Part shown: positions 1 through 64,000 of the stretch, in pieces
How positions within the stretch are numbered: position 1 is the stretch's first letter
How the letters are laid out: each line of letters starts with the position of its first letter
Assembly (NCBI GenBank): GCA_041737295.1
Contig: JBGSSA010000030.1
Coordinates: 24,193-88,192 of the forward strand
DNA from: Bacteroidales bacterium
GTDB lineage: Bacteria > Bacteroidota > Bacteroidia > Bacteroidales > UBA10428
DNA length: 64,000 bases
Reading direction: 5' to 3'
Position numbers and translations under genes: made by a program
Notes under the pieces: generated by a model
What the model saw: only the letters and a program-made list of their open reading frames with translations
Told to the model about the DNA's origin: nothing
Databases searched by the model: none

Positions 1-1
1 C

Positions 2-334
2 TATCTCACCTCCGCCATCATCGGCGGCGTAATCATGGGTGTCGGCTTCATCATTGGCGGATATTGCCCTGGAACCAGCTTCTGCGGTCTTTCAATCGGC
101 AAACTCGATGCACTTGTTTTTATCATCGGACTGTTTATCGGGGTTGGAATATTCGGCGCAGGCTACAACTGGTGGGAAGGCCTGTATATGGCTAAATTCC
201 TGGGATCCCCAAAGATAAGCACCTCGCTTGGCCTGACTGACGGAGTATTTGCCCTCATTCTCATTATAATTGCCCTGGGTATGTTCCGGGGTGCTGAATG
301 GGCAGAAAAGAAATTTCCCCGTGCAGATTATTGA
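2..334 (+). CDS. YeeE/YedE-family sulfur-compound transporter (5'-truncated by window edge)
   Basis: Frame is open from base 2 (YLTSAIIGGVIMGVGFIIGGYCPGT); GxCPGT motif within Gly-rich TM helices. Confidence 0.85.
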   Translation, partial: YLTSAIIGGVIMGVGFIIGGYCPGTSFCGLSIGKLDALVFIIGLFIGVGIFGAGYNWWEGLYMAKFLGSPKISTSLGLTDGVFALILIIIALGMFRGAEWAEKKFPRADY

Positions 335-362
335 TTATCGTTAACTTTAAAAAAAAAATAGT

Positions 363-989
363 ATGAAACCCTTATTCTGGCTCGCTATATTCGTAATCCC
401 ACTGGGATTGATCATTGCAGCTGTACCGCAGAATACAACACATCCCTATAAGCTCTCGGCTTCTGAACTGCTGAATGAGGCCAACGCGCGGACACAATTT
501 ATTGCTCCCGAAACCGTGGCCGATATGATCGTGAAAAAGGATCCCACCCTCCAGCTGATTGATGTCAGAAGCCAGGATGAATTTGAGAAATTCAGTCTTC
601 CCGGCGCCATAAATATTCCCATCACCGATCTTTTATCTGAAACGAACCTGTCACAATTCGATCAGGATGTGAAAATGAACGTTTTTTATGCAAACAGCAC
701 AGTGGTGGCCAACGAGGCCTGGATGATAATCCGGCAACTGGGTTATTCAAACATTTATGTCCTGGAAGGTGGAATGAATTACTGGTTCGAAGCTATTCTT
801 AACCCGGGTAAACCTTCATCGCTAAGCTCAGATGAGGAATTCGCAAAATATGATTTCAGGAAAGCCGCTGCACAGGCTCTTGGCGGGGGAACAGTAAGTA
901 CCCTCCCTGCTGAAGGCAATGCAGTCCCTGCTCCCAGGCCCGCCATCAAGGCCATTCCGAAAAAGAAGAAAGCTGCAGGCGGTTGCTAG
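363..989 (+). CDS. Membrane-anchored rhodanese-like protein with C-terminal KKKKAAGGC tail
   Basis: N-terminal hydrophobic helix; LIDVRS...SLPGAINIP...YVLEGG rhodanese motifs; usual Cys position reads FYANS. Confidence 0.85.
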   Translation: MKPLFWLAIFVIPLGLIIAAVPQNTTHPYKLSASELLNEANARTQFIAPETVADMIVKKDPTLQLIDVRSQDEFEKFSLPGAINIPITDLLSETNLSQFDQDVKMNVFYANSTVVANEAWMIIRQLGYSNIYVLEGGMNYWFEAILNPGKPSSLSSDEEFAKYDFRKAAAQALGGGTVSTLPAEGNAVPAPRPAIKAIPKKKKAAGGC

Positions 990-994
990 TACTT

Positions 995-1261
995 GGGGTC
1001 GGACCGAGCTAAATAATTTATATACAATATTTTGATTACAATTTTTTGCCTATTTTTAGTCTTAGAGCCCTGTTTTTAACCCTTTTTTTGACCTTCTAAT
1101 AGATCTTAACATTATGAATCAGAATGTGATTTTATACTTTCTGATTCAAAAATATCTTAGAAGGCCATTTTCCATACCAAAAATGAAGCTCTAAGGTCAA
1201 AAAATGACCGTTTTTATTATTTAATAAATTAAAATACAATTATTTAGCTTGGTCCGACCCC
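995..1261. mobile_element. 267-bp AT-rich foldback / MITE-like element with 24-bp terminal inverted repeats
   Basis: GGGGTCGGACCGAGCTAAATAATT (995-1018) vs reverse complement of 1238-1261 match 23/24; three further internal inverted blocks; no ORF; no clear target-site duplication. Confidence 0.6.
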
Positions 1262-2415
1262 GATATACCAGACCGTAAACCGGTAATTGCACCGGTAAGC
1301 TCTTCGATGGCGTAATCGATCTCTCCTTCAGTGGTATAGCGCCCCTGGCTCAGTCTCACCGTGTTGTGAAGCAGATCTGGCCTAATTCCCATTGCCTGCA
1401 ATACATGCGAAGGCTCACGCGTTGAGGAAGAACAGGCTGCCCCTGAACTCAAAGCGAGTTTACTGCTGAGACGGTACAGCAAAAGCTCACTGTCCACTCC
1501 TTCAATAGAGACATTCGTAATATGGGGAAGACGGTTTTCAGGATCTCCGTTCAGAAACACACCCCCTAATTCAAGGATTGCTTTTTCAAGCCGGTTTCGC
1601 CATATAACCAGGTTCCTGCCGGGCGCTTCGGTCTCTTCCGCAGCCAGCTGTGCGGCTTTTCCAAAGCCAACAATGCCGGGCACATTCAATGTTCCGCCCC
1701 GGTAACCCCTTTCCTGTTTCCCGCCACTGATTTGCGCACTGACCTTCATACGACGGTTTCGGCTGTTTTTGTAAAATGCCCCGATCCCTTTGGGACCATA
1801 CATCTTATGGGCAGTAAAGGCCATCAGGTCAATCCCGTCTTCCACCACGCTGAGTGGGATCTTACCCACAGCCTGTGTGGCATCTGAAAAGAACACAATT
1901 CCATGCAAGTGGGCAATAGCCGATATTTCTTTAACAGGATTTATTACCCCTGTCTCATTGTTCGCATACATTGCCGCAATGACCTGGGTGGCCGGCCTGA
2001 TGGAATCCTCCAGTTCATTCAGATCCGGCAACCCCCTGCTGTTTACACCCAGCATGGTAACCAGGCAGCCTCTCTCCTGCAATAGCTTCACTGTCTCAAG
2101 CACTGCCTTATGTTCAGTGCCCAGGGTGATAATATGAGGATGGGGTACCGGGGAATTATCTATTACTCCTTTTAGCGCGAGATTGCACGATTCAGTTGCC
2201 CCACTTGTAAAAATGATTTCTGCCGGCTTCGAACCGATCAAACGCCCAATATGGGTTCTTGCCTTTTCCACTGCTTCCTCCGCTTCCCATCCATAGCGAT
2301 GAAAATGGCTTGCCGGGTTGCCAAAATGCTGTCCGAAAAAGGGAAGCATGGATTCAATCACCCGCTCATCACAGGCAGTTGTGGCACTATTGTCGAAATA
2401 AACCGGCTGCTTCAT
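1240..2415 (-). CDS. iscS: Cysteine desulfurase (IscS/NifS class I)
   Basis: YFDNSATT, FGNPAS, TSGATES, HKMYGPKG (PLP Lys), SSGAACSS (catalytic Cys). Confidence 0.93.
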   Translation of the reverse strand: MKQPVYFDNSATTACDERVIESMLPFFGQHFGNPASHFHRYGWEAEEAVEKARTHIGRLIGSKPAEIIFTSGATESCNLALKGVIDNSPVPHPHIITLGTEHKAVLETVKLLQERGCLVTMLGVNSRGLPDLNELEDSIRPATQVIAAMYANNETGVINPVKEISAIAHLHGIVFFSDATQAVGKIPLSVVEDGIDLMAFTAHKMYGPKGIGAFYKNSRNRRMKVSAQISGGKQERGYRGGTLNVPGIVGFGKAAQLAAEETEAPGRNLVIWRNRLEKAILELGGVFLNGDPENRLPHITNVSIEGVDSELLLYRLSSKLALSSGAACSSSTREPSHVLQAMGIRPDLLHNTVRLSQGRYTTEGEIDYAIEELTGAITGLRSGISGSDQAK

Positions 2416-2571
2416 CAGCTATTTCCTTTTGGTATGAAACAAATCAAAAATTCAATTGTTTATCCCTTTAAACACATCTCCTTGATAAATGAATACAGCT
2501 TATACGTTTCATCTTCAGCTTATTCCGAAACCGCAGATTCTTTCTGAATACTAATTTAAATCTGTCGAAAC

Positions 2572-3042
2572 ATGTCCATTCAGCTTACAATTAACAAAAA
2601 GGCATATGACTTAGACGTAGATCCCCAAATGCCCCTGCTTTGGGTGATACGTGATTATGCAGGATTGAAAGGCACAAAATACGGGTGTGGCATTTCACAA
2701 TGTGGTGCCTGCACCATCCATCTCGACGGCGTGGCTGTGCGTTCCTGCCAGTTGCCCGTTTCCGCCGTAACAGGCAAGAAAATTACAACAATTGAAGGAT
2801 TGTCTGAAAATATTGACCATCCCGTGCAACAAGCATGGATTAAAGAACAGGTGCCGCAATGCGGATATTGCCATTCAGGGCAGATTATGACAGCCTCCGC
2901 TTTCCTGAAACAGAATCCCAAACCCACCGATCTCGAAATTGATACTGCCATGATGGGTAATCTTTGCCGTTGCGGTACTTATAAACGAATCCGGGCTGCC
3001 ATCCATACGGCTTCCGGTTTGATGCAAACTTCTGATAAATGA
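2572..3042 (+). CDS. 2x[2Fe-2S] small subunit of xanthine-oxidase-family oxidoreductase (IorA-like)
   Basis: [27 protein letters not shown] motifs. Confidence 0.93.
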
Positions 3043-3062
3043 ATCCGAAATAACCAGGCGCT

Positions 3063-5240
3063 ATGCAAAACACGAACTCCATTGGCCGTCGAAATTTCCT
3101 CCGTTTAACAGGTATTACAGGCACTGCATTTATTCTTGGTTTTAAACCGGCAATATCCAATGGAATGCCTGCCATTCTCAACCTGAGCGGACGGGCCGAC
3201 CTGTATCAGCTGACCCCCTATATCATTATCGAAAAATCGGGACTGATCACCATCATGAACCCCAAACCGGAAATAGGTCAGGGAACTTACCAGTCCATCC
3301 CGGCCCTCATTGCTGAAGAACTTGAAGTTTCACTTGATCAGGTTACCATACAGTCGACATCCGGTGAGAAGGGATATATCGATCAATCGGTCGGAGGAAG
3401 CTCCTCGGTTAGGGGAAACTATGAGACGCTGCGAAAAGTGGGCGCTTCTGCCCGATACATGCTTATCCAGGCTGCGGCCGGTTCTTTAAAGGTACCCGCT
3501 TCAGAATGCTATGCGGATAATGCCCGGATTATCCATAAACCCACAGGTAAAAGCCTGGGTTATGGTGAGCTGGCAGAAGCAGCAGCTAAACTGAAGGTGC
3601 CTGATAACCCGGCATTAAAGGATCCGAAGGATTTTAAAATTTTGGGGAAACCCGATCCCAGGCTCGATATTCCAATGAAAGTATCGGGCAAAGCGGTATT
3701 TGGAATTGACGCGGAAGTCCCGGGTATGGTGTATGCCTCGGTTGAACATTGTCCTGTTTTTGGCAGCAAGCTTTTGAGCTTTGATGAAACCGAAACCCTC
3801 AAAGTAAAAGGAGTACAGAAGGTTGTAAAAATACAACGCGTGATGGCCAAAAACCGTCATGATGCAGTTGCCGTTGTGGCAGATAACTATTGGTCCGCAC
3901 TTCAGGGCAGGAAGAAGCTGAAAGTTAAATGGGATTACCTGGGGAATGACAAATTCAATACAACAGATTACGAGAAACATCTCAGGGAATTATCCAAAAC
4001 AGATGGCATCACGGTACACAACGAGGGTGACTTTGAAAAAGCGTTCAACGCATCGGACCAGAAACTGGAAGCTTTTTATGAAACCCCCGTTGTATCGCAC
4101 TCACCGATAGAACCCATGAATGGGCTGGCGCACTGGCGCGAGGATGATAAAGTTGAGATCTGGACATCATCTCAGGGTGCCGACCTGATCAAAAACCAGG
4201 TTTCAGAGGCTTTGAATATCCCTGAAGACCGAATCATCCCGCATGTTCTTTTCAGCGGAGGTTCATTTGGCAGAAGACTCCTGTCAGATTTTGCATCGGA
4301 AGCCGCTATGATTTCACATGCAGTCGGCAAACCGGTGAAAGTAATATGGACCCGTGAAGATGATACACAACTGGGGCCCTTCAGGCCGATGACCTTTTCT
4401 GCTATGAAAGGGGCTCTCTCGCCGGATGGCAAAGTCATCGCCTTTCAGCATAAGGTGATATCCCCCTCCATTGAGGCTACAATGAATGAATCCTATGACA
4501 AATCAAAAGCAGACGGCACTATGGTGGAGGGAATCAACGAACAGAAATATGAGTTCCCCAATATGAAGAATTCATATATCTACGCCGACATCTATATACC
4601 GTTATATTACTGGCGTGCTGTGACAAGCACCACGCTGGCCTTTGCCCACGAGTGCTTTATCGATGAAATGGCCATCAAGGCTAAAAAGAATCCGCTGAAC
4701 TTCAGGCTTGAACACATGACGAAGGATTCTGACGCGAAACGCGTACTGACCCGCCTCCGTGAGTTTTCAGGCTGGGACAAACCGCTGCCCGAGGGATGGG
4801 GCCGGGGTGTTGCTCAATATGAATTTTTTGCCGGACTGGCCGCCCATGTTGTGGAAGTATCAAAACAACCCGGAAACGGCATAAAGGTGGAAAAGGTATA
4901 TTGCGTAATTGACCTGGGTACAGTGGTGAATCCCGATAATACAAATGCCCAGGTTGAAGGTTCTATCGTAATGGGAATAACAGCAGCCGTTAAAGACGGG
5001 ATCACTTTTGAAAACGGCATGTCAAAACAGACCAATTTTCATAATAGCCCTATCCTTCGGATCAACGAAATGCCAAAGGTAGAAGTACTTATCCTGGCAG
5101 AAGGAGGACCTGTGATCAAAGGAGTGGGCGAACCCGGACTTCCGCCGGTGGCACCTGCACTGTGCAATGCCATTTTTGATGCAACAGGAACCCGGATCAG
5201 ACGATTGCCGGTAGATCTTAAAAACATAATCAAAACCTGA
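3063..5240 (+). CDS. Molybdopterin-binding large subunit, isoquinoline 1-oxidoreductase beta (IorB)-like, Tat-exported
   Basis: GRRNFL twin-arginine leader; PEIGQG, GGSSSV, GGSFGRR, GVGEPGLPPVAPA motifs. Confidence 0.92.
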   Translation: MQNTNSIGRRNFLRLTGITGTAFILGFKPAISNGMPAILNLSGRADLYQLTPYIIIEKSGLITIMNPKPEIGQGTYQSIPALIAEELEVSLDQVTIQSTSGEKGYIDQSVGGSSSVRGNYETLRKVGASARYMLIQAAAGSLKVPASECYADNARIIHKPTGKSLGYGELAEAAAKLKVPDNPALKDPKDFKILGKPDPRLDIPMKVSGKAVFGIDAEVPGMVYASVEHCPVFGSKLLSFDETETLKVKGVQKVVKIQRVMAKNRHDAVAVVADNYWSALQGRKKLKVKWDYLGNDKFNTTDYEKHLRELSKTDGITVHNEGDFEKAFNASDQKLEAFYETPVVSHSPIEPMNGLAHWREDDKVEIWTSSQGADLIKNQVSEALNIPEDRIIPHVLFSGGSFGRRLLSDFASEAAMISHAVGKPVKVIWTREDDTQLGPFRPMTFSAMKGALSPDGKVIAFQHKVISPSIEATMNESYDKSKADGTMVEGINEQKYEFPNMKNSYIYADIYIPLYYWRAVTSTTLAFAHECFIDEMAIKAKKNPLNFRLEHMTKDSDAKRVLTRLREFSGWDKPLPEGWGRGVAQYEFFAGLAAHVVEVSKQPGNGIKVEKVYCVIDLGTVVNPDNTNAQVEGSIVMGITAAVKDGITFENGMSKQTNFHNSPILRINEMPKVEVLILAEGGPVIKGVGEPGLPPVAPALCNAIFDATGTRIRRLPVDLKNIIKT

Positions 5241-5243
5241 AAA

Positions 5244-5663
5244 ATGAAATATTTCCTTATATTATTAGTTCTGACCTTTCCGGTTGCTTTCAATGCCACC
5301 GTTCACCCGCCGCTTATTCCTCCGCAGGATGAAGTATCTAAAAGCATTGAGAGGGGAAAGGAAGTTTATACAGCCCAATGTATGAGTTGCCATATGGCAA
5401 ACGGTGAAGGACTTACCGGTGTTTACCCTCCACTTGCCGGTTCCGACCATCTTACTAAAAACCAGGATAAATCGATTAAAATCCTTCTGACAGGTCAGAA
5501 TGAAGAGATTACTGTAAATGGAATAAAATATTCCGTACCAATGGCAGCCATGAATTCACTGACCGATCAACAGATTGCCGATGTCCTTAATTATGTGGGC
5601 CGCAGCTGGGGAAACCAGTTTGATGCAGTTACGCCGGCACAGGTCAAATCGAAGCGAAACTGA
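5244..5663 (+). CDS. Monoheme class I cytochrome c
   Basis: Signal peptide; CMSCH heme motif; YPPLAGS; distal Met (VPMAAM). Confidence 0.92.
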   Translation: MKYFLILLVLTFPVAFNATVHPPLIPPQDEVSKSIERGKEVYTAQCMSCHMANGEGLTGVYPPLAGSDHLTKNQDKSIKILLTGQNEEITVNGIKYSVPMAAMNSLTDQQIADVLNYVGRSWGNQFDAVTPAQVKSKRN

Positions 5664-5705
5664 ATACTTCTTTCCGCTAAACCGGCCATTACCTGATGAA
5701 AATGT

Positions 5706-6872
5706 ATGAAAGAGATTTCTGATATACTGGCAGAATATAATAAGATCAGGTCAGCCGGCCGAAAGGCTGCACTGGCCACTGTTGTGCGTGTTGAAGGATC
5801 TTCATACAGACAGCCGGGTGCCAGGATGCTGATCAGCGATGAGGGTGGCCTTACAGGTGCCATCAGCGGCGGGTGCCTCGAAGGAGATGCCTTGCGTAAA
5901 GCACTGCTCGTGATTGCACGAGGCAAACCCATGCTCGTTACCTATGATACAACGGATGAAGATGATGCCACACTGGGGATCGGCCTGGGATGCAGCGGCA
6001 TCATTCAAATTTTGATTGAACCGGTTGAGGATGAAAATCCTGAAAATCCCATCCGGTTGCTCGAAACTATCGTCAGCAAAAGACAGAAATGTGTGCTTTC
6101 CACTTTTTTTACTGCAGGTGAACAGCAGGAACTTCAATTCGGAACCTGCGTGGGGTACGCACAAAATGGACAGATCTCAGGCTCAATACCCGCCCTGATT
6201 AAAAAACAGGAAGTGTTTTCCGCCATGAAACAGGCTTTATCTGAAAAAGGATCTGTCATTCATCATGAAACCGGGAAAATTCCCGGTATATCCGTGCTGA
6301 TGGATGTTATCAGTCCGGCAGTTCACCTTGTTATCGCCGGGGCCGGCAATGACATCATACCGGTAACGAAAATGGCCGGAGTATTGGGCTGGCAGGTTAC
6401 GGTCCTGGATGGAAGACCTTTTTATGCTACCTGTGCCCGTTTTCCTGATGTTCACCAGGTACTTGTTACCGATGCATCGGAGGCATTGTCGAAAATTACA
6501 ATGGATGAGAATACGGCATTCGTGCTGATGACGCACAATTACAATTATGACCTTGCCCTGCTTTTACAATTGGTTAAAAAGGAAGTACCCTATATCGGAA
6601 TTCTTGGCCCCAAAAAGAAATTCAACCGCCTCCTGGAGGATTTGGTCCGGCAAGCCGATCAGGGCGATATACGCATGGATAACCTGTATAGTCCGGTTGG
6701 CCTTGATATAGGCGCTGAAACAGCGGAGGAGATCGCATTGTCCGTGATGGGAGAAATAAAAGCCGTACTGTCCGGGAAACCGGGAAATTCATTGAGAGAT
6801 AAATCTGATCCCATTCACAAGCCACTGCCTGAAACAGAGATGGCCGATAATAAAATACAGGCTGAATTTTAG
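5706..6872 (+). CDS. xdhC: XdhC/CoxF-family Moco insertion chaperone
   Basis: EGSSYRQPGARM, GAISGGCLE, GLGCSG, MTHNY, SPVGLDIGAETAEEIALS. Confidence 0.9.
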   Translation: MKEISDILAEYNKIRSAGRKAALATVVRVEGSSYRQPGARMLISDEGGLTGAISGGCLEGDALRKALLVIARGKPMLVTYDTTDEDDATLGIGLGCSGIIQILIEPVEDENPENPIRLLETIVSKRQKCVLSTFFTAGEQQELQFGTCVGYAQNGQISGSIPALIKKQEVFSAMKQALSEKGSVIHHETGKIPGISVLMDVISPAVHLVIAGAGNDIIPVTKMAGVLGWQVTVLDGRPFYATCARFPDVHQVLVTDASEALSKITMDENTAFVLMTHNYNYDLALLLQLVKKEVPYIGILGPKKKFNRLLEDLVRQADQGDIRMDNLYSPVGLDIGAETAEEIALSVMGEIKAVLSGKPGNSLRDKSDPIHKPLPETEMADNKIQAEF

Positions 6873-6902
6873 TCTGGTTAAAAAGTATAATTAACTGACA
6901 AC

Positions 6903-7499
6903 ATGCACTTACCCGGAATTGTCATTCTTGCAGCCGGCTCATCCTCACGGCTCGGCCAGCCCAAGCAATTGCTGGAGTTTCAGGGGACTACCCTGATACG
7001 GCGTATTACGCAGTCTGCTGTCGATGCGGTTAATACCCCTGTGGTGATTATCCTTGGGGCCAATTGCAGTTTGATCAAAAACCAACTCACCCACCTGCCT
7101 GTTCACATTGTTTTCAATCCTGACTGGCCGGAGGGAATTGCCTCATCCATACGAAAAGGTCTTATGGCCTTGCTGTATTATTCACCTGACACGGAAGCTG
7201 CCCTGTTTGCCGTTTGCGATCAACCTTATATTACCCCTGATTTGTTTCGTGAAATGATCTCTGCCGGCGACAAAACGCAAAAACCCATAGTGGCCTGCCG
7301 CTATAATACGATTTTGGGTACTCCGGTCCTTTTTAAAAAAGAATATTTTGAAATGTTACTGGCGCTGAAGGATAATGAGGGAGCACGAAAAATAATACAA
7401 ACACATGCTGAATCCGTTGAAGCTGTGCCATTCCCCCTGGGAATTTATGATGTGGATACCCTGCAGGACTATGCTGATCTGCAAAATGAACTGATATAA
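6903..7499 (+). CDS. mocA: Molybdenum cofactor cytidylyltransferase (MocA-like)
   Basis: ILAAGSSSRLGQPKQLL, CDQP, DVDT; context beside xdhC and a XO-family enzyme. Confidence 0.8.
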   Translation: MHLPGIVILAAGSSSRLGQPKQLLEFQGTTLIRRITQSAVDAVNTPVVIILGANCSLIKNQLTHLPVHIVFNPDWPEGIASSIRKGLMALLYYSPDTEAALFAVCDQPYITPDLFREMISAGDKTQKPIVACRYNTILGTPVLFKKEYFEMLLALKDNEGARKIIQTHAESVEAVPFPLGIYDVDTLQDYADLQNELI

Positions 7500-8480
7500 A
7501 TGCTGAAAGATACTTTTAACCGGGTTCACGACTATCTGCGGATATCCATAACGGATAACTGTAACCTCCGCTGCTTTTATTGCATGCCCGAGGAAAACTA
7601 TATACATACCCCATCATCAAGGATGATGCAGGCAGACGAAATCGAAAAGCTGGCCCGGATATTTGTGGATCTTGGCGTGAAAAAGATCAGGCTTACCGGT
7701 GGAGAGCCCCTGTTACGGAGCGATGCCGGAAAAATTATTTCATCGCTTGCGAAAATGCCGGTTACCCTCACCTTAACAACAAACGGGACACGGCTTCCGG
7801 AATATCTTGATTTACTGCATGATTCCGGTGTACGGTCAATCAACATTTCCCTGGATACCCTCATGCCCGTGACTTTTAACCTGATCACCCGACGTGACCA
7901 GCATTCGCGTGTGCTGGATTATATATACCTGGCCCTCGCAAAAGGCATGCGCATAAAAATAAACATGGTAGTCATGAATGGGATCAACGATAGCGAAATC
8001 AATGATTTCGTGCGCTGGACCCGCGATGTTCCCGTTCATGTGCGGTTTATCGAATTCATGCCATTCAGCGGAAACCGGTGGACAAGCAATAAAGTGATCA
8101 CCTGGCAGCAGATCTTGTCGAAGATACAGCAGCAATTTGACTATGTGCCAATTCCCGGTAAAGTACATGATACGGACAAAAAATACAGCATTCCCGGCCA
8201 TGCCGGCACATTTGCAGTGATTAGCCCCATGAGCGCCCCATTTTGCGGGGATTGCAACCGGCTTAGGCTTACATCCGACGGAAAAATGAAAAACTGCCTT
8301 TTCTCAACCGGTGAAACAGATCTGCTCACTCCGTTACGAAACGGCCAGGATATTATTTCCCTCATCCATGAATCGCTTCACAGCAAGCATGAAAAACTCG
8401 GAGGACAGTTTTCCGGGGAATACAGCCTTGTGAATTCCGGTGAACTGAAGAACAGGACAATGATCTCCATTGGCGGCTAA
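7500..8480 (+). CDS. moaA: GTP 3',8-cyclase (radical SAM)
   Basis: CNLRCFYC, C-terminal CGDCNRLR...C, ends ISIGG. Confidence 0.96.
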   Translation: MLKDTFNRVHDYLRISITDNCNLRCFYCMPEENYIHTPSSRMMQADEIEKLARIFVDLGVKKIRLTGGEPLLRSDAGKIISSLAKMPVTLTLTTNGTRLPEYLDLLHDSGVRSINISLDTLMPVTFNLITRRDQHSRVLDYIYLALAKGMRIKINMVVMNGINDSEINDFVRWTRDVPVHVRFIEFMPFSGNRWTSNKVITWQQILSKIQQQFDYVPIPGKVHDTDKKYSIPGHAGTFAVISPMSAPFCGDCNRLRLTSDGKMKNCLFSTGETDLLTPLRNGQDIISLIHESLHSKHEKLGGQFSGEYSLVNSGELKNRTMISIGG

Positions 8481-8506
8481 ACAATCCGGAACAAAATCGA
8501 GAGAAA

Positions 8507-8734
8507 ATGGAAGTTCAGGTATATGGCAGGCTGACAGATATTATGGGAAATGCAGCGTTTGATCAGCAGGGAGTTGAAAATACCGACCAGCTCAGACAGC
8601 AATTGCTTCTCCTCTACCCCGGATTATCAGGCATTGATTATGCAATCGCCGTAAATAATCAGATTGTGCGGGGAACCCATCCACTGCATAAAGAAGATCA
8701 TGTTTCGCTGCTTCCACCCTTTTCAGGAGGCTGA
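8507..8734 (+). CDS. moaD: Molybdopterin synthase sulfur carrier
   Basis: 75 aa ubiquitin-like protein ending LLPPFSGG. Confidence 0.92.
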   Translation: MEVQVYGRLTDIMGNAAFDQQGVENTDQLRQQLLLLYPGLSGIDYAIAVNNQIVRGTHPLHKEDHVSLLPPFSGG

Positions 8735-8737
8735 GAG

Positions 8738-9814
8738 ATGAATGAATTCAATCCTTATGCCAGGTACCACCCGCAAATGATCCTGAATGGATTCGGCGAG
8801 ACGGCGCAGCTGAAGCTGAAACATGCCAGGGTATTTGTGGCCGGCGCCGGGGGCCTGGGATGTGCTGCCTTGCAATACCTGGCTGCTGCAGGCATTGGCA
8901 CTATCGGAATTGCAGACGATGATGTGGTACAGGTCGGAAATCTTCACCGGCAGGTATTATATACTATGCAGGACGTAGGTTTATTAAAGGCCGATACGGC
9001 AGCCGCGTGGCTCATGAAAATGAATCCTGAAACTGAGATTCATGTTTACCCGGTACGGCTGACTATTGATAATATTAATGACATCATTGCTGATTATGAT
9101 GTTATCCTGGACGGAACTGATAACCGTGAATCAAAATACCTGATCAATGATGCCTGCGTTTCAGCAGGAAAGCCCCTTGTATTTGCCGCCATTTCAGAGT
9201 ACGAAGGTCAGCTGGCCATATTCAATTACCCGCCCGGCTCACCGGACGCAGCCAATTACAGGGATGTATTCCCGGATGCTTCATCAATGCAGCCTTCCTG
9301 CCAGGAAGCCGGGGTGCTGGGCGTATTACCGGGCATTATCGGATGCATGCAATGCAATGAAACGATCAAACTCATTACCGGAATCGGGAAACCCCTCGTT
9401 AACCGGATATTGATCTATAATGCACTTACAAACCAGGTGAATGAATTTTCAATTGGGGTCCCCCTCTCCGGGGTGGGTACCACACCAAATGAATCTGCCC
9501 TTGAAATAGAACCGGCGGAGTTTGATGAGATGCTTACCCAACGGAATATCACTGTAATTGATGTGAGAGAGAACAATCACAGGCTGTCTCCGGCAGATTT
9601 TCAACATATTTGTATTCCGCTTTCTGAATTGCAGGCAAATCTGCCGGTTATTTCAGGCGATATGATTGTCACCTTTTGCGAAAGAGGGATCCTGAGTCTC
9701 CATGCAGCGAAAATGCTCAAAGATGCTTTCGGGCAGGAGCAAAAAGTGTACAGCCTGAAGCACGGATTGTATTATTGGAATTTAACCAACCGGAAAAAGG
9801 AACATGAGCGATAA
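8738..9814 (+). CDS. moeB: MoeB/ThiF adenylyltransferase with C-terminal rhodanese
   Basis: GAGGLG, NLHRQ, PSCQEAGVLG, C-terminal IDVRE...FCERG. Confidence 0.9.
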   Translation: MNEFNPYARYHPQMILNGFGETAQLKLKHARVFVAGAGGLGCAALQYLAAAGIGTIGIADDDVVQVGNLHRQVLYTMQDVGLLKADTAAAWLMKMNPETEIHVYPVRLTIDNINDIIADYDVILDGTDNRESKYLINDACVSAGKPLVFAAISEYEGQLAIFNYPPGSPDAANYRDVFPDASSMQPSCQEAGVLGVLPGIIGCMQCNETIKLITGIGKPLVNRILIYNALTNQVNEFSIGVPLSGVGTTPNESALEIEPAEFDEMLTQRNITVIDVRENNHRLSPADFQHICIPLSELQANLPVISGDMIVTFCERGILSLHAAKMLKDAFGQEQKVYSLKHGLYYWNLTNRKKEHER

Positions 9815-10247
9815 ACTTGTAAATAATATTTTCCTGAAAGGCCCGATCTCCGGTGAATTCATCGCCGGGATCATACAGCAATATGGCATTAACACCGCCA
9901 TCGGTGCACATAGTATTTTCCTCGGACAGGTCCGCAGCGATGAAAGCGACGGTTCCAGGGTGGCTGCTATTGAATACACAACCCATGCTGAAATAGCGCT
10001 TGACACGTTTCATGAAATCCAGATATCACTCCTGGAAAAATATCAATTGACCGGTTTAAAAGTCTATCACAGCATCGGAACAGTGAAGGCAGGTGAAATT
10101 TGCTTTTTTGTACTGGCAGTATCAACCCACCGGACAGATGCGATAGCGGCATGCAGCAACATAGTGGAACGGGTAAAATCGGAACTGCCCATCTGGGGAA
10201 AGATTATTCTGGAAGATGAAACCGTTCAATGGAAAGAAAATAATTAG
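9804..10247 (+). CDS. moaE: Molybdopterin synthase catalytic subunit
   Basis: GAHSIFLGQVR, HSIG, HR, KSELPIWGK. Confidence 0.92.
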   Translation: MSDKLVNNIFLKGPISGEFIAGIIQQYGINTAIGAHSIFLGQVRSDESDGSRVAAIEYTTHAEIALDTFHEIQISLLEKYQLTGLKVYHSIGTVKAGEICFFVLAVSTHRTDAIAACSNIVERVKSELPIWGKIILEDETVQWKENN

Positions 10248-10256
10248 TTTTGCCGC

Positions 10257-10871
10257 ATGACAAATGAATTCGATCTTAAGGCCCGGGAATGGGATAAAAA
10301 CCAGGTACATGTTGAACGTTCTGAAGCCATTGCCCATACAATGGAAAGACTTATCCCCCTGAACAGGCATATGAAGGCGCTAGAATTTGGCGCCGGAACC
10401 GGACTCCTGAGTTTCCTTCTGGCGGACCGGCTTGGGGAAATCACCCTTATGGATAATTCAACAGAAATGATCAATGTGACTAAAGGAAAGATCCGGGCAC
10501 AGGAAGCGCATCATTTGAAGCCGGTTTTGTTTAACCTTGAACTGGAAGATTATCCTGAACAATTCGATATTATTTTTACCCAGATGGTTATGCATCATGT
10601 GGACAATGTTTCGGTTATCCTGAAAAAATTCTACCATATGACCAACCCTGGCGGATACCTGGCTATTGCCGATCTGTATTCTGAGGATGGCTCATTTCAT
10701 GGGGACGGTTTTACCGGTCACAAAGGCTTTGAACCGGAGGTGCTTTCAAAAGAACTGGCGGAATATGGATTTAAAAATATCACACATCAGACCTGTTTTA
10801 CAATCCAAAAAATTACGGAACAGGGTACTGTGAAAAACTTTCCCGTGTTTTTGATTGTGGCAGGGAAATAA
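10257..10871 (+). CDS. Class I SAM-dependent methyltransferase
   Basis: LEFGAGTG motif I; FDIIF...MVMHHV. Confidence 0.88.
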   Translation: MTNEFDLKAREWDKNQVHVERSEAIAHTMERLIPLNRHMKALEFGAGTGLLSFLLADRLGEITLMDNSTEMINVTKGKIRAQEAHHLKPVLFNLELEDYPEQFDIIFTQMVMHHVDNVSVILKKFYHMTNPGGYLAIADLYSEDGSFHGDGFTGHKGFEPEVLSKELAEYGFKNITHQTCFTIQKITEQGTVKNFPVFLIVAGK

Positions 10872-10873
10872 AA

Positions 10874-11013
10874 GTTTTGCGGTTTTGCAGTTATGCAGTT
10901 TACTAGGCTTCTAGGCTTCTAGGCTTCTGGCTTCTGGTCTTCCAATCAACAAATCAATAATTATCCCGCCACGTCAGCCAATCATCAAATCTTCACATCA
11001 ACAAATCAACAAA
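10874..11013. repeat. Patchwork of 7-8-bp tandem repeats
   Basis: GTTWTGCR x3, CTAGGCTT x3 plus degenerate copies, AATCAACA-type x6. Confidence 0.8.
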
Positions 11014-11781
11014 TTACCTGTCAAGCCATTCCTTAAACCCCTGCATCTTTTCCCGGCTTACAAGGATATCCCCATCGGTACAATTCTTTAAAATAAGCTT
11101 AAGGCGGTAATTTGAATACGTTATAATATCCGCAAGAGCAGGAACTGATACAATATACTTCCGGTTGATCCTGAAAAACTGCCCCGGATCAAGCAATTTT
11201 TCCAGTTGTTCCAGAGTGTGATCAAACAGGTGGGTTTTGCCTGTTGTACCCACAGCATAGGTAGCCTTGTCAAGGCTGTAAAAATATAAGATATCTTCTA
11301 CGGGAATCGTGCGGATATGCAATCCACTCTTGATGAGGAAACGCTTTTTATATTGCTTTGTAAGAATCTGTTGTACCTGGTCAAGCGCGAACCGCTGTTC
11401 CTGGGCAAACCGGTTCCCTTCAAAATAGGGCGACGCCTTGAATTTCTCAATCGATGCCAACAATTCCTCCTTTTTGACAGGTTTCAGCAGGTATGCAATG
11501 CTGTTTAACCTGAAGGCTTCAATGGCATACGTATCATAAGCGGTGGTAAAAATAACTGGGCAGCCGGTTTCCACCAGTTCAAAGATTTCAAAACACAGTC
11601 CGTCCCCAAGCTGGATGTCCAGAAAGAGCAAGTCAGGCGGACTGTTTTCACGGAACCATTTCACTGACTTTTGCACAGAATCGCAGCGGCCGGTGATTTC
11701 AATCTGAGGATCAAGCTGAAGGATCATATTCTCCAGCCTTTCGGCCGCCATGGGTTCGTCTTCAATGATCACGATTCTCAT
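11014..11781 (-). CDS. LytTR-family response regulator
   Basis: IIEDE, FLDIQL, FTTAY, YLLKP receiver; FFRINRKYIV LytTR domain. Confidence 0.95.
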   Translation of the reverse strand: MRIVIIEDEPMAAERLENMILQLDPQIEITGRCDSVQKSVKWFRENSPPDLLFLDIQLGDGLCFEIFELVETGCPVIFTTAYDTYAIEAFRLNSIAYLLKPVKKEELLASIEKFKASPYFEGNRFAQEQRFALDQVQQILTKQYKKRFLIKSGLHIRTIPVEDILYFYSLDKATYAVGTTGKTHLFDHTLEQLEKLLDPGQFFRINRKYIVSVPALADIITYSNYRLKLILKNCTDGDILVSREKMQGFKEWLDR

Positions 11782-11788
11782 ACACGGG

Positions 11789-12826
11789 TTATTGATTTGT
11801 TATGAGCGGCAACTTTACGGTAAAATATCCACCTTCCCTGGATATCTCTACTTTTTGCCCGGCCAGTATCTCATATTGCTGCTTTATGTTTTCCAGACCA
11901 ATGTTTTCGGAATATTCCACCGAAGACTTTAACTGCAGCTTATTTCTCACAACAAGGAAATTGTTTTCTCTGAAGATCATAATCTCCAGGGGATCTTCCG
12001 CCGTAACAATATTATGCTTAATGGCATTCTCAACAAGCATTTGAACTGAAAGGGGCACCACCTGAAATTTCTCATCCATACCCGTATCCATCGAAACTGC
12101 AATATTAGTGGAAAACCTGATTTGCTGAAGGTTCAGATAATTTTCAACGAACTTTTTCTCAGCCGGCCAGAAAACCGTCGGCATATTCTTGTTTTCAAGT
12201 GCATATCTATAGATATCAGACAACTGAATAATAAACTGAACTGCCTTATCCGCATCCTTGTGAACGAGAGACGTCAGCGTATTCAGGCTATTAAACAGAA
12301 AATGCGGATTTACCTGGTTTTTTAGCGTCTCCAGTTGCAATTCCATTGCTTTTCGTTGCATTGATTCCTGCCTGATCAGCCCCTCCTTCCATTTCCTGAA
12401 AAATTCGATCCCGGTTATTACGCTGAAAATATAAATAATAACCAGGATCTGCAGAATCAAAAGCAGCACAGTTGTTCTCAGGTACTGAGAAATAGGCACA
12501 TTCTGTATCCGATAGATAAAAACATAATTTAGAAAAATTGTGATGCCAATGGATAGGATGATCACTACTCCCAGCGTGGAAGCAATTTTTTTACCGGGAT
12601 TTCTTTCCCAGGCGATCCTGTCCCCGAAACGGCGTGAAACCATTTTGCTAACCAGCATCATCGGATAACCCAGTCCAACAGAAAAAAGACAATTGATCAG
12701 CCAGGTTTTCGGATTATGAATAAATGAAGGCTCAAGGATAAAAGCCATCAGGTTTCCTAGAAACATGAGAAGCAAAAGAGTAAGCAGGAAACTTCTTAAT
12801 TTTTTATTCATAGGAAAAGTGCTCAT
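11789..12826 (-). CDS. LytS-type membrane sensor histidine kinase
   Basis: About 4 TM helices; LKNQVNPHFLFNSLN; LVENAIKH; IGLENI. Confidence 0.93.
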   Translation of the reverse strand: MSTFPMNKKLRSFLLTLLLLMFLGNLMAFILEPSFIHNPKTWLINCLFSVGLGYPMMLVSKMVSRRFGDRIAWERNPGKKIASTLGVVIILSIGITIFLNYVFIYRIQNVPISQYLRTTVLLLILQILVIIYIFSVITGIEFFRKWKEGLIRQESMQRKAMELQLETLKNQVNPHFLFNSLNTLTSLVHKDADKAVQFIIQLSDIYRYALENKNMPTVFWPAEKKFVENYLNLQQIRFSTNIAVSMDTGMDEKFQVVPLSVQMLVENAIKHNIVTAEDPLEIMIFRENNFLVVRNKLQLKSSVEYSENIGLENIKQQYEILAGQKVEISREGGYFTVKLPLITNQ

Positions 12827-12854
12827 ACAATTCTACCGTAAGATACATCACTTT

Positions 12855-13484
12855 TTACTGGCTGATCAATAATTCGCAACGATCTTTTCCCCAGTTGGGT
12901 ACCAATTGATTAACCGGAACAAATGTGTCGAATTTTTCCTTAGCTACCAAAAGAAGGGGCATAGCCTTGTCCTTACCTCCTCCGAATTCAACAGGCATGT
13001 TGTAAATGGCTTCCGCCTGTTCAAGATAAATTCTCGGGTTGCCTGGATTAATTGCCCTGGCCCTGTCCATTAAAGCATTCGCCTCACCCAGCAAGGACAT
13101 TCCTTTCGTGGGATCAATGGCCATTTCACCATAATACGACATGACCTTCAATACCATTAATTCAGTTTCTTCGGGGTTGATTTGCAGTCCGGATTCAATC
13201 TGCCGCTGGGCAAGGGACAGGTACTTCGTCTTTTTCGATTCATCCGGTTCCTGGAAGTTGAGCACCAGGTTGTAAAAGGCGGCATAATACCAGGGAGTCC
13301 ATTCACTCTTTTCAGCCGTGGCAATCCGCTCAAAATTGTTGGCTAGTTCCTGTAAGTCAGCGGCTGTATTTGCCGTCTTTGCTTTTTCAATACTGGCCAT
13401 CATGGCCCTTGTAAATTTTTCGTTTTGTGCCCTTAACTGGATAGAAGACAGAACGATGACTGCGATAAAAATTGTTGTTTTCAT
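12855..13484 (-). CDS. Secreted alpha-helical (TPR-like) hypothetical protein
   Basis: Signal peptide LRA|Q; FERIA..E..W..YY and NPR..L....GGG pattern seen beside Bacteroidota TonB receptors. Confidence 0.7.
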   Translation of the reverse strand: MKTTIFIAVIVLSSIQLRAQNEKFTRAMMASIEKAKTANTAADLQELANNFERIATAEKSEWTPWYYAAFYNLVLNFQEPDESKKTKYLSLAQRQIESGLQINPEETELMVLKVMSYYGEMAIDPTKGMSLLGEANALMDRARAINPGNPRIYLEQAEAIYNMPVEFGGGKDKAMPLLLVAKEKFDTFVPVNQLVPNWGKDRCELLISQ

Positions 13485-13501
13485 AAGTGTGGTTTTTAAA
13501 A

Positions 13502-15643
13502 TTACAGATTAATGAACAGACCAAGAATAAAGAATCGCTTTGACTGCGGCTTAATGGGATATTGTTCGTAGATACCTTCTGCATCCGGTGTTGCAGCGTA
13601 ATTATAGCCGAATACGTTATTGAATCCCAGCACATTGCTTACATTGAAAAGGATACCGCAGTAACTTTTAAGGAACGGCCTGATTATCAGTACGTTCATG
13701 CTTAAGTCATTGAATGGCAGGGTCGGATCGCCCTTGGTGGCAGCCAGGGAAGGATTGTACCAGGTCTTCGGACTTGAATACATATAGGTAAGACCGGTGT
13801 AAGTATTTGCCCGGCGGAAGAAATATTTCATCACAACAGACACGGAATGGGGCGATATAAAGGAAGGCACCAATGCCTTCTGGTAGTTTCTGTAATTGCG
13901 TTTGGTTTGAATATAGGAATAGGAAATCCAGTAATCCAGGTCCCTGATCGTCTTGCTGTCGCGCCAGAACAGGTCAATTCCCTGTGCGGATCCGCTTCCC
14001 GTGTTATTGTATGTGGCAGGATCCGGATTATTTTCACTGGCATATTTTACAAGGTTACTGTACCATTTTTTATAAAGTTCAACCCTGAAAATGCGGTTTT
14101 CAATTTCATACTGGTAATTCAGGATAAGGTGCGTCGCCTTTTCGGAATGCAGGTCGTTTTTCCAGATCAGGTATTCATTTTCAGGACGCTGACGAAACAA
14201 CCCATAGGCCAGCGAAAACTGTGAATAGTCACCCGGCTTGCAGGCAAATGACAATCGCGGCATCAGGCTCCATTCATGAAGCATTGACACATATTCGCTT
14301 CTCATTCCGGCCCTGAATACAAAACGTTCATTTAGCCTGACTTCCGGTTCGGCATAAACAGCATAGTCGCCGATCCGGAAGTTCCAGGCATAATCCTGTT
14401 CCGCGCCAGCCATCCGATATCCCTGGTCATAGGTATACCACGAACCTTCCTCCCCCAATTTAACGGATATGTTTTCATTGTAATCGTGGGTAAAGGTAAG
14501 TCGCTGATGGTAGGCATGAACTGTCTCATCCAGCTTGTCGGACTCAATATCGGTACCGGTATTATCGTAGGTAGCTGCAAAACCTGCCTTGTACTTCCAT
14601 TTTTTTGACAGAACATCATTGTATACAGCATTCAGATAGTAATTATTGTTCTGCATGGCAACGCGGGAGGCAGACTCAGGATTACCGGTTTCGCTATAAT
14701 TTAACGTGCTTTTATTGATATTAAATGTTCCGAAAACTTTGAGCAGTCCGTATTTGCCATATTGCTGCCTGAAAAGCACACTTCCGTCGGCCTGAACCGG
14801 TGCCTTTTCCCATTCCATGTTTGTCTTAAACAAACTATAATAAGGCGTCATATTAAGATACTGCAGGTTGCCTGCCACAGATCCTCTTTCCCAGCGCCGC
14901 GAGTGGGAACCGTTCATTCCAACCGACATGATTGTGGCACCGCTTTGCGTTTTATCCGCCAACCCGATCGTATTCAGATTGATGGCAGATGATAATGCCT
15001 CACCGTATTCAGCCGTATATCCTCCCGTACTAAACACGGTGCCTTTGAACAAAATAGGCGAAAACCGGCTGCGGGTGGGAAGATCCGGCATTTTTGCCTG
15101 GTAGGGGCTCACAACCTGCATGCCGTCGATATATGTTTTGGTTTCATATCCCTCACCTCCGCGTACATATAATCCCCCTTCATTCCCTACCATCTGGGTT
15201 CCGGGCAGTGTGGTTAGTGCCCCGTAAATATCACCCATAGCGCTTGGTGTTGTTGCAATATCCATGGGTTTGAGCACGATTGGGCGTTTCAGGTCACCGG
15301 TTTCAAAGGCACCTGCAGTGACTATTGCAGAACTGATCTCCCCGGCCATGGGGGTGAGAATTATCTCGTCATGGTTTACCGGGGCGGACAGATCGATCTC
15401 CTTTTCAATGGTCCTGTACCCTATAAAACTTACCACAAGTACCTGTTTCCCGGTTTCGGTTGTTTTGAAACTGTAATACCCCGAAGTATCAGCAGAAGCC
15501 CCGTCATAAGTTTCCCGAATGGATACATTTGCGCCCGGCATGGACATGCCTTCATTATCGGTTACTCTTCCTTTTATTATAATCTGTGAATGAAGGGATC
15601 CGGTAAGCAGAGCCATAATCAAAAGGCAGGTTGTTGTTTTCAT
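13502..15643 (-). CDS. TonB-dependent receptor with N-terminal carboxypeptidase-like domain
   Basis: Signal peptide; IKGRVTD...GANV; plug LPG...LYVRGG; beta-strand C-terminus FFILGLFINL. Confidence 0.9.
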   Translation of the reverse strand: MKTTTCLLIMALLTGSLHSQIIIKGRVTDNEGMSMPGANVSIRETYDGASADTSGYYSFKTTETGKQVLVVSFIGYRTIEKEIDLSAPVNHDEIILTPMAGEISSAIVTAGAFETGDLKRPIVLKPMDIATTPSAMGDIYGALTTLPGTQMVGNEGGLYVRGGEGYETKTYIDGMQVVSPYQAKMPDLPTRSRFSPILFKGTVFSTGGYTAEYGEALSSAINLNTIGLADKTQSGATIMSVGMNGSHSRRWERGSVAGNLQYLNMTPYYSLFKTNMEWEKAPVQADGSVLFRQQYGKYGLLKVFGTFNINKSTLNYSETGNPESASRVAMQNNNYYLNAVYNDVLSKKWKYKAGFAATYDNTGTDIESDKLDETVHAYHQRLTFTHDYNENISVKLGEEGSWYTYDQGYRMAGAEQDYAWNFRIGDYAVYAEPEVRLNERFVFRAGMRSEYVSMLHEWSLMPRLSFACKPGDYSQFSLAYGLFRQRPENEYLIWKNDLHSEKATHLILNYQYEIENRIFRVELYKKWYSNLVKYASENNPDPATYNNTGSGSAQGIDLFWRDSKTIRDLDYWISYSYIQTKRNYRNYQKALVPSFISPHSVSVVMKYFFRRANTYTGLTYMYSSPKTWYNPSLAATKGDPTLPFNDLSMNVLIIRPFLKSYCGILFNVSNVLGFNNVFGYNYAATPDAEGIYEQYPIKPQSKRFFILGLFINL

Positions 15644-15790
15644 GTAGACTGGATTTACTATTTTGCTGATATAAAGATGATTGGTTGCGGGCTTTGAAAC
15701 AAATAAAGGTTACCGGACTGAAGAATTTACCGGATGAAATGTATAAAATGAAAGATGGATGGATGAAGTGGATTCATTTCCTGATATTCT

Positions 15791-15798
15791 TATCTTTG
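15791..15798 (+). promoter_or_regulatory. Bacteroidota -7 promoter element
   Basis: TATCTTTG matches TAnnTTTG, 23 nt before ATG 15822. Confidence 0.6.
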
Positions 15799-15821
15799 AA
15801 CCCTTAAAACCTGCCCGGGAT

Positions 15822-16550
15822 ATGATGAATGCACGTCAGTTGACGGAAACGATAAGAGCTTATTGCCTGCAAAATGCCAGCGAAGCCAATGTGATCAAAT
15901 ACAGCTATTATTTCAAAAGCGGGTATGACGCCTATGGACTTTCCCAACCCACCATGGATGCCGGTGCAAAGGATATGTTGAAAATGCCCGGAATGAACCT
16001 GGACGTGGTGTTGGAGGCTGCACCGGAATTATTGAAAAGTGCGAAGTATGAGGAAACCGGACTGGTCTTACAGCTTGTTAAAGGGTTCCATAAACAGTAC
16101 ACCAGGGATACGTTTGACACCATTTCAGGATGGTACCGGATAGGTATCCGCAACTGGGCACACGCCGATACCCTGGGGATGACTATCCTTCCTTTGTTTC
16201 TGAAAAAAGAAATTGTCGTGATGGAAGATTTCAGGGACTGGCTGAAGTCGGGGTATAAATTCAAGCGCAGGAGTGTTCCTGTTACTATGATCAAATTATT
16301 GAAAACGCAAAAGGATTATTCCTCTATAATCAGGTTTGTGGAGCCGCTGATGGAAGACCCCGACAGGGAGGTTCACCAGGGGATGGGATGGTTCCTGCGC
16401 GAAGTATGGAAAAAAGATGCAGCAACGATTGAAGCTTTCCTGCTGAAATGGAAAAATACCGCTCCCCGGCTGATCATACAATATGCGACAGAAAAAATGA
16501 CAACCGGTCAAAAGTTGAAATTCAGAAAAGATAAAACCCATGCAAGATAG
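15822..16550 (+). CDS. DNA alkylation repair protein (AlkD-like HEAT repeat)
   Basis: NWAHAD, VHQGMGWFLRE, IQYATEKM; start moved from 15759 to lie downstream of the promoter motif. Confidence 0.85.
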   Translation: MMNARQLTETIRAYCLQNASEANVIKYSYYFKSGYDAYGLSQPTMDAGAKDMLKMPGMNLDVVLEAAPELLKSAKYEETGLVLQLVKGFHKQYTRDTFDTISGWYRIGIRNWAHADTLGMTILPLFLKKEIVVMEDFRDWLKSGYKFKRRSVPVTMIKLLKTQKDYSSIIRFVEPLMEDPDREVHQGMGWFLREVWKKDAATIEAFLLKWKNTAPRLIIQYATEKMTTGQKLKFRKDKTHAR

Positions 16551-17925
16551 TCCGGATACGCAATACAACCGGGGTATTCTGCTTGCGGTAATAATGATCT
16601 CCTCCTTCTTCAATCCCTTTATGAGTGCGGCCGTTAATATTGCGCTTCCTCGCATCAGCGAGGAATTATCAATGAATGCGGTTGAGCTGAGCTGGATTGC
16701 CATGGCATTCCTTCTGTCATCTGCCGTACTGCTGGTTCCCTTCGGCAAACTGGCCGATATACTGGGAAGAAAAAAAATGCTGCTGGCCGGAAATATCCTG
16801 TTTACCATTTTTACGTTTACCTGCGGCCTTTCGGTTTCCGGGGAAATGCTGATCTTTTCCCGGGTGCTGCAGGGTGTCGGAAGCGCCATGATCGCGAGTT
16901 CGGGTATGGCCCTCATAATTTCCGCATTTTCGGCCGAACGGAGGGGCCGGATTATAGGGCTTAATACATCTGCTGTGTATGTCGGGCTTTCCGCAGCTCC
17001 ATTACTCGGAGGATTTCTCACGCAGCACCTGGGTTGGCAAAGCCTGTTTTATATTAATGCTTTTGTAGGTCTCCTGATCATAGTTGGAATTGTATATGGT
17101 GTAAAGGCGGAATGGGCGGAAGCCAAAAACGACCGCTTCGACTGGAAGGGATCGCTGGTTTATATGGTGGCCATGACATCCCTGATGTATGGTTTTTCAA
17201 AAATGCCCGGAAAAGCAGGCACAATACTCACAATCATTGGTCTGGCAGGCATGATCATTTTTGTGATGGTGGAATTGAGGGTTCCCGTGCCCGTGCTGAA
17301 TATCAATCTTTTCAGGAATAACAGGATCTTTGCCTTTTCAAACCTGGCCGCCCTGATCAACTACGCCGCTACATTTGCAATCACATTTGTACTCAGCCTT
17401 TACCTTCAAAATGTAAGGGGCCTGGCGCCCATGGAGGCCGGAATGGTACTGGTAACCCAGCCTGTGCTTATGGCCATCGTGGCGTCAATATCCGGCAGAC
17501 TGTCGGACCGGATTGATTCAAAGATCCTTTCATCCCTTGGAATGGGGATTATATCAGTCGGATTGATCCTGCTTGTTTTTCTTACAGCGGATACCTCCCT
17601 GAAATACCTTATTGGTACCCTGGCCTTGCTGGGACTGGGTTTCGGATTGTTTTCCTCCCCCAATACAAATTCGGTAATGAGCTCGGTTGAAAAGAAGTTT
17701 CTGGGTACGGCATCGGCCACACTGGGCACTATGCGTGTCACGGGAATGATGTTCAGCATGGCCATAGCAGCCATGTCGATCCATTTGTTCATAGGCGAAG
17801 CACAAATCAATACTGCCACAATCCCGGGCTTCATGAACAGTGTAAAAGTCATTTTTACAGTCTTCACCGTTCTTTGTATCGCCGGTGTTTTTGCATCACT
17901 GGCCCGGGGAAAGAAATCTGCATAG
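16540..17925 (+). CDS. MFS efflux transporter (DHA2-like, 14 TM)
   Basis: GKLADILGRKK motif A; GRLSDRI; FSSPNTN. Confidence 0.92.
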   Translation: MQDSPDTQYNRGILLAVIMISSFFNPFMSAAVNIALPRISEELSMNAVELSWIAMAFLLSSAVLLVPFGKLADILGRKKMLLAGNILFTIFTFTCGLSVSGEMLIFSRVLQGVGSAMIASSGMALIISAFSAERRGRIIGLNTSAVYVGLSAAPLLGGFLTQHLGWQSLFYINAFVGLLIIVGIVYGVKAEWAEAKNDRFDWKGSLVYMVAMTSLMYGFSKMPGKAGTILTIIGLAGMIIFVMVELRVPVPVLNINLFRNNRIFAFSNLAALINYAATFAITFVLSLYLQNVRGLAPMEAGMVLVTQPVLMAIVASISGRLSDRIDSKILSSLGMGIISVGLILLVFLTADTSLKYLIGTLALLGLGFGLFSSPNTNSVMSSVEKKFLGTASATLGTMRVTGMMFSMAIAAMSIHLFIGEAQINTATIPGFMNSVKVIFTVFTVLCIAGVFASLARGKKSA

Positions 17926-17943
17926 TCAGGGTGTTAAAATAAT

Positions 17944-17975
17944 CCGTAAATTGGATACAATAACCAGTAATTTGG
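17944..17975 (+). promoter_or_regulatory. Tandem direct repeat, probable AraC-family binding site
   Basis: GTAAATTGG (17946) and GTAATTTGG (17967), 21-bp period, upstream of an AraC gene. Confidence 0.5.
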
Positions 17976-18029
17976 TTGCTTACGTATTCCTCAGAGTTGA
18001 TTTACTTTGTATCCGGAAGACTTAATACA

Positions 18030-18935
18030 ATGATGAAAAATATAGTTTACAGGGTTCATACAATTAGTGAACTGCATGAAATAGCAGGATTTGAAAAGCC
18101 TAAACACCCGCTTGTTACGGTTATAGACTACTCAAAAGTAAATATTAATAACGCTCCCGAATCGGGTAGTTTTGTATGCAGTTTTTATTCCGTTAATTTT
18201 AAGAGCCATTGTGATTTTATATATGGCAGAAATGCGTTTGATCATAAAGAAGGTACGTTGCATTGTACCGCTCCCGAACAGGTAATCACATTCAACCGGA
18301 GTAACCAGGCAAATAGTTCCACAGGCTGGGGCTTATATTTTCATCCTGAGCTAATAAGAAATACCTCGTTGGGGAAAAGAATAAATGAATATTCATTTTT
18401 TTCTTATGCTGAAAATGAGGCATTACACCTTTCAGAACACGAAAAGGAAACCTTGCTTTCCATACTAAAACAAATGGAAAAAGAATACAATACCAATATT
18501 GACCATTATTCCCACGATCTGATCATATCGAATATCGAACTGCTGCTGAATTATTGCAGACGCTACTATGGCCGACAATTTATTACCCGCACAAATCAAA
18601 ATAAAGATGTCATCGTTCGGTTTGAAGAATTCATAGTAGATTACTTCAACTCAGACAGACTAAAAAATAATGGCATCCCTTCAGTGAAATATTGTGCGGA
18701 AAAAATGAACCTTTCACCAAATTATTTCAGCGACCTGCTAAAAAGCGAAACAGGAAAAAACACACAGGAACATATTCATTTTCATTTATTGGAGAAAGCA
18801 AAGACCAGGTTGATTGGCTCCGATAGGAACATTAATGAAATCGCTTACGAACTGGGATTTGAATACCCTCAGAGTTTCAGCAAATTCTTTAAAAAAAATG
18901 CGGGTGTTTCACCAACCGTATTCAGACTCGGATAA
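18030..18935 (+). CDS. AraC-family transcriptional regulator
   Basis: LSPNYFSDLLK..TG; IAYELGFEYPQSFSKFFKK HTH; ATG start preferred over TTG at 17976. Confidence 0.93.
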   Translation: MMKNIVYRVHTISELHEIAGFEKPKHPLVTVIDYSKVNINNAPESGSFVCSFYSVNFKSHCDFIYGRNAFDHKEGTLHCTAPEQVITFNRSNQANSSTGWGLYFHPELIRNTSLGKRINEYSFFSYAENEALHLSEHEKETLLSILKQMEKEYNTNIDHYSHDLIISNIELLLNYCRRYYGRQFITRTNQNKDVIVRFEEFIVDYFNSDRLKNNGIPSVKYCAEKMNLSPNYFSDLLKSETGKNTQEHIHFHLLEKAKTRLIGSDRNINEIAYELGFEYPQSFSKFFKKNAGVSPTVFRLG

Positions 18936-18952
18936 AGATATAACCACTTAAT

Positions 18953-19672
18953 ATGCAAATTCTTAATTACGATTCAACTCTTAAAATATCAAGAGTTGCA
19001 GGAGTGTTATTCCTGTTAAGTTTAGTAGTGCCAACACTAAACTGGAGGTATTTACTTTCGCGGTTTATTTCAAACGAAGGCAGTGCATCATTGAATATTT
19101 TGAATGAAGAGCTATTGTTTCGTTTTAATATTATTAACGGAATATTTACCACTGTAATAATTATGGCGCTTGCCTTATGCCTGTATATCATTCTCAGAAC
19201 CGTAAACCAAAACATTGCTTTAGGAGCATTCTCCCTGAAAATAATTGAAGCAGTTTTAACAGCTACCCTGACTTTGGGATATTTTATTTCTTTATTGGTT
19301 TTAAAGTCAGCACCTCATAACACTGAAATACAAAAGGTAATTAACCTGTTGATTAACAATTACATTTTTTTTACAGCAATTCCCGGAATATTTTTCGGGT
19401 TAGGTATGATGATTTTTTCATACCTGTTGCTTAAATCGGGATACGTGCCTGTCATATTGGCCGCTTTCGGAATCATCTCCTATTTTCTTGTTGCAGTCTT
19501 CGATTCCTTAATGGTTCTTTTACCCGGCTATGCAATAATACTGCCAGTTCAAATAATCGGGAGTGCACCGGTTTGCATTTTTCAAATATTCACTGGACTG
19601 TGGCTTTTATGCAAGGGTATAAAATTGAACATCCCTCCAATTGCCGCTCAATGTCAACCAATTAATTTATAG
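18953..19672 (+). CDS. DUF4386-like membrane protein
   Basis: SRVAGVLFL, LY..LR.VN..IAL, LL.KSGYVP, WLL.KG; about 6 TM helices. Confidence 0.75.
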   Translation: MQILNYDSTLKISRVAGVLFLLSLVVPTLNWRYLLSRFISNEGSASLNILNEELLFRFNIINGIFTTVIIMALALCLYIILRTVNQNIALGAFSLKIIEAVLTATLTLGYFISLLVLKSAPHNTEIQKVINLLINNYIFFTAIPGIFFGLGMMIFSYLLLKSGYVPVILAAFGIISYFLVAVFDSLMVLLPGYAIILPVQIIGSAPVCIFQIFTGLWLLCKGIKLNIPPIAAQCQPINL

Positions 19673-19680
19673 TTTACCGG

Positions 19681-20643
19681 ATGAAAGCAATAGTTTACAA
19701 AAAGTATGGTTCGCCAGGTGTGCTTGAGCCATTAGAAATTGAAAAGCCAATCCCTGATGCTGACGAAGTATTGATCAGAGTACATGCAACAACAGTTACA
19801 ACAGCCGATTGTATGATGCGAAGAGGCGATACTTTCCTGGCAAGAGTATTGTTGGGGCTTATAAAACCAAAGAAAAAATATCAGATCCTGGGAACTGAAT
19901 TTTCAGGCAGGATTGAAGCTGCCGGCAGCAACGTAAAAAAGTTTAAAACAGGTGATGAGGTATATGCCTTCAGAGGCTTTGGAACCGGTTGTTATGCACC
20001 GTATAAATGCATGAACGAAAATGGATCGCTGGCCATAAAACCCGGGAATATGAATTTCTCCGAAGCCGCGTCCGTAGTTGACGGTGCCACAACCGCCCTT
20101 TTCTTTCTTAAAGAAAAGGCCAATATTCAAAAAGGCCAGAAAGTACTTGTAAATGGTGCATCCGGCAGTATTGGAACTTTTGCCGTACAATTGGCAAAAT
20201 ATTTCGGCGCTGAAGTAACAAGCGTTTGCAGTTCTAAGAATATAGAAATGGTTCGATCCTTAGGAACCGATAAAGTTGTGGATTACACCAAAGAGGATTT
20301 TACAAAAACCGATGAATCGTATGATATAGTCTTTGATACAGTTGGCAAGAGTTCCTTTGCACGGTGCAGGAATATTCTGAAAAGTCAAGGCAAATACATT
20401 GTAACAACCCTGACTTTAAGGGGAGTTCTTCAATCCTTGCTCTCGAAATTTGGAAACAAAAAGAAAGTAATTTATGCGATGTCCGTTAATAAAACTGCAT
20501 CCCTGAACTTTATCCGGACACTTATTGAAGAAGGTAAATTGCATACAATAATTGACAGGCAATATCCGATTGAAAAAATACGGGAAGCTCATACATATGT
20601 TGAACAAGGGCACAAGATTGGAAATGTAGTGATTGAATTGTGA
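19681..20643 (+). CDS. MDR-family NAD(P)-dependent oxidoreductase (quinone reductase-like)
   Basis: YGSPGVL, NGASGSIGTFAVQLAK, IDRQYP...GHKIGNVVI. Confidence 0.9.
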   Translation: MKAIVYKKYGSPGVLEPLEIEKPIPDADEVLIRVHATTVTTADCMMRRGDTFLARVLLGLIKPKKKYQILGTEFSGRIEAAGSNVKKFKTGDEVYAFRGFGTGCYAPYKCMNENGSLAIKPGNMNFSEAASVVDGATTALFFLKEKANIQKGQKVLVNGASGSIGTFAVQLAKYFGAEVTSVCSSKNIEMVRSLGTDKVVDYTKEDFTKTDESYDIVFDTVGKSSFARCRNILKSQGKYIVTTLTLRGVLQSLLSKFGNKKKVIYAMSVNKTASLNFIRTLIEEGKLHTIIDRQYPIEKIREAHTYVEQGHKIGNVVIEL

Positions 20644-20661
20644 TAAACACCAAATTCACAA

Positions 20662-20714
20662 TCAGGCTGGAGCCTGAAATCATATGTTCGACTCAGGCAG
20701 AGCCTAAGTCGAAC
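20662..20714. repeat. Two adjacent hairpins between convergent genes
   Basis: TCAGGCT-GG-AGCCTGA and GTTCGACTCAGGC-AGA-GCCTAAGTCGAAC. Confidence 0.55.
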
Positions 20715-20729
20715 CTCGCAAGATCATGA

Positions 20730-22379
20730 TTAATTATACAAAAACCGCTTAATGCTTCTTTTCGGGGTTTTGGCAAATTCTTCGGGGTGTAGTTCAAACC
20801 GGGATATGGCCATATAGGCCGGAATGCTGGCATTCAACTCTTTCCTGTGCTGCTCCAGGATACGGACCAGATCTTCCTTTGAAATATGATTGGCTGTCAT
20901 GGCATCATTATCAGGATAGATCAGCGCGATAAGTTTTTCATCGCGATGAACCACGAGGGATTCGCCGACACAGAATTTGTTGTTGATGGTGGCTTCTATT
21001 TCCTCAGGGTAAATGTTCTTTCCGTTCGACCCAAGGATAAGGCTCTTGCATCTTCCTTTGATATAAATAAATCCATCTTTGTCAATCAGTCCCAGGTCGC
21101 CCGTATGCAGCCACCCTTCTTCATCGATGATCTCTGCCGTGGCCTCCGGGTTTTTATAATAGCCCGTCATGGCATTCTCTCCCCGTAGTAGAATTTCACC
21201 AACCAGCCGATGAGGCTCAGGTGAGTCAATTTTAACCTCCAGGGTATCTACGGCCTTGCCTGAAGCTGCCAGCGGGTTTATCTTCCATGAGGCATAGCTG
21301 ATAAGCGGGCCGCATTCCGTCATTCCGTAACCCACGGCGAATGGCAGGCCTATTTTCTTAAAAAAGGATTCCGCTTCCAGGTTGAAAGCAGCCCCGCCAA
21401 TCACAATTTCTTCAAAATTACCACCGAACACATCCATGAGGCTCTTCCGGATCTTTTTATGGATCATTTTTTTGAGCAGCGGAACATGAAGCATAATTCC
21501 GACCGGGAACTTTGAAATGGAGGGCAGAATACGCGTTTTGTATATTTTCTCAATTACAAGGGGTACTGAAAGAATAAGCCGGGGCCTGATCTCCTGGAAA
21601 GCCTGGATAACAATCTGCGGCGAAGGTGTTTTTGTCAGGATGGTGATGTTGCAACCAATCGAAAACGGAAACAGGAATTCAAAGGCACAGCCATATGAAT
21701 GAGCCAGCGGCAAAAAAGAAACAATGGGATCCCCTGACTTTAAGGGCATATTATGCTGTGCATACCGTACATTGGCCGCCAGGCTGTTGTGCTGAAGCAT
21801 CACCCCTTTCGAAAATCCTGTTGTACCGGATGTATAGCTGATCACGGCAAGTTCCTCATTGCCCGTGTCGGGAAGGGCAAACTTATCTGCCACCAGGCCA
21901 ACCGGGTATTGTTTCACAAATTCAGCATCGAGAATTTCCATTACCGATGAAAATTTGTCGGAACCGGCATGCAATGTTTCAAAACTATTGAGCGATATAA
22001 TTCCCACCAGTGCCGGCATCCGCCATGGATCAACCGTCTGGAAAATAGCATCCGAGCTGAACAATAAAACGGAATCGGAATGATTGATGATGGATTGAAT
22101 ATCATCCGGCTTAAAATCGGGCAATATCGGCACAATCACCGCTCCGTAAGAAACTGCGGAAAGATAAATACAACACCACCGGGCGGAATTCTTCCCTACC
22201 AGGGCGACTTTATCCCCCTTATTGATACCTAACTTGTTAAACAGTAAATGAAATTTCAGGACATAATTTCCGACTTCAGCATAGGTAAGCTTTTCTCCAT
22301 TGTAATCCGAAAGAGCGGGAAGGTTCCAGTTTTTTTTGATGCTGCTTTCTACATAATCGACAAACCGTTCAGGTATCAT
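20730..22379 (-). CDS. Long-chain fatty acid-CoA ligase
   Basis: YTSGTTGFSKG, GYGMTE, WLHTGDLG, NIYPEEIE. Confidence 0.92.
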   Translation of the reverse strand: MIPERFVDYVESSIKKNWNLPALSDYNGEKLTYAEVGNYVLKFHLLFNKLGINKGDKVALVGKNSARWCCIYLSAVSYGAVIVPILPDFKPDDIQSIINHSDSVLLFSSDAIFQTVDPWRMPALVGIISLNSFETLHAGSDKFSSVMEILDAEFVKQYPVGLVADKFALPDTGNEELAVISYTSGTTGFSKGVMLQHNSLAANVRYAQHNMPLKSGDPIVSFLPLAHSYGCAFEFLFPFSIGCNITILTKTPSPQIVIQAFQEIRPRLILSVPLVIEKIYKTRILPSISKFPVGIMLHVPLLKKMIHKKIRKSLMDVFGGNFEEIVIGGAAFNLEAESFFKKIGLPFAVGYGMTECGPLISYASWKINPLAASGKAVDTLEVKIDSPEPHRLVGEILLRGENAMTGYYKNPEATAEIIDEEGWLHTGDLGLIDKDGFIYIKGRCKSLILGSNGKNIYPEEIEATINNKFCVGESLVVHRDEKLIALIYPDNDAMTANHISKEDLVRILEQHRKELNASIPAYMAISRFELHPEEFAKTPKRSIKRFLYN

Positions 22380-22418
22380 GATTGGTTGTTTTAGAATTGA
22401 AATATAGTGAATTTATTG

Positions 22419-22456
22419 GAAAAACACCCCAAAGAAGTGTGAAACCTTTGGGGTGT
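22419..22456 (-). terminator. Intrinsic terminator after the esterase gene
   Basis: 11-bp stem ACACCCCAAAG/CTTTGGGGTGT followed by a T-tract on the minus strand. Confidence 0.7.
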
Positions 22457-22469
22457 ATGCTCTGTGTTG

Positions 22470-24428
22470 TCACCAATTATCCGTCCGGAATGGGGATGCC
22501 GGGAGTCCTTCCTTATTATAGAGATTGGCATCATCCGGATTGTCTGCCCATGCATAGCGCACAGCGACAGGGTTTTTTACATCACCTGATGAAACGATCA
22601 CCTTATTGCCGGGAGCAAGTGTGGCGGTTGCCCAAACAAATTTCCTGTCGGCACCGGCGATCATAAACGACTTGAGATACCCATATTTATCCTTCACCAC
22701 CAATCCCGATCCTGTGTTGTTGAATTCCAGCGTGATGCTGTTTCCGTTGATTTCCATGGATTTGTACATTGGTCCTGAATATACAACGTCTTTTCCGTAG
22801 GTAACCTTTTGAGCTGCAAGCGACAAGCGATATCCGACATTATCCTTGTCCTTTGGATGAATATCCTTTGCTTCTCCAATATCTATGATGACTGCCATCC
22901 CCGTTTTAGGAAGTGAAAGAGCCATGGTCTGCGCTTCACGGAGTCCTGCCCAGCTGCTTTCCTGCGGCTGTGCAACCGGCTCCATATAATTGGCCAGTTG
23001 TACGAACAGGAACGTGAGATCCGCATTCTTCCACTTTGTACGCCAATCATTGATCATCGCCGGAAACAACGTGCGGTACTTGACATAATTCCCCGCGTTG
23101 TTTTCACCCTGGTACCAGATAACTCCCCGGATGGGGAAATTGATCAGCGGATTGATCATTCCATTATAAAGCAATGAAGGATAACTGTTCGGACCGGATG
23201 CACTGCGGGGTGAGGGCAGGTCAAGCCCCACCTTAAATGACCATTCGCCGGCAAGGGACTGGGTATTGCCGTTCACTTCAATTTTCATCTGAGCTGCATC
23301 CCCGTTTATACCCCCGCCACCGCCCGTATCAATTACCTTGATGGCGATCAGGTTCTTTCCTTCTTTTAATATACCGGGTTTAATGATATATTCACGGGGC
23401 AGATTATAACGGTCTATTGTTTCTCCTACCCGGGTTCCATTCACAAAAGTCACATCGCTGTCATCAATCGGTCCCAGACTTAGCTTCGCTTCTTTGCCGG
23501 CATCGGCAGCTGTAAGTACAATTTCCTTCGTGAACCACACTACCCCGTCAAGGGTGGGCAGACCTGCACCTTCCCATGCCTGGGGAAGCTTCATTTCTTT
23601 CCATCCGCCTGCACCGGCACCGGGCATATACCACTTTTCCTTTATGCCGGGATCCTCCTGGTTAATTTTATCCTTCCATTCCTGCTGCTGCTTTTCAGCC
23701 TGCCTGCTCAGCTCTTCCAAATTGGCCGATTTCATTTTTTCAATTACGGCGGTATAGTCCTTATCGGCATACATGGTTTCAAGGCTGGTCCACGTTTCAA
23801 TGTCAGTGCCGCCCCAGTTGCTGTTGATAAGTCCGATTGGAACGCCGATCTGTTTGTTCAGGTCCACCCCGAAATAATAACCCACGGCAGAAAACACCGC
23901 TGCGCTTTTTTCGTTGCATACCTCCCATTTCGCCTCATCGGTATTTTGCAATGGCTTGCTACTGATACGTTTGGGGACGTAAAACAACCTCACCTGGCTG
24001 TTTTCTGTGGTAGCCCTGTCCTTGCCCCAATTCCTCGACTGGGAAAGCGGAAATTCCATATTGCTCTGCCCGCTGCATACCCACACATCGCCTGCCAGAA
24101 TATTTTTCAGCACGATTGTGTTTTTTCCCGTGATTGTAATTTCATATGGGCCCCCTGCCGGCAGTGGAGTTAGGGTAACCTTCCATTCTCCTTTTGCATC
24201 GGTTCTGACCGAAAGTTTTTGGCTTGAAACAGCAACGGTCACCTTTTCGCCGGGGTTCGCCCAACCCCATATATTGACCGGAATATCCCGCTGCAATACC
24301 ATATTGTCAGACAGGATATAGGGAAGCGTGATTTCTGCCTGAATTCCTCCCGTCTGAAGCAGGAAAAGCAGAAACATGGCAACTGAAAGGGGATGCCATG
24401 CTGATCTTTGATTGTTAGACATATTCAT
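22470..24428 (-). CDS. Sialate O-acetylesterase (SASA/SGNH with inserted sugar-binding domain)
   Basis: DNMVLQR, CSGQSNM, WGGT, WYQGE, DIHP, GLPASPFRTD; signal peptide from 24428. Confidence 0.9.
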   Translation of the reverse strand: MNMSNNQRSAWHPLSVAMFLLFLLQTGGIQAEITLPYILSDNMVLQRDIPVNIWGWANPGEKVTVAVSSQKLSVRTDAKGEWKVTLTPLPAGGPYEITITGKNTIVLKNILAGDVWVCSGQSNMEFPLSQSRNWGKDRATTENSQVRLFYVPKRISSKPLQNTDEAKWEVCNEKSAAVFSAVGYYFGVDLNKQIGVPIGLINSNWGGTDIETWTSLETMYADKDYTAVIEKMKSANLEELSRQAEKQQQEWKDKINQEDPGIKEKWYMPGAGAGGWKEMKLPQAWEGAGLPTLDGVVWFTKEIVLTAADAGKEAKLSLGPIDDSDVTFVNGTRVGETIDRYNLPREYIIKPGILKEGKNLIAIKVIDTGGGGGINGDAAQMKIEVNGNTQSLAGEWSFKVGLDLPSPRSASGPNSYPSLLYNGMINPLINFPIRGVIWYQGENNAGNYVKYRTLFPAMINDWRTKWKNADLTFLFVQLANYMEPVAQPQESSWAGLREAQTMALSLPKTGMAVIIDIGEAKDIHPKDKDNVGYRLSLAAQKVTYGKDVVYSGPMYKSMEINGNSITLEFNNTGSGLVVKDKYGYLKSFMIAGADRKFVWATATLAPGNKVIVSSGDVKNPVAVRYAWADNPDDANLYNKEGLPASPFRTDNW

Positions 24429-24498
24429 TTGATGATTTGTTGATTTGTTGATTTGTTGATTTGCTACGCCCGCCATAGCTTCATCGAAGGCGGGTTGA
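24427..24498 (-). repeat. Dispersed intergenic element copy A (GC hairpin + AAATCAAC tandem)
   Basis: Minus strand CCGCCTTCGATGAAGCTATGGCGGGCGTAGC then (AAATCAAC)3 AAATCATC; matches 61183-61262. Confidence 0.8.
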
Positions 24499-25815
24499 TT
24501 ATTTCGGACGCATGGCCTGGTAACCAACATGCTGCATATAGGAATCAAGCATGATCATGGCAGTAAATGCCTCTACCACGGGCCACATCCGGGCAACTAT
24601 AGTCGGGTCGCGACGGGTGACGGCTGCAAGTTCCGTGTTTTCGAGGCTTACCTTATCAATTGTGTGCTGTGGCTTGGCTATTGTGGGAGTAGGTTTGACT
24701 GTCACCCTGGCCACTATGTCCTGGCCCGTTGTGAGCCCGCCGGTAATGCCTCCCGCGTTGTTGGAATCAAAAACAACCTTTCCGTCTACTACCCGCATGG
24801 AATCATTGCACTGTGATCCGGTCATCCGGGATGCTTCCACCCCGCATCCGATTTCAACCGCCTTTACCGTACCGATGCTCATAAGCCGTCCCAGCTCACC
24901 ATCGAGTTTGTTAAATACGGGTTCGCCCATACCTGCCGGAACACCTGTTACAACCACTTCCACCACCCCTCCGGATGAGTCCCCTTCCCGCATAATCCGA
25001 AGGATCTCGCCATACATCTTATCGGCCACCTCAGCATCCGGGCAAAACAATTTGGGGTTAATTCCAAATTGTTTCCTGACTTCCTCTTCTTTATACACCG
25101 GTTTTTTTATTTCAGGAATCCTTTTTTCCAGGTCAGCCAACATGGCAGCCCGTTCAAAAAACCGCATGGAAGGGCTCATTCTGCCCGAAGCAAACAGGTC
25201 AAGATAGATCGGGTCGTATTGTTTCCTGACTTCACGATACGCTGCAGCCTTCTTCTTGATTTCTTCTATGGGCATGTCATTCATTCGGATCCCTGCCGCC
25301 TCTCTTACAAAAGAAACTACCTCAATACCATGATCTTTCAGAATTTTTTTGGCAATGCATCCTGCAGCTACAATTGTAGATGTATAGCGGCCGCTGAAAA
25401 AACCGGCTCCGATGGAATCATCCCAGGATCCATATTTCATAAACGACGCGTACGATGCATGGCCTGGCCTGGGCGTGCGGTTTGTGGACTGGTATTGTGC
25501 AATATGCTCAAGGTGGCGGTCCACATTGGGGATCAGGATCACCATGGGCGTACCGTTTGAATAACCGGCATTCCGGAAGCCCGGCATTGTATCGGCCGCA
25601 TTCACCCCGCTGAAAATAATGGGCACATCGGCCTCACGCCTCGGAGAGGTAAGTTCACCCTGGCCGGGTTTGCGCAACATCAGTTCCACATAGATCTCTT
25701 CTTCTGTAAAGTAATATCCGGGAGGAATACCCTGGATATTAATAGATAATCCTTCCTGGTAAGATCCTCCTGCCACGGTGACCTTGAATAAATTCCCGTA
25801 TGTACATCCAAGCAT
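24499..25815 (-). CDS. aroC: Chorismate synthase-like protein (divergent, with insertion)
   Basis: RKPG...SPRRE, RPGHA, GDSSGG, GEPVFNKLD, NNAGGITGG, KPTPT; adjacent to aroA. Confidence 0.82.
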   Translation of the reverse strand: MLGCTYGNLFKVTVAGGSYQEGLSINIQGIPPGYYFTEEEIYVELMLRKPGQGELTSPRREADVPIIFSGVNAADTMPGFRNAGYSNGTPMVILIPNVDRHLEHIAQYQSTNRTPRPGHASYASFMKYGSWDDSIGAGFFSGRYTSTIVAAGCIAKKILKDHGIEVVSFVREAAGIRMNDMPIEEIKKKAAAYREVRKQYDPIYLDLFASGRMSPSMRFFERAAMLADLEKRIPEIKKPVYKEEEVRKQFGINPKLFCPDAEVADKMYGEILRIMREGDSSGGVVEVVVTGVPAGMGEPVFNKLDGELGRLMSIGTVKAVEIGCGVEASRMTGSQCNDSMRVVDGKVVFDSNNAGGITGGLTTGQDIVARVTVKPTPTIAKPQHTIDKVSLENTELAAVTRRDPTIVARMWPVVEAFTAMIMLDSYMQHVGYQAMRPK

Positions 25816-25832
25816 AATGAAAGAATATTTGG

Positions 25833-27110
25833 TTAAACTGTTATCTGGTTTATAAGCTCTAAATTCCCGCCCAATCGTTGCATATCCGAAAGAAAGGAGG
25901 GATATGTAACGCTGGCGGATTCTGCCGTATCAACGGTGGTAACACCCCGGGCGGCCATACCGGCAATGGCCAGTGCCATTACCATACGATGATCTTCATA
26001 CCCATGCACCTCGCAACCGTTAAGCAGGCTTTGATGAATGACAATGCCATCTTCAAGTTCTTCAAGATTGGCCCCCATTTTCCGCAATTCCTTCACAGAT
26101 GCTGCAATACGGTCGCATTCCTTCAGGCGGGCCTGGGGAACGTTCAGAAGACGGGTGGTTCCCGAGGCAAAACAGGCGGCTACGGCCATGGCAGGCAGTG
26201 CATCGGGCGTGGCATTCATATCGATGTCGATTCCATGCATGGGCCCGCCGGAAACCAATACTCCCTTCGGTGTATATTTCATCCGGATGCCCATATTTTC
26301 AAAATAACTAAAAACTGCCTTATCGCCCTGGTGGTCATTAAAATCAAGCCCCGTGATAAGCAGTTCTGAACCGGTAATTGCTGCTGCACAAAGCGGAAAA
26401 GTGGCGGATGAAAAATCAGCAGGGATCGCTCGCTCAAAAGCTGTATACTTCTGTCCGCCATATATCCTGAACCAGTCGAGACCCTTCTGCTCAAACCGTA
26501 TCCCCATGTTGCGAAGCCAGTCGAGGGTTATTTCAACATACGGCCTCTCATTCAGATTGTCTACTGTAATTTCGGTATCCTCAGGTGCCAGTGGACAGGC
26601 AATGAGCAGGGCAGTGAGAAACTGGGAGCTGATGCCGTTTACCCGGGTTTTCCCACCCAGCAGGGGACCGGAAATTGTAAACGGACATTTTCCACCTGTG
26701 GATTCCACCACCTGAACGCCCAGGTTTTCAAGGGCGGAAAGCAGGGGCATCATGGGCCGCTGGCGAATGGAATTGTCGCCGTCAAAAGAAACCGGATGGC
26801 TACCCAGTGCACAAAGTGCGGTAAAAATGCGAAGCGATGTTCCTGAATTTCCTGTATCGATGTGGCTGCAGTTTTTGCCGGGTAGTCCCCCCGTTCCACG
26901 GATGATCCAGGAATTTCCCAATTCAACCGATGCGCCCATTTCCCGCGCTGCGGAAATGGCCGACCGGGCATCATCTGATATCAGCGGATTATTGAGTACC
27001 GTAGTTCCATGAGCCATGGCTGCAATGGCAACAGCACGGATTGTATGGGATTTTGAAGCAGGAACGTAAATTTCTCCCTGCAACCGCGAAGCCATGGATT
27101 TCAGTTTCAC
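25833..27110 (-). CDS. aroA: EPSP synthase
   Basis: SKSHTIR, GNSGT, SSQF, RLKECDR, DHRM. Confidence 0.95.
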   Translation of the reverse strand: MKLKSMASRLQGEIYVPASKSHTIRAVAIAAMAHGTTVLNNPLISDDARSAISAAREMGASVELGNSWIIRGTGGLPGKNCSHIDTGNSGTSLRIFTALCALGSHPVSFDGDNSIRQRPMMPLLSALENLGVQVVESTGGKCPFTISGPLLGGKTRVNGISSQFLTALLIACPLAPEDTEITVDNLNERPYVEITLDWLRNMGIRFEQKGLDWFRIYGGQKYTAFERAIPADFSSATFPLCAAAITGSELLITGLDFNDHQGDKAVFSYFENMGIRMKYTPKGVLVSGGPMHGIDIDMNATPDALPAMAVAACFASGTTRLLNVPQARLKECDRIAASVKELRKMGANLEELEDGIVIHQSLLNGCEVHGYEDHRMVMALAIAGMAARGVTTVDTAESASVTYPSFLSDMQRLGGNLELINQITV

Positions 27111-27183
27111 AGATTCAAGTTTAAGTCAGTTGCAACGAAGATAATGAATGGGGCGGATGAATGCAAATTGAACCGCCGTGAGC

Positions 27184-30100
27184 CTAAAATAATGACATCT
27201 GTTCGCCACCAGCCCCACCCTCATGCGATGAAGGCTTATCCGGCTTGCTTTTCGGTTTGGGTTCCGGTTTTTTCTCCGGTTCCTTCCCGGGTTCTTTCCC
27301 GGGCAGGACCTCCGGTTTCTTCCCGGGTATACCTTCCGGCTTCTTTCCGGGAATAACTTCCGGCTTTTTTGTGGGTACAACTTCCGGCTTAATCTCAGGT
27401 TTACTCTCAGGTCTATTTTCGGGATTAAACTTGCGATTAATATCCGGCTTTACCCCCGGAATTTCAGGCTTGATTTCGGGCTTGATTTCAGAAATCTCCG
27501 GTTTAACCCGCGGATCTTCATCGGGTTGTATCTCCAGCTGGACCTGAGGAATGATTTCCGGTCCCGATTCTGATACTGATACTGATTCTGATTCTGATAC
27601 TGATTCCGAAATTGTTCCCTGTACAATATCGGCCTCCGGCACACCCGGCTTATCCTCTTTAAACCGCAAAGGTTTCAGTTCGGTGACAGAGGCAACCTCG
27701 AGTACAGTAAGCCTTTTCCCTTTGGCCTTGAAACTTTTTTCGGCAATAAAATCAGCAGCTTCGATAACTTCCGGATCGCGCTTCTTATGTTTTCCTCCAA
27801 ATTTTATCTCGAGCCTGGGGTAATCATTCTCCGAAAGCAGCGTAAACCTCGACTTCGGATGCTCTTCAAAATACCGGGCGGGTTTTTCAGTCACTTCCGC
27901 CTGGAACCGTTTGATATAATAATACTTTTGTTCACCGTCATAATAAACAACCGTGAACACCATATCCTGTTCGTATTTCCGGATCAGTATCCAGTCTTCT
28001 TCAAAATGGGCCGTAAGCTCATGACCGGATAACCGCATTTCACCTGATTTTGTCATGACAAGCACCTTGTCGCTGGGTGCAAAATTACCCAGGTATTTGC
28101 CTTTCCCTTCCAGGTTAAGCCGTTGCACAGTTTCATCCCACCATATTTTTTTGCCGCCGAGTGTGGAACTTCCTTTTTCCTTTAGTTCGATCTTATGCAC
28201 AGGGTACTTTGTGAGTATGTTGCCCACCGATGATCTGCCCTTGATGTCAAGGCCGCTGAAACTGGCATCAAATACAAGGTTTTTTACCCTTGGCCTTGGT
28301 TTTAATGTAACCCGCACTCTTTCAGCTTCCCCGTTCGGATTTACCGACAAATACAACAGCCTTGACCCGGCTTCGCCCCGGGTGAGGTTATACTCTTTTC
28401 CACGGGTGAGCCCGGTAATGGCGCACCTTTTATAATAAGCAGGGCCGGCAGGGCCATCCCTGTATATAATATTATATATAGTCCGTTCGTCGTTCTTTTT
28501 GAATACGCCTGCATACTCAATGTCCTTACCCACAAATTGCTTGTCACTTACCTTGTTTATAAGGAATTTTCCATCCTTCCGGATAATGATGAATTCATCA
28601 ATGTCCGAACAGTCACTGATGTACTCGTCTTTTTTCAGTCCCGTTCCGATAAATCCTTCCGCCCGGTTTATATACAGTTTTTCATTAGCCACGGCTACTT
28701 CGGCGGCCATGATTGTATCAAAATTCCGGATTTCTGTCCTGCGTTCACGCCCAGTACCATATTTCTTTTTGATCTGCCTGTAATAATTGATGGCATAGGG
28801 AATGATGTTTTCGAGGTTGTTTTTAACTACCTCCATCTCCGCTTCTGTCTGACGGATATATTCATCTGCCTTGAATGCGCTGAATTTCGATATCCTTTTA
28901 ATGGGGATATTGGACAACCGTACAAGATCGTCCCGGTTAACCTGCCTTCGCAACAGTTTTTTGAATGGTGCCAGCCCCAGGTCAATCACCTCTAAAATAG
29001 ATTCTTCCGTTTTACACTCCTTGATGGGCTCGTACAGCTCATTTTCGATAAATATCTTTTCAAGGGAGGCATAATGCCATAGCTCCCCCAGTTCATCGAG
29101 CCGGATCTGCAATTCGAGTTTAAGAAGGGTCACCGTATTATCTGTGGCCAGGCGCAGCATTTCACTTACTCCGATGAAAACGGGCTTGTCCTCCCGGATA
29201 ATGCAAACATTGGGTGAAATGGGTATTTCGCAATCGGTAAAGGCATACAGGGCATCGATGGTTACATCCGGATCGATCCCGGGAACCAGGTGAATGACGA
29301 TTTCCACATGACCTGCCGTATTGTCATCAATTTTTCTGATTTTGATCTTGCCTTTTTCATTGGCCTTCAGGATGGATTCAATCAACGAGGTTGTTGTCTG
29401 CCCAAAAGGAAGTTCCGTAATGATTATGGATTTCCGGTCCTGCTTGCTGATCTTCGCCCTTATTTTCACCTGTCCGCCGCGTAACCCGTCATTATACCGG
29501 GCTACGTCGATAGATCCTCCGGTGGGAAAATCAGGAAATATTTCGTAGGGCTTACCCTGAAGGCAGGCAATCGAAGCATCAATCAGCTCGATAAAATTAT
29601 GCGGCAGTATTTTTGAGGCCAGGCCAACGGCAATTCCTTCCACACCCTGGGCCAGCAAAAGGGGAAATTTAACGGGAAGTGTTACAGGTTCCCGGTTACG
29701 GCCGTCATAGGAAAGCTTCCAGTTGGTAGTACGGGGATTGAACACCACTTCCTGGGCAAATTTGGAAAGACGGGCCTCAATGTAGCGGGGTGCGGCAGCC
29801 CCGTCACCGGTTAGAATATTACCCCAGTTTCCCTGGGTATCGATCAGCAGGTTCTTCTGCCCCAACTGCACCAGCGCATCGCCTATAGAAGCATCCCCAT
29901 GGGGATGGTACTGCATGGTCTGACCGATGATATTGGCCACCTTGTTATACCGCCCGTCCTCAATCTGGCGCATCGCGTGCAATATCCTTCGTTGAACCGG
30001 CTTAAGGCCATCATCGAGATGGGGAACGGCCCTCTCAAGGATCACATAGGAAGCATAATCGAGAAACCAGTCTTTATACTTACCGGCCAGCTCAGTAACA

Positions 30101-30246
30101 TTCCCGGTGCCGATATGGTGCTCATCAAGGCCTTCCTCAGGATCCGGATCCGGAATCAAATCATTATCTTCAGGGTCACGCTCCGGAATCAAAGGGGCCT
30201 CCCCTTCGGTATTTTCATCCTTAATGCTTAAATCCTCAGGATCCAT
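27184..30246 (-). CDS. parC: DNA topoisomerase IV subunit A with long low-complexity tail
   Basis: DGLKPVQRR, YHPHGD, AAPRY catalytic Tyr; follows parE; start 30246 avoids overlap with parE. Confidence 0.92.
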   Translation of the reverse strand: MDPEDLSIKDENTEGEAPLIPERDPEDNDLIPDPDPEEGLDEHHIGTGNVTELAGKYKDWFLDYASYVILERAVPHLDDGLKPVQRRILHAMRQIEDGRYNKVANIIGQTMQYHPHGDASIGDALVQLGQKNLLIDTQGNWGNILTGDGAAAPRYIEARLSKFAQEVVFNPRTTNWKLSYDGRNREPVTLPVKFPLLLAQGVEGIAVGLASKILPHNFIELIDASIACLQGKPYEIFPDFPTGGSIDVARYNDGLRGGQVKIRAKISKQDRKSIIITELPFGQTTTSLIESILKANEKGKIKIRKIDDNTAGHVEIVIHLVPGIDPDVTIDALYAFTDCEIPISPNVCIIREDKPVFIGVSEMLRLATDNTVTLLKLELQIRLDELGELWHYASLEKIFIENELYEPIKECKTEESILEVIDLGLAPFKKLLRRQVNRDDLVRLSNIPIKRISKFSAFKADEYIRQTEAEMEVVKNNLENIIPYAINYYRQIKKKYGTGRERRTEIRNFDTIMAAEVAVANEKLYINRAEGFIGTGLKKDEYISDCSDIDEFIIIRKDGKFLINKVSDKQFVGKDIEYAGVFKKNDERTIYNIIYRDGPAGPAYYKRCAITGLTRGKEYNLTRGEAGSRLLYLSVNPNGEAERVRVTLKPRPRVKNLVFDASFSGLDIKGRSSVGNILTKYPVHKIELKEKGSSTLGGKKIWWDETVQRLNLEGKGKYLGNFAPSDKVLVMTKSGEMRLSGHELTAHFEEDWILIRKYEQDMVFTVVYYDGEQKYYYIKRFQAEVTEKPARYFEEHPKSRFTLLSENDYPRLEIKFGGKHKKRDPEVIEAADFIAEKSFKAKGKRLTVLEVASVTELKPLRFKEDKPGVPEADIVQGTISESVSESESVSVSESGPEIIPQVQLEIQPDEDPRVKPEISEIKPEIKPEIPGVKPDINRKFNPENRPESKPEIKPEVVPTKKPEVIPGKKPEGIPGKKPEVLPGKEPGKEPEKKPEPKPKSKPDKPSSHEGGAGGEQMSLF
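27230..27610 (-). repeat. Intragenic repeats in the ParC tail: (SE/SV)n hexamers and KPE / KKPExxPG units
   Basis: GATTCT/GATACT tandem at about 27566-27606; 24-nt KKPEVIPG/KKPEGIPG/KKPEVLPG units. Confidence 0.85.
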
Positions 30247-30283
30247 GGGAGTATTCAAATTATTATACTGAATGTGCTTCTTT

Positions 30284-32131
30284 TTACCGGACTTCTTCAA
30301 CCAGGTCTTCCTCGATCCGGAGATTGTCAATAATAAAATCCTGTCTTTCAGGAGAATTCTTTCCCATATAGAAAGGAAGAATTTCCTGAATGTGCTCGCC
30401 TTTTTTTACCCGCACAGGGTCAAGGCGCATATCCTTTCCGATAAAATGCTTGAATTCTTCCGGTGATATTTCGCCCAACCCTTTGAAACGAGTTATTTCA
30501 GGGTTAGCACCTATTTTTTTCAGTGCTGTTTCTTTCTCCTCGGGGGTGTAGCAATAATGGGTGGTCTTTTTGTTTCTTACCCTGAACAGGGGAGTTTGTA
30601 AAATATACAGATGCCCCTGTCGTACCAGCTCAGGAAAGAACTGCAGGAAGAACGTCATCAGCAGCATCCGGATATGCATGCCATCCACATCGGCATCCGT
30701 TGCAACAATAATGTTGTTATAACGAAGATATTCGTATCCGTCCTCAATGTTCAAAGCCGCTTGCAGCAAATTGAACTCCTCGTTCTCGTAAACAATCTTC
30801 TTAGTGAGACCGAAACAATTCAATGGTTTGCCCTTTAAGCTGAATACAGCCTGTGTGGCCACATCACGGGTGGTGGTGATGGAACCGCTTGCCGAATCCC
30901 CTTCCGTAATGAAAATCGTTGAATCAAGTCTCCGTTCATCGTTATCCGTTAAATGAATCTTGCAGTCGCGCAGTTTTTTATTGTGAAGATTCGATTTTTT
31001 TGCCCTTTCCCTGGCCAGTTTTTGAATACCTGAAATCGCCTTGCGCTCCTTTTCCGATTCGATAATCTTTTTAAGCAGGATATCGGCAGTTTCCCCATGT
31101 TTATGCAGGTAATTATCCAGGTGCTTTTTCAGGAAATCACCGATGAAATTACGGATAGAAACGCCATCCGGTGTCATTTCCTTGGACCCCAGCTTTGTTT
31201 TTGTCTGTGATTCAAATACCGGCTCTTCCACTTTCAGGCTTAATGCAGTCACCATTGAAGTGCGGATATCGGAGGGATCAAAATCCTTTTTGTAGAATTC
31301 CCGGACCGTCTTTACAAGAGCCTCCTTGAACGCAGTGAGGTGAGTGCCTCCCTGGGTTGTATGCTGGCCGTTAACAAAGGTGTAGTATATTTCGCCGTAC
31401 TGTGTTCCGTGGGTAAGGGCCAGTTCTATGTCTTCATCCTTGATCTGGATGATCGGATACATGCTGTCGCCGTTGACATTATCGCGCAACAGGTCAATTA
31501 AACCATCTTTTGAGAAAAAAGGGGTTCCGTTGAGATAAATCGTGAGACCCGAATTCAGGTAGATATAATTCTTGATCATGGACTCCAGGTAATCCTGAAT
31601 GTACGTGAAGTTGCCAAACATCTTGTGATCCGGCACGAAAGATACAAGTGTGCCGTTCCGGAAGTCACCCTTCTCTTCAGGTGCGTCAACCTGTATGTTG
31701 CCCTCGCTGAAAGTTATGGCTTTCACCATTCCCTCACGGAAAGAACGGATTTCGAAGTAGGAGGATAATGCATTCACAGCCTTGATTCCCACCCCATTCA
31801 ACCCGACTGATTTTTTGAATACCTTGGAATCGTACTTCGCGCCTGTATTCATTCGCGACGCTACATCAAGCACCTTTCCGAGCGGAATACCCCGGCCGTA
31901 ATCGCGAACCTGAACCACATCCTCGTTGATGGTAATATCGATCCGGTTGCCAAAACCCATCATAAATTCATCGATGGCATTATCAAGAACTTCTTTCAGA
32001 AGAACATAAATACCGTCATCCTGTGAAGAACCATCCCCCAGTTTTCCGATGTACATACCGGGACGTTTCCGGATATGTTCTTTCCAGTCGAGCGTACGTA
32101 TTGTATCTTCCGTATAGGTAACAGGGGTCAT
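30284..32131 (-). CDS. parE: DNA topoisomerase IV subunit B
   Basis: [44 protein letters not shown]; 615 aa short type. Confidence 0.93.
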
Positions 32132-32150
32132 AAAACAACCAGATTTAGCG

Positions 32151-32158
32151 CAAAAATA
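32151..32158 (-). promoter_or_regulatory. -7 promoter element for parE
   Basis: TATTTTTG on the minus strand about 20 nt before the start. Confidence 0.55.
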
Positions 32159-32403
32159 AGATAAAGATGCCAGTTACAATCATTTCTTTATTAACATGCT
32201 GATAACATCAAAAGCACTATATTCAGGCATCAGAGCTGACATACATATTATTAACCGGTGCATAACCCCGGTGGCAAATTGATTCGTTGTTGAAAAATAG
32301 CCCGGGGGGATCGCGGTCCATCATTTTCTACCGACAGGCAATCCCTCCGGGATTCTTTCATCTCCGGGATTATTCTTCCTAGTCCCTAGTCCCTTGTCAC
32401 TCG

Positions 32404-34152
32404 TCACTTCTTCAGCCACTCCTCCACCTCCTGGGGACTCAACCCTTTCAATCCCAGTTTATTTTTTTTATTATACCCGTTCAGATCATTGGCAAGCTTG
32501 CCTGCCTTCGCTTCTTTCAGTTTATCAACAGTTGAAAACCCAAGCTTCTTTAATACATCCACCCAAACCTCAGGAACTCCAATTTCCAGGTATTTTTCCT
32601 GTCCCTCCTCCCTTGTCACTTGTCCCACTTCCGGTTTCATCTGCGGGAAAAGCAGTACATCCTGTATGCTAGGCTGGCCGGTCATGATCATTGTCAGACG
32701 GTCAATTCCGATCCCCAGTCCGGAAGCCGGCGGCATCCCGTATTCCAGTGCCCGGAGAAAATCCTGGTCTATAAACATGGCCTCATTGTCCCCCTTTTCC
32801 GAAAGCTTCAGCTGTTCCTGGAATCTTTCGCGCTGGTCGATCGGGTCGTTCAGCTCCGAATAGGCATTGCACAATTCCTTTGTATTAACAATGAGCTCGA
32901 AACGTTCTGTAAGCGCCGGGTTCGACCGGTGTTTTTTACATAAAGGCGACATTTCAACCGGATAGTCCATGATAAAGGTAGGTTGTAATAGTTGCTTTTC
33001 AACCTTGGCCCCGAAAATTTCGTCAATCAGTTTTCCTTTTCCCATGGTAGGATCAGTATCAATTTCCAGTTTCCGGCATGCATCCCGCAACTGTTCCTCA
33101 TCCATGACGGATATATCAATTCCTGCATATTGTTTAATGGCATCCGCCATAGTAAGCCGGGTAAACGGCCGCTTGAAATCAATTACAGCCTCCCCGTAAG
33201 GGACCTTAGTTGTACCATGAAGGTCGAGGGCTACTTTTTCAATCATCTCCTCCACAAAATCCATCATCCACAGGTAATCCTTATAGGCTATATATATTTC
33301 CATTACAGTGAACTCGGGGTTGTGTGTGCGGTCCATACCCTCATTCCTGAAATCCTTCGAAAATTCATAAACCCCTTCAAACCCCCCCACAAGAAGTCGC
33401 TTCAGGTATAATTCGTTTGCTATTCTCAGATATAACGGAATATCCAGCGAATTATGATGCGTAATGAAGGGACGTGCTGTTGCTCCCCCGGGAATAGGCT
33501 GCAGGACAGGCGTTTCCACCTCGAGGTATCCGCGGGAATTAAACAGGTCACGAAGCGAATTAATAATCTGTGAACGTTTGATGAAGACCTCGCGAACCGC
33601 GGGATTCACTACAAGGTCGACATACCGCTGCCTGTACCTGAATTCAGGATCCGTCACCGCGTCGTAGATTACACCATCCTTTTCCTTTACAACGGGCAGC
33701 GGTTTGAGTGATTTTCCCAGCAGGGTGAGTTCCTTAACATGAATGGAGATTTCGCCCATCTGGGTTATGAAAACAAATCCCTTCACCCCGATAAAATCAC
33801 CGATATCAAGCAATTTTTTAAAAACCGAATTATACAGGGTTTTATCTTCTCCCGGACACAGATCATCGCGCTTGAGATACAATTGTACGCGTCCCTTTTC
33901 ATCCTGTAATTCCGCGAAAGATGCACTTCCCATGATCCGTTTGTTCATCAGGCGGCCGGCAATGCAAACGCTTGTAAAATCAATGGTCTTATCCGGGCGT
34001 TTATTTTCGTCTTCTGAAAAAGTATTGATTTGCCGGGTTGTGCAATTAACAGGAAACATGGCCGCGGGATAAGGATCTATTCCAAGATTCCTTAATTCGG
34101 TCAATGCCTGTCTCCTGATAATTTCCTGTTCACTCAGATCGCTGTTATTCAT
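32404..34152 (-). CDS. lysS: Lysine-tRNA ligase (class II) with C-terminal helical extension
   Basis: RYRQRYVDL, GGATARPF, FRNEG, EYGMPP..GLGIGIDRL; start 34152 lies after the promoter motif. Confidence 0.96.
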   Translation of the reverse strand: MNNSDLSEQEIIRRQALTELRNLGIDPYPAAMFPVNCTTRQINTFSEDENKRPDKTIDFTSVCIAGRLMNKRIMGSASFAELQDEKGRVQLYLKRDDLCPGEDKTLYNSVFKKLLDIGDFIGVKGFVFITQMGEISIHVKELTLLGKSLKPLPVVKEKDGVIYDAVTDPEFRYRQRYVDLVVNPAVREVFIKRSQIINSLRDLFNSRGYLEVETPVLQPIPGGATARPFITHHNSLDIPLYLRIANELYLKRLLVGGFEGVYEFSKDFRNEGMDRTHNPEFTVMEIYIAYKDYLWMMDFVEEMIEKVALDLHGTTKVPYGEAVIDFKRPFTRLTMADAIKQYAGIDISVMDEEQLRDACRKLEIDTDPTMGKGKLIDEIFGAKVEKQLLQPTFIMDYPVEMSPLCKKHRSNPALTERFELIVNTKELCNAYSELNDPIDQRERFQEQLKLSEKGDNEAMFIDQDFLRALEYGMPPASGLGIGIDRLTMIMTGQPSIQDVLLFPQMKPEVGQVTREEGQEKYLEIGVPEVWVDVLKKLGFSTVDKLKEAKAGKLANDLNGYNKKNKLGLKGLSPQEVEEWLKK

Positions 34153-34173
34153 GGGTTCGCCTATAATTTGGCA

Positions 34174-34181
34174 CAAATATA
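34174..34181 (-). promoter_or_regulatory. -7 promoter element for lysS
   Basis: TATATTTG on the minus strand. Confidence 0.55.
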
Positions 34182-34439
34182 ATATTTTTGGGCATGGCAA
34201 TATAAGAAGTCGTTTTTTACTATTTCGCAGGATAATTTGTGTTTGCGGGGCTTTTATTCTCGCAGATTTCGCAAATTTCGCAGATTAGCAATATCTGAAG
34301 TCTGAAATCGGTTGATAGAATTCAATGAGATTTCTGCGCCCTCTTTAAGCCTGGTAAACAAAAACTTAGCGGTCTCTGCGGTTAAATTCTTAAAAACGCC
34401 GCAAGGCGTTCCTGACGCCTCGACATCCGTTTAAAATCG

Positions 34440-34471
34440 AATTACAGATAATCTGTAATTAAATATCTTTG
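34440..34471 (+). promoter_or_regulatory. Perfect 10-1-10 palindrome next to the -7 element of aroK
   Basis: AATTACAGAT-A-ATCTGTAATT (34440-34460) then TATCTTTG (34464-34471). Confidence 0.55.
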
Positions 34472-34485
34472 CAAAAAATCGACCC

Positions 34486-35004
34486 GTGCGCTATTTCATC
34501 ATCGGATTCAAAAACAGCGGAAAAACAACTCTTGGCCGGAAACTTGCCCGGCTGCTGAACCTTGAGTTTATTGACCTTGACGAATACATCGAGGAAAAGG
34601 AAGGCAGGTCCATACCCGAAATTTATACTTCCGTGGGGGATGAAACATTTCGTACACTGGAATGGAAGTCGCTGAAAGAGCTTGTCCGAAAAGATAACAT
34701 AGTGGTATCTACCGGCGGCGGCGTACCCTGTCATTGCGATAACATGACCCTGATGGAAAAATTCGGAGAGGTCATTTATCTCAATGTACCGGATGAGACC
34801 CTTGTAAATCGGCTTAAACGGGCGGTGCATGACAGGCCCATTGTGAAGGGCAAGACCGAGCAGGAACTGCGTTCATACATAGCAGATCTGAGGAGCCGCT
34901 GCGAGCACCATTATAAAAGGGCTAAATACATTGTTGATGGCGAAAATATTAACCTTCCTGCCCTGCTGAACAGGATGACCCCACCGCCGGGATCAAAAAG
35001 GTAA
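34486..35004 (+). CDS. aroK: Shikimate kinase
   Basis: GFKNSGKTT Walker A, DLD, FRTLE, STGGG, RP. Confidence 0.9.
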   Translation: MRYFIIGFKNSGKTTLGRKLARLLNLEFIDLDEYIEEKEGRSIPEIYTSVGDETFRTLEWKSLKELVRKDNIVVSTGGGVPCHCDNMTLMEKFGEVIYLNVPDETLVNRLKRAVHDRPIVKGKTEQELRSYIADLRSRCEHHYKRAKYIVDGENINLPALLNRMTPPPGSKR

Positions 35005-35373
35005 ATCGTCCTTATCTCCGTTAACGTCATCAGCCGTCAGGGGCTGCAAATCAGTGGGAAGACCGGGATCATTCCTGTCTCCTCCCTGAACTTTTTCCTG
35101 GAGGCCGGTTTCAATCTTCCACACACGCAGGTCCGTATACCAGCGGCCATTAAATTCGCGTGATTCAATATTAAACGATATTTTAACGGTGTCTTCGGTT
35201 TTGAACGATTTCAGTAAAGACACCTTATCGCCCCAGGCCGAAAAACAGACTTTTTTCGGATACTGCTCCTGGGTTTCCACGATGAAATCCTGGCGCGACC
35301 ATTGACCATTGCGCCCTGTTCCGGTTTGCTCGGGAAGCACTTGCAGTACTTTCCCGGTTAATTCTTGTGCCAT
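34993..35373 (-). CDS. DUF3127 protein (OB-fold-like) with acidic DDLPF tail
   Basis: ELTGKV...W..QDF..ET..QYPKK...SREFNGRWYTD...WK; ends DDLPF. Confidence 0.88.
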   Translation of the reverse strand: MAQELTGKVLQVLPEQTGTGRNGQWSRQDFIVETQEQYPKKVCFSAWGDKVSLLKSFKTEDTVKISFNIESREFNGRWYTDLRVWKIETGLQEKVQGGDRNDPGLPTDLQPLTADDVNGDKDDLPF

Positions 35374-35574
35374 TGCCAATTATCTTTTTTTGTTTTTTAA
35401 ATGAAAACTAAAAGTACAATTATTCCGGAACTTCTTCACAATGAAAAACTAAATTACCCGTTTTTAAATTCAGGGTCATCCGCGATTTTTGTCAAGAAAT
35501 GCGCAAGTCCATGCAAAATCTTGGTTTCATTATGATATTTTAGTATTTTTACAATTTTACTATCTGAATCTGCC

Positions 35575-38500
35575 ATGCCTGCCCGGCAGGCTTTAAGGAA
35601 CGTTATGAAGAATACCTTTCTGGGAATACCCATTCATAACCGCCGCGAGGGGATCATGTTAACATTTGCCTCCCTTCAGGCCTTTTCTATTGGCGCATTC
35701 ACGGCATTATTCGCTATAGGTTCGCATGTGCTTTTCCTCCAGTCGTGGGAACCCGCTATAATGCCACAGGCTTTTGTATTTTCAGGTGTTTGGGGAATTC
35801 TGCTGTTTACATTCTATTCCGCATTTACAAACCGGGTCAACATAACTCTTTTTGCACCCCTTGTAATGCTGGTTGCCCTGTTGCTGAACCTCTTTTGTTT
35901 TTTCTTTTATGACGACGTAATAAATTACAACATTTCGGGCATACCCATGATGTTCCCTTTTGTATTGGCCATCCCCCTGCCGATTGTTGTCATGGTTGTC
36001 TTCAGAAAATCGCTGCGGTACCAGTTATCACCCGAACAGCACCGAAGATTGAATCCGTTTATTCGTACCGCGCAGATGGCGGGAATCATACTTTCAAGCT
36101 ATGCCCTGGTTGGCTCCCTGTTTATCGCCTGGGATATGCTCATGATCATTGCATTCAGTGCAATTTTTATCGCTCTTGCAATTTTGCTCCAGCTGCCGCT
36201 AAGCCTTATTTACCGTTATTCACCCCGGTTCCAGCCGGTGGTGAAGCGTTCAAACCAGCTTCGTTCACGTTTTTATGAATTATTCTATACCCGGTATACC
36301 TTTTTATTAGTTGCTTTCGTTCTGCTATCCGCCATAACGGGATTTATACTCCATTTTCATTTCGTGGCTGAAACAAGGGCGTACTACTCAAATACAATCG
36401 GACTGGCAAAATTCTTCGGCTTTTTCATGGGCACCATGTTTCTTTTTGTATATGGTGTTGAAAAATTCCTTGTCAGGAAAATTCTTTACTCCTACGATTC
36501 ACCTTACAGTCTTGTCCTGATCCCTGTTGTCCTCATACTGACCTCGCTGGCCACCCTGGCCATTGACCTGTTATTCGGAACCACCACGCTCATTGCGCGG
36601 TTTTCTTTTGGTTTTATGATGGTAGCCATGCTGAAAACCGGCTATGAAACCACGCTGGAATCAATTGAACTTCCTTCCCTGAGGGTATTGTTCCGCACCA
36701 TGGACCTGCGCTTCAGCAATGCGCTTATCCCCCGGTTTGAAGGCTCTTTCCGTATGCTGGCCCTGTTATTGGCCGGACTGGTTCTTTCTGCACTGATGTT
36801 TTTCAACCTTACGGGCAGCCTGTTTTTGAACCTCGCTGTTCTTGTATTTAGCCTGATCTGGCTCCCGGTGAGTATATTTCTGGTTAAGGGATATCAGAAT
36901 GCCCTGCGGGAAACCATACGGCGCCTCAAGACAAGTAAAAAGGCTATACAGGCGGAACTTTTAAATACAGACGAAAAAACCCATCACCTGATCAACGACC
37001 CGAACCCGGTAAAATCTATCAATACACTGTCGCTGGTTGAAAAACTTGAGCCCCTCACCCATGAGAAACACCTGCTATCATTGCTGGGAACTGATTCTCC
37101 GGAGCTGAGAAAATACCTGCTTGAACGGATCGAGGAAAATGCCTTGCTGAGTTCGTTCACCAGGCTCAAGGAGCTTCAAGCCATACATCATAAGCACCCG
37201 GGGAACCATCTGCCCAAACTTGTGAACCGATTTGAGTTGAAATTCAGCGTGGGTATTGATTATGAATCCATATGCCGTCTCACAAATTCCAAAATTCTTA
37301 CTGACCGCATACTGGCTGCCGAACTGATCGGAAATTCGGGAAACAAGGAATATGGTGACCTCCTGCTTTTTCTACATCGCGACATCGAACCCGACGTAAA
37401 ACTGGCTGCCGTGAAAGCCATGGCCCGTATGGCCCATCCCGATCACAGCTATATCCTTATCGGTTACCTCACCACCCCGGTTTATTATTCCTATGCCTTT
37501 GAATCATTGGTACGTATTGGTGATCCGGCAGTTCCATATATGGAACAGGCATTCCTTTTGCCGGATGCGGATAATATCCTGCTTTCAAGAATTGTAAGAA
37601 TATATGGTAAGATAGGCACCCAGGCTGCCATTGACCACCTTCTCGGAAAAATAGAAAACCAGAACCGTACTGTTGTCAGGCAAACCCTCCTGGCATTGCG
37701 CGAGGCTAAATTTCAGGCCACCCCGGGAAACATCAACCGTATACTCAATGACATTGTGCGGCTGATCAACGTAATGTCATGGAACTTTGCGGCCTATTCA
37801 AGCATTAATACATCGCCCCGGTTTTCCCTGCTCGTGGAAGCCCTTGAATCGGAAATTGCGGATAACTATAATACCTTGTATCACCTTCTATCATTGGCCT
37901 ACAATCCCACTTCCATAGGAAATATAAAGAATTTGCTTCTCGAAGGAAGTGATACCGATATCAGCTTTGCCATTGAGCTTCTTGACCAGATTGTAAATGA
38001 AGAAATCAAACAGGTATTTTTCCCGATCGTTGAAAATATTTCCGTAAAGGAACGCTTCAAGCAACTTCAGTATTTCTTCCAGGCTGTGCGCGAATTGCCG
38101 GATGAATTGATCCAGGATATCATCAATCGCGATTTTAACATGCTTTCGCTGTATGCAAAGAGCTGCGCTCTCTATTGCCTTCCTATCCTCAACAAACAGG
38201 AAGCAAGCCAGGAACTGGTTGCCAGCGTGTTTCATCCCAACCAGCTGATCCGCGAAACGGCCGCGTATGTGATGGAACAGATTGAACCCATGAAACTGGA
38301 ATCGGTTTTATCAAGACTCGACCCGGTTTGGGTAAATGAAATTAAATCCAGCCTTTCGCATGCCGGAAACGGCATCCCATACCTGCTGCTTCACCGTATA
38401 AGGTTTATCAAGGCCTGCCGGCAGATGAAGTCCATTTCGGAAGATATCCTGCTTGAAATAACCAAAGTGCTGGATGTTAATATTTTAAAGCAGGATGAAG

Positions 38501-38769
38501 AATTTCTGATCAAACGTGATGATGTGCATTATGCCTTCATGATTATTATTGAAGGAACTGCGCAAATAAAGATTTCTTCGGGTAAAGTATTTACCTTTGA
38601 CAAAAATGATATAATTTACAGCGACATTTTTGTTGAGGATAATACATTTTCATTGCGTGCGCTTACCGACCTCCGCATGTATAGTCTGGAACAGGAGGCC
38701 CTGAATTCATTAATGTTCGATTACATCGATTTCAGGAATGCCATACTCGATATAGTTGAAGAAGCTTAA
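35575..38769 (+). CDS. Multi-TM NTT/MFS-like transporter fused to HEAT repeats and a C-terminal cNMP-binding-fold domain
   Basis: About 12 hydrophobic helices in the first ~440 aa ending Y...L; HEAT repeats (DRILAAELIG, DVKLAAVKAMA, IRETAAYVM); C-terminal FIK...SEDIL...FMIIIEG...LRALTD. Confidence 0.72.
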   Translation: MPARQALRNVMKNTFLGIPIHNRREGIMLTFASLQAFSIGAFTALFAIGSHVLFLQSWEPAIMPQAFVFSGVWGILLFTFYSAFTNRVNITLFAPLVMLVALLLNLFCFFFYDDVINYNISGIPMMFPFVLAIPLPIVVMVVFRKSLRYQLSPEQHRRLNPFIRTAQMAGIILSSYALVGSLFIAWDMLMIIAFSAIFIALAILLQLPLSLIYRYSPRFQPVVKRSNQLRSRFYELFYTRYTFLLVAFVLLSAITGFILHFHFVAETRAYYSNTIGLAKFFGFFMGTMFLFVYGVEKFLVRKILYSYDSPYSLVLIPVVLILTSLATLAIDLLFGTTTLIARFSFGFMMVAMLKTGYETTLESIELPSLRVLFRTMDLRFSNALIPRFEGSFRMLALLLAGLVLSALMFFNLTGSLFLNLAVLVFSLIWLPVSIFLVKGYQNALRETIRRLKTSKKAIQAELLNTDEKTHHLINDPNPVKSINTLSLVEKLEPLTHEKHLLSLLGTDSPELRKYLLERIEENALLSSFTRLKELQAIHHKHPGNHLPKLVNRFELKFSVGIDYESICRLTNSKILTDRILAAELIGNSGNKEYGDLLLFLHRDIEPDVKLAAVKAMARMAHPDHSYILIGYLTTPVYYSYAFESLVRIGDPAVPYMEQAFLLPDADNILLSRIVRIYGKIGTQAAIDHLLGKIENQNRTVVRQTLLALREAKFQATPGNINRILNDIVRLINVMSWNFAAYSSINTSPRFSLLVEALESEIADNYNTLYHLLSLAYNPTSIGNIKNLLLEGSDTDISFAIELLDQIVNEEIKQVFFPIVENISVKERFKQLQYFFQAVRELPDELIQDIINRDFNMLSLYAKSCALYCLPILNKQEASQELVASVFHPNQLIRETAAYVMEQIEPMKLESVLSRLDPVWVNEIKSSLSHAGNGIPYLLLHRIRFIKACRQMKSISEDILLEITKVLDVNILKQDEEFLIKRDDVHYAFMIIIEGTAQIKISSGKVFTFDKNDIIYSDIFVEDNTFSLRALTDLRMYSLEQEALNSLMFDYIDFRNAILDIVEEA

Positions 38770-38778
38770 GACCGGGAA

Positions 38779-40239
38779 ATGAAATTTGAACACGACATAT
38801 TTATCAGTTACGCCCCTGCGGCAGGATCGGAGAACAATGCCGTATCGGAATGGTCGTTGAAATTTTGTGATTACCTGGGAGCCCTGATGACCAGGCTATT
38901 TGATAAAAAGCCTGTGATCATGCTCCACGATGACCTAAGGATGAGGCAATCCATGCTCGGGGAAAGTTACCAGGGTATAATTTCGGGAACCGCCGTGATC
39001 GTGGTCATTCTCTCCCCCGACTATATTCAATCCACCACCTATATGAAGGAGCTGGAGGATATTTTCAGTACCCTGCATAAACACGAATCGGAAACAGGTA
39101 TCCGGCACCGCATATTCAAAGTGATCAAGCAGCCTGTCACCCAGGAGGAACAGCCTTCATTTCTGAAAAAAGAACTGAATTACAATTTCTTTGAGATCAA
39201 CCGGTATAATAAAAAGCCCATAACTTATGATCTGAGCGGAAAGAATGAACCCGATCCGAAATTCTGGTCGAAACTGGTTGATTTAGCCTATGATATTGCC
39301 GATGCAGTATCCGATCTTTCAGGTGACAAGGCGGATAATATTCCGGGAAAGGAACGTCCCGGTGTATTTCTGGCAGAAACAAGTTTTGACCAGGTTGAAA
39401 ACAGGGACATGCTGAAACGTGAATTGCAACACCTCGGTTTCCGTGTACTTCCCTTTACCCAGATTCCGGATGATGCCGAGAAAGCCCGTGCCGCTATTGA
39501 ATGCAGCCTCGATCAGTCCATTATGGCTATTCATTTGCTGGGTGCCTGGTATGGAGATTTCATCAAAAATTCGAAATATTCCTTTATTGATTTCCAGATA
39601 AAAACTGTCAAGGATTATCTGACTATACGAAAAGATCCCTCTGCTTTCAACCAGCTGATATGGATACCTAATGATATCAAACCCACAGATCAGCGGCAGG
39701 CGCTTTACCTGAAGAGGCTTAAAAGAGACGAGGCCCAGTATAGTACAGAAATTATCGAGACCCCGTTCGAGGTATTTAAAACAATCCTCAACGCCCGGCT
39801 GAGCGAACTTACGAATCCCACAATTGTTCCCCGGGCAGAAAAAAACAAGTTGTATGTGATCTATGAAAAAGAAAGCAAGGATATCATTGCAGAATACCTG
39901 CAGCAGATCCGGGCGAAAGGTTTTGAAATCATGGAATCACACGGGGATAACGGAAATTACTATCCCCTTACAAAGCATATCAATAACATGCTCATCGCCG
40001 ATGCAGTGCTTATATATAAAGGTGATTGTCCGATGGATTGGCTGAACAGCAAAATACGGGACCTTGTAAAGGCACCCGGATATGGAAAAAGCAAACCATT
40101 CAGGGCAATAGAGATCATTTCAAAACAGAAAACTGCTGATAAGTCATTGTTGTTTTTAAATAATGTTCCCGTTATATGGGATGACGAAATGAATACCGAA
40201 GTGATTACTCATTTTTTAGATCATTTGGCAAAGAAATGA
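38779..40239 (+). CDS. TIR-domain protein with additional TIR-like/flavodoxin-fold modules
   Basis: HDIFISYA; VILSPDYIQSTTYMKEL; second module VFLAE...ELQHLGFRVLP; third module LYVIY...GFEI...ADAVLIY. Confidence 0.78.
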   Translation: MKFEHDIFISYAPAAGSENNAVSEWSLKFCDYLGALMTRLFDKKPVIMLHDDLRMRQSMLGESYQGIISGTAVIVVILSPDYIQSTTYMKELEDIFSTLHKHESETGIRHRIFKVIKQPVTQEEQPSFLKKELNYNFFEINRYNKKPITYDLSGKNEPDPKFWSKLVDLAYDIADAVSDLSGDKADNIPGKERPGVFLAETSFDQVENRDMLKRELQHLGFRVLPFTQIPDDAEKARAAIECSLDQSIMAIHLLGAWYGDFIKNSKYSFIDFQIKTVKDYLTIRKDPSAFNQLIWIPNDIKPTDQRQALYLKRLKRDEAQYSTEIIETPFEVFKTILNARLSELTNPTIVPRAEKNKLYVIYEKESKDIIAEYLQQIRAKGFEIMESHGDNGNYYPLTKHINNMLIADAVLIYKGDCPMDWLNSKIRDLVKAPGYGKSKPFRAIEIISKQKTADKSLLFLNNVPVIWDDEMNTEVITHFLDHLAKK

Positions 40240-43200
40240 CCGAAAATCCTCCCCGGCATATTAAAAAGAGCACCCTTACCCTGGCAAATCCGTTCCCCGG
40301 ATTGCGCCCTTTCAGTGTGGAAGAAAGTCACCTGTTTTTCGGGCGTGAGGGGCAATGTGAAACGGTCCTCAGATATCTTACCCGTAATCGGTTCGCTGCT
40401 GTAACAGGGGCTTCGGGAAGCGGAAAATCCTCCCTCATTTATTGCGGACTTATCCCTGCATTATACGGTGGATTTATTACAGAAGCCGGATCGAAATGGA
40501 GGATTATCGCCACAAGGCCCGGTAACAGTCCTGTCGAAAACCTGGCGGAAGCCATTGCCGTCAGTGAAAAAAATGGTACCACATCCGAGGAACTGTCGTT
40601 AAACAAGCAGATCCTGTATACAATATTAAGGCGGAGCTCTTTCGGGCTTGTAAACGCTGTAAAACAAACCCGGCTTGCCGAGGGCGAAAATATACTGCTG
40701 ATCCTTGACCAGTTTGAGGAACTGTTCCGGTATAAGGAAAGCCGGAAAGACAGCACTGTATTCAATGAAACGGAAGCATATATCAAACTGCTTGTCAATG
40801 CTTTGAAACAAACCGATCAGCCCATTTACGTGGTGCTTACCATGCGCTCCGATTTTATAGGTGAATGTTCACAGTTCCAGGAACTCACCCGGCTGATCAA
40901 CAAGAGCAATTTCCTGATCCCCCAGATGACCAGGGATGATTTTAAGGATGCCATCATGGGTCCCCTTGCGGTAGGAGGTGCCAATATAGATCCCCAATTG
41001 CTGCAGCATCTGCTGAATGCTATTGAAGATAAGAATGACCAGCTTCCGGTATTGCAGCATGTAATGATGCGGACCTGGGAATTCTGGACCCGTAACAATG
41101 AAAACGGCATTCCTTTGCGGACAAGGGACTACGAGGCAGCCGGCAAGATTGAGAATGCCCTGTCGATGCATGCCAACGAGGCTTTTGATGAACTTACCGA
41201 CGAGGGCAAGGCCATTTGCCGCGCCATGTTCAAATGCCTCACAGAAAAAGGGACCGATAATAAGGGAACCCGCCATCCGGCCACTATAAAACATATTGCT
41301 GAGATTGCACAGGCACCTGACCAGATGGTGATTGATGTGGTGAGCAAGTTCAGGGCAAAGGGCCGTTCATTTCTGACACCCGGGGAAGGAATTCCAATCG
41401 ACAGCGATACAATTATTGATATTTCCCATGAAAGCCTTATGCGAATATGGGACAGGCTGAGATTGTGGGTGGACGAAGAATTTTCATCCGTGCAGATGTA
41501 CCTGCGCCTGGCAGAAGCTGCTTCGCAATACCAGGTAGGAAAAACCGGATTATGGAGGCCGCCTGACCTGCAGTTGGCCCTTAACTGGAAAAAAACGCAG
41601 CAGCCCTCGCTGGCATGGGCTAAAAAGTACAACCCGGCCTTTGAAAAGGTTATGGTATTTCTTGATGCCAGTGAAAAAAAATACCTGCAGGAAGAACAGA
41701 ACAAGGTGCGGCTTCAGCGCATGGAACTTAACCGTACCCGCAAATTTGCAGTAGCCATGCTTTCTGCAGCCGTTGCTTTCCTGTTTATCTCGGTATGGGG
41801 CTTCCAGCAGCGTGGTGAAGCCATGAAAAAGGCAAAGGAAGCGGACAATTCACGGGCAGAAGCAGAATTCCGTAAAAAGGAATCCGACAGTTTACGGACA
41901 GTTGCAGAGGGAAAAGCCGACAGGGCTGACGTAGAGCGTATGCTTGCACAAATTGATGCCGATTCAGCCGAAAAAAACAGGGTAGTGGCCTTGTTCAAGT
42001 CCCAGATTTCTGAGCAACAGAAATTGCTGGCTATTCAGCAGGCCGCGGAGGCAACTAAAAAAAGTGAGACCTTCAAAAAAGAAAAGGAAGAATCACAAAA
42101 GACTGCTGAAAAAGCCATTGAGGAGCAGAATGTGACGGAAAAAGAAAAGAACCTGGAGTTTACCAAACGCATTCTGGCCATTGCCCAGACTATGGCAGGC
42201 AAAGCCTCTCAGGTGGAGGATAAAAACCTGAAAGGATTGCTGGCCTACCAGGCTTATCTCTTTAATCGTGATTATGATGGACAGGTTGACCAGCCGGATA
42301 TTTTTAATGCATTGTATAATGCCCTTACCGGTTTCAACGGCGACAAATTCAATGGCTTACAGGGGCACGAGGGCGCTGTGAGATCACTGGCATTCCTGCC
42401 CGGTACCAGTGCGTTCTTCAGCTCAGGTGGCGATGGAAAGATCCTGCGCTGGGATCTGAATGGCAATACCAAATCATACCGCACACTCATCGACAACAAC
42501 TTTATTAACCGGAGCCTGTCGGTCAGTCCAAATGGCCGTTGGCTTGCATGCGGAACCACCACTTCCGGAATACAACTTTTTAACCTGAATGCCCAAAATA
42601 GTCCGCCTTCTATATTGCAGGGACATAAGGGCTGGGTGGAGTCTCTCATTTTTACACCGGACAGCAAGGGATTGTTTTCCGCGAGTACCGACAAAAGCAT
42701 TATTTACTGGGACCTGATTTCAGGGACGAATACAGTATTTCTCTCCATGGAAAGCACAAGGGTAAGATGTCTTGCTGTTGCCCCTGCCGGTCGCTTTATG
42801 TATGGCGGTACCGATGACGGTCAGCTCATAAGATGGAATCTGGATACGAAAGAAGCCACCGTTGTATTCAGATCAGAGAATAATTCAATATATGCCGTAT
42901 CTATTAATTCAAGCGGCTCCCGAATTGCATTCGTGGATAAAAACGGGGCTCTTCGAGTTGCCGACACAAGAACAAACGGAATTCTGAAAGTTGTTCCCGC
43001 TCATTCCGCCCGCAGCCTCGATGTGAAATTCAGTCCGGATGACCGCCAGATCGCTACTACAAGCATGGACAAAACAGTAAAAATATGGGATGCCAATAAC
43101 CTGGGAAACAAACCCATTGTCATATCGAAACATAATGCCTGGGTCCTGTCCATTGCCTTCAGCCCGGACGGCAAATACCTGGTGTCTTCAAGTGAGGATG

Positions 43201-43346
43201 GCGATTACATTTATTACTGGCTTGCCCATTCCTCTCTCATGGCAGAGCAGATGTGCGGCAAACTGGGACGCAATTTTTCCCAGCGGGAGTGGGAGACTTA
43301 TATCAGTTACGATATTCCCTATCAAAAAACCTGTGCAAATAAATAA
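40236..43346 (+). CDS. nSTAND1 NTPase - TM helix - coiled coil - WD40 propeller (Hat/HatR-like)
   Basis: NPFPGLRPF, FFGRE, GASGSGKSS, LDQFEE, MRSDF, LPVLQH, SHESL; TM FAVAMLSAAVAFLFISVWGF; about 7 GH...WD repeats. Confidence 0.9.
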   Translation: MTENPPRHIKKSTLTLANPFPGLRPFSVEESHLFFGREGQCETVLRYLTRNRFAAVTGASGSGKSSLIYCGLIPALYGGFITEAGSKWRIIATRPGNSPVENLAEAIAVSEKNGTTSEELSLNKQILYTILRRSSFGLVNAVKQTRLAEGENILLILDQFEELFRYKESRKDSTVFNETEAYIKLLVNALKQTDQPIYVVLTMRSDFIGECSQFQELTRLINKSNFLIPQMTRDDFKDAIMGPLAVGGANIDPQLLQHLLNAIEDKNDQLPVLQHVMMRTWEFWTRNNENGIPLRTRDYEAAGKIENALSMHANEAFDELTDEGKAICRAMFKCLTEKGTDNKGTRHPATIKHIAEIAQAPDQMVIDVVSKFRAKGRSFLTPGEGIPIDSDTIIDISHESLMRIWDRLRLWVDEEFSSVQMYLRLAEAASQYQVGKTGLWRPPDLQLALNWKKTQQPSLAWAKKYNPAFEKVMVFLDASEKKYLQEEQNKVRLQRMELNRTRKFAVAMLSAAVAFLFISVWGFQQRGEAMKKAKEADNSRAEAEFRKKESDSLRTVAEGKADRADVERMLAQIDADSAEKNRVVALFKSQISEQQKLLAIQQAAEATKKSETFKKEKEESQKTAEKAIEEQNVTEKEKNLEFTKRILAIAQTMAGKASQVEDKNLKGLLAYQAYLFNRDYDGQVDQPDIFNALYNALTGFNGDKFNGLQGHEGAVRSLAFLPGTSAFFSSGGDGKILRWDLNGNTKSYRTLIDNNFINRSLSVSPNGRWLACGTTTSGIQLFNLNAQNSPPSILQGHKGWVESLIFTPDSKGLFSASTDKSIIYWDLISGTNTVFLSMESTRVRCLAVAPAGRFMYGGTDDGQLIRWNLDTKEATVVFRSENNSIYAVSINSSGSRIAFVDKNGALRVADTRTNGILKVVPAHSARSLDVKFSPDDRQIATTSMDKTVKIWDANNLGNKPIVISKHNAWVLSIAFSPDGKYLVSSSEDGDYIYYWLAHSSLMAEQMCGKLGRNFSQREWETYISYDIPYQKTCANK

Positions 43347-43352
43347 TCTAGA

Positions 43353-44426
43353 ATGCCCTCCAGTGTAACCCTCAACCCCCGGTATTGGCTGATCAGCTTA
43401 ATGCTGATACTGATCGTTTTCAGCCCGGATGTACTGGCTCAGAATGATTGCAGTACAAAGATCCAGGATGCCCGTAAATTATATGATCAGGGAATGATCG
43501 AGGAAATACCCCAAATGCTGGCTGCCTGCATGCAGGACGGGTTTACACGCCCACAGGTAATTGAAGCTTATAAACTTATTATACTTTCGTATCTGTTTGA
43601 TGACAACCAGTTTGAAGCAGAAAAAACCATGGTTGAATTCCTGAAAAAATTCCCGGAGTATGAAATTATGCCAAATGACCCGGTGGAATTTGTCTACCTG
43701 TTCGAATCATACCGCACAACTTCGATATTCTCGTTTGGATTCACGGCCGGCTTTAATGTTACTGACCCCCGGATTATTGAATCCTACAGCGTTTATGACA
43801 ACCGGGGTGTTTCGCTGAAAAATTCAATGAAGCCCGGTTTCCAGGTTGGAGTTGGTGTTGGCCGGTACATCAGCCGGAAAATGTTCATTAACCTGGAACT
43901 CAAATTCTCAGAAAACAGGTATGGGTTTAAAGAAGAATTAATTACAACTTTACCCGGCTTAAACGGGATCTCCTCAGTCACATACTCCGAAAAATTATAC
44001 AAGTTGATCCTGCCTATTACCGTTTCCTATGAGTTTAGTGCCAAAAAATTCCACTATTTTCTACGCGGAGGTTTTTCGGTTGCCAGCATCACCGGGGTTA
44101 CCGGAAACGCCACACGCCAGTTTACAGAGGAGATTCCCCCTGTACCGGGTGAAACTACGGATATTGCCAGGTTCAGGAATAATATTATGTATGCCGGAGT
44201 TGTGGGGTCGGGCATCCGGTATAAAGTCCCGCATGGAGTTTTAACCGCGGAGATCAGGGCCAGCATAGGTATAAATAGTATAGTCAGATCCGACAGACGG
44301 TTTGAAAACATGCAGCAGATCATGAAATCCTATCAGCTGGATGATAATTTTGCGATTAATACCTTTTCTTTTTCCGCAGGATATTATTTTTCCTTTTATA
44401 AGCCCAAGAAACAAGTCGATATATGA
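43353..44426 (+). CDS. Outer-membrane beta-barrel (PorT-like) with N-terminal TPR-like helical domain
   Basis: Signal VLA|Q; helical ARKLYDQG...EAYKL...; amphipathic strands ending FSFSAGYYF. Confidence 0.72.
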   Translation: MPSSVTLNPRYWLISLMLILIVFSPDVLAQNDCSTKIQDARKLYDQGMIEEIPQMLAACMQDGFTRPQVIEAYKLIILSYLFDDNQFEAEKTMVEFLKKFPEYEIMPNDPVEFVYLFESYRTTSIFSFGFTAGFNVTDPRIIESYSVYDNRGVSLKNSMKPGFQVGVGVGRYISRKMFINLELKFSENRYGFKEELITTLPGLNGISSVTYSEKLYKLILPITVSYEFSAKKFHYFLRGGFSVASITGVTGNATRQFTEEIPPVPGETTDIARFRNNIMYAGVVGSGIRYKVPHGVLTAEIRASIGINSIVRSDRRFENMQQIMKSYQLDDNFAINTFSFSAGYYFSFYKPKKQVDI

Positions 44427-45604
44427 GCCGTAGCATTATTATTTCCATATGGCTGGTATTGCTGGCCTCCTGTGATAAAATGGATATTTCACCTGTACAG
44501 TCCGAATCCTTTATCAAGTTTTACAATACGTTTCCCGTCTTTACAGGTTCCGATGTAAAAGAAATACCGGGTAAGGGATATGTTATCCTGGGTACAGTGA
44601 CATCCATTACTGAAGGGAATCTGATTTGCCTTATTCGTACCGACCTGTATGGAAATTCAGTGGACTCGGCAAGATATTACGGAGGACAATTTGATCAGGA
44701 AGCTTGTCGAATTGAAGTCCTGAGCGATAAGGGATTTGCCATCCTGGGTAAAACTGTAGATGAAAATAATAAAAAAGCTGCCTATTTTATCAGGACCGAC
44801 AGTGTTGGTAATGTGCTGTTTGAGAGTATTATCAGTGGGACGTATGACATTGTGCCTAAAAACATGAAGGTAAATTCGTCCGGCTCGTTTTTTTTAGTGG
44901 GATACGGACTGTCTACAAGGGGAGGTGCGGCATTGAACAAGGATATTTGGCTCTATGCGCTTAATCAGCAAGGCCAGGCTCTTTGGCCGCAGCGATATCT
45001 GGGTCTGCCTTTTGATGATGAGGGCAATGACCTGGCGTTACTACCCGATGGAAGGATGGTCATAACCGGATCCACTTATAATTCTCAAAACGTAAAACAT
45101 GCGTTTATTATGAGGACAGGAACTCTTGGTCTCGGAGGGAGCCTGTTTTCGCTTGATTCCCCTGTAAATGAAGAAGCGACCTGTATTCAAAGTATAGATG
45201 AGAATACCTTTATTTTAGGCGGTACCACCCATACCTCCACTTCAACAAGCAACATCATGATGAAAAAGGTAATTTATACATCTACGGGTGTGCAATTCGA
45301 GTTCGATAAGAAATATGGTGATGGAACCGATGCAGGGGTTTCCCTGATCCTGGATGAGAATAATCTGCGTATGCTTGCAACAACATCTTCCACAGGTATC
45401 AATACAACCATCTCACTGATTACAACTGATTTGGAAGGAAATGGTGCAGTTTATTCCGAAATCGGTGAAGGTACACAACTGAGCGCTTCCTCATTTCAGA
45501 AAACAACTGATACTGGATTTATTATTGCCGGCACTAACAAGCATTCGGAGAATGATCAGTCAATGGCTCTTATCAAGCTAAAACCCAACGCCACTCTCTG
45601 GTAG
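44423..45604 (+). CDS. Lipoprotein, probable beta-propeller
   Basis: Lipobox LLASC; repeated GY.I.G...LIRTD..GN blades. Confidence 0.72.
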   Translation: MSRSIIISIWLVLLASCDKMDISPVQSESFIKFYNTFPVFTGSDVKEIPGKGYVILGTVTSITEGNLICLIRTDLYGNSVDSARYYGGQFDQEACRIEVLSDKGFAILGKTVDENNKKAAYFIRTDSVGNVLFESIISGTYDIVPKNMKVNSSGSFFLVGYGLSTRGGAALNKDIWLYALNQQGQALWPQRYLGLPFDDEGNDLALLPDGRMVITGSTYNSQNVKHAFIMRTGTLGLGGSLFSLDSPVNEEATCIQSIDENTFILGGTTHTSTSTSNIMMKKVIYTSTGVQFEFDKKYGDGTDAGVSLILDENNLRMLATTSSTGINTTISLITTDLEGNGAVYSEIGEGTQLSASSFQKTTDTGFIIAGTNKHSENDQSMALIKLKPNATLW

Positions 45605-45684
45605 AATTTTAAGATCAACACATAATTCCGTTCTCCCGAACCCCATTTAGTGCGGTTTATCAAATTATCGGCATATATTACCGG

Positions 45685-45700
45685 TAAATTTGTATTTTTG
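45685..45700 (+). promoter_or_regulatory. -7 promoter element(s) upstream of the giant surface protein
   Basis: Adjacent TAAATTTG and TATTTTTG. Confidence 0.5.
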
Positions 45701-45766
45701 TAGCTATTGTGGGAAACAGCCTTCAACCCCAACCTGTGAACACGTTTATTATCTAAAAATTCCATT

Positions 45767-48700
45767 ATGAAAACCGGTACCCTGGTGAATCGTTTTGTCC
45801 TTTCTCTCATTTGTTTTTCGCTTATTACTCATTTTAACGGAGCTACCGGACAAACTTTACCCGTAACTGATATACCTGACCAGACCATTGATCGGGGCCA
45901 GTCATTTTCGACAATCAGCCTTGATGATTACATAGATGTTCGCCCAAATGAACGCCATAACATTGAATGGACGACATCAGGGGAAAATCAGCTTTCAGTT
46001 AATATTGACAATGACAGAAACGCCAGTGTGGTGCCCCTTTCAGAGACATGGACAGGTTCAGAGACTATCACTTTCCATGCAATGGACACCGACCTGAATA
46101 CCGGTAGTGATGCCGCCATGTTCACTATTCTGCAGGCAGTGAACGCTGCCCCGGTCGTAATCGATATTCCCGACCAGCAATACGAAGAAGGTGAAGGATT
46201 TCAAGCTTTTAACCTCGATAACTATGTTACAGACCCTGATCATAGTGCTGCAGAATTAACCTGGAGTACTTCGGGCAATTCAGCGCTCTCGGTAAATATA
46301 GACCCGGATACCCATACAGCCATAATTGATGTGCCCAATGCCGACTGGAACGGTTCTGAAACAATCGTATTTAAAGCTACCGACCCTGAATCCGAATCTT
46401 CGGAGGACCAGGCAACCTTTTCCCTTACACCGGTCAATGATGCACCGGTCATGAGTGATATTCCCGGCGAGACAATAAATTCTGATGAGCTGTTCAATAC
46501 AATCGCGCTGGATGATTATGTATCCGACGTGGACAATTTAAATTCGGAATTATCATGGACAATTACGGGCAATACCGACCTGATGCCGTCTGTGGATGAA
46601 TCCCGCATAGCCTCGATTAATATGCCTTCAAACTGGAGCGGTTCTGAAGTACTTACCTTTGAGGTTAAAGATCCCTCCAATTCCGGCGATTCTGATGATG
46701 CAACATTTGAGGCTATGGCCATCAATGCTGCTCCTGTAGCTGTCGACGACAATTATGCAACTACCCAGGGAGCTACCCTGAATATTGCTGCACCCGGGGT
46801 ATTGTCGAATGATACGGATCTGGACCTTGATCCCCTCACTGCCATAAAAGTGACCGATCCCTCACACGGCACCGTGACGCTAAACAGCGATGGATCCTTC
46901 AGTTATGCACACGACGGTACCGCTTCCACAACCGATGCCTTTACCTACAAGGCAAGCGATGGTACAACCGAAAGCAATGTTGTAACGGTGACCATAGACA
47001 TCACCCTGGTTAATGTTCCCCCGGTGCTGGGAGGAATTGAAGGATCAGCGCTTGACTATACCGAAGGAGACGGACCCGTAAGCGTCACCGGCTCTATTAT
47101 AATAACCGATGCCGACAATGCGAACCTGGCTTCCGCAGTGATTACCATTTCTGGAAATTACCAGAACGGTGAGGATGTGCTGTCATTCACGAATGCCAAC
47201 GGCATATCCGGTTCATGGAATTCCACTTCCGGCCAGATGACGCTCACCGGAAACGCATCTGTGGCCGATTACAGGTCGGCCCTGAGGGCAGTCAGATATA
47301 CAAACAGCAGCGCTACCCCGAGCACCCTGACCCGCACGGTCACCTTCAGGGTGAATGACGGGACCGACAACAGCAATACCCAAAGCCGCAACATAAGTGT
47401 GACCGCTTTAAACAGTGCGCCCGTACTGGCGGCTATTGAAGGCAGCACGCTTGCCTTCACCGAAGGGGACGGACCCGTGAACGTCACCGCCACAATTACG
47501 GTAACGGATGCAGACAATACAAACCTGGCATCCGCAGTGATCACCATTTCTAACAATTATCAAAACGGTGAGGATGTGCTGTCCTTTACAAATACCGCAA
47601 GTATTACCGGTTCATGGAATTCCACTTCCGGCCAGATGACGCTCATGGGAAGCGCATCTGTGGCTGATTACAGGTCAGCCCTGAGGGCGGTAAGATATAC
47701 CAACAACAGCGCTACACCGAGCAACCTGACTCGTACGGTCACCTTCAGGGTGAATGACGGAACAGATAACAGCAACACCCTTAGCCGCAACATCAGTGTG
47801 ACCGCTTTAAACAGTGCGCCCGTACTGGCGGCTATTGAAGGCAGCACGCTTGCCTTCACCGAAGGTGACGGACCCGTGAACGTCACCGCCACAATTACGG
47901 TAACGGATGCAGACAATACAAACCTGGCATCCGCTGTGATCACCATTTCTGGCAATTATCAAAACGGTGAGGATGTGCTGTCCTTTACAAATACCGCAAG
48001 TATTACCGGTTCATGGAATTCCTCAACCGGCCAGCTTACCCTCAGCGGAAATACATCCCTGTTAAATTACAGAAACGCCCTCCGCGCAGTAACATACACC
48101 AACAGCAGTGCTACGCCTAGTACCCTGACCCGGACGATCTCCTTCAGGGTGAATGATGGAACCGACAACAGCAATACCCAGACCAGGAACATCAGTGTAG
48201 CCGGTTCAAACACCGCGCCCGTACTGGCAGCTATTGAAAGCAATACGCTTGGCTACACGGAAGGAGACGGACCTGTGAACATCACCGGCTCAATTACAGT
48301 AACGGATGTTGACAATACCAACATGGCATCCGCAGTGATTACCATTTCTTCCAATTATCAAAACGGTGAGGATGTGCTGTCGTTCACAAATACCGCCAGT
48401 ATTACCGGTTCATGGAATTCCTCAACCGGCCAGCTTACCCTTTCAGGAAGTGCAAGCATTGCCGCTTATCGAACTGCCCTGCGGGCGGTTCGCTATACCA
48501 ACAACAGCGCCACCCCGAGCAACCTGACCCGTACGGTCACATTCAGGGTGAACGATGGAACCGACAACAGCAATACCCAGACCAGGAACATTAGTGTGAA
48601 CGCGTTTAACAGCGTACCGGTACTTGGCAGCATCGAAACATCCGCTCTGTCTTACACAGAGGGAGCCGGGCCGGTCAACATCACGGCAACCTTAACGGCA

Positions 48701-51700
48701 ACGGATGCAGATGATATTAACCTGGCATCTGCCACTATCACCGTTTCAGGAAATTATCAAAACGGCGAGGATTTCCTTTCATTTACCAATGCCAATGGGA
48801 TCACATCCTCCTGGAATGCCGGGTCTGGCCAGCTAACCCTTTCCGGAAGTGCAACCGTTGCCGTTTACCAGGCCGCATTGCGATCAGTTAAATATGCCAA
48901 TACAAGTTCCAACCCGAATACTGCCACAAGGAATATTACTTTCAGGGTAAGTGACGGCACCGATGTCAGCAACCTGCAGAGCAGGAATATCATCATAACT
49001 GCTGTGAACAATCCACCTGTGCTTGGAAGTATCGAAAGCGCCGATCTTAACTATACGGAAGGGGATGGCCCGGTTTCCGTTTCGGGTACGATTTCGGTAA
49101 CAGACGCTGATAATCTTACCCTGCAGTCGGCAACAGTATCAATATCTGCCAATTACAGGAATACCGAGGATATTCTGTCCTATGCAACTGCAAATGGAAT
49201 TACAGGTTCGTGGAATGGCACATCCGGGGTTCTTACCCTTACGGGTAACGTAAGTCCGGCGAACTACCAGACCGCCCTGCGCGCAGTAAAATATACGAAT
49301 ACAAGCGGCAATCCGAATATCACCGACCGCACCGTTTCATTCCAGGTGAGCGATGGTACACTAAGCAACGTGGTGAACCGGAATATTAAAATCACCCGGA
49401 CCGGGGTATTCAGCAGCAGCATTGCAGGTTCAGCAAGTTATTGCCCTTCCGCAGTAATGCCAATTGTTCTGACAGTTATCGATGGTACATCCCCTTTTAC
49501 TGCAACACTTACCCGCACAGGTAGCGTGCTGAACAGGGATACAGTGATCACAGGCATTGCTGCCTCACCTTATACCATTAATGTGAAGCTTACGGGAAGC
49601 TATGTATTAAAAAAACTTACCGATGCACTCAATGAAGAAGCGATTGTAACCGCAACTCCGGTTGTCCTGGCTGCATTTCCCAAACCAAGGGGAGTATTAT
49701 CAGGCCCATCGACAGTTTGTAATGACGGACAGCCGGTTCAGCTTTCCCTGAACCTGACTGGAACATCTCCCTGGAATTTCACGATCCGGAGGGGCAACGC
49801 CATTTATGATACCACCATTACAGGTGCCACTTCTGATCCGTATCCATTTAGTACCCGGGTCACTTCTTCGCCCATGACCGTCCGGTTGATTGCCATTTCC
49901 GATGCCCATTGCACAGGGGATACAATCGGTTCAGGTACAGTAAGGGTCACTTATCTGCCCTCTCCTGCAGCTGTAATTTCGGGTCAGGATACGATATGCC
50001 CGGGAGGTACCGGGAATCTTAAGGTAACCATCACGGGTGCTGCAGGTCCCTGGGACATTACCTATCTCAGGGATGGCGCCAATCCGACCACTATCTCCAA
50101 TATTACCGTTTCACCCCACACATTTCCGGTAACGGGAACAGGGAATTTTACCCTTTCAAAAGTCGAGCAGACTATTGCCGACGGCTGTACGGGCAGGGTG
50201 AGCGGCACAGGAAGGATTGTTTCTCATGTGGTGCCCACAGCTTCAATATCAGGTAATTTAACCTTTTGCCAATATACCTCTGCTAACCTGAACGTTACCC
50301 TCACCGGCAATTCACCATGGAAGTTCAAGTATAAGCTTAATTCCGAATCCCCCATAGAGGTGCTGAATGTTTCCTCAAGTCCGAAAACATTGTCAATCAA
50401 CAAAGCAGGGACCTATACGCTGGTTGAAGTTTTTGATAAAAACTGCAAAGGTACAATATCCGGCTCCGTAGGTGTTACAATGACCCCGGCGCCGGTGGTT
50501 AGCCTGTCGGGACTGGACCCTGCCTATAATAAAAATTCAACGGAAAGGTTTCTCCTTACCGGTACACCTTCGGGGGGTACATTCTTGGGTCCCGGCGTGA
50601 TATTTTACCTTGATGATTGGTATTTTTTACCTTCCTTTGCTCCCGCTGGAACACATGATATCGTGTATTCCTATCGCCAAACGCCCACATCCTGCTACGG
50701 TTATGATACGGCAGTTGTGAGGGTGCTTGAAGCCGATGCAAGTATCGATTTTCCTGAAGAACGTGTGAAATACTGCCAGAACGAAGAGCCTTTTGCGGTC
50801 ACGGGATGGAATATTGCCAACGACATAGGAAGCTTTACAATCAGCGGCGGAGTTGGTCTGACAGACCACGGCGACAATACGGCTACGGTAAATCCGGCCC
50901 TGTTGAGTGTAAGGGATTATACAATCACATATACCTACTTTGACGGCACCACGCTGAATGTAGAAAGTACGTTTGAAATGGGCAGACCTCCCCAGGCAGA
51001 TTTCAGATGGGAATCCGAATGCTATGAACCCGGACAGTCCATTCAGTTTATGGATGCTTCCGTGGCAAACTTCGGAAATATAACAGCCTTTAATTGGAAA
51101 ATATACACATCCACCGGCTTTGATACGGATTCTACAAAGGATATCAGCTATACATTCCCTAAGGCCGGCAATCACATCATTGAATTGCAGGTAGAGACCT
51201 CCAATGGATGCTCTGCAAGTGTGTCGAAAGTATTTGGATTGAGGCCTATTATTACTCCGAAAGCAGATGGTTTCAGAACCGAAACATTTGAGGAGGGCCC
51301 CCTCAGCTGGCGAAGCAGTAACCTCGCTGCACCGGCAACCAACAGCTGGACACTGGGCACTCCGGATGATCCATCCGGGATTCACGGAGCCTATAGCGGG
51401 ATTAACAGCTGGTATACCGACCTTGCAGAATCAAATTACGCTTCCGAAAAATCATGGGTCTCAAGTCCATGCTATGATTTTACGGGCATGAACAGGCCAA
51501 TGGTGAAAATAAACATATGGCGTGATTTCAATGGCCGCCGGGATGGTGCAGTTTTACAGGCAACAACAGATAGCGCAAGATCCTGGTTTAACATCGGCCA
51601 AATTGGGGACGGGCAGAACTGGTTCAACGAATACACAATCCTCGGAAATCCGGGTGGGCAGCAGGTTGGCTGGTCTAATATACAGGATGCCGGCTGGATT

Positions 51701-52798
51701 GAATCCCGGCATGCACTCGATATGCTTAAAGGAAAAACCAGGGTGCAATTCAGGATAGCGTATGGTTCCGACGGCACCGTGCTGAATACCAACGGTTTTG
51801 CATTTGACGACTTCTGGATCGGTGAGCGTAACAGAAGGGTGCTGATCGAACATTTTACCAATACATTCGATGCGGCCAGTCAGGATGCGAATGACAAACT
51901 GAATGCCATTGTGAATGAGGATTCAATCAATACGATCGATCTGCAGTATCATACTTCTTTCCCGGGTAATGATCCGTTCAATGAACAGGAACCCTTTGCA
52001 CCCAGTTCAAGAGTTCTGTATTATGGAATTTCGAATGTTCCCTATGCCATCCTGAACGGTGGTTACAAACAGGGTTACCGGTTCGACTATGACAGCAAGG
52101 ATCTGGATGCAAACACCATCCGCCTGGAATCTTTGAATGATGCCCTGTTTACTATCGATATTACCGAATCCCATTTTTCAAATAATAATGCGATATTTCA
52201 AATTCAGTTCGGACCCAAACATGATTTGACTGCCCATGAATATACTCTTCATGCCGGTATTTTTGAAAGAAAGGTAATGGGAGCAGGCATCAATGGGGAT
52301 ACAATTTATGAAAACGTGGTAAGGGCCTTTCTGCCTGATCCTGCAGGTATTACCATTTTTGAGGATTGGAAGGCGATTGACGGCAGAACGCAGGACTACT
52401 CCTGGAGTATTCCTGAAGGTATTAACCCGGGCGGGCTTATGGCCTTTGCCTTTATACAGGATGAAGCAACCTCTGAAGTATACCAGGTTAATTGGGTTAA
52501 CATCGGTTTTTCAACAGAAATACCCGGGGTATTGCCCGGAACATCACGCGTGAAGTTCATTGTATTCCCCAATCCGGCCAGGGATCAGGCATTTGTCCGT
52601 TTTGACAAACCGGTGAAAGGCGATGTGAGAATTGAAATGTTCAATAACCTGGGAAGCCTTGTGTATACTGAAAATATTTCACAGACTGACACCGATACCG
52701 AAATAATGACAGATAGATATCCCGATGGATTATACATTATCAGGATAATCGCAGGAAATGAAATTTTGGGAGTTACTAAACTGAATATTACAAGATAA
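45767..52798 (+). CDS. Giant T9SS-secreted repeat surface protein (cadherin/Ig-like stalk, PKD, MAM-like, Omp28-like, type A CTD)
   Basis: Signal ATG|Q; 3 ~97-aa VNxAP repeats plus a Big_9-like unit; six 133-aa repeats; GxxPW Ig units; ADF..PKD; VLIEHFTN; FPNPA...GLYIIRI...KLNI. Confidence 0.88.
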   Translation: MKTGTLVNRFVLSLICFSLITHFNGATGQTLPVTDIPDQTIDRGQSFSTISLDDYIDVRPNERHNIEWTTSGENQLSVNIDNDRNASVVPLSETWTGSETITFHAMDTDLNTGSDAAMFTILQAVNAAPVVIDIPDQQYEEGEGFQAFNLDNYVTDPDHSAAELTWSTSGNSALSVNIDPDTHTAIIDVPNADWNGSETIVFKATDPESESSEDQATFSLTPVNDAPVMSDIPGETINSDELFNTIALDDYVSDVDNLNSELSWTITGNTDLMPSVDESRIASINMPSNWSGSEVLTFEVKDPSNSGDSDDATFEAMAINAAPVAVDDNYATTQGATLNIAAPGVLSNDTDLDLDPLTAIKVTDPSHGTVTLNSDGSFSYAHDGTASTTDAFTYKASDGTTESNVVTVTIDITLVNVPPVLGGIEGSALDYTEGDGPVSVTGSIIITDADNANLASAVITISGNYQNGEDVLSFTNANGISGSWNSTSGQMTLTGNASVADYRSALRAVRYTNSSATPSTLTRTVTFRVNDGTDNSNTQSRNISVTALNSAPVLAAIEGSTLAFTEGDGPVNVTATITVTDADNTNLASAVITISNNYQNGEDVLSFTNTASITGSWNSTSGQMTLMGSASVADYRSALRAVRYTNNSATPSNLTRTVTFRVNDGTDNSNTLSRNISVTALNSAPVLAAIEGSTLAFTEGDGPVNVTATITVTDADNTNLASAVITISGNYQNGEDVLSFTNTASITGSWNSSTGQLTLSGNTSLLNYRNALRAVTYTNSSATPSTLTRTISFRVNDGTDNSNTQTRNISVAGSNTAPVLAAIESNTLGYTEGDGPVNITGSITVTDVDNTNMASAVITISSNYQNGEDVLSFTNTASITGSWNSSTGQLTLSGSASIAAYRTALRAVRYTNNSATPSNLTRTVTFRVNDGTDNSNTQTRNISVNAFNSVPVLGSIETSALSYTEGAGPVNITATLTATDADDINLASATITVSGNYQNGEDFLSFTNANGITSSWNAGSGQLTLSGSATVAVYQAALRSVKYANTSSNPNTATRNITFRVSDGTDVSNLQSRNIIITAVNNPPVLGSIESADLNYTEGDGPVSVSGTISVTDADNLTLQSATVSISANYRNTEDILSYATANGITGSWNGTSGVLTLTGNVSPANYQTALRAVKYTNTSGNPNITDRTVSFQVSDGTLSNVVNRNIKITRTGVFSSSIAGSASYCPSAVMPIVLTVIDGTSPFTATLTRTGSVLNRDTVITGIAASPYTINVKLTGSYVLKKLTDALNEEAIVTATPVVLAAFPKPRGVLSGPSTVCNDGQPVQLSLNLTGTSPWNFTIRRGNAIYDTTITGATSDPYPFSTRVTSSPMTVRLIAISDAHCTGDTIGSGTVRVTYLPSPAAVISGQDTICPGGTGNLKVTITGAAGPWDITYLRDGANPTTISNITVSPHTFPVTGTGNFTLSKVEQTIADGCTGRVSGTGRIVSHVVPTASISGNLTFCQYTSANLNVTLTGNSPWKFKYKLNSESPIEVLNVSSSPKTLSINKAGTYTLVEVFDKNCKGTISGSVGVTMTPAPVVSLSGLDPAYNKNSTERFLLTGTPSGGTFLGPGVIFYLDDWYFLPSFAPAGTHDIVYSYRQTPTSCYGYDTAVVRVLEADASIDFPEERVKYCQNEEPFAVTGWNIANDIGSFTISGGVGLTDHGDNTATVNPALLSVRDYTITYTYFDGTTLNVESTFEMGRPPQADFRWESECYEPGQSIQFMDASVANFGNITAFNWKIYTSTGFDTDSTKDISYTFPKAGNHIIELQVETSNGCSASVSKVFGLRPIITPKADGFRTETFEEGPLSWRSSNLAAPATNSWTLGTPDDPSGIHGAYSGINSWYTDLAESNYASEKSWVSSPCYDFTGMNRPMVKINIWRDFNGRRDGAVLQATTDSARSWFNIGQIGDGQNWFNEYTILGNPGGQQVGWSNIQDAGWIESRHALDMLKGKTRVQFRIAYGSDGTVLNTNGFAFDDFWIGERNRRVLIEHFTNTFDAASQDANDKLNAIVNEDSINTIDLQYHTSFPGNDPFNEQEPFAPSSRVLYYGISNVPYAILNGGYKQGYRFDYDSKDLDANTIRLESLNDALFTIDITESHFSNNNAIFQIQFGPKHDLTAHEYTLHAGIFERKVMGAGINGDTIYENVVRAFLPDPAGITIFEDWKAIDGRTQDYSWSIPEGINPGGLMAFAFIQDEATSEVYQVNWVNIGFSTEIPGVLPGTSRVKFIVFPNPARDQAFVRFDKPVKGDVRIEMFNNLGSLVYTENISQTDTDTEIMTDRYPDGLYIIRIIAGNEILGVTKLNITR
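47024..49400 (+). repeat. Six tandem 399-bp (133-aa) repeats
   Basis: Unit starts at 47024, 47423, 47822, 48221, 48620 and 49019. Confidence 0.92.
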
Positions 52799-52902
52799 GC
52801 ACCTTGTTGGATTTATCCGGATCAACCGGTTGAACAAGTTATCGTGTGATATTGTTATGCTAGGACATATCCGGCCCTACCAGCCTGAAAAATTTCGCAG
52901 TT

Positions 52903-55900
52903 ATGAATACTGGAAATTATCTCTGCCGTGCCCTAACTCTCCTGGCTGGACTGTTTTGGCTGGCCCTGTCTACAGTTCTGCCGGCGGAAGGTGAGTTGTA
53001 CATATTGTATAAGGATATACATGCAGCCCCCATTTTGAACAGAATTGAATCTGCTGACCTGCTTTATGAAACAGGAAGCGGAAGAGCCGATATAACAAAC
53101 TCAATTACCATATCTGACACGGACAGCAAAAATCTCCGGTCTGCAACCATACGAATTACCGAGGGCTACCATGCCAATGAAGATATCCTGAATTTTAAAA
53201 ATCAAAACGGAATTATCGGATTCTGGAATAAAAACACGGGAATCCTTACACTTGCGGGCAGTGCCTCACTATCGAACTACAGGTCTGCACTAAGGAGTAT
53301 ACAATACGAAAATACTAATGCTGTCAATCCTTCCAATGACAGGCGAAAGGTGACATTTACCGTTAATGACGGCCTTACAAGCAGCAATACGGTTTACAGG
53401 TATATCACTATTTATATTCCAAACGATGCCCCCGTGCTGGGAAATATTGAAACTTCGCAAATTGTTTATTGTGTGAATTCCGGTGAGATTCCGGTTACAT
53501 CCTCGATATCGGTTTCGGATGGAAATAACCAAAACCTCAGCTCGGCCAAAATTCAGATTACCAGTAACTATACCCGAAATGAGGATTTCCTCCGGTTTAC
53601 CAATCGCAATGGAATTACCGCGTCGTGGGATGCATCCGATGGAATCCTTACTCTCACAGGCATTGCCTCCAAGGCCGATTACCAGCAGGCCCTGAGGAGC
53701 ATCCGCTATGAAAATACAAATTCCGAAAACCCTGAAACCGGAGTTCATACAGTATCTTTTGTAGTGAATGACGGAACGGTATATGGAAATTCAGTCAGTC
53801 GGGGCATTTATGTGAACGGCCCGGTGAGTGCTGTACTGAATGGGAATGCCACCCTGTGCGGTGATGAATCGGCCTCCATACCGCTTGAAGTTAAATTTCA
53901 GGGAACACCCCCCTGGAAATTTACAATTACAAGGAATAACGGAAACGAAAGGAACTATGACAGGATCAGTGAAAATCCCTATAGTTTTAATGTAAACCAG
54001 CAGGGCACATACCGGATCAAATCAATATCAGATGCCAATTGTACAGGGGATACAACCGGATCAGGTTCCGTTAAAATTACATTCAATACCCCGCCCACTG
54101 CTGTCCTGTCAGGCGGCGACACTATCTGCCAGGGCGGAACCGCAGAGCTTTCCGTCCTTCTGACCGGCAAAGCACCCTGGAATTTAACTTATAACCGCAA
54201 TGGTTCAAATCCAACCGTTATCAATAACATCAATACCCCGAATTACAAATTAAGGATCACTTCGTCCGGAATTTATACCCTGTCAGCCGTGACAGATGCC
54301 TTATGTACCAATGGAAAGATCTCGGGAAGTGCATCGGTGATACAACTCCCGGCAGCCACGGCGCTACTTTCAGGTGACGTTTCCATATGTGAAAACGCAT
54401 CCGCAGCATTAAGTGTTAGTCTTACCGGTACTGCACCATGGCGTTTCAGCTACAAAAAGGACAACGGAACACCGGTTATCGTTCAGGATGTAAATGCGAG
54501 CCCAAAGACGGTTGCCGTTAACCAGGCAGGATATTATACCCTTTTTGAAGTTTATGATAAAAATTGTAAAGGTACAGTATCCGGTTCAGCGAGGATCCAG
54601 ATACAACCTGCCCCGGATGTAACTTTATCGGGACTGGCATCTGCCTATAACAAGGACTCTTCTGAACTGGTTCCTCTGTTTGGTTCACCTGCAGGGGGCA
54701 TATTCTCCGGCCCCGGAGTGATACCCTACAATAATGAATGGTATTTCCTTACTTCCCTTCCCCCGGCAGGAACCCATCACATTGTTTATGCGTATCGCCA
54801 ATCACCCACATCCTGCTTTGGATATGATACGGTAGTCGTCAGAATATTGGAGGCAAGCGCGGTGATTGATTTTCCTCAAAACCGCACCAACATTTGCCGG
54901 AACGAAGAACCATTCACCATCAGGGCAGTCAACCTGAATAACAGCATCGGTAATTTTACAATAGCCGGCGGGATCGGGCTTATAAATAACGGTGATAACA
55001 CGGCAACAATTGACCCGCGTGGACTTGGTGCCGGCAATTATACAATTACCTATACCTATACCGATGTTACAACCTTTTCAGTAAAAAGGACCTTTGAGAT
55101 CGGAAATGCGCCGGTGGCTGATTTTAAATGGGAATCCGAATGCTTTGAGCCGGGACAGTCCATTAGTTTTAGAAATACTTCTGCAACTACTTTTGGCAGC
55201 CTGGAAGAATTTGTGTGGACAGTCTCGGCTGAAGGCCGGATAGATACCTTTACCACTGAAAATATAGAATTCGCGTTTGCGGACGAAGGACGGTATGTTA
55301 TAAACCTGACCGTTAATACTACAAACGGATGTACAGGCGAGGTTTCCAAAACACTGGGTTTAAGTTTGCCCATTGAGCTGGCAGGCCGGTATTTCCATGA
55401 AGATTTTGAAGATTCTACCCTGACCTGGCATTCCAATACCCTGCATTCAAACACGGTGAACAGCTGGACACTAAGCGGCATATCCAAAGGATTTACTCAT
55501 ACGGAAGAGGGACGCCTTTTCTGGCATACCTATATTCCTTCCCAGATTGGTCCCGTTGAAGAATCCTGGGTTACAAGCCCCTGCTTCGATTTTTCGGGCA
55601 CCGATAAACCTATGGTCATACTGGATATCTGGCAGCGGTTCAACAACCTGAGGAACGGAGCCGCCCTCCAGGCTACTTCCGACAGTGGCAAAACATGGAC
55701 TAATATCGGACTACTTGATGATGGCATAAACTGGTTCAACAGTTATGAGATCAGGGGGAACCTGGGGAATCAGCATGTCGGATGGGCCGGATTCCAGGAA
55801 AACGAATGGATGGAATCCCGCCATGACCTGGATATGCTGAAAGGCAAGAAAAGGGTTCAGTTCCGGATGATCTACGGATCGGATGGCACTGCCCTGAATT

Positions 55901-56907
55901 CAGACGGGATAGCGTTTGATAATTTCATTATTACGGAAAGAAACCGGAATGTCCTCCTTGAGCATTTTACAAATTCATCCGATTCAGCATCCAGAATAGC
56001 CAATGGCTTTATCAATACTATGGTGGGTGCCGACTCAACAAACCTGGTTGACCTTCAATACCATACCTCATTTCCCGGCCATGATCCGTTCAATGCACAG
56101 GATCCCTATGTTTCCAACTCCAGGTTACTGTATTACGGTCTTGTGGATGTACCTTATACAATCCTCAACGGGGGAACCGAAATTTCTAACCGGATTGATT
56201 ACAGAGAGAGAAAGCTGACCGGGAAACCCTTGCGGTATGAATCCCTTGAAGATACAAAATTCAAGGTACAGGTATATTCCAAACTTGAAAATAACAACGC
56301 CCTTTATATAAATACATGGGTCACTGCCATGGATGATATGCCTTCCGGTGAATACACGGTACATGTTGGTGTGATTGAACGAAAGATCACTGAGGAGACT
56401 GGGACCAACGGGGAAACTGTATTTGAAAATGTGGTAAAGACATTCCTGCCCGACCCTGCCGGCACCACGCTCTACAGGTCATGGAATACAAATGATATGG
56501 ATACGGTAGATAATTACTGGTATCCGCAAAATGTATATAACCTCAATGAACTCAAGGTATTTGCATTTATCCAGGATGAATCTACAAATGAAGTATACCA
56601 GGTCGCACTGAACAATATTGACCTGATCACAGGTATACGGAATTCATATTCGTCCGATAATACACTTTTTACTTATCCTAATCCCGCATCTGACAAGGTA
56701 TTTGTGAAACTTGACAAACCCGTTAACGGTTTTGTCAGACTGGATTTTTACAATAATCTGGGTGCCCTGGTGAAATGCGTTGAGGTTCCCGGAACATCAG
56801 ACGAAAAGGAAATCTCCACTTCCCAGTTCCCTGATGGCATGTACATTATCCGTGCTGTATCGGGGACTTCATTATTGGGTGTGCAAAAACTGAATATCAG
56901 TCATTAA
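52903..56907 (+). CDS. Shorter paralogous T9SS surface protein
   Basis: Two 133-aa-type repeats, three GxxPW Ig units, then the same PKD/MAM-like/Omp28-like/CTD order (YPNPA...GMYIIR...KLNISH). Confidence 0.88.
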   Translation: MNTGNYLCRALTLLAGLFWLALSTVLPAEGELYILYKDIHAAPILNRIESADLLYETGSGRADITNSITISDTDSKNLRSATIRITEGYHANEDILNFKNQNGIIGFWNKNTGILTLAGSASLSNYRSALRSIQYENTNAVNPSNDRRKVTFTVNDGLTSSNTVYRYITIYIPNDAPVLGNIETSQIVYCVNSGEIPVTSSISVSDGNNQNLSSAKIQITSNYTRNEDFLRFTNRNGITASWDASDGILTLTGIASKADYQQALRSIRYENTNSENPETGVHTVSFVVNDGTVYGNSVSRGIYVNGPVSAVLNGNATLCGDESASIPLEVKFQGTPPWKFTITRNNGNERNYDRISENPYSFNVNQQGTYRIKSISDANCTGDTTGSGSVKITFNTPPTAVLSGGDTICQGGTAELSVLLTGKAPWNLTYNRNGSNPTVINNINTPNYKLRITSSGIYTLSAVTDALCTNGKISGSASVIQLPAATALLSGDVSICENASAALSVSLTGTAPWRFSYKKDNGTPVIVQDVNASPKTVAVNQAGYYTLFEVYDKNCKGTVSGSARIQIQPAPDVTLSGLASAYNKDSSELVPLFGSPAGGIFSGPGVIPYNNEWYFLTSLPPAGTHHIVYAYRQSPTSCFGYDTVVVRILEASAVIDFPQNRTNICRNEEPFTIRAVNLNNSIGNFTIAGGIGLINNGDNTATIDPRGLGAGNYTITYTYTDVTTFSVKRTFEIGNAPVADFKWESECFEPGQSISFRNTSATTFGSLEEFVWTVSAEGRIDTFTTENIEFAFADEGRYVINLTVNTTNGCTGEVSKTLGLSLPIELAGRYFHEDFEDSTLTWHSNTLHSNTVNSWTLSGISKGFTHTEEGRLFWHTYIPSQIGPVEESWVTSPCFDFSGTDKPMVILDIWQRFNNLRNGAALQATSDSGKTWTNIGLLDDGINWFNSYEIRGNLGNQHVGWAGFQENEWMESRHDLDMLKGKKRVQFRMIYGSDGTALNSDGIAFDNFIITERNRNVLLEHFTNSSDSASRIANGFINTMVGADSTNLVDLQYHTSFPGHDPFNAQDPYVSNSRLLYYGLVDVPYTILNGGTEISNRIDYRERKLTGKPLRYESLEDTKFKVQVYSKLENNNALYINTWVTAMDDMPSGEYTVHVGVIERKITEETGTNGETVFENVVKTFLPDPAGTTLYRSWNTNDMDTVDNYWYPQNVYNLNELKVFAFIQDESTNEVYQVALNNIDLITGIRNSYSSDNTLFTYPNPASDKVFVKLDKPVNGFVRLDFYNNLGALVKCVEVPGTSDEKEISTSQFPDGMYIIRAVSGTSLLGVQKLNISH

Positions 56908-58102
56908 GGTGACGGGCAAATTCCCGGCCGAATTCAACTATCTGCTCATGTTTCTTTTCATCGGGTGAAAATTTAGCGGCAATGCCTTCCACCGGTATGT
57001 TCAATTTAAGGGCCTTCAATTGTCCTTCAATGAGTTTCACCGCTTCGCCGCTCCAGCCATATGATCCGAATGCGGCCGCCTTCTTTCCGCGGTCACGCAG
57101 CGGATTGATGACTGAGAACAACCGGTAAACAGGCAAAAGGGTATTCTGATTGATTGTTGGTGAACCAACCAGGATGGACTTGCTTCGCACGATCAGTTCT
57201 TCCAGTTCGCCCAGCAGGATATTTTCGATATCCACAATCACCACTTTGTAGTCAACCACCTGATGGATTCCCTCTTTAATGGCTTCCGCCATTTGCCTTG
57301 TATACCCGTAAGCCGAAACATAGGTGATCAGTATGCGGTTGTCGACACACAGCGAATCCGCAATATAGGTCTCGGCATATTGTTCCGTCAGCTTCACTTT
57401 TTCCCGCCATGTACTGCGCAGAATAGGCCCATGACCAGGACAGATCATGGCTATGTCGAGCGGCCTGATCTTTTCAATGGCCTTAATCATGAAATTGCTG
57501 AAAGGCCGCAGGATCACATCAAAATAATACTTAAATGCCTCCTTGTAATCCGGGGTGAGATCATCAAACATGGCATCGTGACAAAAATGCGCACCAAATG
57601 AATCACAGGTAAACAACAGTTTATCCTGATCCAGGTAAGCATAAATAGTATCGGGCCAATGCAGGTTCGGTGCCGAAATAAATTTCAGGGTCTTGTTCCC
57701 CAGGTCCAGGGTATCCCCGTCTTTTACATAGCAAAATTCAAAAGGCTTGCCAACCATATCCTGCAAATAGGTGATTGCCTGGCGGCTGCCATAAACAACC
57801 GCTTTGGGAGCAAGCTCAAGTAAATGCTTTAAACATCCCGAATGGTCGGGTTCAGTATGGGTTACAACTATATAATCGATTTCGGCGGGATTCGTTACTT
57901 CATTGAGTTTTTTAAGAAACAAAAACTTGTGGCTTTCCTTTACCGTATCGATCACAACCTTCTTCTCCGCGTCAATAAAATAGGAATTATAGGTGGTTCC
58001 GTACTTGGTTTCCATCACAATGTCGAACGTCACAATATTTTTGTCCGGTACCCCAATCCAGCTTACATCCGGTGTTACCTTTAACAGTTCAAAATCAGCC
58101 AT
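56897..58102 (-). CDS. fprA: Flavodiiron protein (FprA, O2/NO reductase)
   Basis: GTTYNSY, HTEPDH, HWPD, CDSFGAH, PGHG, flavodoxin GSYGWSGEA. Confidence 0.94.
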   Translation of the reverse strand: MADFELLKVTPDVSWIGVPDKNIVTFDIVMETKYGTTYNSYFIDAEKKVVIDTVKESHKFLFLKKLNEVTNPAEIDYIVVTHTEPDHSGCLKHLLELAPKAVVYGSRQAITYLQDMVGKPFEFCYVKDGDTLDLGNKTLKFISAPNLHWPDTIYAYLDQDKLLFTCDSFGAHFCHDAMFDDLTPDYKEAFKYYFDVILRPFSNFMIKAIEKIRPLDIAMICPGHGPILRSTWREKVKLTEQYAETYIADSLCVDNRILITYVSAYGYTRQMAEAIKEGIHQVVDYKVVIVDIENILLGELEELIVRSKSILVGSPTINQNTLLPVYRLFSVINPLRDRGKKAAAFGSYGWSGEAVKLIEGQLKALKLNIPVEGIAAKFSPDEKKHEQIVEFGREFARHLND

Positions 58103-58237
58103 TCCTTTTGTTTTTAATTGCAAGCCTCAAATTTATAAAGATTTACTTTAAGCCAGGGATTAGGATGATTTTTTTTTAATAGGTTTTGGACGATTCAAAG
58201 GAATTTCTATCTTTACATAGATTGATATTTAAATTCA

Positions 58238-58456
58238 TTGCATATCTCACTTCTCAAACGGATATTCTATTTCTATTACGATGGATTCACAAGCATGACC
58301 GTCGGTAAAAAGCTTTGGATCATCATCTTTATAAAGCTATTCATCCTGTTTGCCATCCTGAAAGTCTTCTTTTTCCCCGATTTACTGAAAACCCGGTTTA
58401 ACAATGACCGGGAGCGGGGCGATTATGTCATTGAACAGCTATCAAAACCCAGATAA
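58238..58456 (+). CDS. DUF4492 small membrane protein
   Basis: FYYDGF..MTVGKKLW.II.IKLFI.FAILKVFFFP directly before cydA. Confidence 0.85.
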   Translation: MHISLLKRIFYFYYDGFTSMTVGKKLWIIIFIKLFILFAILKVFFFPDLLKTRFNNDRERGDYVIEQLSKPR

Positions 58457-58458
58457 AT

Positions 58459-60012
58459 ATGTTAGAAAACATTGACCTCTCATTAGTAAACTGGTCCCGA
58501 GGACAATTTGCCCTTACGGCAATCTACCACTGGATCTTTGTACCGCTTACGCTCGGACTGTCTTTCATTATTGCCATGATGGAAACGATATATGTTCGCA
58601 CGGGCAGGGAAGAATGGAAGAAAATTACGCAGTTCTGGATGACGCTTTTCGGGGTAAACTTTGCCATTGGTGTGGCCACCGGCATTATCCTTGAATTTGA
58701 GTTTGGAACAAACTGGTCGAATTATTCCTGGTTTGTAGGCGATATTTTTGGGGCGCCACTGGCCATTGAAGGGATCATGGCCTTTTTTCTCGAAACAACG
58801 TTTGTTGCAGTCATGTTTTTTGGATGGAATAAGGTGAGCAAGCGATTCCACCTCACCTCAACATGGCTGGTGGCATTCGGTGCTAACCTGTCTGCCTTAT
58901 GGATACTTGTCGCCAATGCCTGGATGCAGAGCCCTGTGGGTATGCATTTTAATCCAGAGCTTGCCCGCAATGAGATGCTGAATTTCTGGGACGTATTCCT
59001 CTCCCCCGTTGCCATTCATAAATTTATTCATACCATTACATCCGGCTTTGTCCTGGCCTCTATTTTTGTAATCGGCATCAGCGCCTGGTACATGCTTAAA
59101 AAGCGAGAACTTTTCATGGCCAAGCGCAGCATACTGATTGCATCTGTATTTGGACTGATCTCCTCTGTAATGCTGATCTGGTCAGGTGATGGTTCCACCC
59201 GGCAGCTTGTACACATTCAACCCATGAAGTTTGCAGCTATTGAGGGACTCTACAATGGCCAGACCGGGGCAGGACTGGTAGCCCTTGGAATCATGTCAAC
59301 TGCACCTGGCGATACCAATTCAAGGAATGTAAAGGATTTTACATTCCAAATTGAAATTCCAAATTTCCTTTCCTACATGGCTTATGGGAAATTCGACGCA
59401 TTTGTGCCCGGGGTAAACGACCTTGTGGATGGTAATTTTGATCGAAATATTATGCCTGTCAGCGATAAGATGGAGCGTGGCAAGGTGGCGCGGGAAACCC
59501 TCGCGGATCTCAAAACTGCACGGGATAAGGGAGATACGGTGCAATATGCCCTTGTTAAAGCAAAATTTGAAGATCCTGACTTCAAAAATAATTACTTCCG
59601 CTATTTTGGCTACGGCTTTTTGAATCATCCCAATGATGTAATTCCCAATGTGCCGCTTTCATTCTACAGTTTCCATATCATGGTAGGCCTCGGGTTTTAT
59701 TTTCTGTTGCTTATGATGATCCTCATTTATTATGTATACACTGACAAACTCGAAAACAGGAGGTTCCTGTTGCGGCTGGCAGTGCTTACAGTTCCGCTTG
59801 CCTACCTGGCCAGCCAGGCCGGCTGGATTGTTGCTGAAATGGGGCGTCAGCCATGGGTTATCCAGGACCTTCTCCCTACCATGGCAGCCGTCTCACATAT
59901 TTCTACCACCTCGGTACAGGTAACATTCTGGATGTTTGCCGTGCTTTTCACAGCCCTGCTTGTTGCCGAGCTGAGTATTATGTTCAGACTGATAAAAAAC
60001 GGATCTAAATAA
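58459..60012 (+). CDS. cydA: Cytochrome bd ubiquinol oxidase subunit I
   Basis: FALTAIYHWIFVPLT, EFEFGTNW, QPMKFAAIEG, AEMGRQPW. Confidence 0.97.
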   Translation: MLENIDLSLVNWSRGQFALTAIYHWIFVPLTLGLSFIIAMMETIYVRTGREEWKKITQFWMTLFGVNFAIGVATGIILEFEFGTNWSNYSWFVGDIFGAPLAIEGIMAFFLETTFVAVMFFGWNKVSKRFHLTSTWLVAFGANLSALWILVANAWMQSPVGMHFNPELARNEMLNFWDVFLSPVAIHKFIHTITSGFVLASIFVIGISAWYMLKKRELFMAKRSILIASVFGLISSVMLIWSGDGSTRQLVHIQPMKFAAIEGLYNGQTGAGLVALGIMSTAPGDTNSRNVKDFTFQIEIPNFLSYMAYGKFDAFVPGVNDLVDGNFDRNIMPVSDKMERGKVARETLADLKTARDKGDTVQYALVKAKFEDPDFKNNYFRYFGYGFLNHPNDVIPNVPLSFYSFHIMVGLGFYFLLLMMILIYYVYTDKLENRRFLLRLAVLTVPLAYLASQAGWIVAEMGRQPWVIQDLLPTMAAVSHISTTSVQVTFWMFAVLFTALLVAELSIMFRLIKNGSK

Positions 60013-60024
60013 GGAGGATTAATT

Positions 60025-61182
60025 ATGTTCGGATCATTTACATATTTTGCACTGCAGCAGTATTGGTGGGCCATAATTTCCCTGCTGGGATCCCTCCTCG
60101 TGTTCCTGCTTTTTGTACAGGGCGGCCAGACTCTCCTGTATACCCTGGGGAAAAACGAACAGGAACGGACAATGCTGGTGAATGCCCTTGGCCGCAAATG
60201 GGAGATTACGTTTACAACCCTTGTTACTTTTGGCGGAGCATTTTTCGCATCCTTTCCCCTGTTTTATTCAACAAGCTTCGGAGGAGCTTACTGGGTATGG
60301 ATATTGATCCTCTTCTGTTTCATAGTGCAGGCCGTTGCCTACGAATTCCGTACGAAACCCAGGAACCTGTTCGGCCAAAGAACGTATGAAATGTTCCTTT
60401 ATTTCAATGGCGCATTAGGTACCATCCTGCTGGGCACTGCAGTGGCAACCTTCTTTACCGGCTCCAGCTTCAGCGTTGATTTTAATAACATTACCAGGGT
60501 AAGCGATCCGGTCATATCAAGGTGGGAATCCCCGTTCAGGGGACTGGAAGCTGCATTCAACATACAGAACCTGATGCTTGGCCTTACCGTTTTCTTCCTG
60601 GCACGCATACTGGCCACCTTGTTCTTTATGCATACAATCGACCATGAAGTGATCATTCAACGAACAAAAAAATCCCTTCTCAGGAACACGATCCCTTTCC
60701 TTGTCGTTTTTCTGACATTTGTTGCACTGTTGCTCACCAGTAAAGGATTTGCCGTGGATCCTGATACCGGGATTGTTCAGTACGAAGCATTTAAATACCT
60801 GCATAACCTGCTGCAGATGCCTGCTGTGGCATTGTTGTTCCTTGCCGGTACCGTACTGGTACTGTGCGGCATTGCACTTGGCCTCTTCAGCAGGATCCAG
60901 GCAAAGGCTATCTGGTTCGGGGGATTCGGAACCGTATTTGTAGTATTCAGCCTCTTTGCCCTGGCCGGGTATAACAATACCGCTTATTATCCGTCCACAC
61001 ACGACCTCCAGAGTTCTCTTACCCTGGCCAACAGTTCATCAAGCCGATACACCCTGATGATCATGAGCTGGGTGTCACTTTTTGTACCGGTTGTGTTAGC
61101 CTATATCATCTATGTATGGCGCCAGATGACCCGTGTAAAAATTACGGCAGGCGAAATGCAAAACGAACACCATAAATACTAA
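60025..61182 (+). CDS. cydB: Cytochrome bd ubiquinol oxidase subunit II
   Basis: GRKWEITFTTLVTFGGAFFASFP; SSLTLANSSSS; follows cydA. Confidence 0.95.
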   Translation: MFGSFTYFALQQYWWAIISLLGSLLVFLLFVQGGQTLLYTLGKNEQERTMLVNALGRKWEITFTTLVTFGGAFFASFPLFYSTSFGGAYWVWILILFCFIVQAVAYEFRTKPRNLFGQRTYEMFLYFNGALGTILLGTAVATFFTGSSFSVDFNNITRVSDPVISRWESPFRGLEAAFNIQNLMLGLTVFFLARILATLFFMHTIDHEVIIQRTKKSLLRNTIPFLVVFLTFVALLLTSKGFAVDPDTGIVQYEAFKYLHNLLQMPAVALLFLAGTVLVLCGIALGLFSRIQAKAIWFGGFGTVFVVFSLFALAGYNNTAYYPSTHDLQSSLTLANSSSSRYTLMIMSWVSLFVPVVLAYIIYVWRQMTRVKITAGEMQNEHHKY

Positions 61183-61262
61183 ATCATCCGCCTTCGCTGA
61201 AGTTTCAGCGGGCGAAGCAAATCATCAAATCAGCAAATCAGCAAATCAACAAATCAACAAAT
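61183..61262 (+). repeat. Dispersed intergenic element copy B
   Basis: CCGCCTTCGCTGAAGTTTCAGCGGGCGAAGC followed by five AAATCA(T/G/A)C octamers. Confidence 0.8.
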
Positions 61263-61265
61263 AAA

Positions 61266-61403
61266 ATGTATACCCAATCCATATTATTTTTGCTCAGCTG
61301 GCCGGTACTCATCCTGGTTTCATGGTTCGTCATACGCTATGTGATAGACCAGTATGAAAAAAAGGAAGCTAAACAGAAGGCGCAGTCGGGACAGATCAGC
61401 TGA
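61266..61403 (+). CDS. 45-aa single-TM protein, candidate cytochrome bd small subunit (not in ORF track)
   Basis: Hand translation: MYTQSILFLLSWPVLILVSWFVIRYVIDQYEKKEAKQKAQSGQIS*. Confidence 0.65.
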   Translation: MYTQSILFLLSWPVLILVSWFVIRYVIDQYEKKEAKQKAQSGQIS

Positions 61404-61409
61404 TCAGAA

Positions 61410-62153
61410 TCACGGCATTTTCACGAACCAATTGTCCGCAAGCGACAAGAGGATATAAAGCAGGATAATGGCTGCCAGTGATGGGAGTCCGTAAAAGGCA
61501 AGAAGTACTATGGATCCTGCAATAAGCAGGTACCGCAGGCTGTTTTCCCTGAAACCGGTGGATGATAATTTGAGTGAAAACATAGGCAGGTTGCAGATAA
61601 GCAAAAAACACGATAAAACGATTGTTACAAGTAGGAATGGCAGGTTATGGACAATTTCCCGTAAAAAATAAAACCCGGATTCAGAAGCAAAACCAAGGGC
61701 AATAATAAAAAGGGCGTTTGCCGGTGTTGCCAGTCCCCTGAAATTTTTGACCTGCTTCGTGTCGATATTGAATTTTGCAAGTCTGAGTGCTGAAAATGCG
61801 GCAACCAGGAATGGACTGTACAAAATAACTACCTGCCATGGAAGCAGTTCCCCGGCACCGGGCTGGGAACCCCCGGTAAAAGAATGCAGGATCAGCCGGT
61901 AAAGGATCATGGCAGGGGCCACACCAAAACTGATCACGTCGGCCAATGAATCAAGCTGCTTGCCGAATTCTGACATGGCGTTCAACAATCGGGCTGCCAT
62001 GCCATCAACAAAATCAAGCACTGCCGAGACAAGGATAAAATATCCGGCAAGGGTAAGGTCTCCCTGTGTAGTTGTAATAACAATGGAAATACATCCGGAA
62101 ATGAGGGATAGACTTGTAAAAAAACTGGGCAGGCTCCTGGCAATAATTTTCAT
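61410..62153 (-). CDS. pssA: CDP-alcohol phosphatidyltransferase (phosphatidylserine synthase-like)
   Basis: DFVDGMAAR...S.FGKQLDSLADVISFGVAP; RLAKFN. Confidence 0.88.
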   Translation of the reverse strand: MKIIARSLPSFFTSLSLISGCISIVITTTQGDLTLAGYFILVSAVLDFVDGMAARLLNAMSEFGKQLDSLADVISFGVAPAMILYRLILHSFTGGSQPGAGELLPWQVVILYSPFLVAAFSALRLAKFNIDTKQVKNFRGLATPANALFIIALGFASESGFYFLREIVHNLPFLLVTIVLSCFLLICNLPMFSLKLSSTGFRENSLRYLLIAGSIVLLAFYGLPSLAAIILLYILLSLADNWFVKMP

Positions 62154-62298
62154 GTGGCTCAGTTATATAAAAGAATCCCTAAATTAAGGATGTTTTTGAA
62201 AGGTGTGTACATAATTGAGGTTAATTTCCTACTTTTGTTTTTCACCCGAATTGTCAAAAGGAAGGTTTTCATACTAATTTAATTTAAGCTTTACACGG

Positions 62299-62724
62299 AT
62301 GAAAATTGCAGTCGATTTTGATGGAACCATCGTTGAACATCGTTATCCCCAGATAGGCGAAGAAAAATTATTTGCATTTGAGACATTGAAACAATTGCAG
62401 AAACTAGGTCACCAGTTAATCCTGTGGACATTCCGTCATGGTAAGGAACTGGATGAAGCTGTAGAATACTGCCAGAAAAAGGGCATTATTTTTTATGCAG
62501 TGAATAAAAGTTATCCCGAAGAAGTTTTTGAAATGGAACATTTCAGCCGGAAAATCGATGTGGATTTATTTATCGATGACAGGAATGTGGGCGGATTTCC
62601 GGGCTGGAGTGAAATCTGGCAGATGCTGAATCCCGACTATGCAGACTCGGAATATAATGAACTCAGCAGCCTTACCCGCGGAAATACCCGGGTGGGAAGC
62701 CGGCTGAAAAAACTTTTCCAGTAA
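62299..62724 (+). CDS. Small HAD-superfamily phosphatase-like protein (BT0820-like)
   Basis: IAVDFDGTIV, LILWT, IDDRN; TACTTTTG promoter motif at 62230. Confidence 0.85.
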   Translation: MKIAVDFDGTIVEHRYPQIGEEKLFAFETLKQLQKLGHQLILWTFRHGKELDEAVEYCQKKGIIFYAVNKSYPEEVFEMEHFSRKIDVDLFIDDRNVGGFPGWSEIWQMLNPDYADSEYNELSSLTRGNTRVGSRLKKLFQ

Positions 62725-62740
62725 TTCCCCTGGTTGAAAA

Positions 62741-63838
62741 ATGCTTGTCTCCCTTAGAATAGCCCATGTTGCACCGGCAGTAATACTGATCCTGCTGTTA
62801 AGCTGCTGCCGCAAACATGCCCCCGGTAATAACACTCATGAAACCAACCCACGTCCATCCATCACCCGTGTGACCAGTCCGAAAAACGGGACCATCATTA
62901 CCTGCGGTGATTCGGTTAAGATCAGTCTTTCACCTGTAGCTTCCGGGAACAAAGTGGATTCGGTGTTGATCACCTCCGGACAGAACGCTGTACTGCGCTT
63001 AAAAGAAAAAACGGATGGTTACTGGCATTCAGGAAAAAGCAAGGTGGGACAGGTGACATTGAAGGTACAGGTATATTATAATGACTCTCTGCAGGAATCG
63101 CATGCTGCCAGCCTTGTAATCCTGTCGGATGTTATTCCTCAAAAATATTCTTACCGGGTAGTTAACCAGTACCCCCATGATGCCGGGGCTTATACGCAGG
63201 GGCTCGTTTTTGAAAATGGCAAATTATATGAAAGCACGGGACTCGAAGAACATTCCTCCGTGCGGATCGTAAATATCAGCACAGGCAAGCCGGAAAAGAT
63301 GATGCCGCTGTCAAAAGATTTCTTCGGCGAGGGAATTGCACTCTTTAAAGACCAGATCTACCAGGTTACTTATAAAAGCCAGGTAGGTTTTGTATATGAT
63401 AAGAACACACTGGAACATATCCGAAGCTTTGATTATCAGATCAGGGAAGGATGGGGACTTACTACGGACGGCGAACTCCTTGTGATGAGCGACGGCTCAT
63501 CACAATTGTATTTTATTGAACCTGAATTTTTTACACAGGTGAACAAAATAGACGTCTTTGATAACAAGGGAATGATCCCGTCCCTGAATGAACTGGAGTA
63601 TATCCGCGGAAAAATACTGGCCAATGTATATGGCGAAAGTTATATTGTGGTGATTGACCCGGGTTCCGGAAAAGTGTTGGGGAAACTCGACCTCCAGGCA
63701 CTCATGCCGAAAGGATCCGTAGGGGATCTGAACCAGGTTCTCAATGGCATCGCATACAATTCACTCACAGGTCATCTGTATGTTACCGGTAAGCGCTGGC
63801 CTGTTTTATATGAAATTGCTTTAAGTCCTGCCCTCTGA
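62741..63838 (+). CDS. Glutaminyl-peptide cyclotransferase (beta-propeller type), lipoprotein
   Basis: Lipobox LLSC; YTQGL, ESTG, FGEG, EGWGL, LNELE, LNGIA, TGKRW. Confidence 0.92.
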   Translation: MLVSLRIAHVAPAVILILLLSCCRKHAPGNNTHETNPRPSITRVTSPKNGTIITCGDSVKISLSPVASGNKVDSVLITSGQNAVLRLKEKTDGYWHSGKSKVGQVTLKVQVYYNDSLQESHAASLVILSDVIPQKYSYRVVNQYPHDAGAYTQGLVFENGKLYESTGLEEHSSVRIVNISTGKPEKMMPLSKDFFGEGIALFKDQIYQVTYKSQVGFVYDKNTLEHIRSFDYQIREGWGLTTDGELLVMSDGSSQLYFIEPEFFTQVNKIDVFDNKGMIPSLNELEYIRGKILANVYGESYIVVIDPGSGKVLGKLDLQALMPKGSVGDLNQVLNGIAYNSLTGHLYVTGKRWPVLYEIALSPAL

Positions 63839-64000
63839 TTATTCTGATTTGCAGCATTTTACACTAGGATGTTCGCTGTCAGGCATCTGGCCTGTATTGT
63901 TAATAACTTGTTCATAAATGCGAATTGATTGTTTACAAATGGGAGAATTAAAAAAAATTTCATTGGCTTATTAAATTGTATTTTTGAATCCGCACAAGTT

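Follow-up and report, generated by a model that had tools for sequence, protein, structure and literature searches.

Signalling across the Gram-negative envelope is exemplified by FecA-FecR-FecI, in which an outer-membrane protein extended at its N-terminus into the periplasm is paired with a single-pass inner-membrane partner that carries a cytoplasmic output domain. To our knowledge, the routes that carry signals across both membranes rely on anti-sigma factors or on two-component relays, and sensing by the STAND/NLR proteins characterised so far takes place in the cytoplasm. Among systems with related parts, nSTAND1 NTPases were originally defined in predicted conflict systems (PMC8195603, in the part covered), and DUF4062 domains are presented as NADases in defence in the covered parts of two preprints (bioRxiv 10.64898/2026.09.04.749371; 10.64898/2026.05.01.722283). 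Likewise, a class of NTT-HEAT-cNBD fusions has been named in a paper that lists Bacteroidetes NTTs and, in the sections consulted, gives the function of the fusions as unknown (Major et al. 2017, PMC5381601).

The window analysed here, a stretch of 64,000 nt from a Bacteroidales bacterium (UBA10428; assembly GCA_041737295.1, contig JBGSSA010000030.1, positions 24,193-88,192 of the forward strand), contains seven open reading frames, all on the + strand, that span positions 35575..56907 and bring such parts together (Table 1). The distances from g1 to g7 are 9, -4 (ATGA), 6, -4 (ATGA), 162 and 104 nt, and thus all the layout elements described in a first-pass annotation (gaps of 9 and 6 nt, two ATGA overlaps, and two paralogous T9SS genes after five co-oriented genes) are present. 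The true start of g1 is perhaps the second ATG, at 35605. A sigma-70 promoter scan of the upstream region, with a consensus that is uninformative for this phylum, gave three sites against 1.3 expected, all on the opposite strand.

Table 1. Genes and features of the operon, in window coordinates.
Feature	Position	Strand	Remarks
g1, NTT-like 12-TM carrier + HEAT repeats + degenerate cNMP-binding domain	35575..38769	+	1064 aa
g2, three tandem TIR/DUF4062-like domains	38779..40239	+	486 aa
g2 Glu91 codon	39049-39051	+	first domain
g2 Gln273 codon	39595-39597	+	second domain
g2 Lys425 codon	40051-40053	+	third domain
g3, nSTAND1 NTPase + membrane helix + coiled-coil stalk + WD40 propeller	40236..43346	+	1036 aa
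g3 Walker A, residues 58-65	40407..40430	+	intact in 103/103
g3 membrane helix, residues 502-524	41739..41807	+	basic residues on N-terminal side
g3 Ala-rich stalk, about 130 residues	41808..42197	+	about 19 nm if helical
g3 WD40 propeller + C-terminal Cys1007/Cys1033 pair	42348..43343	+	predicted g4 binder
g4, signal peptide + helical TPR-like N-terminal domain + PorT-type (OMP_b-brl_2) outer-membrane barrel	43353..44426	+	357 aa
g4 N-terminal docking domain (predicted), residues 28-127, Cys33/Cys59	43434..43733	+	also on TonB-dependent receptors
g5, beta-propeller lipoprotein	44423..45604	+	393 aa; Cys17 at 44471-44473
g6, T9SS type A cargo, variable N-terminal stalk (six 133-residue repeats), conserved base	45767..52798	+	2343 aa
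g6 C-terminal base, residues 1736-2260: PKD, jelly-roll-like, Omp28-like	50972..52546	+	
g7, shorter g6 paralogue, T9SS type A cargo	52903..56907	+	1334 aa

Related loci, gathered by a search with the g3 alignment, bear out the co-conservation on which the annotation depended. In 57 of the 72 loci having enough flank, all five core genes sit side by side in one orientation, and their neighbourhood is more than chance, although related genomes do not count as independent and the metagenome loci include several near-duplicates; these and the other locus tallies (72, 77, 82, 90 and 91 rows) omit ten loci, namely eight sporadic TIR/nSTAND1 loci, L106 and one duplicate. The g1 gene accompanies the others in 74 of 77 barrel-type loci, and g4 is missing from 6 of 91. 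Six loci have jointly lost g4, g5 and the cargo and keep g1 and g3, with a g1 devoid of its transporter half in three of them. Among 77 genomes of the host family, STAND occurs in 73 and the docking domain in 66, being found in none of the four genomes without STAND; no docking gene was found in seven STAND-positive genomes of the family, including the single-contig genome G153. The g4-less loci and these seven genomes indicate that the cytoplasmic half is able to persist alone, an observation that counts as a point against the surface-relay reading set out below.

The g3 product matches the nSTAND1 profile (PF20703) with 316.7 bits against a cut-off of 27.1 (E 4e-94). Walker B (Asp158/Glu161) and the sensor arginine are, like Walker A, intact in 103 of 103 operon homologues, and a catalytically dead STAND is rejected on that ground. 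No effector fused to the N-terminus of the NTPase was found, the nSTAND1 match beginning at residue 19. The annotation had placed the STAND across the inner membrane and the WD40 domain outside the cytoplasm, and the sequences support both placements: all 94 long homologues have a membrane helix between NTPase and WD40, basic residues concentrate on its N-terminal side (on average 5.3 K/R before it and 2.5 after), and the Cys1007/Cys1033 pair behaves as a unit, with both residues present in 60 of 76 sequences, both absent in 15, and one mixed case. Stalk length varies in heptad steps: the remainder modulo 7 is constant in 94 of 96 sequences of the barrel type and in all 38 of the TonB type (132/134). 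At its end, one g3 homologue has a weak match to SPOR (E 0.004), below the cut-off. In a quick unrooted tree, 41 barrel-type STANDs form one branch (SH-aLRT 99); because the tree is unrooted, we only infer that they were domesticated from a conflict module.

A contact between WD40 and barrel, which the annotation had put forward, is predicted, specifically at the N-terminal domain of g4: the modelled complex scores 0.78, against 0.00 for the best of three controls. Of 157 solved pairs, 116 reach the mark used for such scores, as do 2 of 215 mismatched ones; the mark is a rough guide here because the alignments were our own. Repeat runs share at least 93% of contacts, with a partner pLDDT of at least 78, and the confident g4 contacts all fall within residues 46-119. 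Residues at the interface show no higher conservation than the remainder of their domains (0.47 versus 0.44; 0.55 versus 0.53). WD40 top faces bind many helical partners, and hence the contact model may lean on general likeness; this possibility and the flat interface conservation also count against the surface-relay reading.

Gene neighbourhoods connect the same two domains. In a sample of 351 genomes of the phylum, the docking domain is encoded directly downstream of all seven full-length STAND-TM-WD40 genes outside the host, and at one locus (L116) a TIR-TM-WD40 protein without STAND is followed by a lone docking domain. A weaker form of the domain is encoded immediately behind Ser/Thr kinase-PEGA genes at 6 of 16 loci, and a search for fusions with the docking domain gave close barrel-type matches only, among the best 120 of 1025. 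Loci found by TonB-receptor motifs alone carry the docking domain in 74 of 79 cases; the STAND/WD40 gene lies directly upstream in 64 of the 70 with flank, and g1 follows in 30 of 36 TonB-receptor loci with STAND/WD40. These variant receptors are true plug and barrel TonB-dependent receptors, and no STN match was found in their N-terminal extension. Judged from the sequences, the docking domain has been shuffled between barrels and TonB-dependent receptors. Histidine kinase, REC-SpoIIE, STAS and RsbW-like genes occur near the TonB type; one divergent ECF sigma gene lies near locus L107.

At the surface side, Cys17 of g5 is invariant in 76 of 76 homologues and the model is a beta-propeller (pLDDT 95.6), for which an Atlas search returned no named family. 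Net acidic residues at +2 to +8, comparable to the surface lipoprotein export signal as given in the covered part of PMC5080379, are found in 64 of the 76, so that g5 is probably surface-exposed and not the periplasmic lipoprotein first proposed. The g6 and g7 products (45% identity over 1320 columns) have a signal peptide and type A tails, with TIGR04183 scores of 28.9 and 32.3 versus a cut-off of 23, and the genome encodes SprA of the translocon, as expected of T9SS type A cargo. The g6 base is common to the downstream cargo of related operons (24 of 24 complete genes, 26-52% identity), unlike the cargo tip, which is variable.

The g1 protein has about 12 hydrophobic segments, and its family profile matches solved plant and chlamydial ATP/ADP carriers (E 6e-16 and 9e-10) as well as HEAT repeats and cNMP-binding domains; the single chain thus combines an NTT-like membrane domain, HEAT repeats and a cNMP fold, which places it in the named fusion class. 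Pfam on g1 alone misses the NTT domain, and among 17 homologues one matches TLC and four match MFS_1, so the NTT assignment rests on the profile matches to solved carriers. In AtNTT1, Glu245 and Lys527 are described as charged residues needed for exchange (PMC3306366, in the part covered). The Glu245 column is Pro134 in 74 of 74 homologues, Lys is not among the common residues at g1 residue 397 (the Lys527 column), and AtNTT1 Lys155 falls outside the aligned part. With Glu245 and Lys527 not kept, g1 does not appear to be an NTT1-type ATP/ADP translocase. A pattern resembling the phosphate-binding cassette, which we take to be Gly-Glu...Arg-x-Ala, occurs in 6 of the 74 g1 sequences of the barrel type and in 4 of the 19 of the TonB type, and so degenerate a motif also argues against the domain being a cNMP-binding effector.

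For g2, the annotation's multi-TIR protein stands as three TIR-like alpha/beta domains (model pLDDT 81), although the profile matches behind the TIR name are weak (TIR_2 E 0.003; DUF4062 E 1e-4). The g2 family profile finds plant TIR domains (E 5e-5) and, weakly, KpSwz (E 0.1), and a whole-chain fold search with the model gave mixed Rossmann-like matches, including the RPP1 TIR, all with TM-scores of 0.31 or lower. Glu91 is kept in 31 of 81 operon homologues (rows that include L106 and one duplicate) versus 7 of 7 sporadic relatives; it is present in the window's own first TIR, which may therefore have residual activity here. The likely catalytic site is Gln273 in 79 of 81 for the second domain and Lys425 in 76 of 81 for the third, in a register set by the weak KpSwz alignment and with a catalytic motif that we assume for both sites; residue 271 is acidic in 78 of 81. 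The second and third domains are likely to be without a catalytic glutamate. Of 90 barrel-type loci that keep the STAND, 12 lack the TIR gene, and only 7 of 50 TonB-receptor loci have it; g2 would seem largely pseudo-enzymatic and dispensable in several lineages. These residue and gene losses speak against the earlier proposal that a TIR-made nucleotide gates the transporter, which is weakened further by the rarity of the cNMP motif, the degenerate transporter motifs and the three loci with a transporter-less g1.

The cluster is conserved among environmental Bacteroidota. The STAND gene, near-fixed and mostly single-copy in the host family, is also present in all 34 other genomes of the genus and in 75 of 121 genomes of a Cytophagales family. 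The named Cytophagales genera Fulvivirga, Reichenbachiella, Ekhidna and Marinoscillum could serve as candidate hosts. On either side of the operons lie lysS, parC/parE and shikimate genes. Near-fixation beside such housekeeping genes is hard to reconcile with the cue first suggested, a phage or predator. PADLOC, run to exclude known systems, gave no specific match, only a WD40-region match and one weak hit. A HAMP-SpoIIE gene lies within 31 of 82 operons; it is absent from the window's operon, and the genome's best SpoIIE matches elsewhere cover the HAMP/phosphatase half only.

On balance we lean, by a little, towards a cell-surface signalling relay, in which STAND, stalk and WD40 would reach the outer-membrane docking domain and switch the ATPase together with cytoplasmic regulators. 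The inner-membrane STAND would project its predicted coiled-coil stalk across the periplasm, so that the WD40 propeller meets the helical domain of the barrel. Barrel, surface lipoprotein and conserved T9SS base may form one surface complex whose variable tip would contact a surface, a polymer or a cell; binding or load would then shift the docking domain and, through the stalk, alter nucleotide exchange and oligomerisation of the STAND, a step modelled on other STAND proteins. Its target could be the HEAT part of the NTT-HEAT-cNBD protein, the most constant cytoplasmic companion of the STAND; the triple TIR-like protein could serve here as an adaptor, optional and non-catalytic. The output would be regulatory, not cell death; candidates are a SpoIIE/PP2C phosphatase, STAS/anti-sigma partner switching, a histidine kinase, or gating of small-molecule flux.

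The genes might instead work from the inside out, the STAND ATPase assembling, holding, energising or releasing the outer-membrane complex according to the cytoplasmic state; the complex in question would be either the TonB-type receptor or the giant T9SS protein. STAND NTPases act as switches, not as motors, the cargo tail is type A, and g1 and g3 remain where the surface half is gone, all of which make such a machine unlikely, while the docking domain on unrelated outer-membrane proteins and after kinase-PEGA genes suits a signalling link. Its appeal lies in a cargo base that is kept when the tip is not, in the joint loss of g4, g5 and cargo, in a predicted contact that carries no direction, and in the PorE-PorP-PG1035 triads of cargo, barrel and lipoprotein, which anchor type B cargo according to the covered part of PMC9143113. 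That the operon unites two modules, a periplasm-sensing inner-membrane NTT-HEAT/STAND and an unrelated surface adhesin, would explain the loci that keep g1 and g3 alone, some with a transporter-less g1, and the lower frequency of the docking domain than of STAND in the host family; we find this very improbable, given the predicted contact, the docking domain that follows the WD40 gene on two unrelated types of outer-membrane protein, and its absence from host-family genomes without STAND.

An immune system, in which envelope damage or phage attack acts through the STAND on a TIR NADase whose product would be lethal to the cell or would act on the transporter, is improbable too. The eroded sites of g2, its loss from many loci, the near-fixed single-copy STAND amid housekeeping genes and the poor PADLOC result all go against it, even if the window's first TIR has Glu91, the family profile matches plant TIRs, residue 271 is mostly acidic in a register fixed by the weak KpSwz match, and both nSTAND1 and DUF4062 domains are reported from conflict or defence. 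The sporadic TIR and nSTAND1 relatives, which have strong TIR_2 matches and lie in conflict-like neighbourhoods beside SLATT, TPR-S and patatin genes, also speak for immunity. A surface relay would likely pass cues to cytoplasmic regulators rather than kill phage-infected cells.

We found no description of the operon in the literature, as far as its text was covered and with subscription papers outside the search; source data of Kaur 2020/2021 and Major 2017 may list such neighbourhoods. Nor is this neighbourhood described in the covered parts of the nSTAND1 conflict and Avs/NLR-like papers. As here, the conflict systems (Kaur et al. 2020, PMC7159879; Kaur et al. 2021, PMC8195603) and Avs/NLR-like defence, for example PsAvs2 with DUF4062/NIR (bioRxiv 10.64898/2026.09.04.749371) and Swarozyc (10.64898/2026.05.01.722283), have an nSTAND1 NTPase that carries C-terminal repeats and adjoins TIR/DUF4062-like domains. 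However, unlike in Avs/NLR-like defence, the NTPase and propeller here would lie on opposite sides of the membrane with no fused effector, the TIR-like partner is eroded and optional, and the genes are near-fixed in host families and tied to outer-membrane and T9SS genes, in place of a patchy defence-island distribution. TIR-ParA/FxsC-FxsT (bioRxiv 10.64898/2026.10.19.760177, part covered) also has a multi-TIR protein with inactive TIRs upstream of an NTPase gene, but here there is no ParA domain, the STAND is split by the membrane and has outer-membrane partners, and g2 matches FxsC_Nterm weakly (E 0.0025; FxsC score 17.8 versus a cut-off of 130).

The g1 architecture is that of the NTT-HEAT-cNBD fusions, for which the consulted sections of PMC5381601 give no STAND or envelope context; the operon offers these proteins of unknown function a genomic context and, if our reading is true, a pathway. 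The grouping of barrel, lipoprotein and T9SS cargo resembles PorE-PorP-PG1035 and SprF-SprB, in which the barrel is a cargo anchor (Gorasia et al. 2022, PMC9143113, part covered), but the tail here is type A and not type B, the barrel is OMP_b-brl_2 and not PorP/SprF, and g5 is a lone propeller without TPR or OmpA domains, likely surface-exposed and linked to a STAND.

It is about an even bet that these operons define a new trans-envelope signalling class, with an NLR-like STAND split across the inner membrane and connected by coiled coil and WD40 to a portable docking domain on an adhesin-linked barrel or a TonB-dependent receptor. If true, signals would take a new route through a STAND coupled to outer-membrane receptors, and immune hardware, a conflict module, would have been domesticated as a core sensor of the surface; membrane Ser/Thr kinases may likewise be connected to T9SS proteins through this docking domain. 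A close parallel is FecA/FecR, alike in its outer-membrane extension and single-pass transducer and, in the variant loci, in the use of a TonB-dependent receptor; the periplasmic contact between receptor extension and single-pass protein is matched here by a prediction. The differences are in the parts: the extension is a helical, Cys-Cys, TPR-like domain without STN match, the transducer is a STAND NTPase with stalk and WD40 and not a FecR anti-sigma factor, the window has a small PorT-type barrel with a T9SS protein, and FecR and ECF sigma genes were not found among its seven genes. By this analogy, the best reading is a relay that would work like FecA/FecR but is made of STAND parts.

An outside-in relay from the cell surface to the cytoplasm seems the most likely reading of the operon, and a reasonably probable one. 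Layout, motifs, co-occurrence and a modelled contact are what this reading has in hand; its surface complex, cue, direction and output we infer. Barrel, lipoprotein and T9SS protein would form a surface complex sensing contact or load, and sensing would move the docking domain, the helical N-terminal domain of g4 (residues 28-127). This movement would pass through the WD40 domain and the stalk of g3 and switch the STAND, which would then act on the NTT-HEAT-cNBD protein and also on circuits built on phosphatases, partner switching or kinases; g2 would be an optional adaptor.

Coordinates of the operon genes and of other features in the window, in related loci (L numbers) and in the host genome (G000)
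Feature	Location	Strand	Description
g1	window 35575-38769	+	NTT-HEAT-cNBD protein; second ATG at 35605 is the start of a same-genus homologue, so the protein may have 1054 residues
g2	window 38779-40239	+	triple TIR/DUF4062-like
g3	window 40236-43346	+	nSTAND1, one membrane helix, alanine-rich stalk, WD40
g4	window 43353-44426	+	PorT-type barrel; its helical N-terminal domain of 100 residues carries a cysteine pair
g5	window 44423-45604	+	beta-propeller lipoprotein
Boxes upstream of g6	window 45685-45700		two adjacent TAnnTTTG boxes
g6	window 45767-52798	+	type A T9SS cargo
Repeats in g6	window 47012-49400		133-residue repeat in six tandem copies; first residues 416, 549, 682, 815, 948 and 1081
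g7	window 52903-56907	+	type A T9SS cargo; retains fewer 133-residue repeats than g6
Efflux gene and regulator	window 16540-18935		DHA2-type MFS efflux gene, then AraC-type regulator; both below family cut-offs
Oxidoreductase-like gene	window 3063-5240		molybdopterin oxidoreductase large-subunit-like (PaoC/XdhA-like, below cut-offs)
STAND homologue extension	L004:9423-9740		C-terminal; weak SPOR (peptidoglycan-binding) match, E 0.004, below cut-off
Truncated gene	L115:8509-11744		TM-stalk-WD40 without STAND half, Mutator transposase upstream; looks disrupted
TIR fusion	L116:7548-9791		TIR (strong TIR_2 match, E 2e-15) fused directly to TM-stalk-WD40, without STAND
Second barrel gene	G000:C64:5493-7638		adjoins a propeller-like lipoprotein gene, without docking domain

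The window sequence bears out the seven reading frames, the 9- and 6-nt gaps and the two ATGA overlaps described in the first-pass annotation, and g6 and g7 begin after 162 and 104 nt. We found no full-length paralogues of g1-g5 in the host genome. The locus, whose GC content is unremarkable, is flanked on one side by lysS, a parC/parE-type topoisomerase and shikimate-pathway genes, and on the opposite side by a flavodiiron-like gene and cytochrome bd-like genes. In L005, L006, L047 and other related loci, the flank upstream of g1 often holds either a transporter gene of the Vut_1 family, tested on L006, or one for shikimate kinase, seen in 19 loci.

We picked 104 related loci by g2 or g3 similarity, leaving out ten (eight sporadic ones, L106 and one duplicate); these loci are related and not independent. 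Where there was enough flank, g1 was present in 74/77, g2 in 78/90, g4 in 85/91 and g5 in 81/88, and all five core genes occurred together in 57 of 72 loci; a HAMP-SpoIIE gene lies inside 31/82. The g2 gene was matched in 34/201 genomes of the order. The STAND half was found in 73/77 host-family genomes (51/53 of the high-quality ones), in 75/121 genomes of a Cytophagales family (one of them, G885, unpublished) and, when the phylum was sampled evenly and no more than two candidates per genome were scored, in 15/351 genomes; it is near-fixed in some lineages and was not found in most others sampled. A quick tree, unrooted, put 41 STANDs of the barrel-type form, that of the window, on one branch (SH-aLRT 99), with three barrel-type rows outside it. 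Two Cytophagales-family genomes holding the full form also carry a second operon copy without the TIR gene (L102, L104).

The g1 product has around 12 hydrophobic segments. A profile of g1-type membrane domains, built from 15 homologues, matches only the two ATP/ADP carriers with solved structures (E 6e-16 and 9e-10), and the full g1 profile further matches HEAT and cNMP-binding domains; because of these matches we assign g1 to the NTT-HEAT-cNBD fusions, a class whose function is described as unknown in the accessible part of PMC5381601. The cNMP motif pattern was found in 6/74 g1 proteins. With a numbering offset inferred from alignment, the column of AtNTT1 Glu245 holds Pro in 74/74, and the common residues in that of Lys527 do not include lysine (residue roles from the portion of PMC3306366 available). 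Next to the STAND, g1 lacks its membrane half in three loci. Only the HEAT/C-terminal half of g1 is left beside the STAND in L061, L062 and L064 (8.2-9.95 kb), from which g2, g4, g5 and cargo are missing.

All 103 operon STANDs retain both Walker motifs, A and B, and a membrane helix follows the NTPase in 94/94 long ones, with on average 5.3 basic residues before it vs 2.5 after. Between Arg502 and Ala654, length differences are multiples of seven in 94/96 barrel-type and 38/38 TonB-type (receptor form) proteins, the pattern expected of a coiled coil in fixed register; at 0.15 nm per residue, 130 residues would span ~19 nm, near the width of a periplasm. In 75/76 proteins Cys1007 and Cys1033 are either both present or both absent, a pattern that an extracytoplasmic disulphide would give. 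Co-folding the WD40 part of g3 with mature g4 gave a score of 0.78, the best of three controls reaching 0.00; the contact mark is reached by 116/157 solved and 2/215 mismatched pairs, rates that are approximate here since the alignments were our own. Contacts agree to at least 93% between runs, partner pLDDT is at least 78, and the confident g4 contacts all fall within residues 46-119, in the helical domain. The interface residues show no special conservation. The model supports binding of the g3 WD40 domain to the helical domain of g4.

In g5, the stretch from +2 to +8 has a net acidic composition in 64/76 homologues, a strict K-(D/E)2 pattern occurring in only nine; because this stretch resembles a surface-export signal (abstract of PMC5080379), g5 is probably outside the cell. 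SprA is encoded in the genome, and the gene after g5 in related operons is orthologous cargo. Ahead of the tail, the final 525 residues can be aligned in 24/24 complete cargo genes, and the first 600 align at 300 residues or more in 0/24. The TAnnTTTG boxes upstream of g6 match the Bacteroidota promoter consensus, and the g6 cargo may have its own promoter.

Domain shuffling, read from gene order, lends separate support to the link between STAND and docking domain. Outside the host, 7/7 full-length STAND-TM-WD40 genes in the 351-genome sample have a docking domain directly downstream, and in two genomes the STAND gene is followed by a TonB-dependent receptor with the same helical domain at its head. 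A scan of metagenomes seeded only with receptor motifs gave 79 loci, several of them near-duplicates; the docking domain was present in 74/79, a STAND/WD40 gene lay directly upstream of the receptor in 64 of the 70 with flank (and slightly farther away in two of the six misses), a g1 homologue lay downstream in 30/36, and g2 was found in 7/50. Histidine kinases, REC-SpoIIE, STAS, RsbW-like and GNAT genes were neighbours in sampled loci. The docking-domain profile retrieves 1275 representatives at 1e-10, and the domain occurs in 66/77 host-family genomes; its absence from seven that have the STAND counts against an obligate link.

This second form (L106, L107, L115, L140-L218), STAND-TM-WD40 and then a docking-domain receptor, often continues with genes for a GNAT protein, an NTT-HEAT protein and a propeller histidine kinase. 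On average its stalks exceed those of the barrel-type form, with 152-173 residues between anchors as against mostly 138-159. Some of these loci (L196, L197, L200, L203, L205-L216) have a divergent STAND-WD40 gene, and in many of them another WD40 gene comes next; its first 400 residues, tested on L197, gave no match to a Pfam family. In L116, the TIR-TM-WD40 gene precedes a 172-residue lone docking domain and then a T9SS gene. Four proteins (P0123, P0131, P0174, P0213) have two tandem docking domains, three before a barrel and one without. Weaker copies (E 1e-7 to 1e-17) directly follow Ser/Thr kinase-PEGA genes in 6/16 loci, and T9SS-type cargo often comes after them; this may be the same wiring in a kinase version. 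The order membrane Ser/Thr kinase-PEGA gene, weaker docking domain and, usually, T9SS-type cargo is seen in L117, L119, L124, L126, L127 and L131 (also L122 and L129).

The g2 model has three alpha/beta domains, with weak profile matches to TIR and DUF4062. The first TIR is the least conserved (mean identity 21% vs 35% and 28% for the other two), and its Glu91 is present in the window, in 31/81 operon homologues and in 7/7 sporadic relatives. The second has Gln273 at the likely catalytic position in 79/81, a site placed with what we take to be the catalytic motif and a register from a weak KpSwz alignment that ends just short of it. DUF4062 NADases are inactivated by Glu-to-Gln or Glu-to-Ala changes at the catalytic site, according to the parts available of two preprints. 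Given the weak alignment, the assumed motif and an acidic residue 271 in 78/81, a shifted site in this domain is still conceivable. The third domain has Lys425 in 76/81, and the g2 gene is missing from 12/90 loci.

These counts, together with the sparse cNMP motif, do not support the immune-nucleotide step of the first-pass annotation, in which the STAND would activate the TIR protein and its nucleotide product would gate, or be moved by, the transporter fusion. We consider TIR-based immunity unlikely. Sporadic g2-g3 pairs elsewhere, with strong TIR domains and neighbours of the conflict type, are a plausible source. Because TIR, cNMP and carrier motifs are eroded, g2 can be missing and g1 can lack its membrane half, the constant cytoplasmic pair, as judged from homologues, is STAND and HEAT, not TIR and transporter. 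An inside-out machine for assembly or release, sharing the cargo and envelope components with the outside-in relay and differing in direction, appears rather improbable. That two unrelated modules merely share the operon is very improbable; the seven genomes without a docking domain stand on its side, and the shuffling and the modelled WD40-g4 contact on the other.

The operon is not described in the portions available of PMC8195603, PMC10907252, PMC7159879 and bioRxiv 10.64898/2026.10.19.760177. No description was found in the literature, where supplements and subscription papers, outside our scope, could list the neighbourhood. The proposed system would work like FecA-FecR cell-surface signalling, yet has no STN, FecR or operon sigma. 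Its g3 is a true nSTAND1, but shows none of the Avs/NLR defence features examined (fused effector, cytoplasmic sensor, patchiness). It also resembles PorE-PorP cargo anchoring, as outlined in the accessible part of PMC9143113, although it is built from different families.
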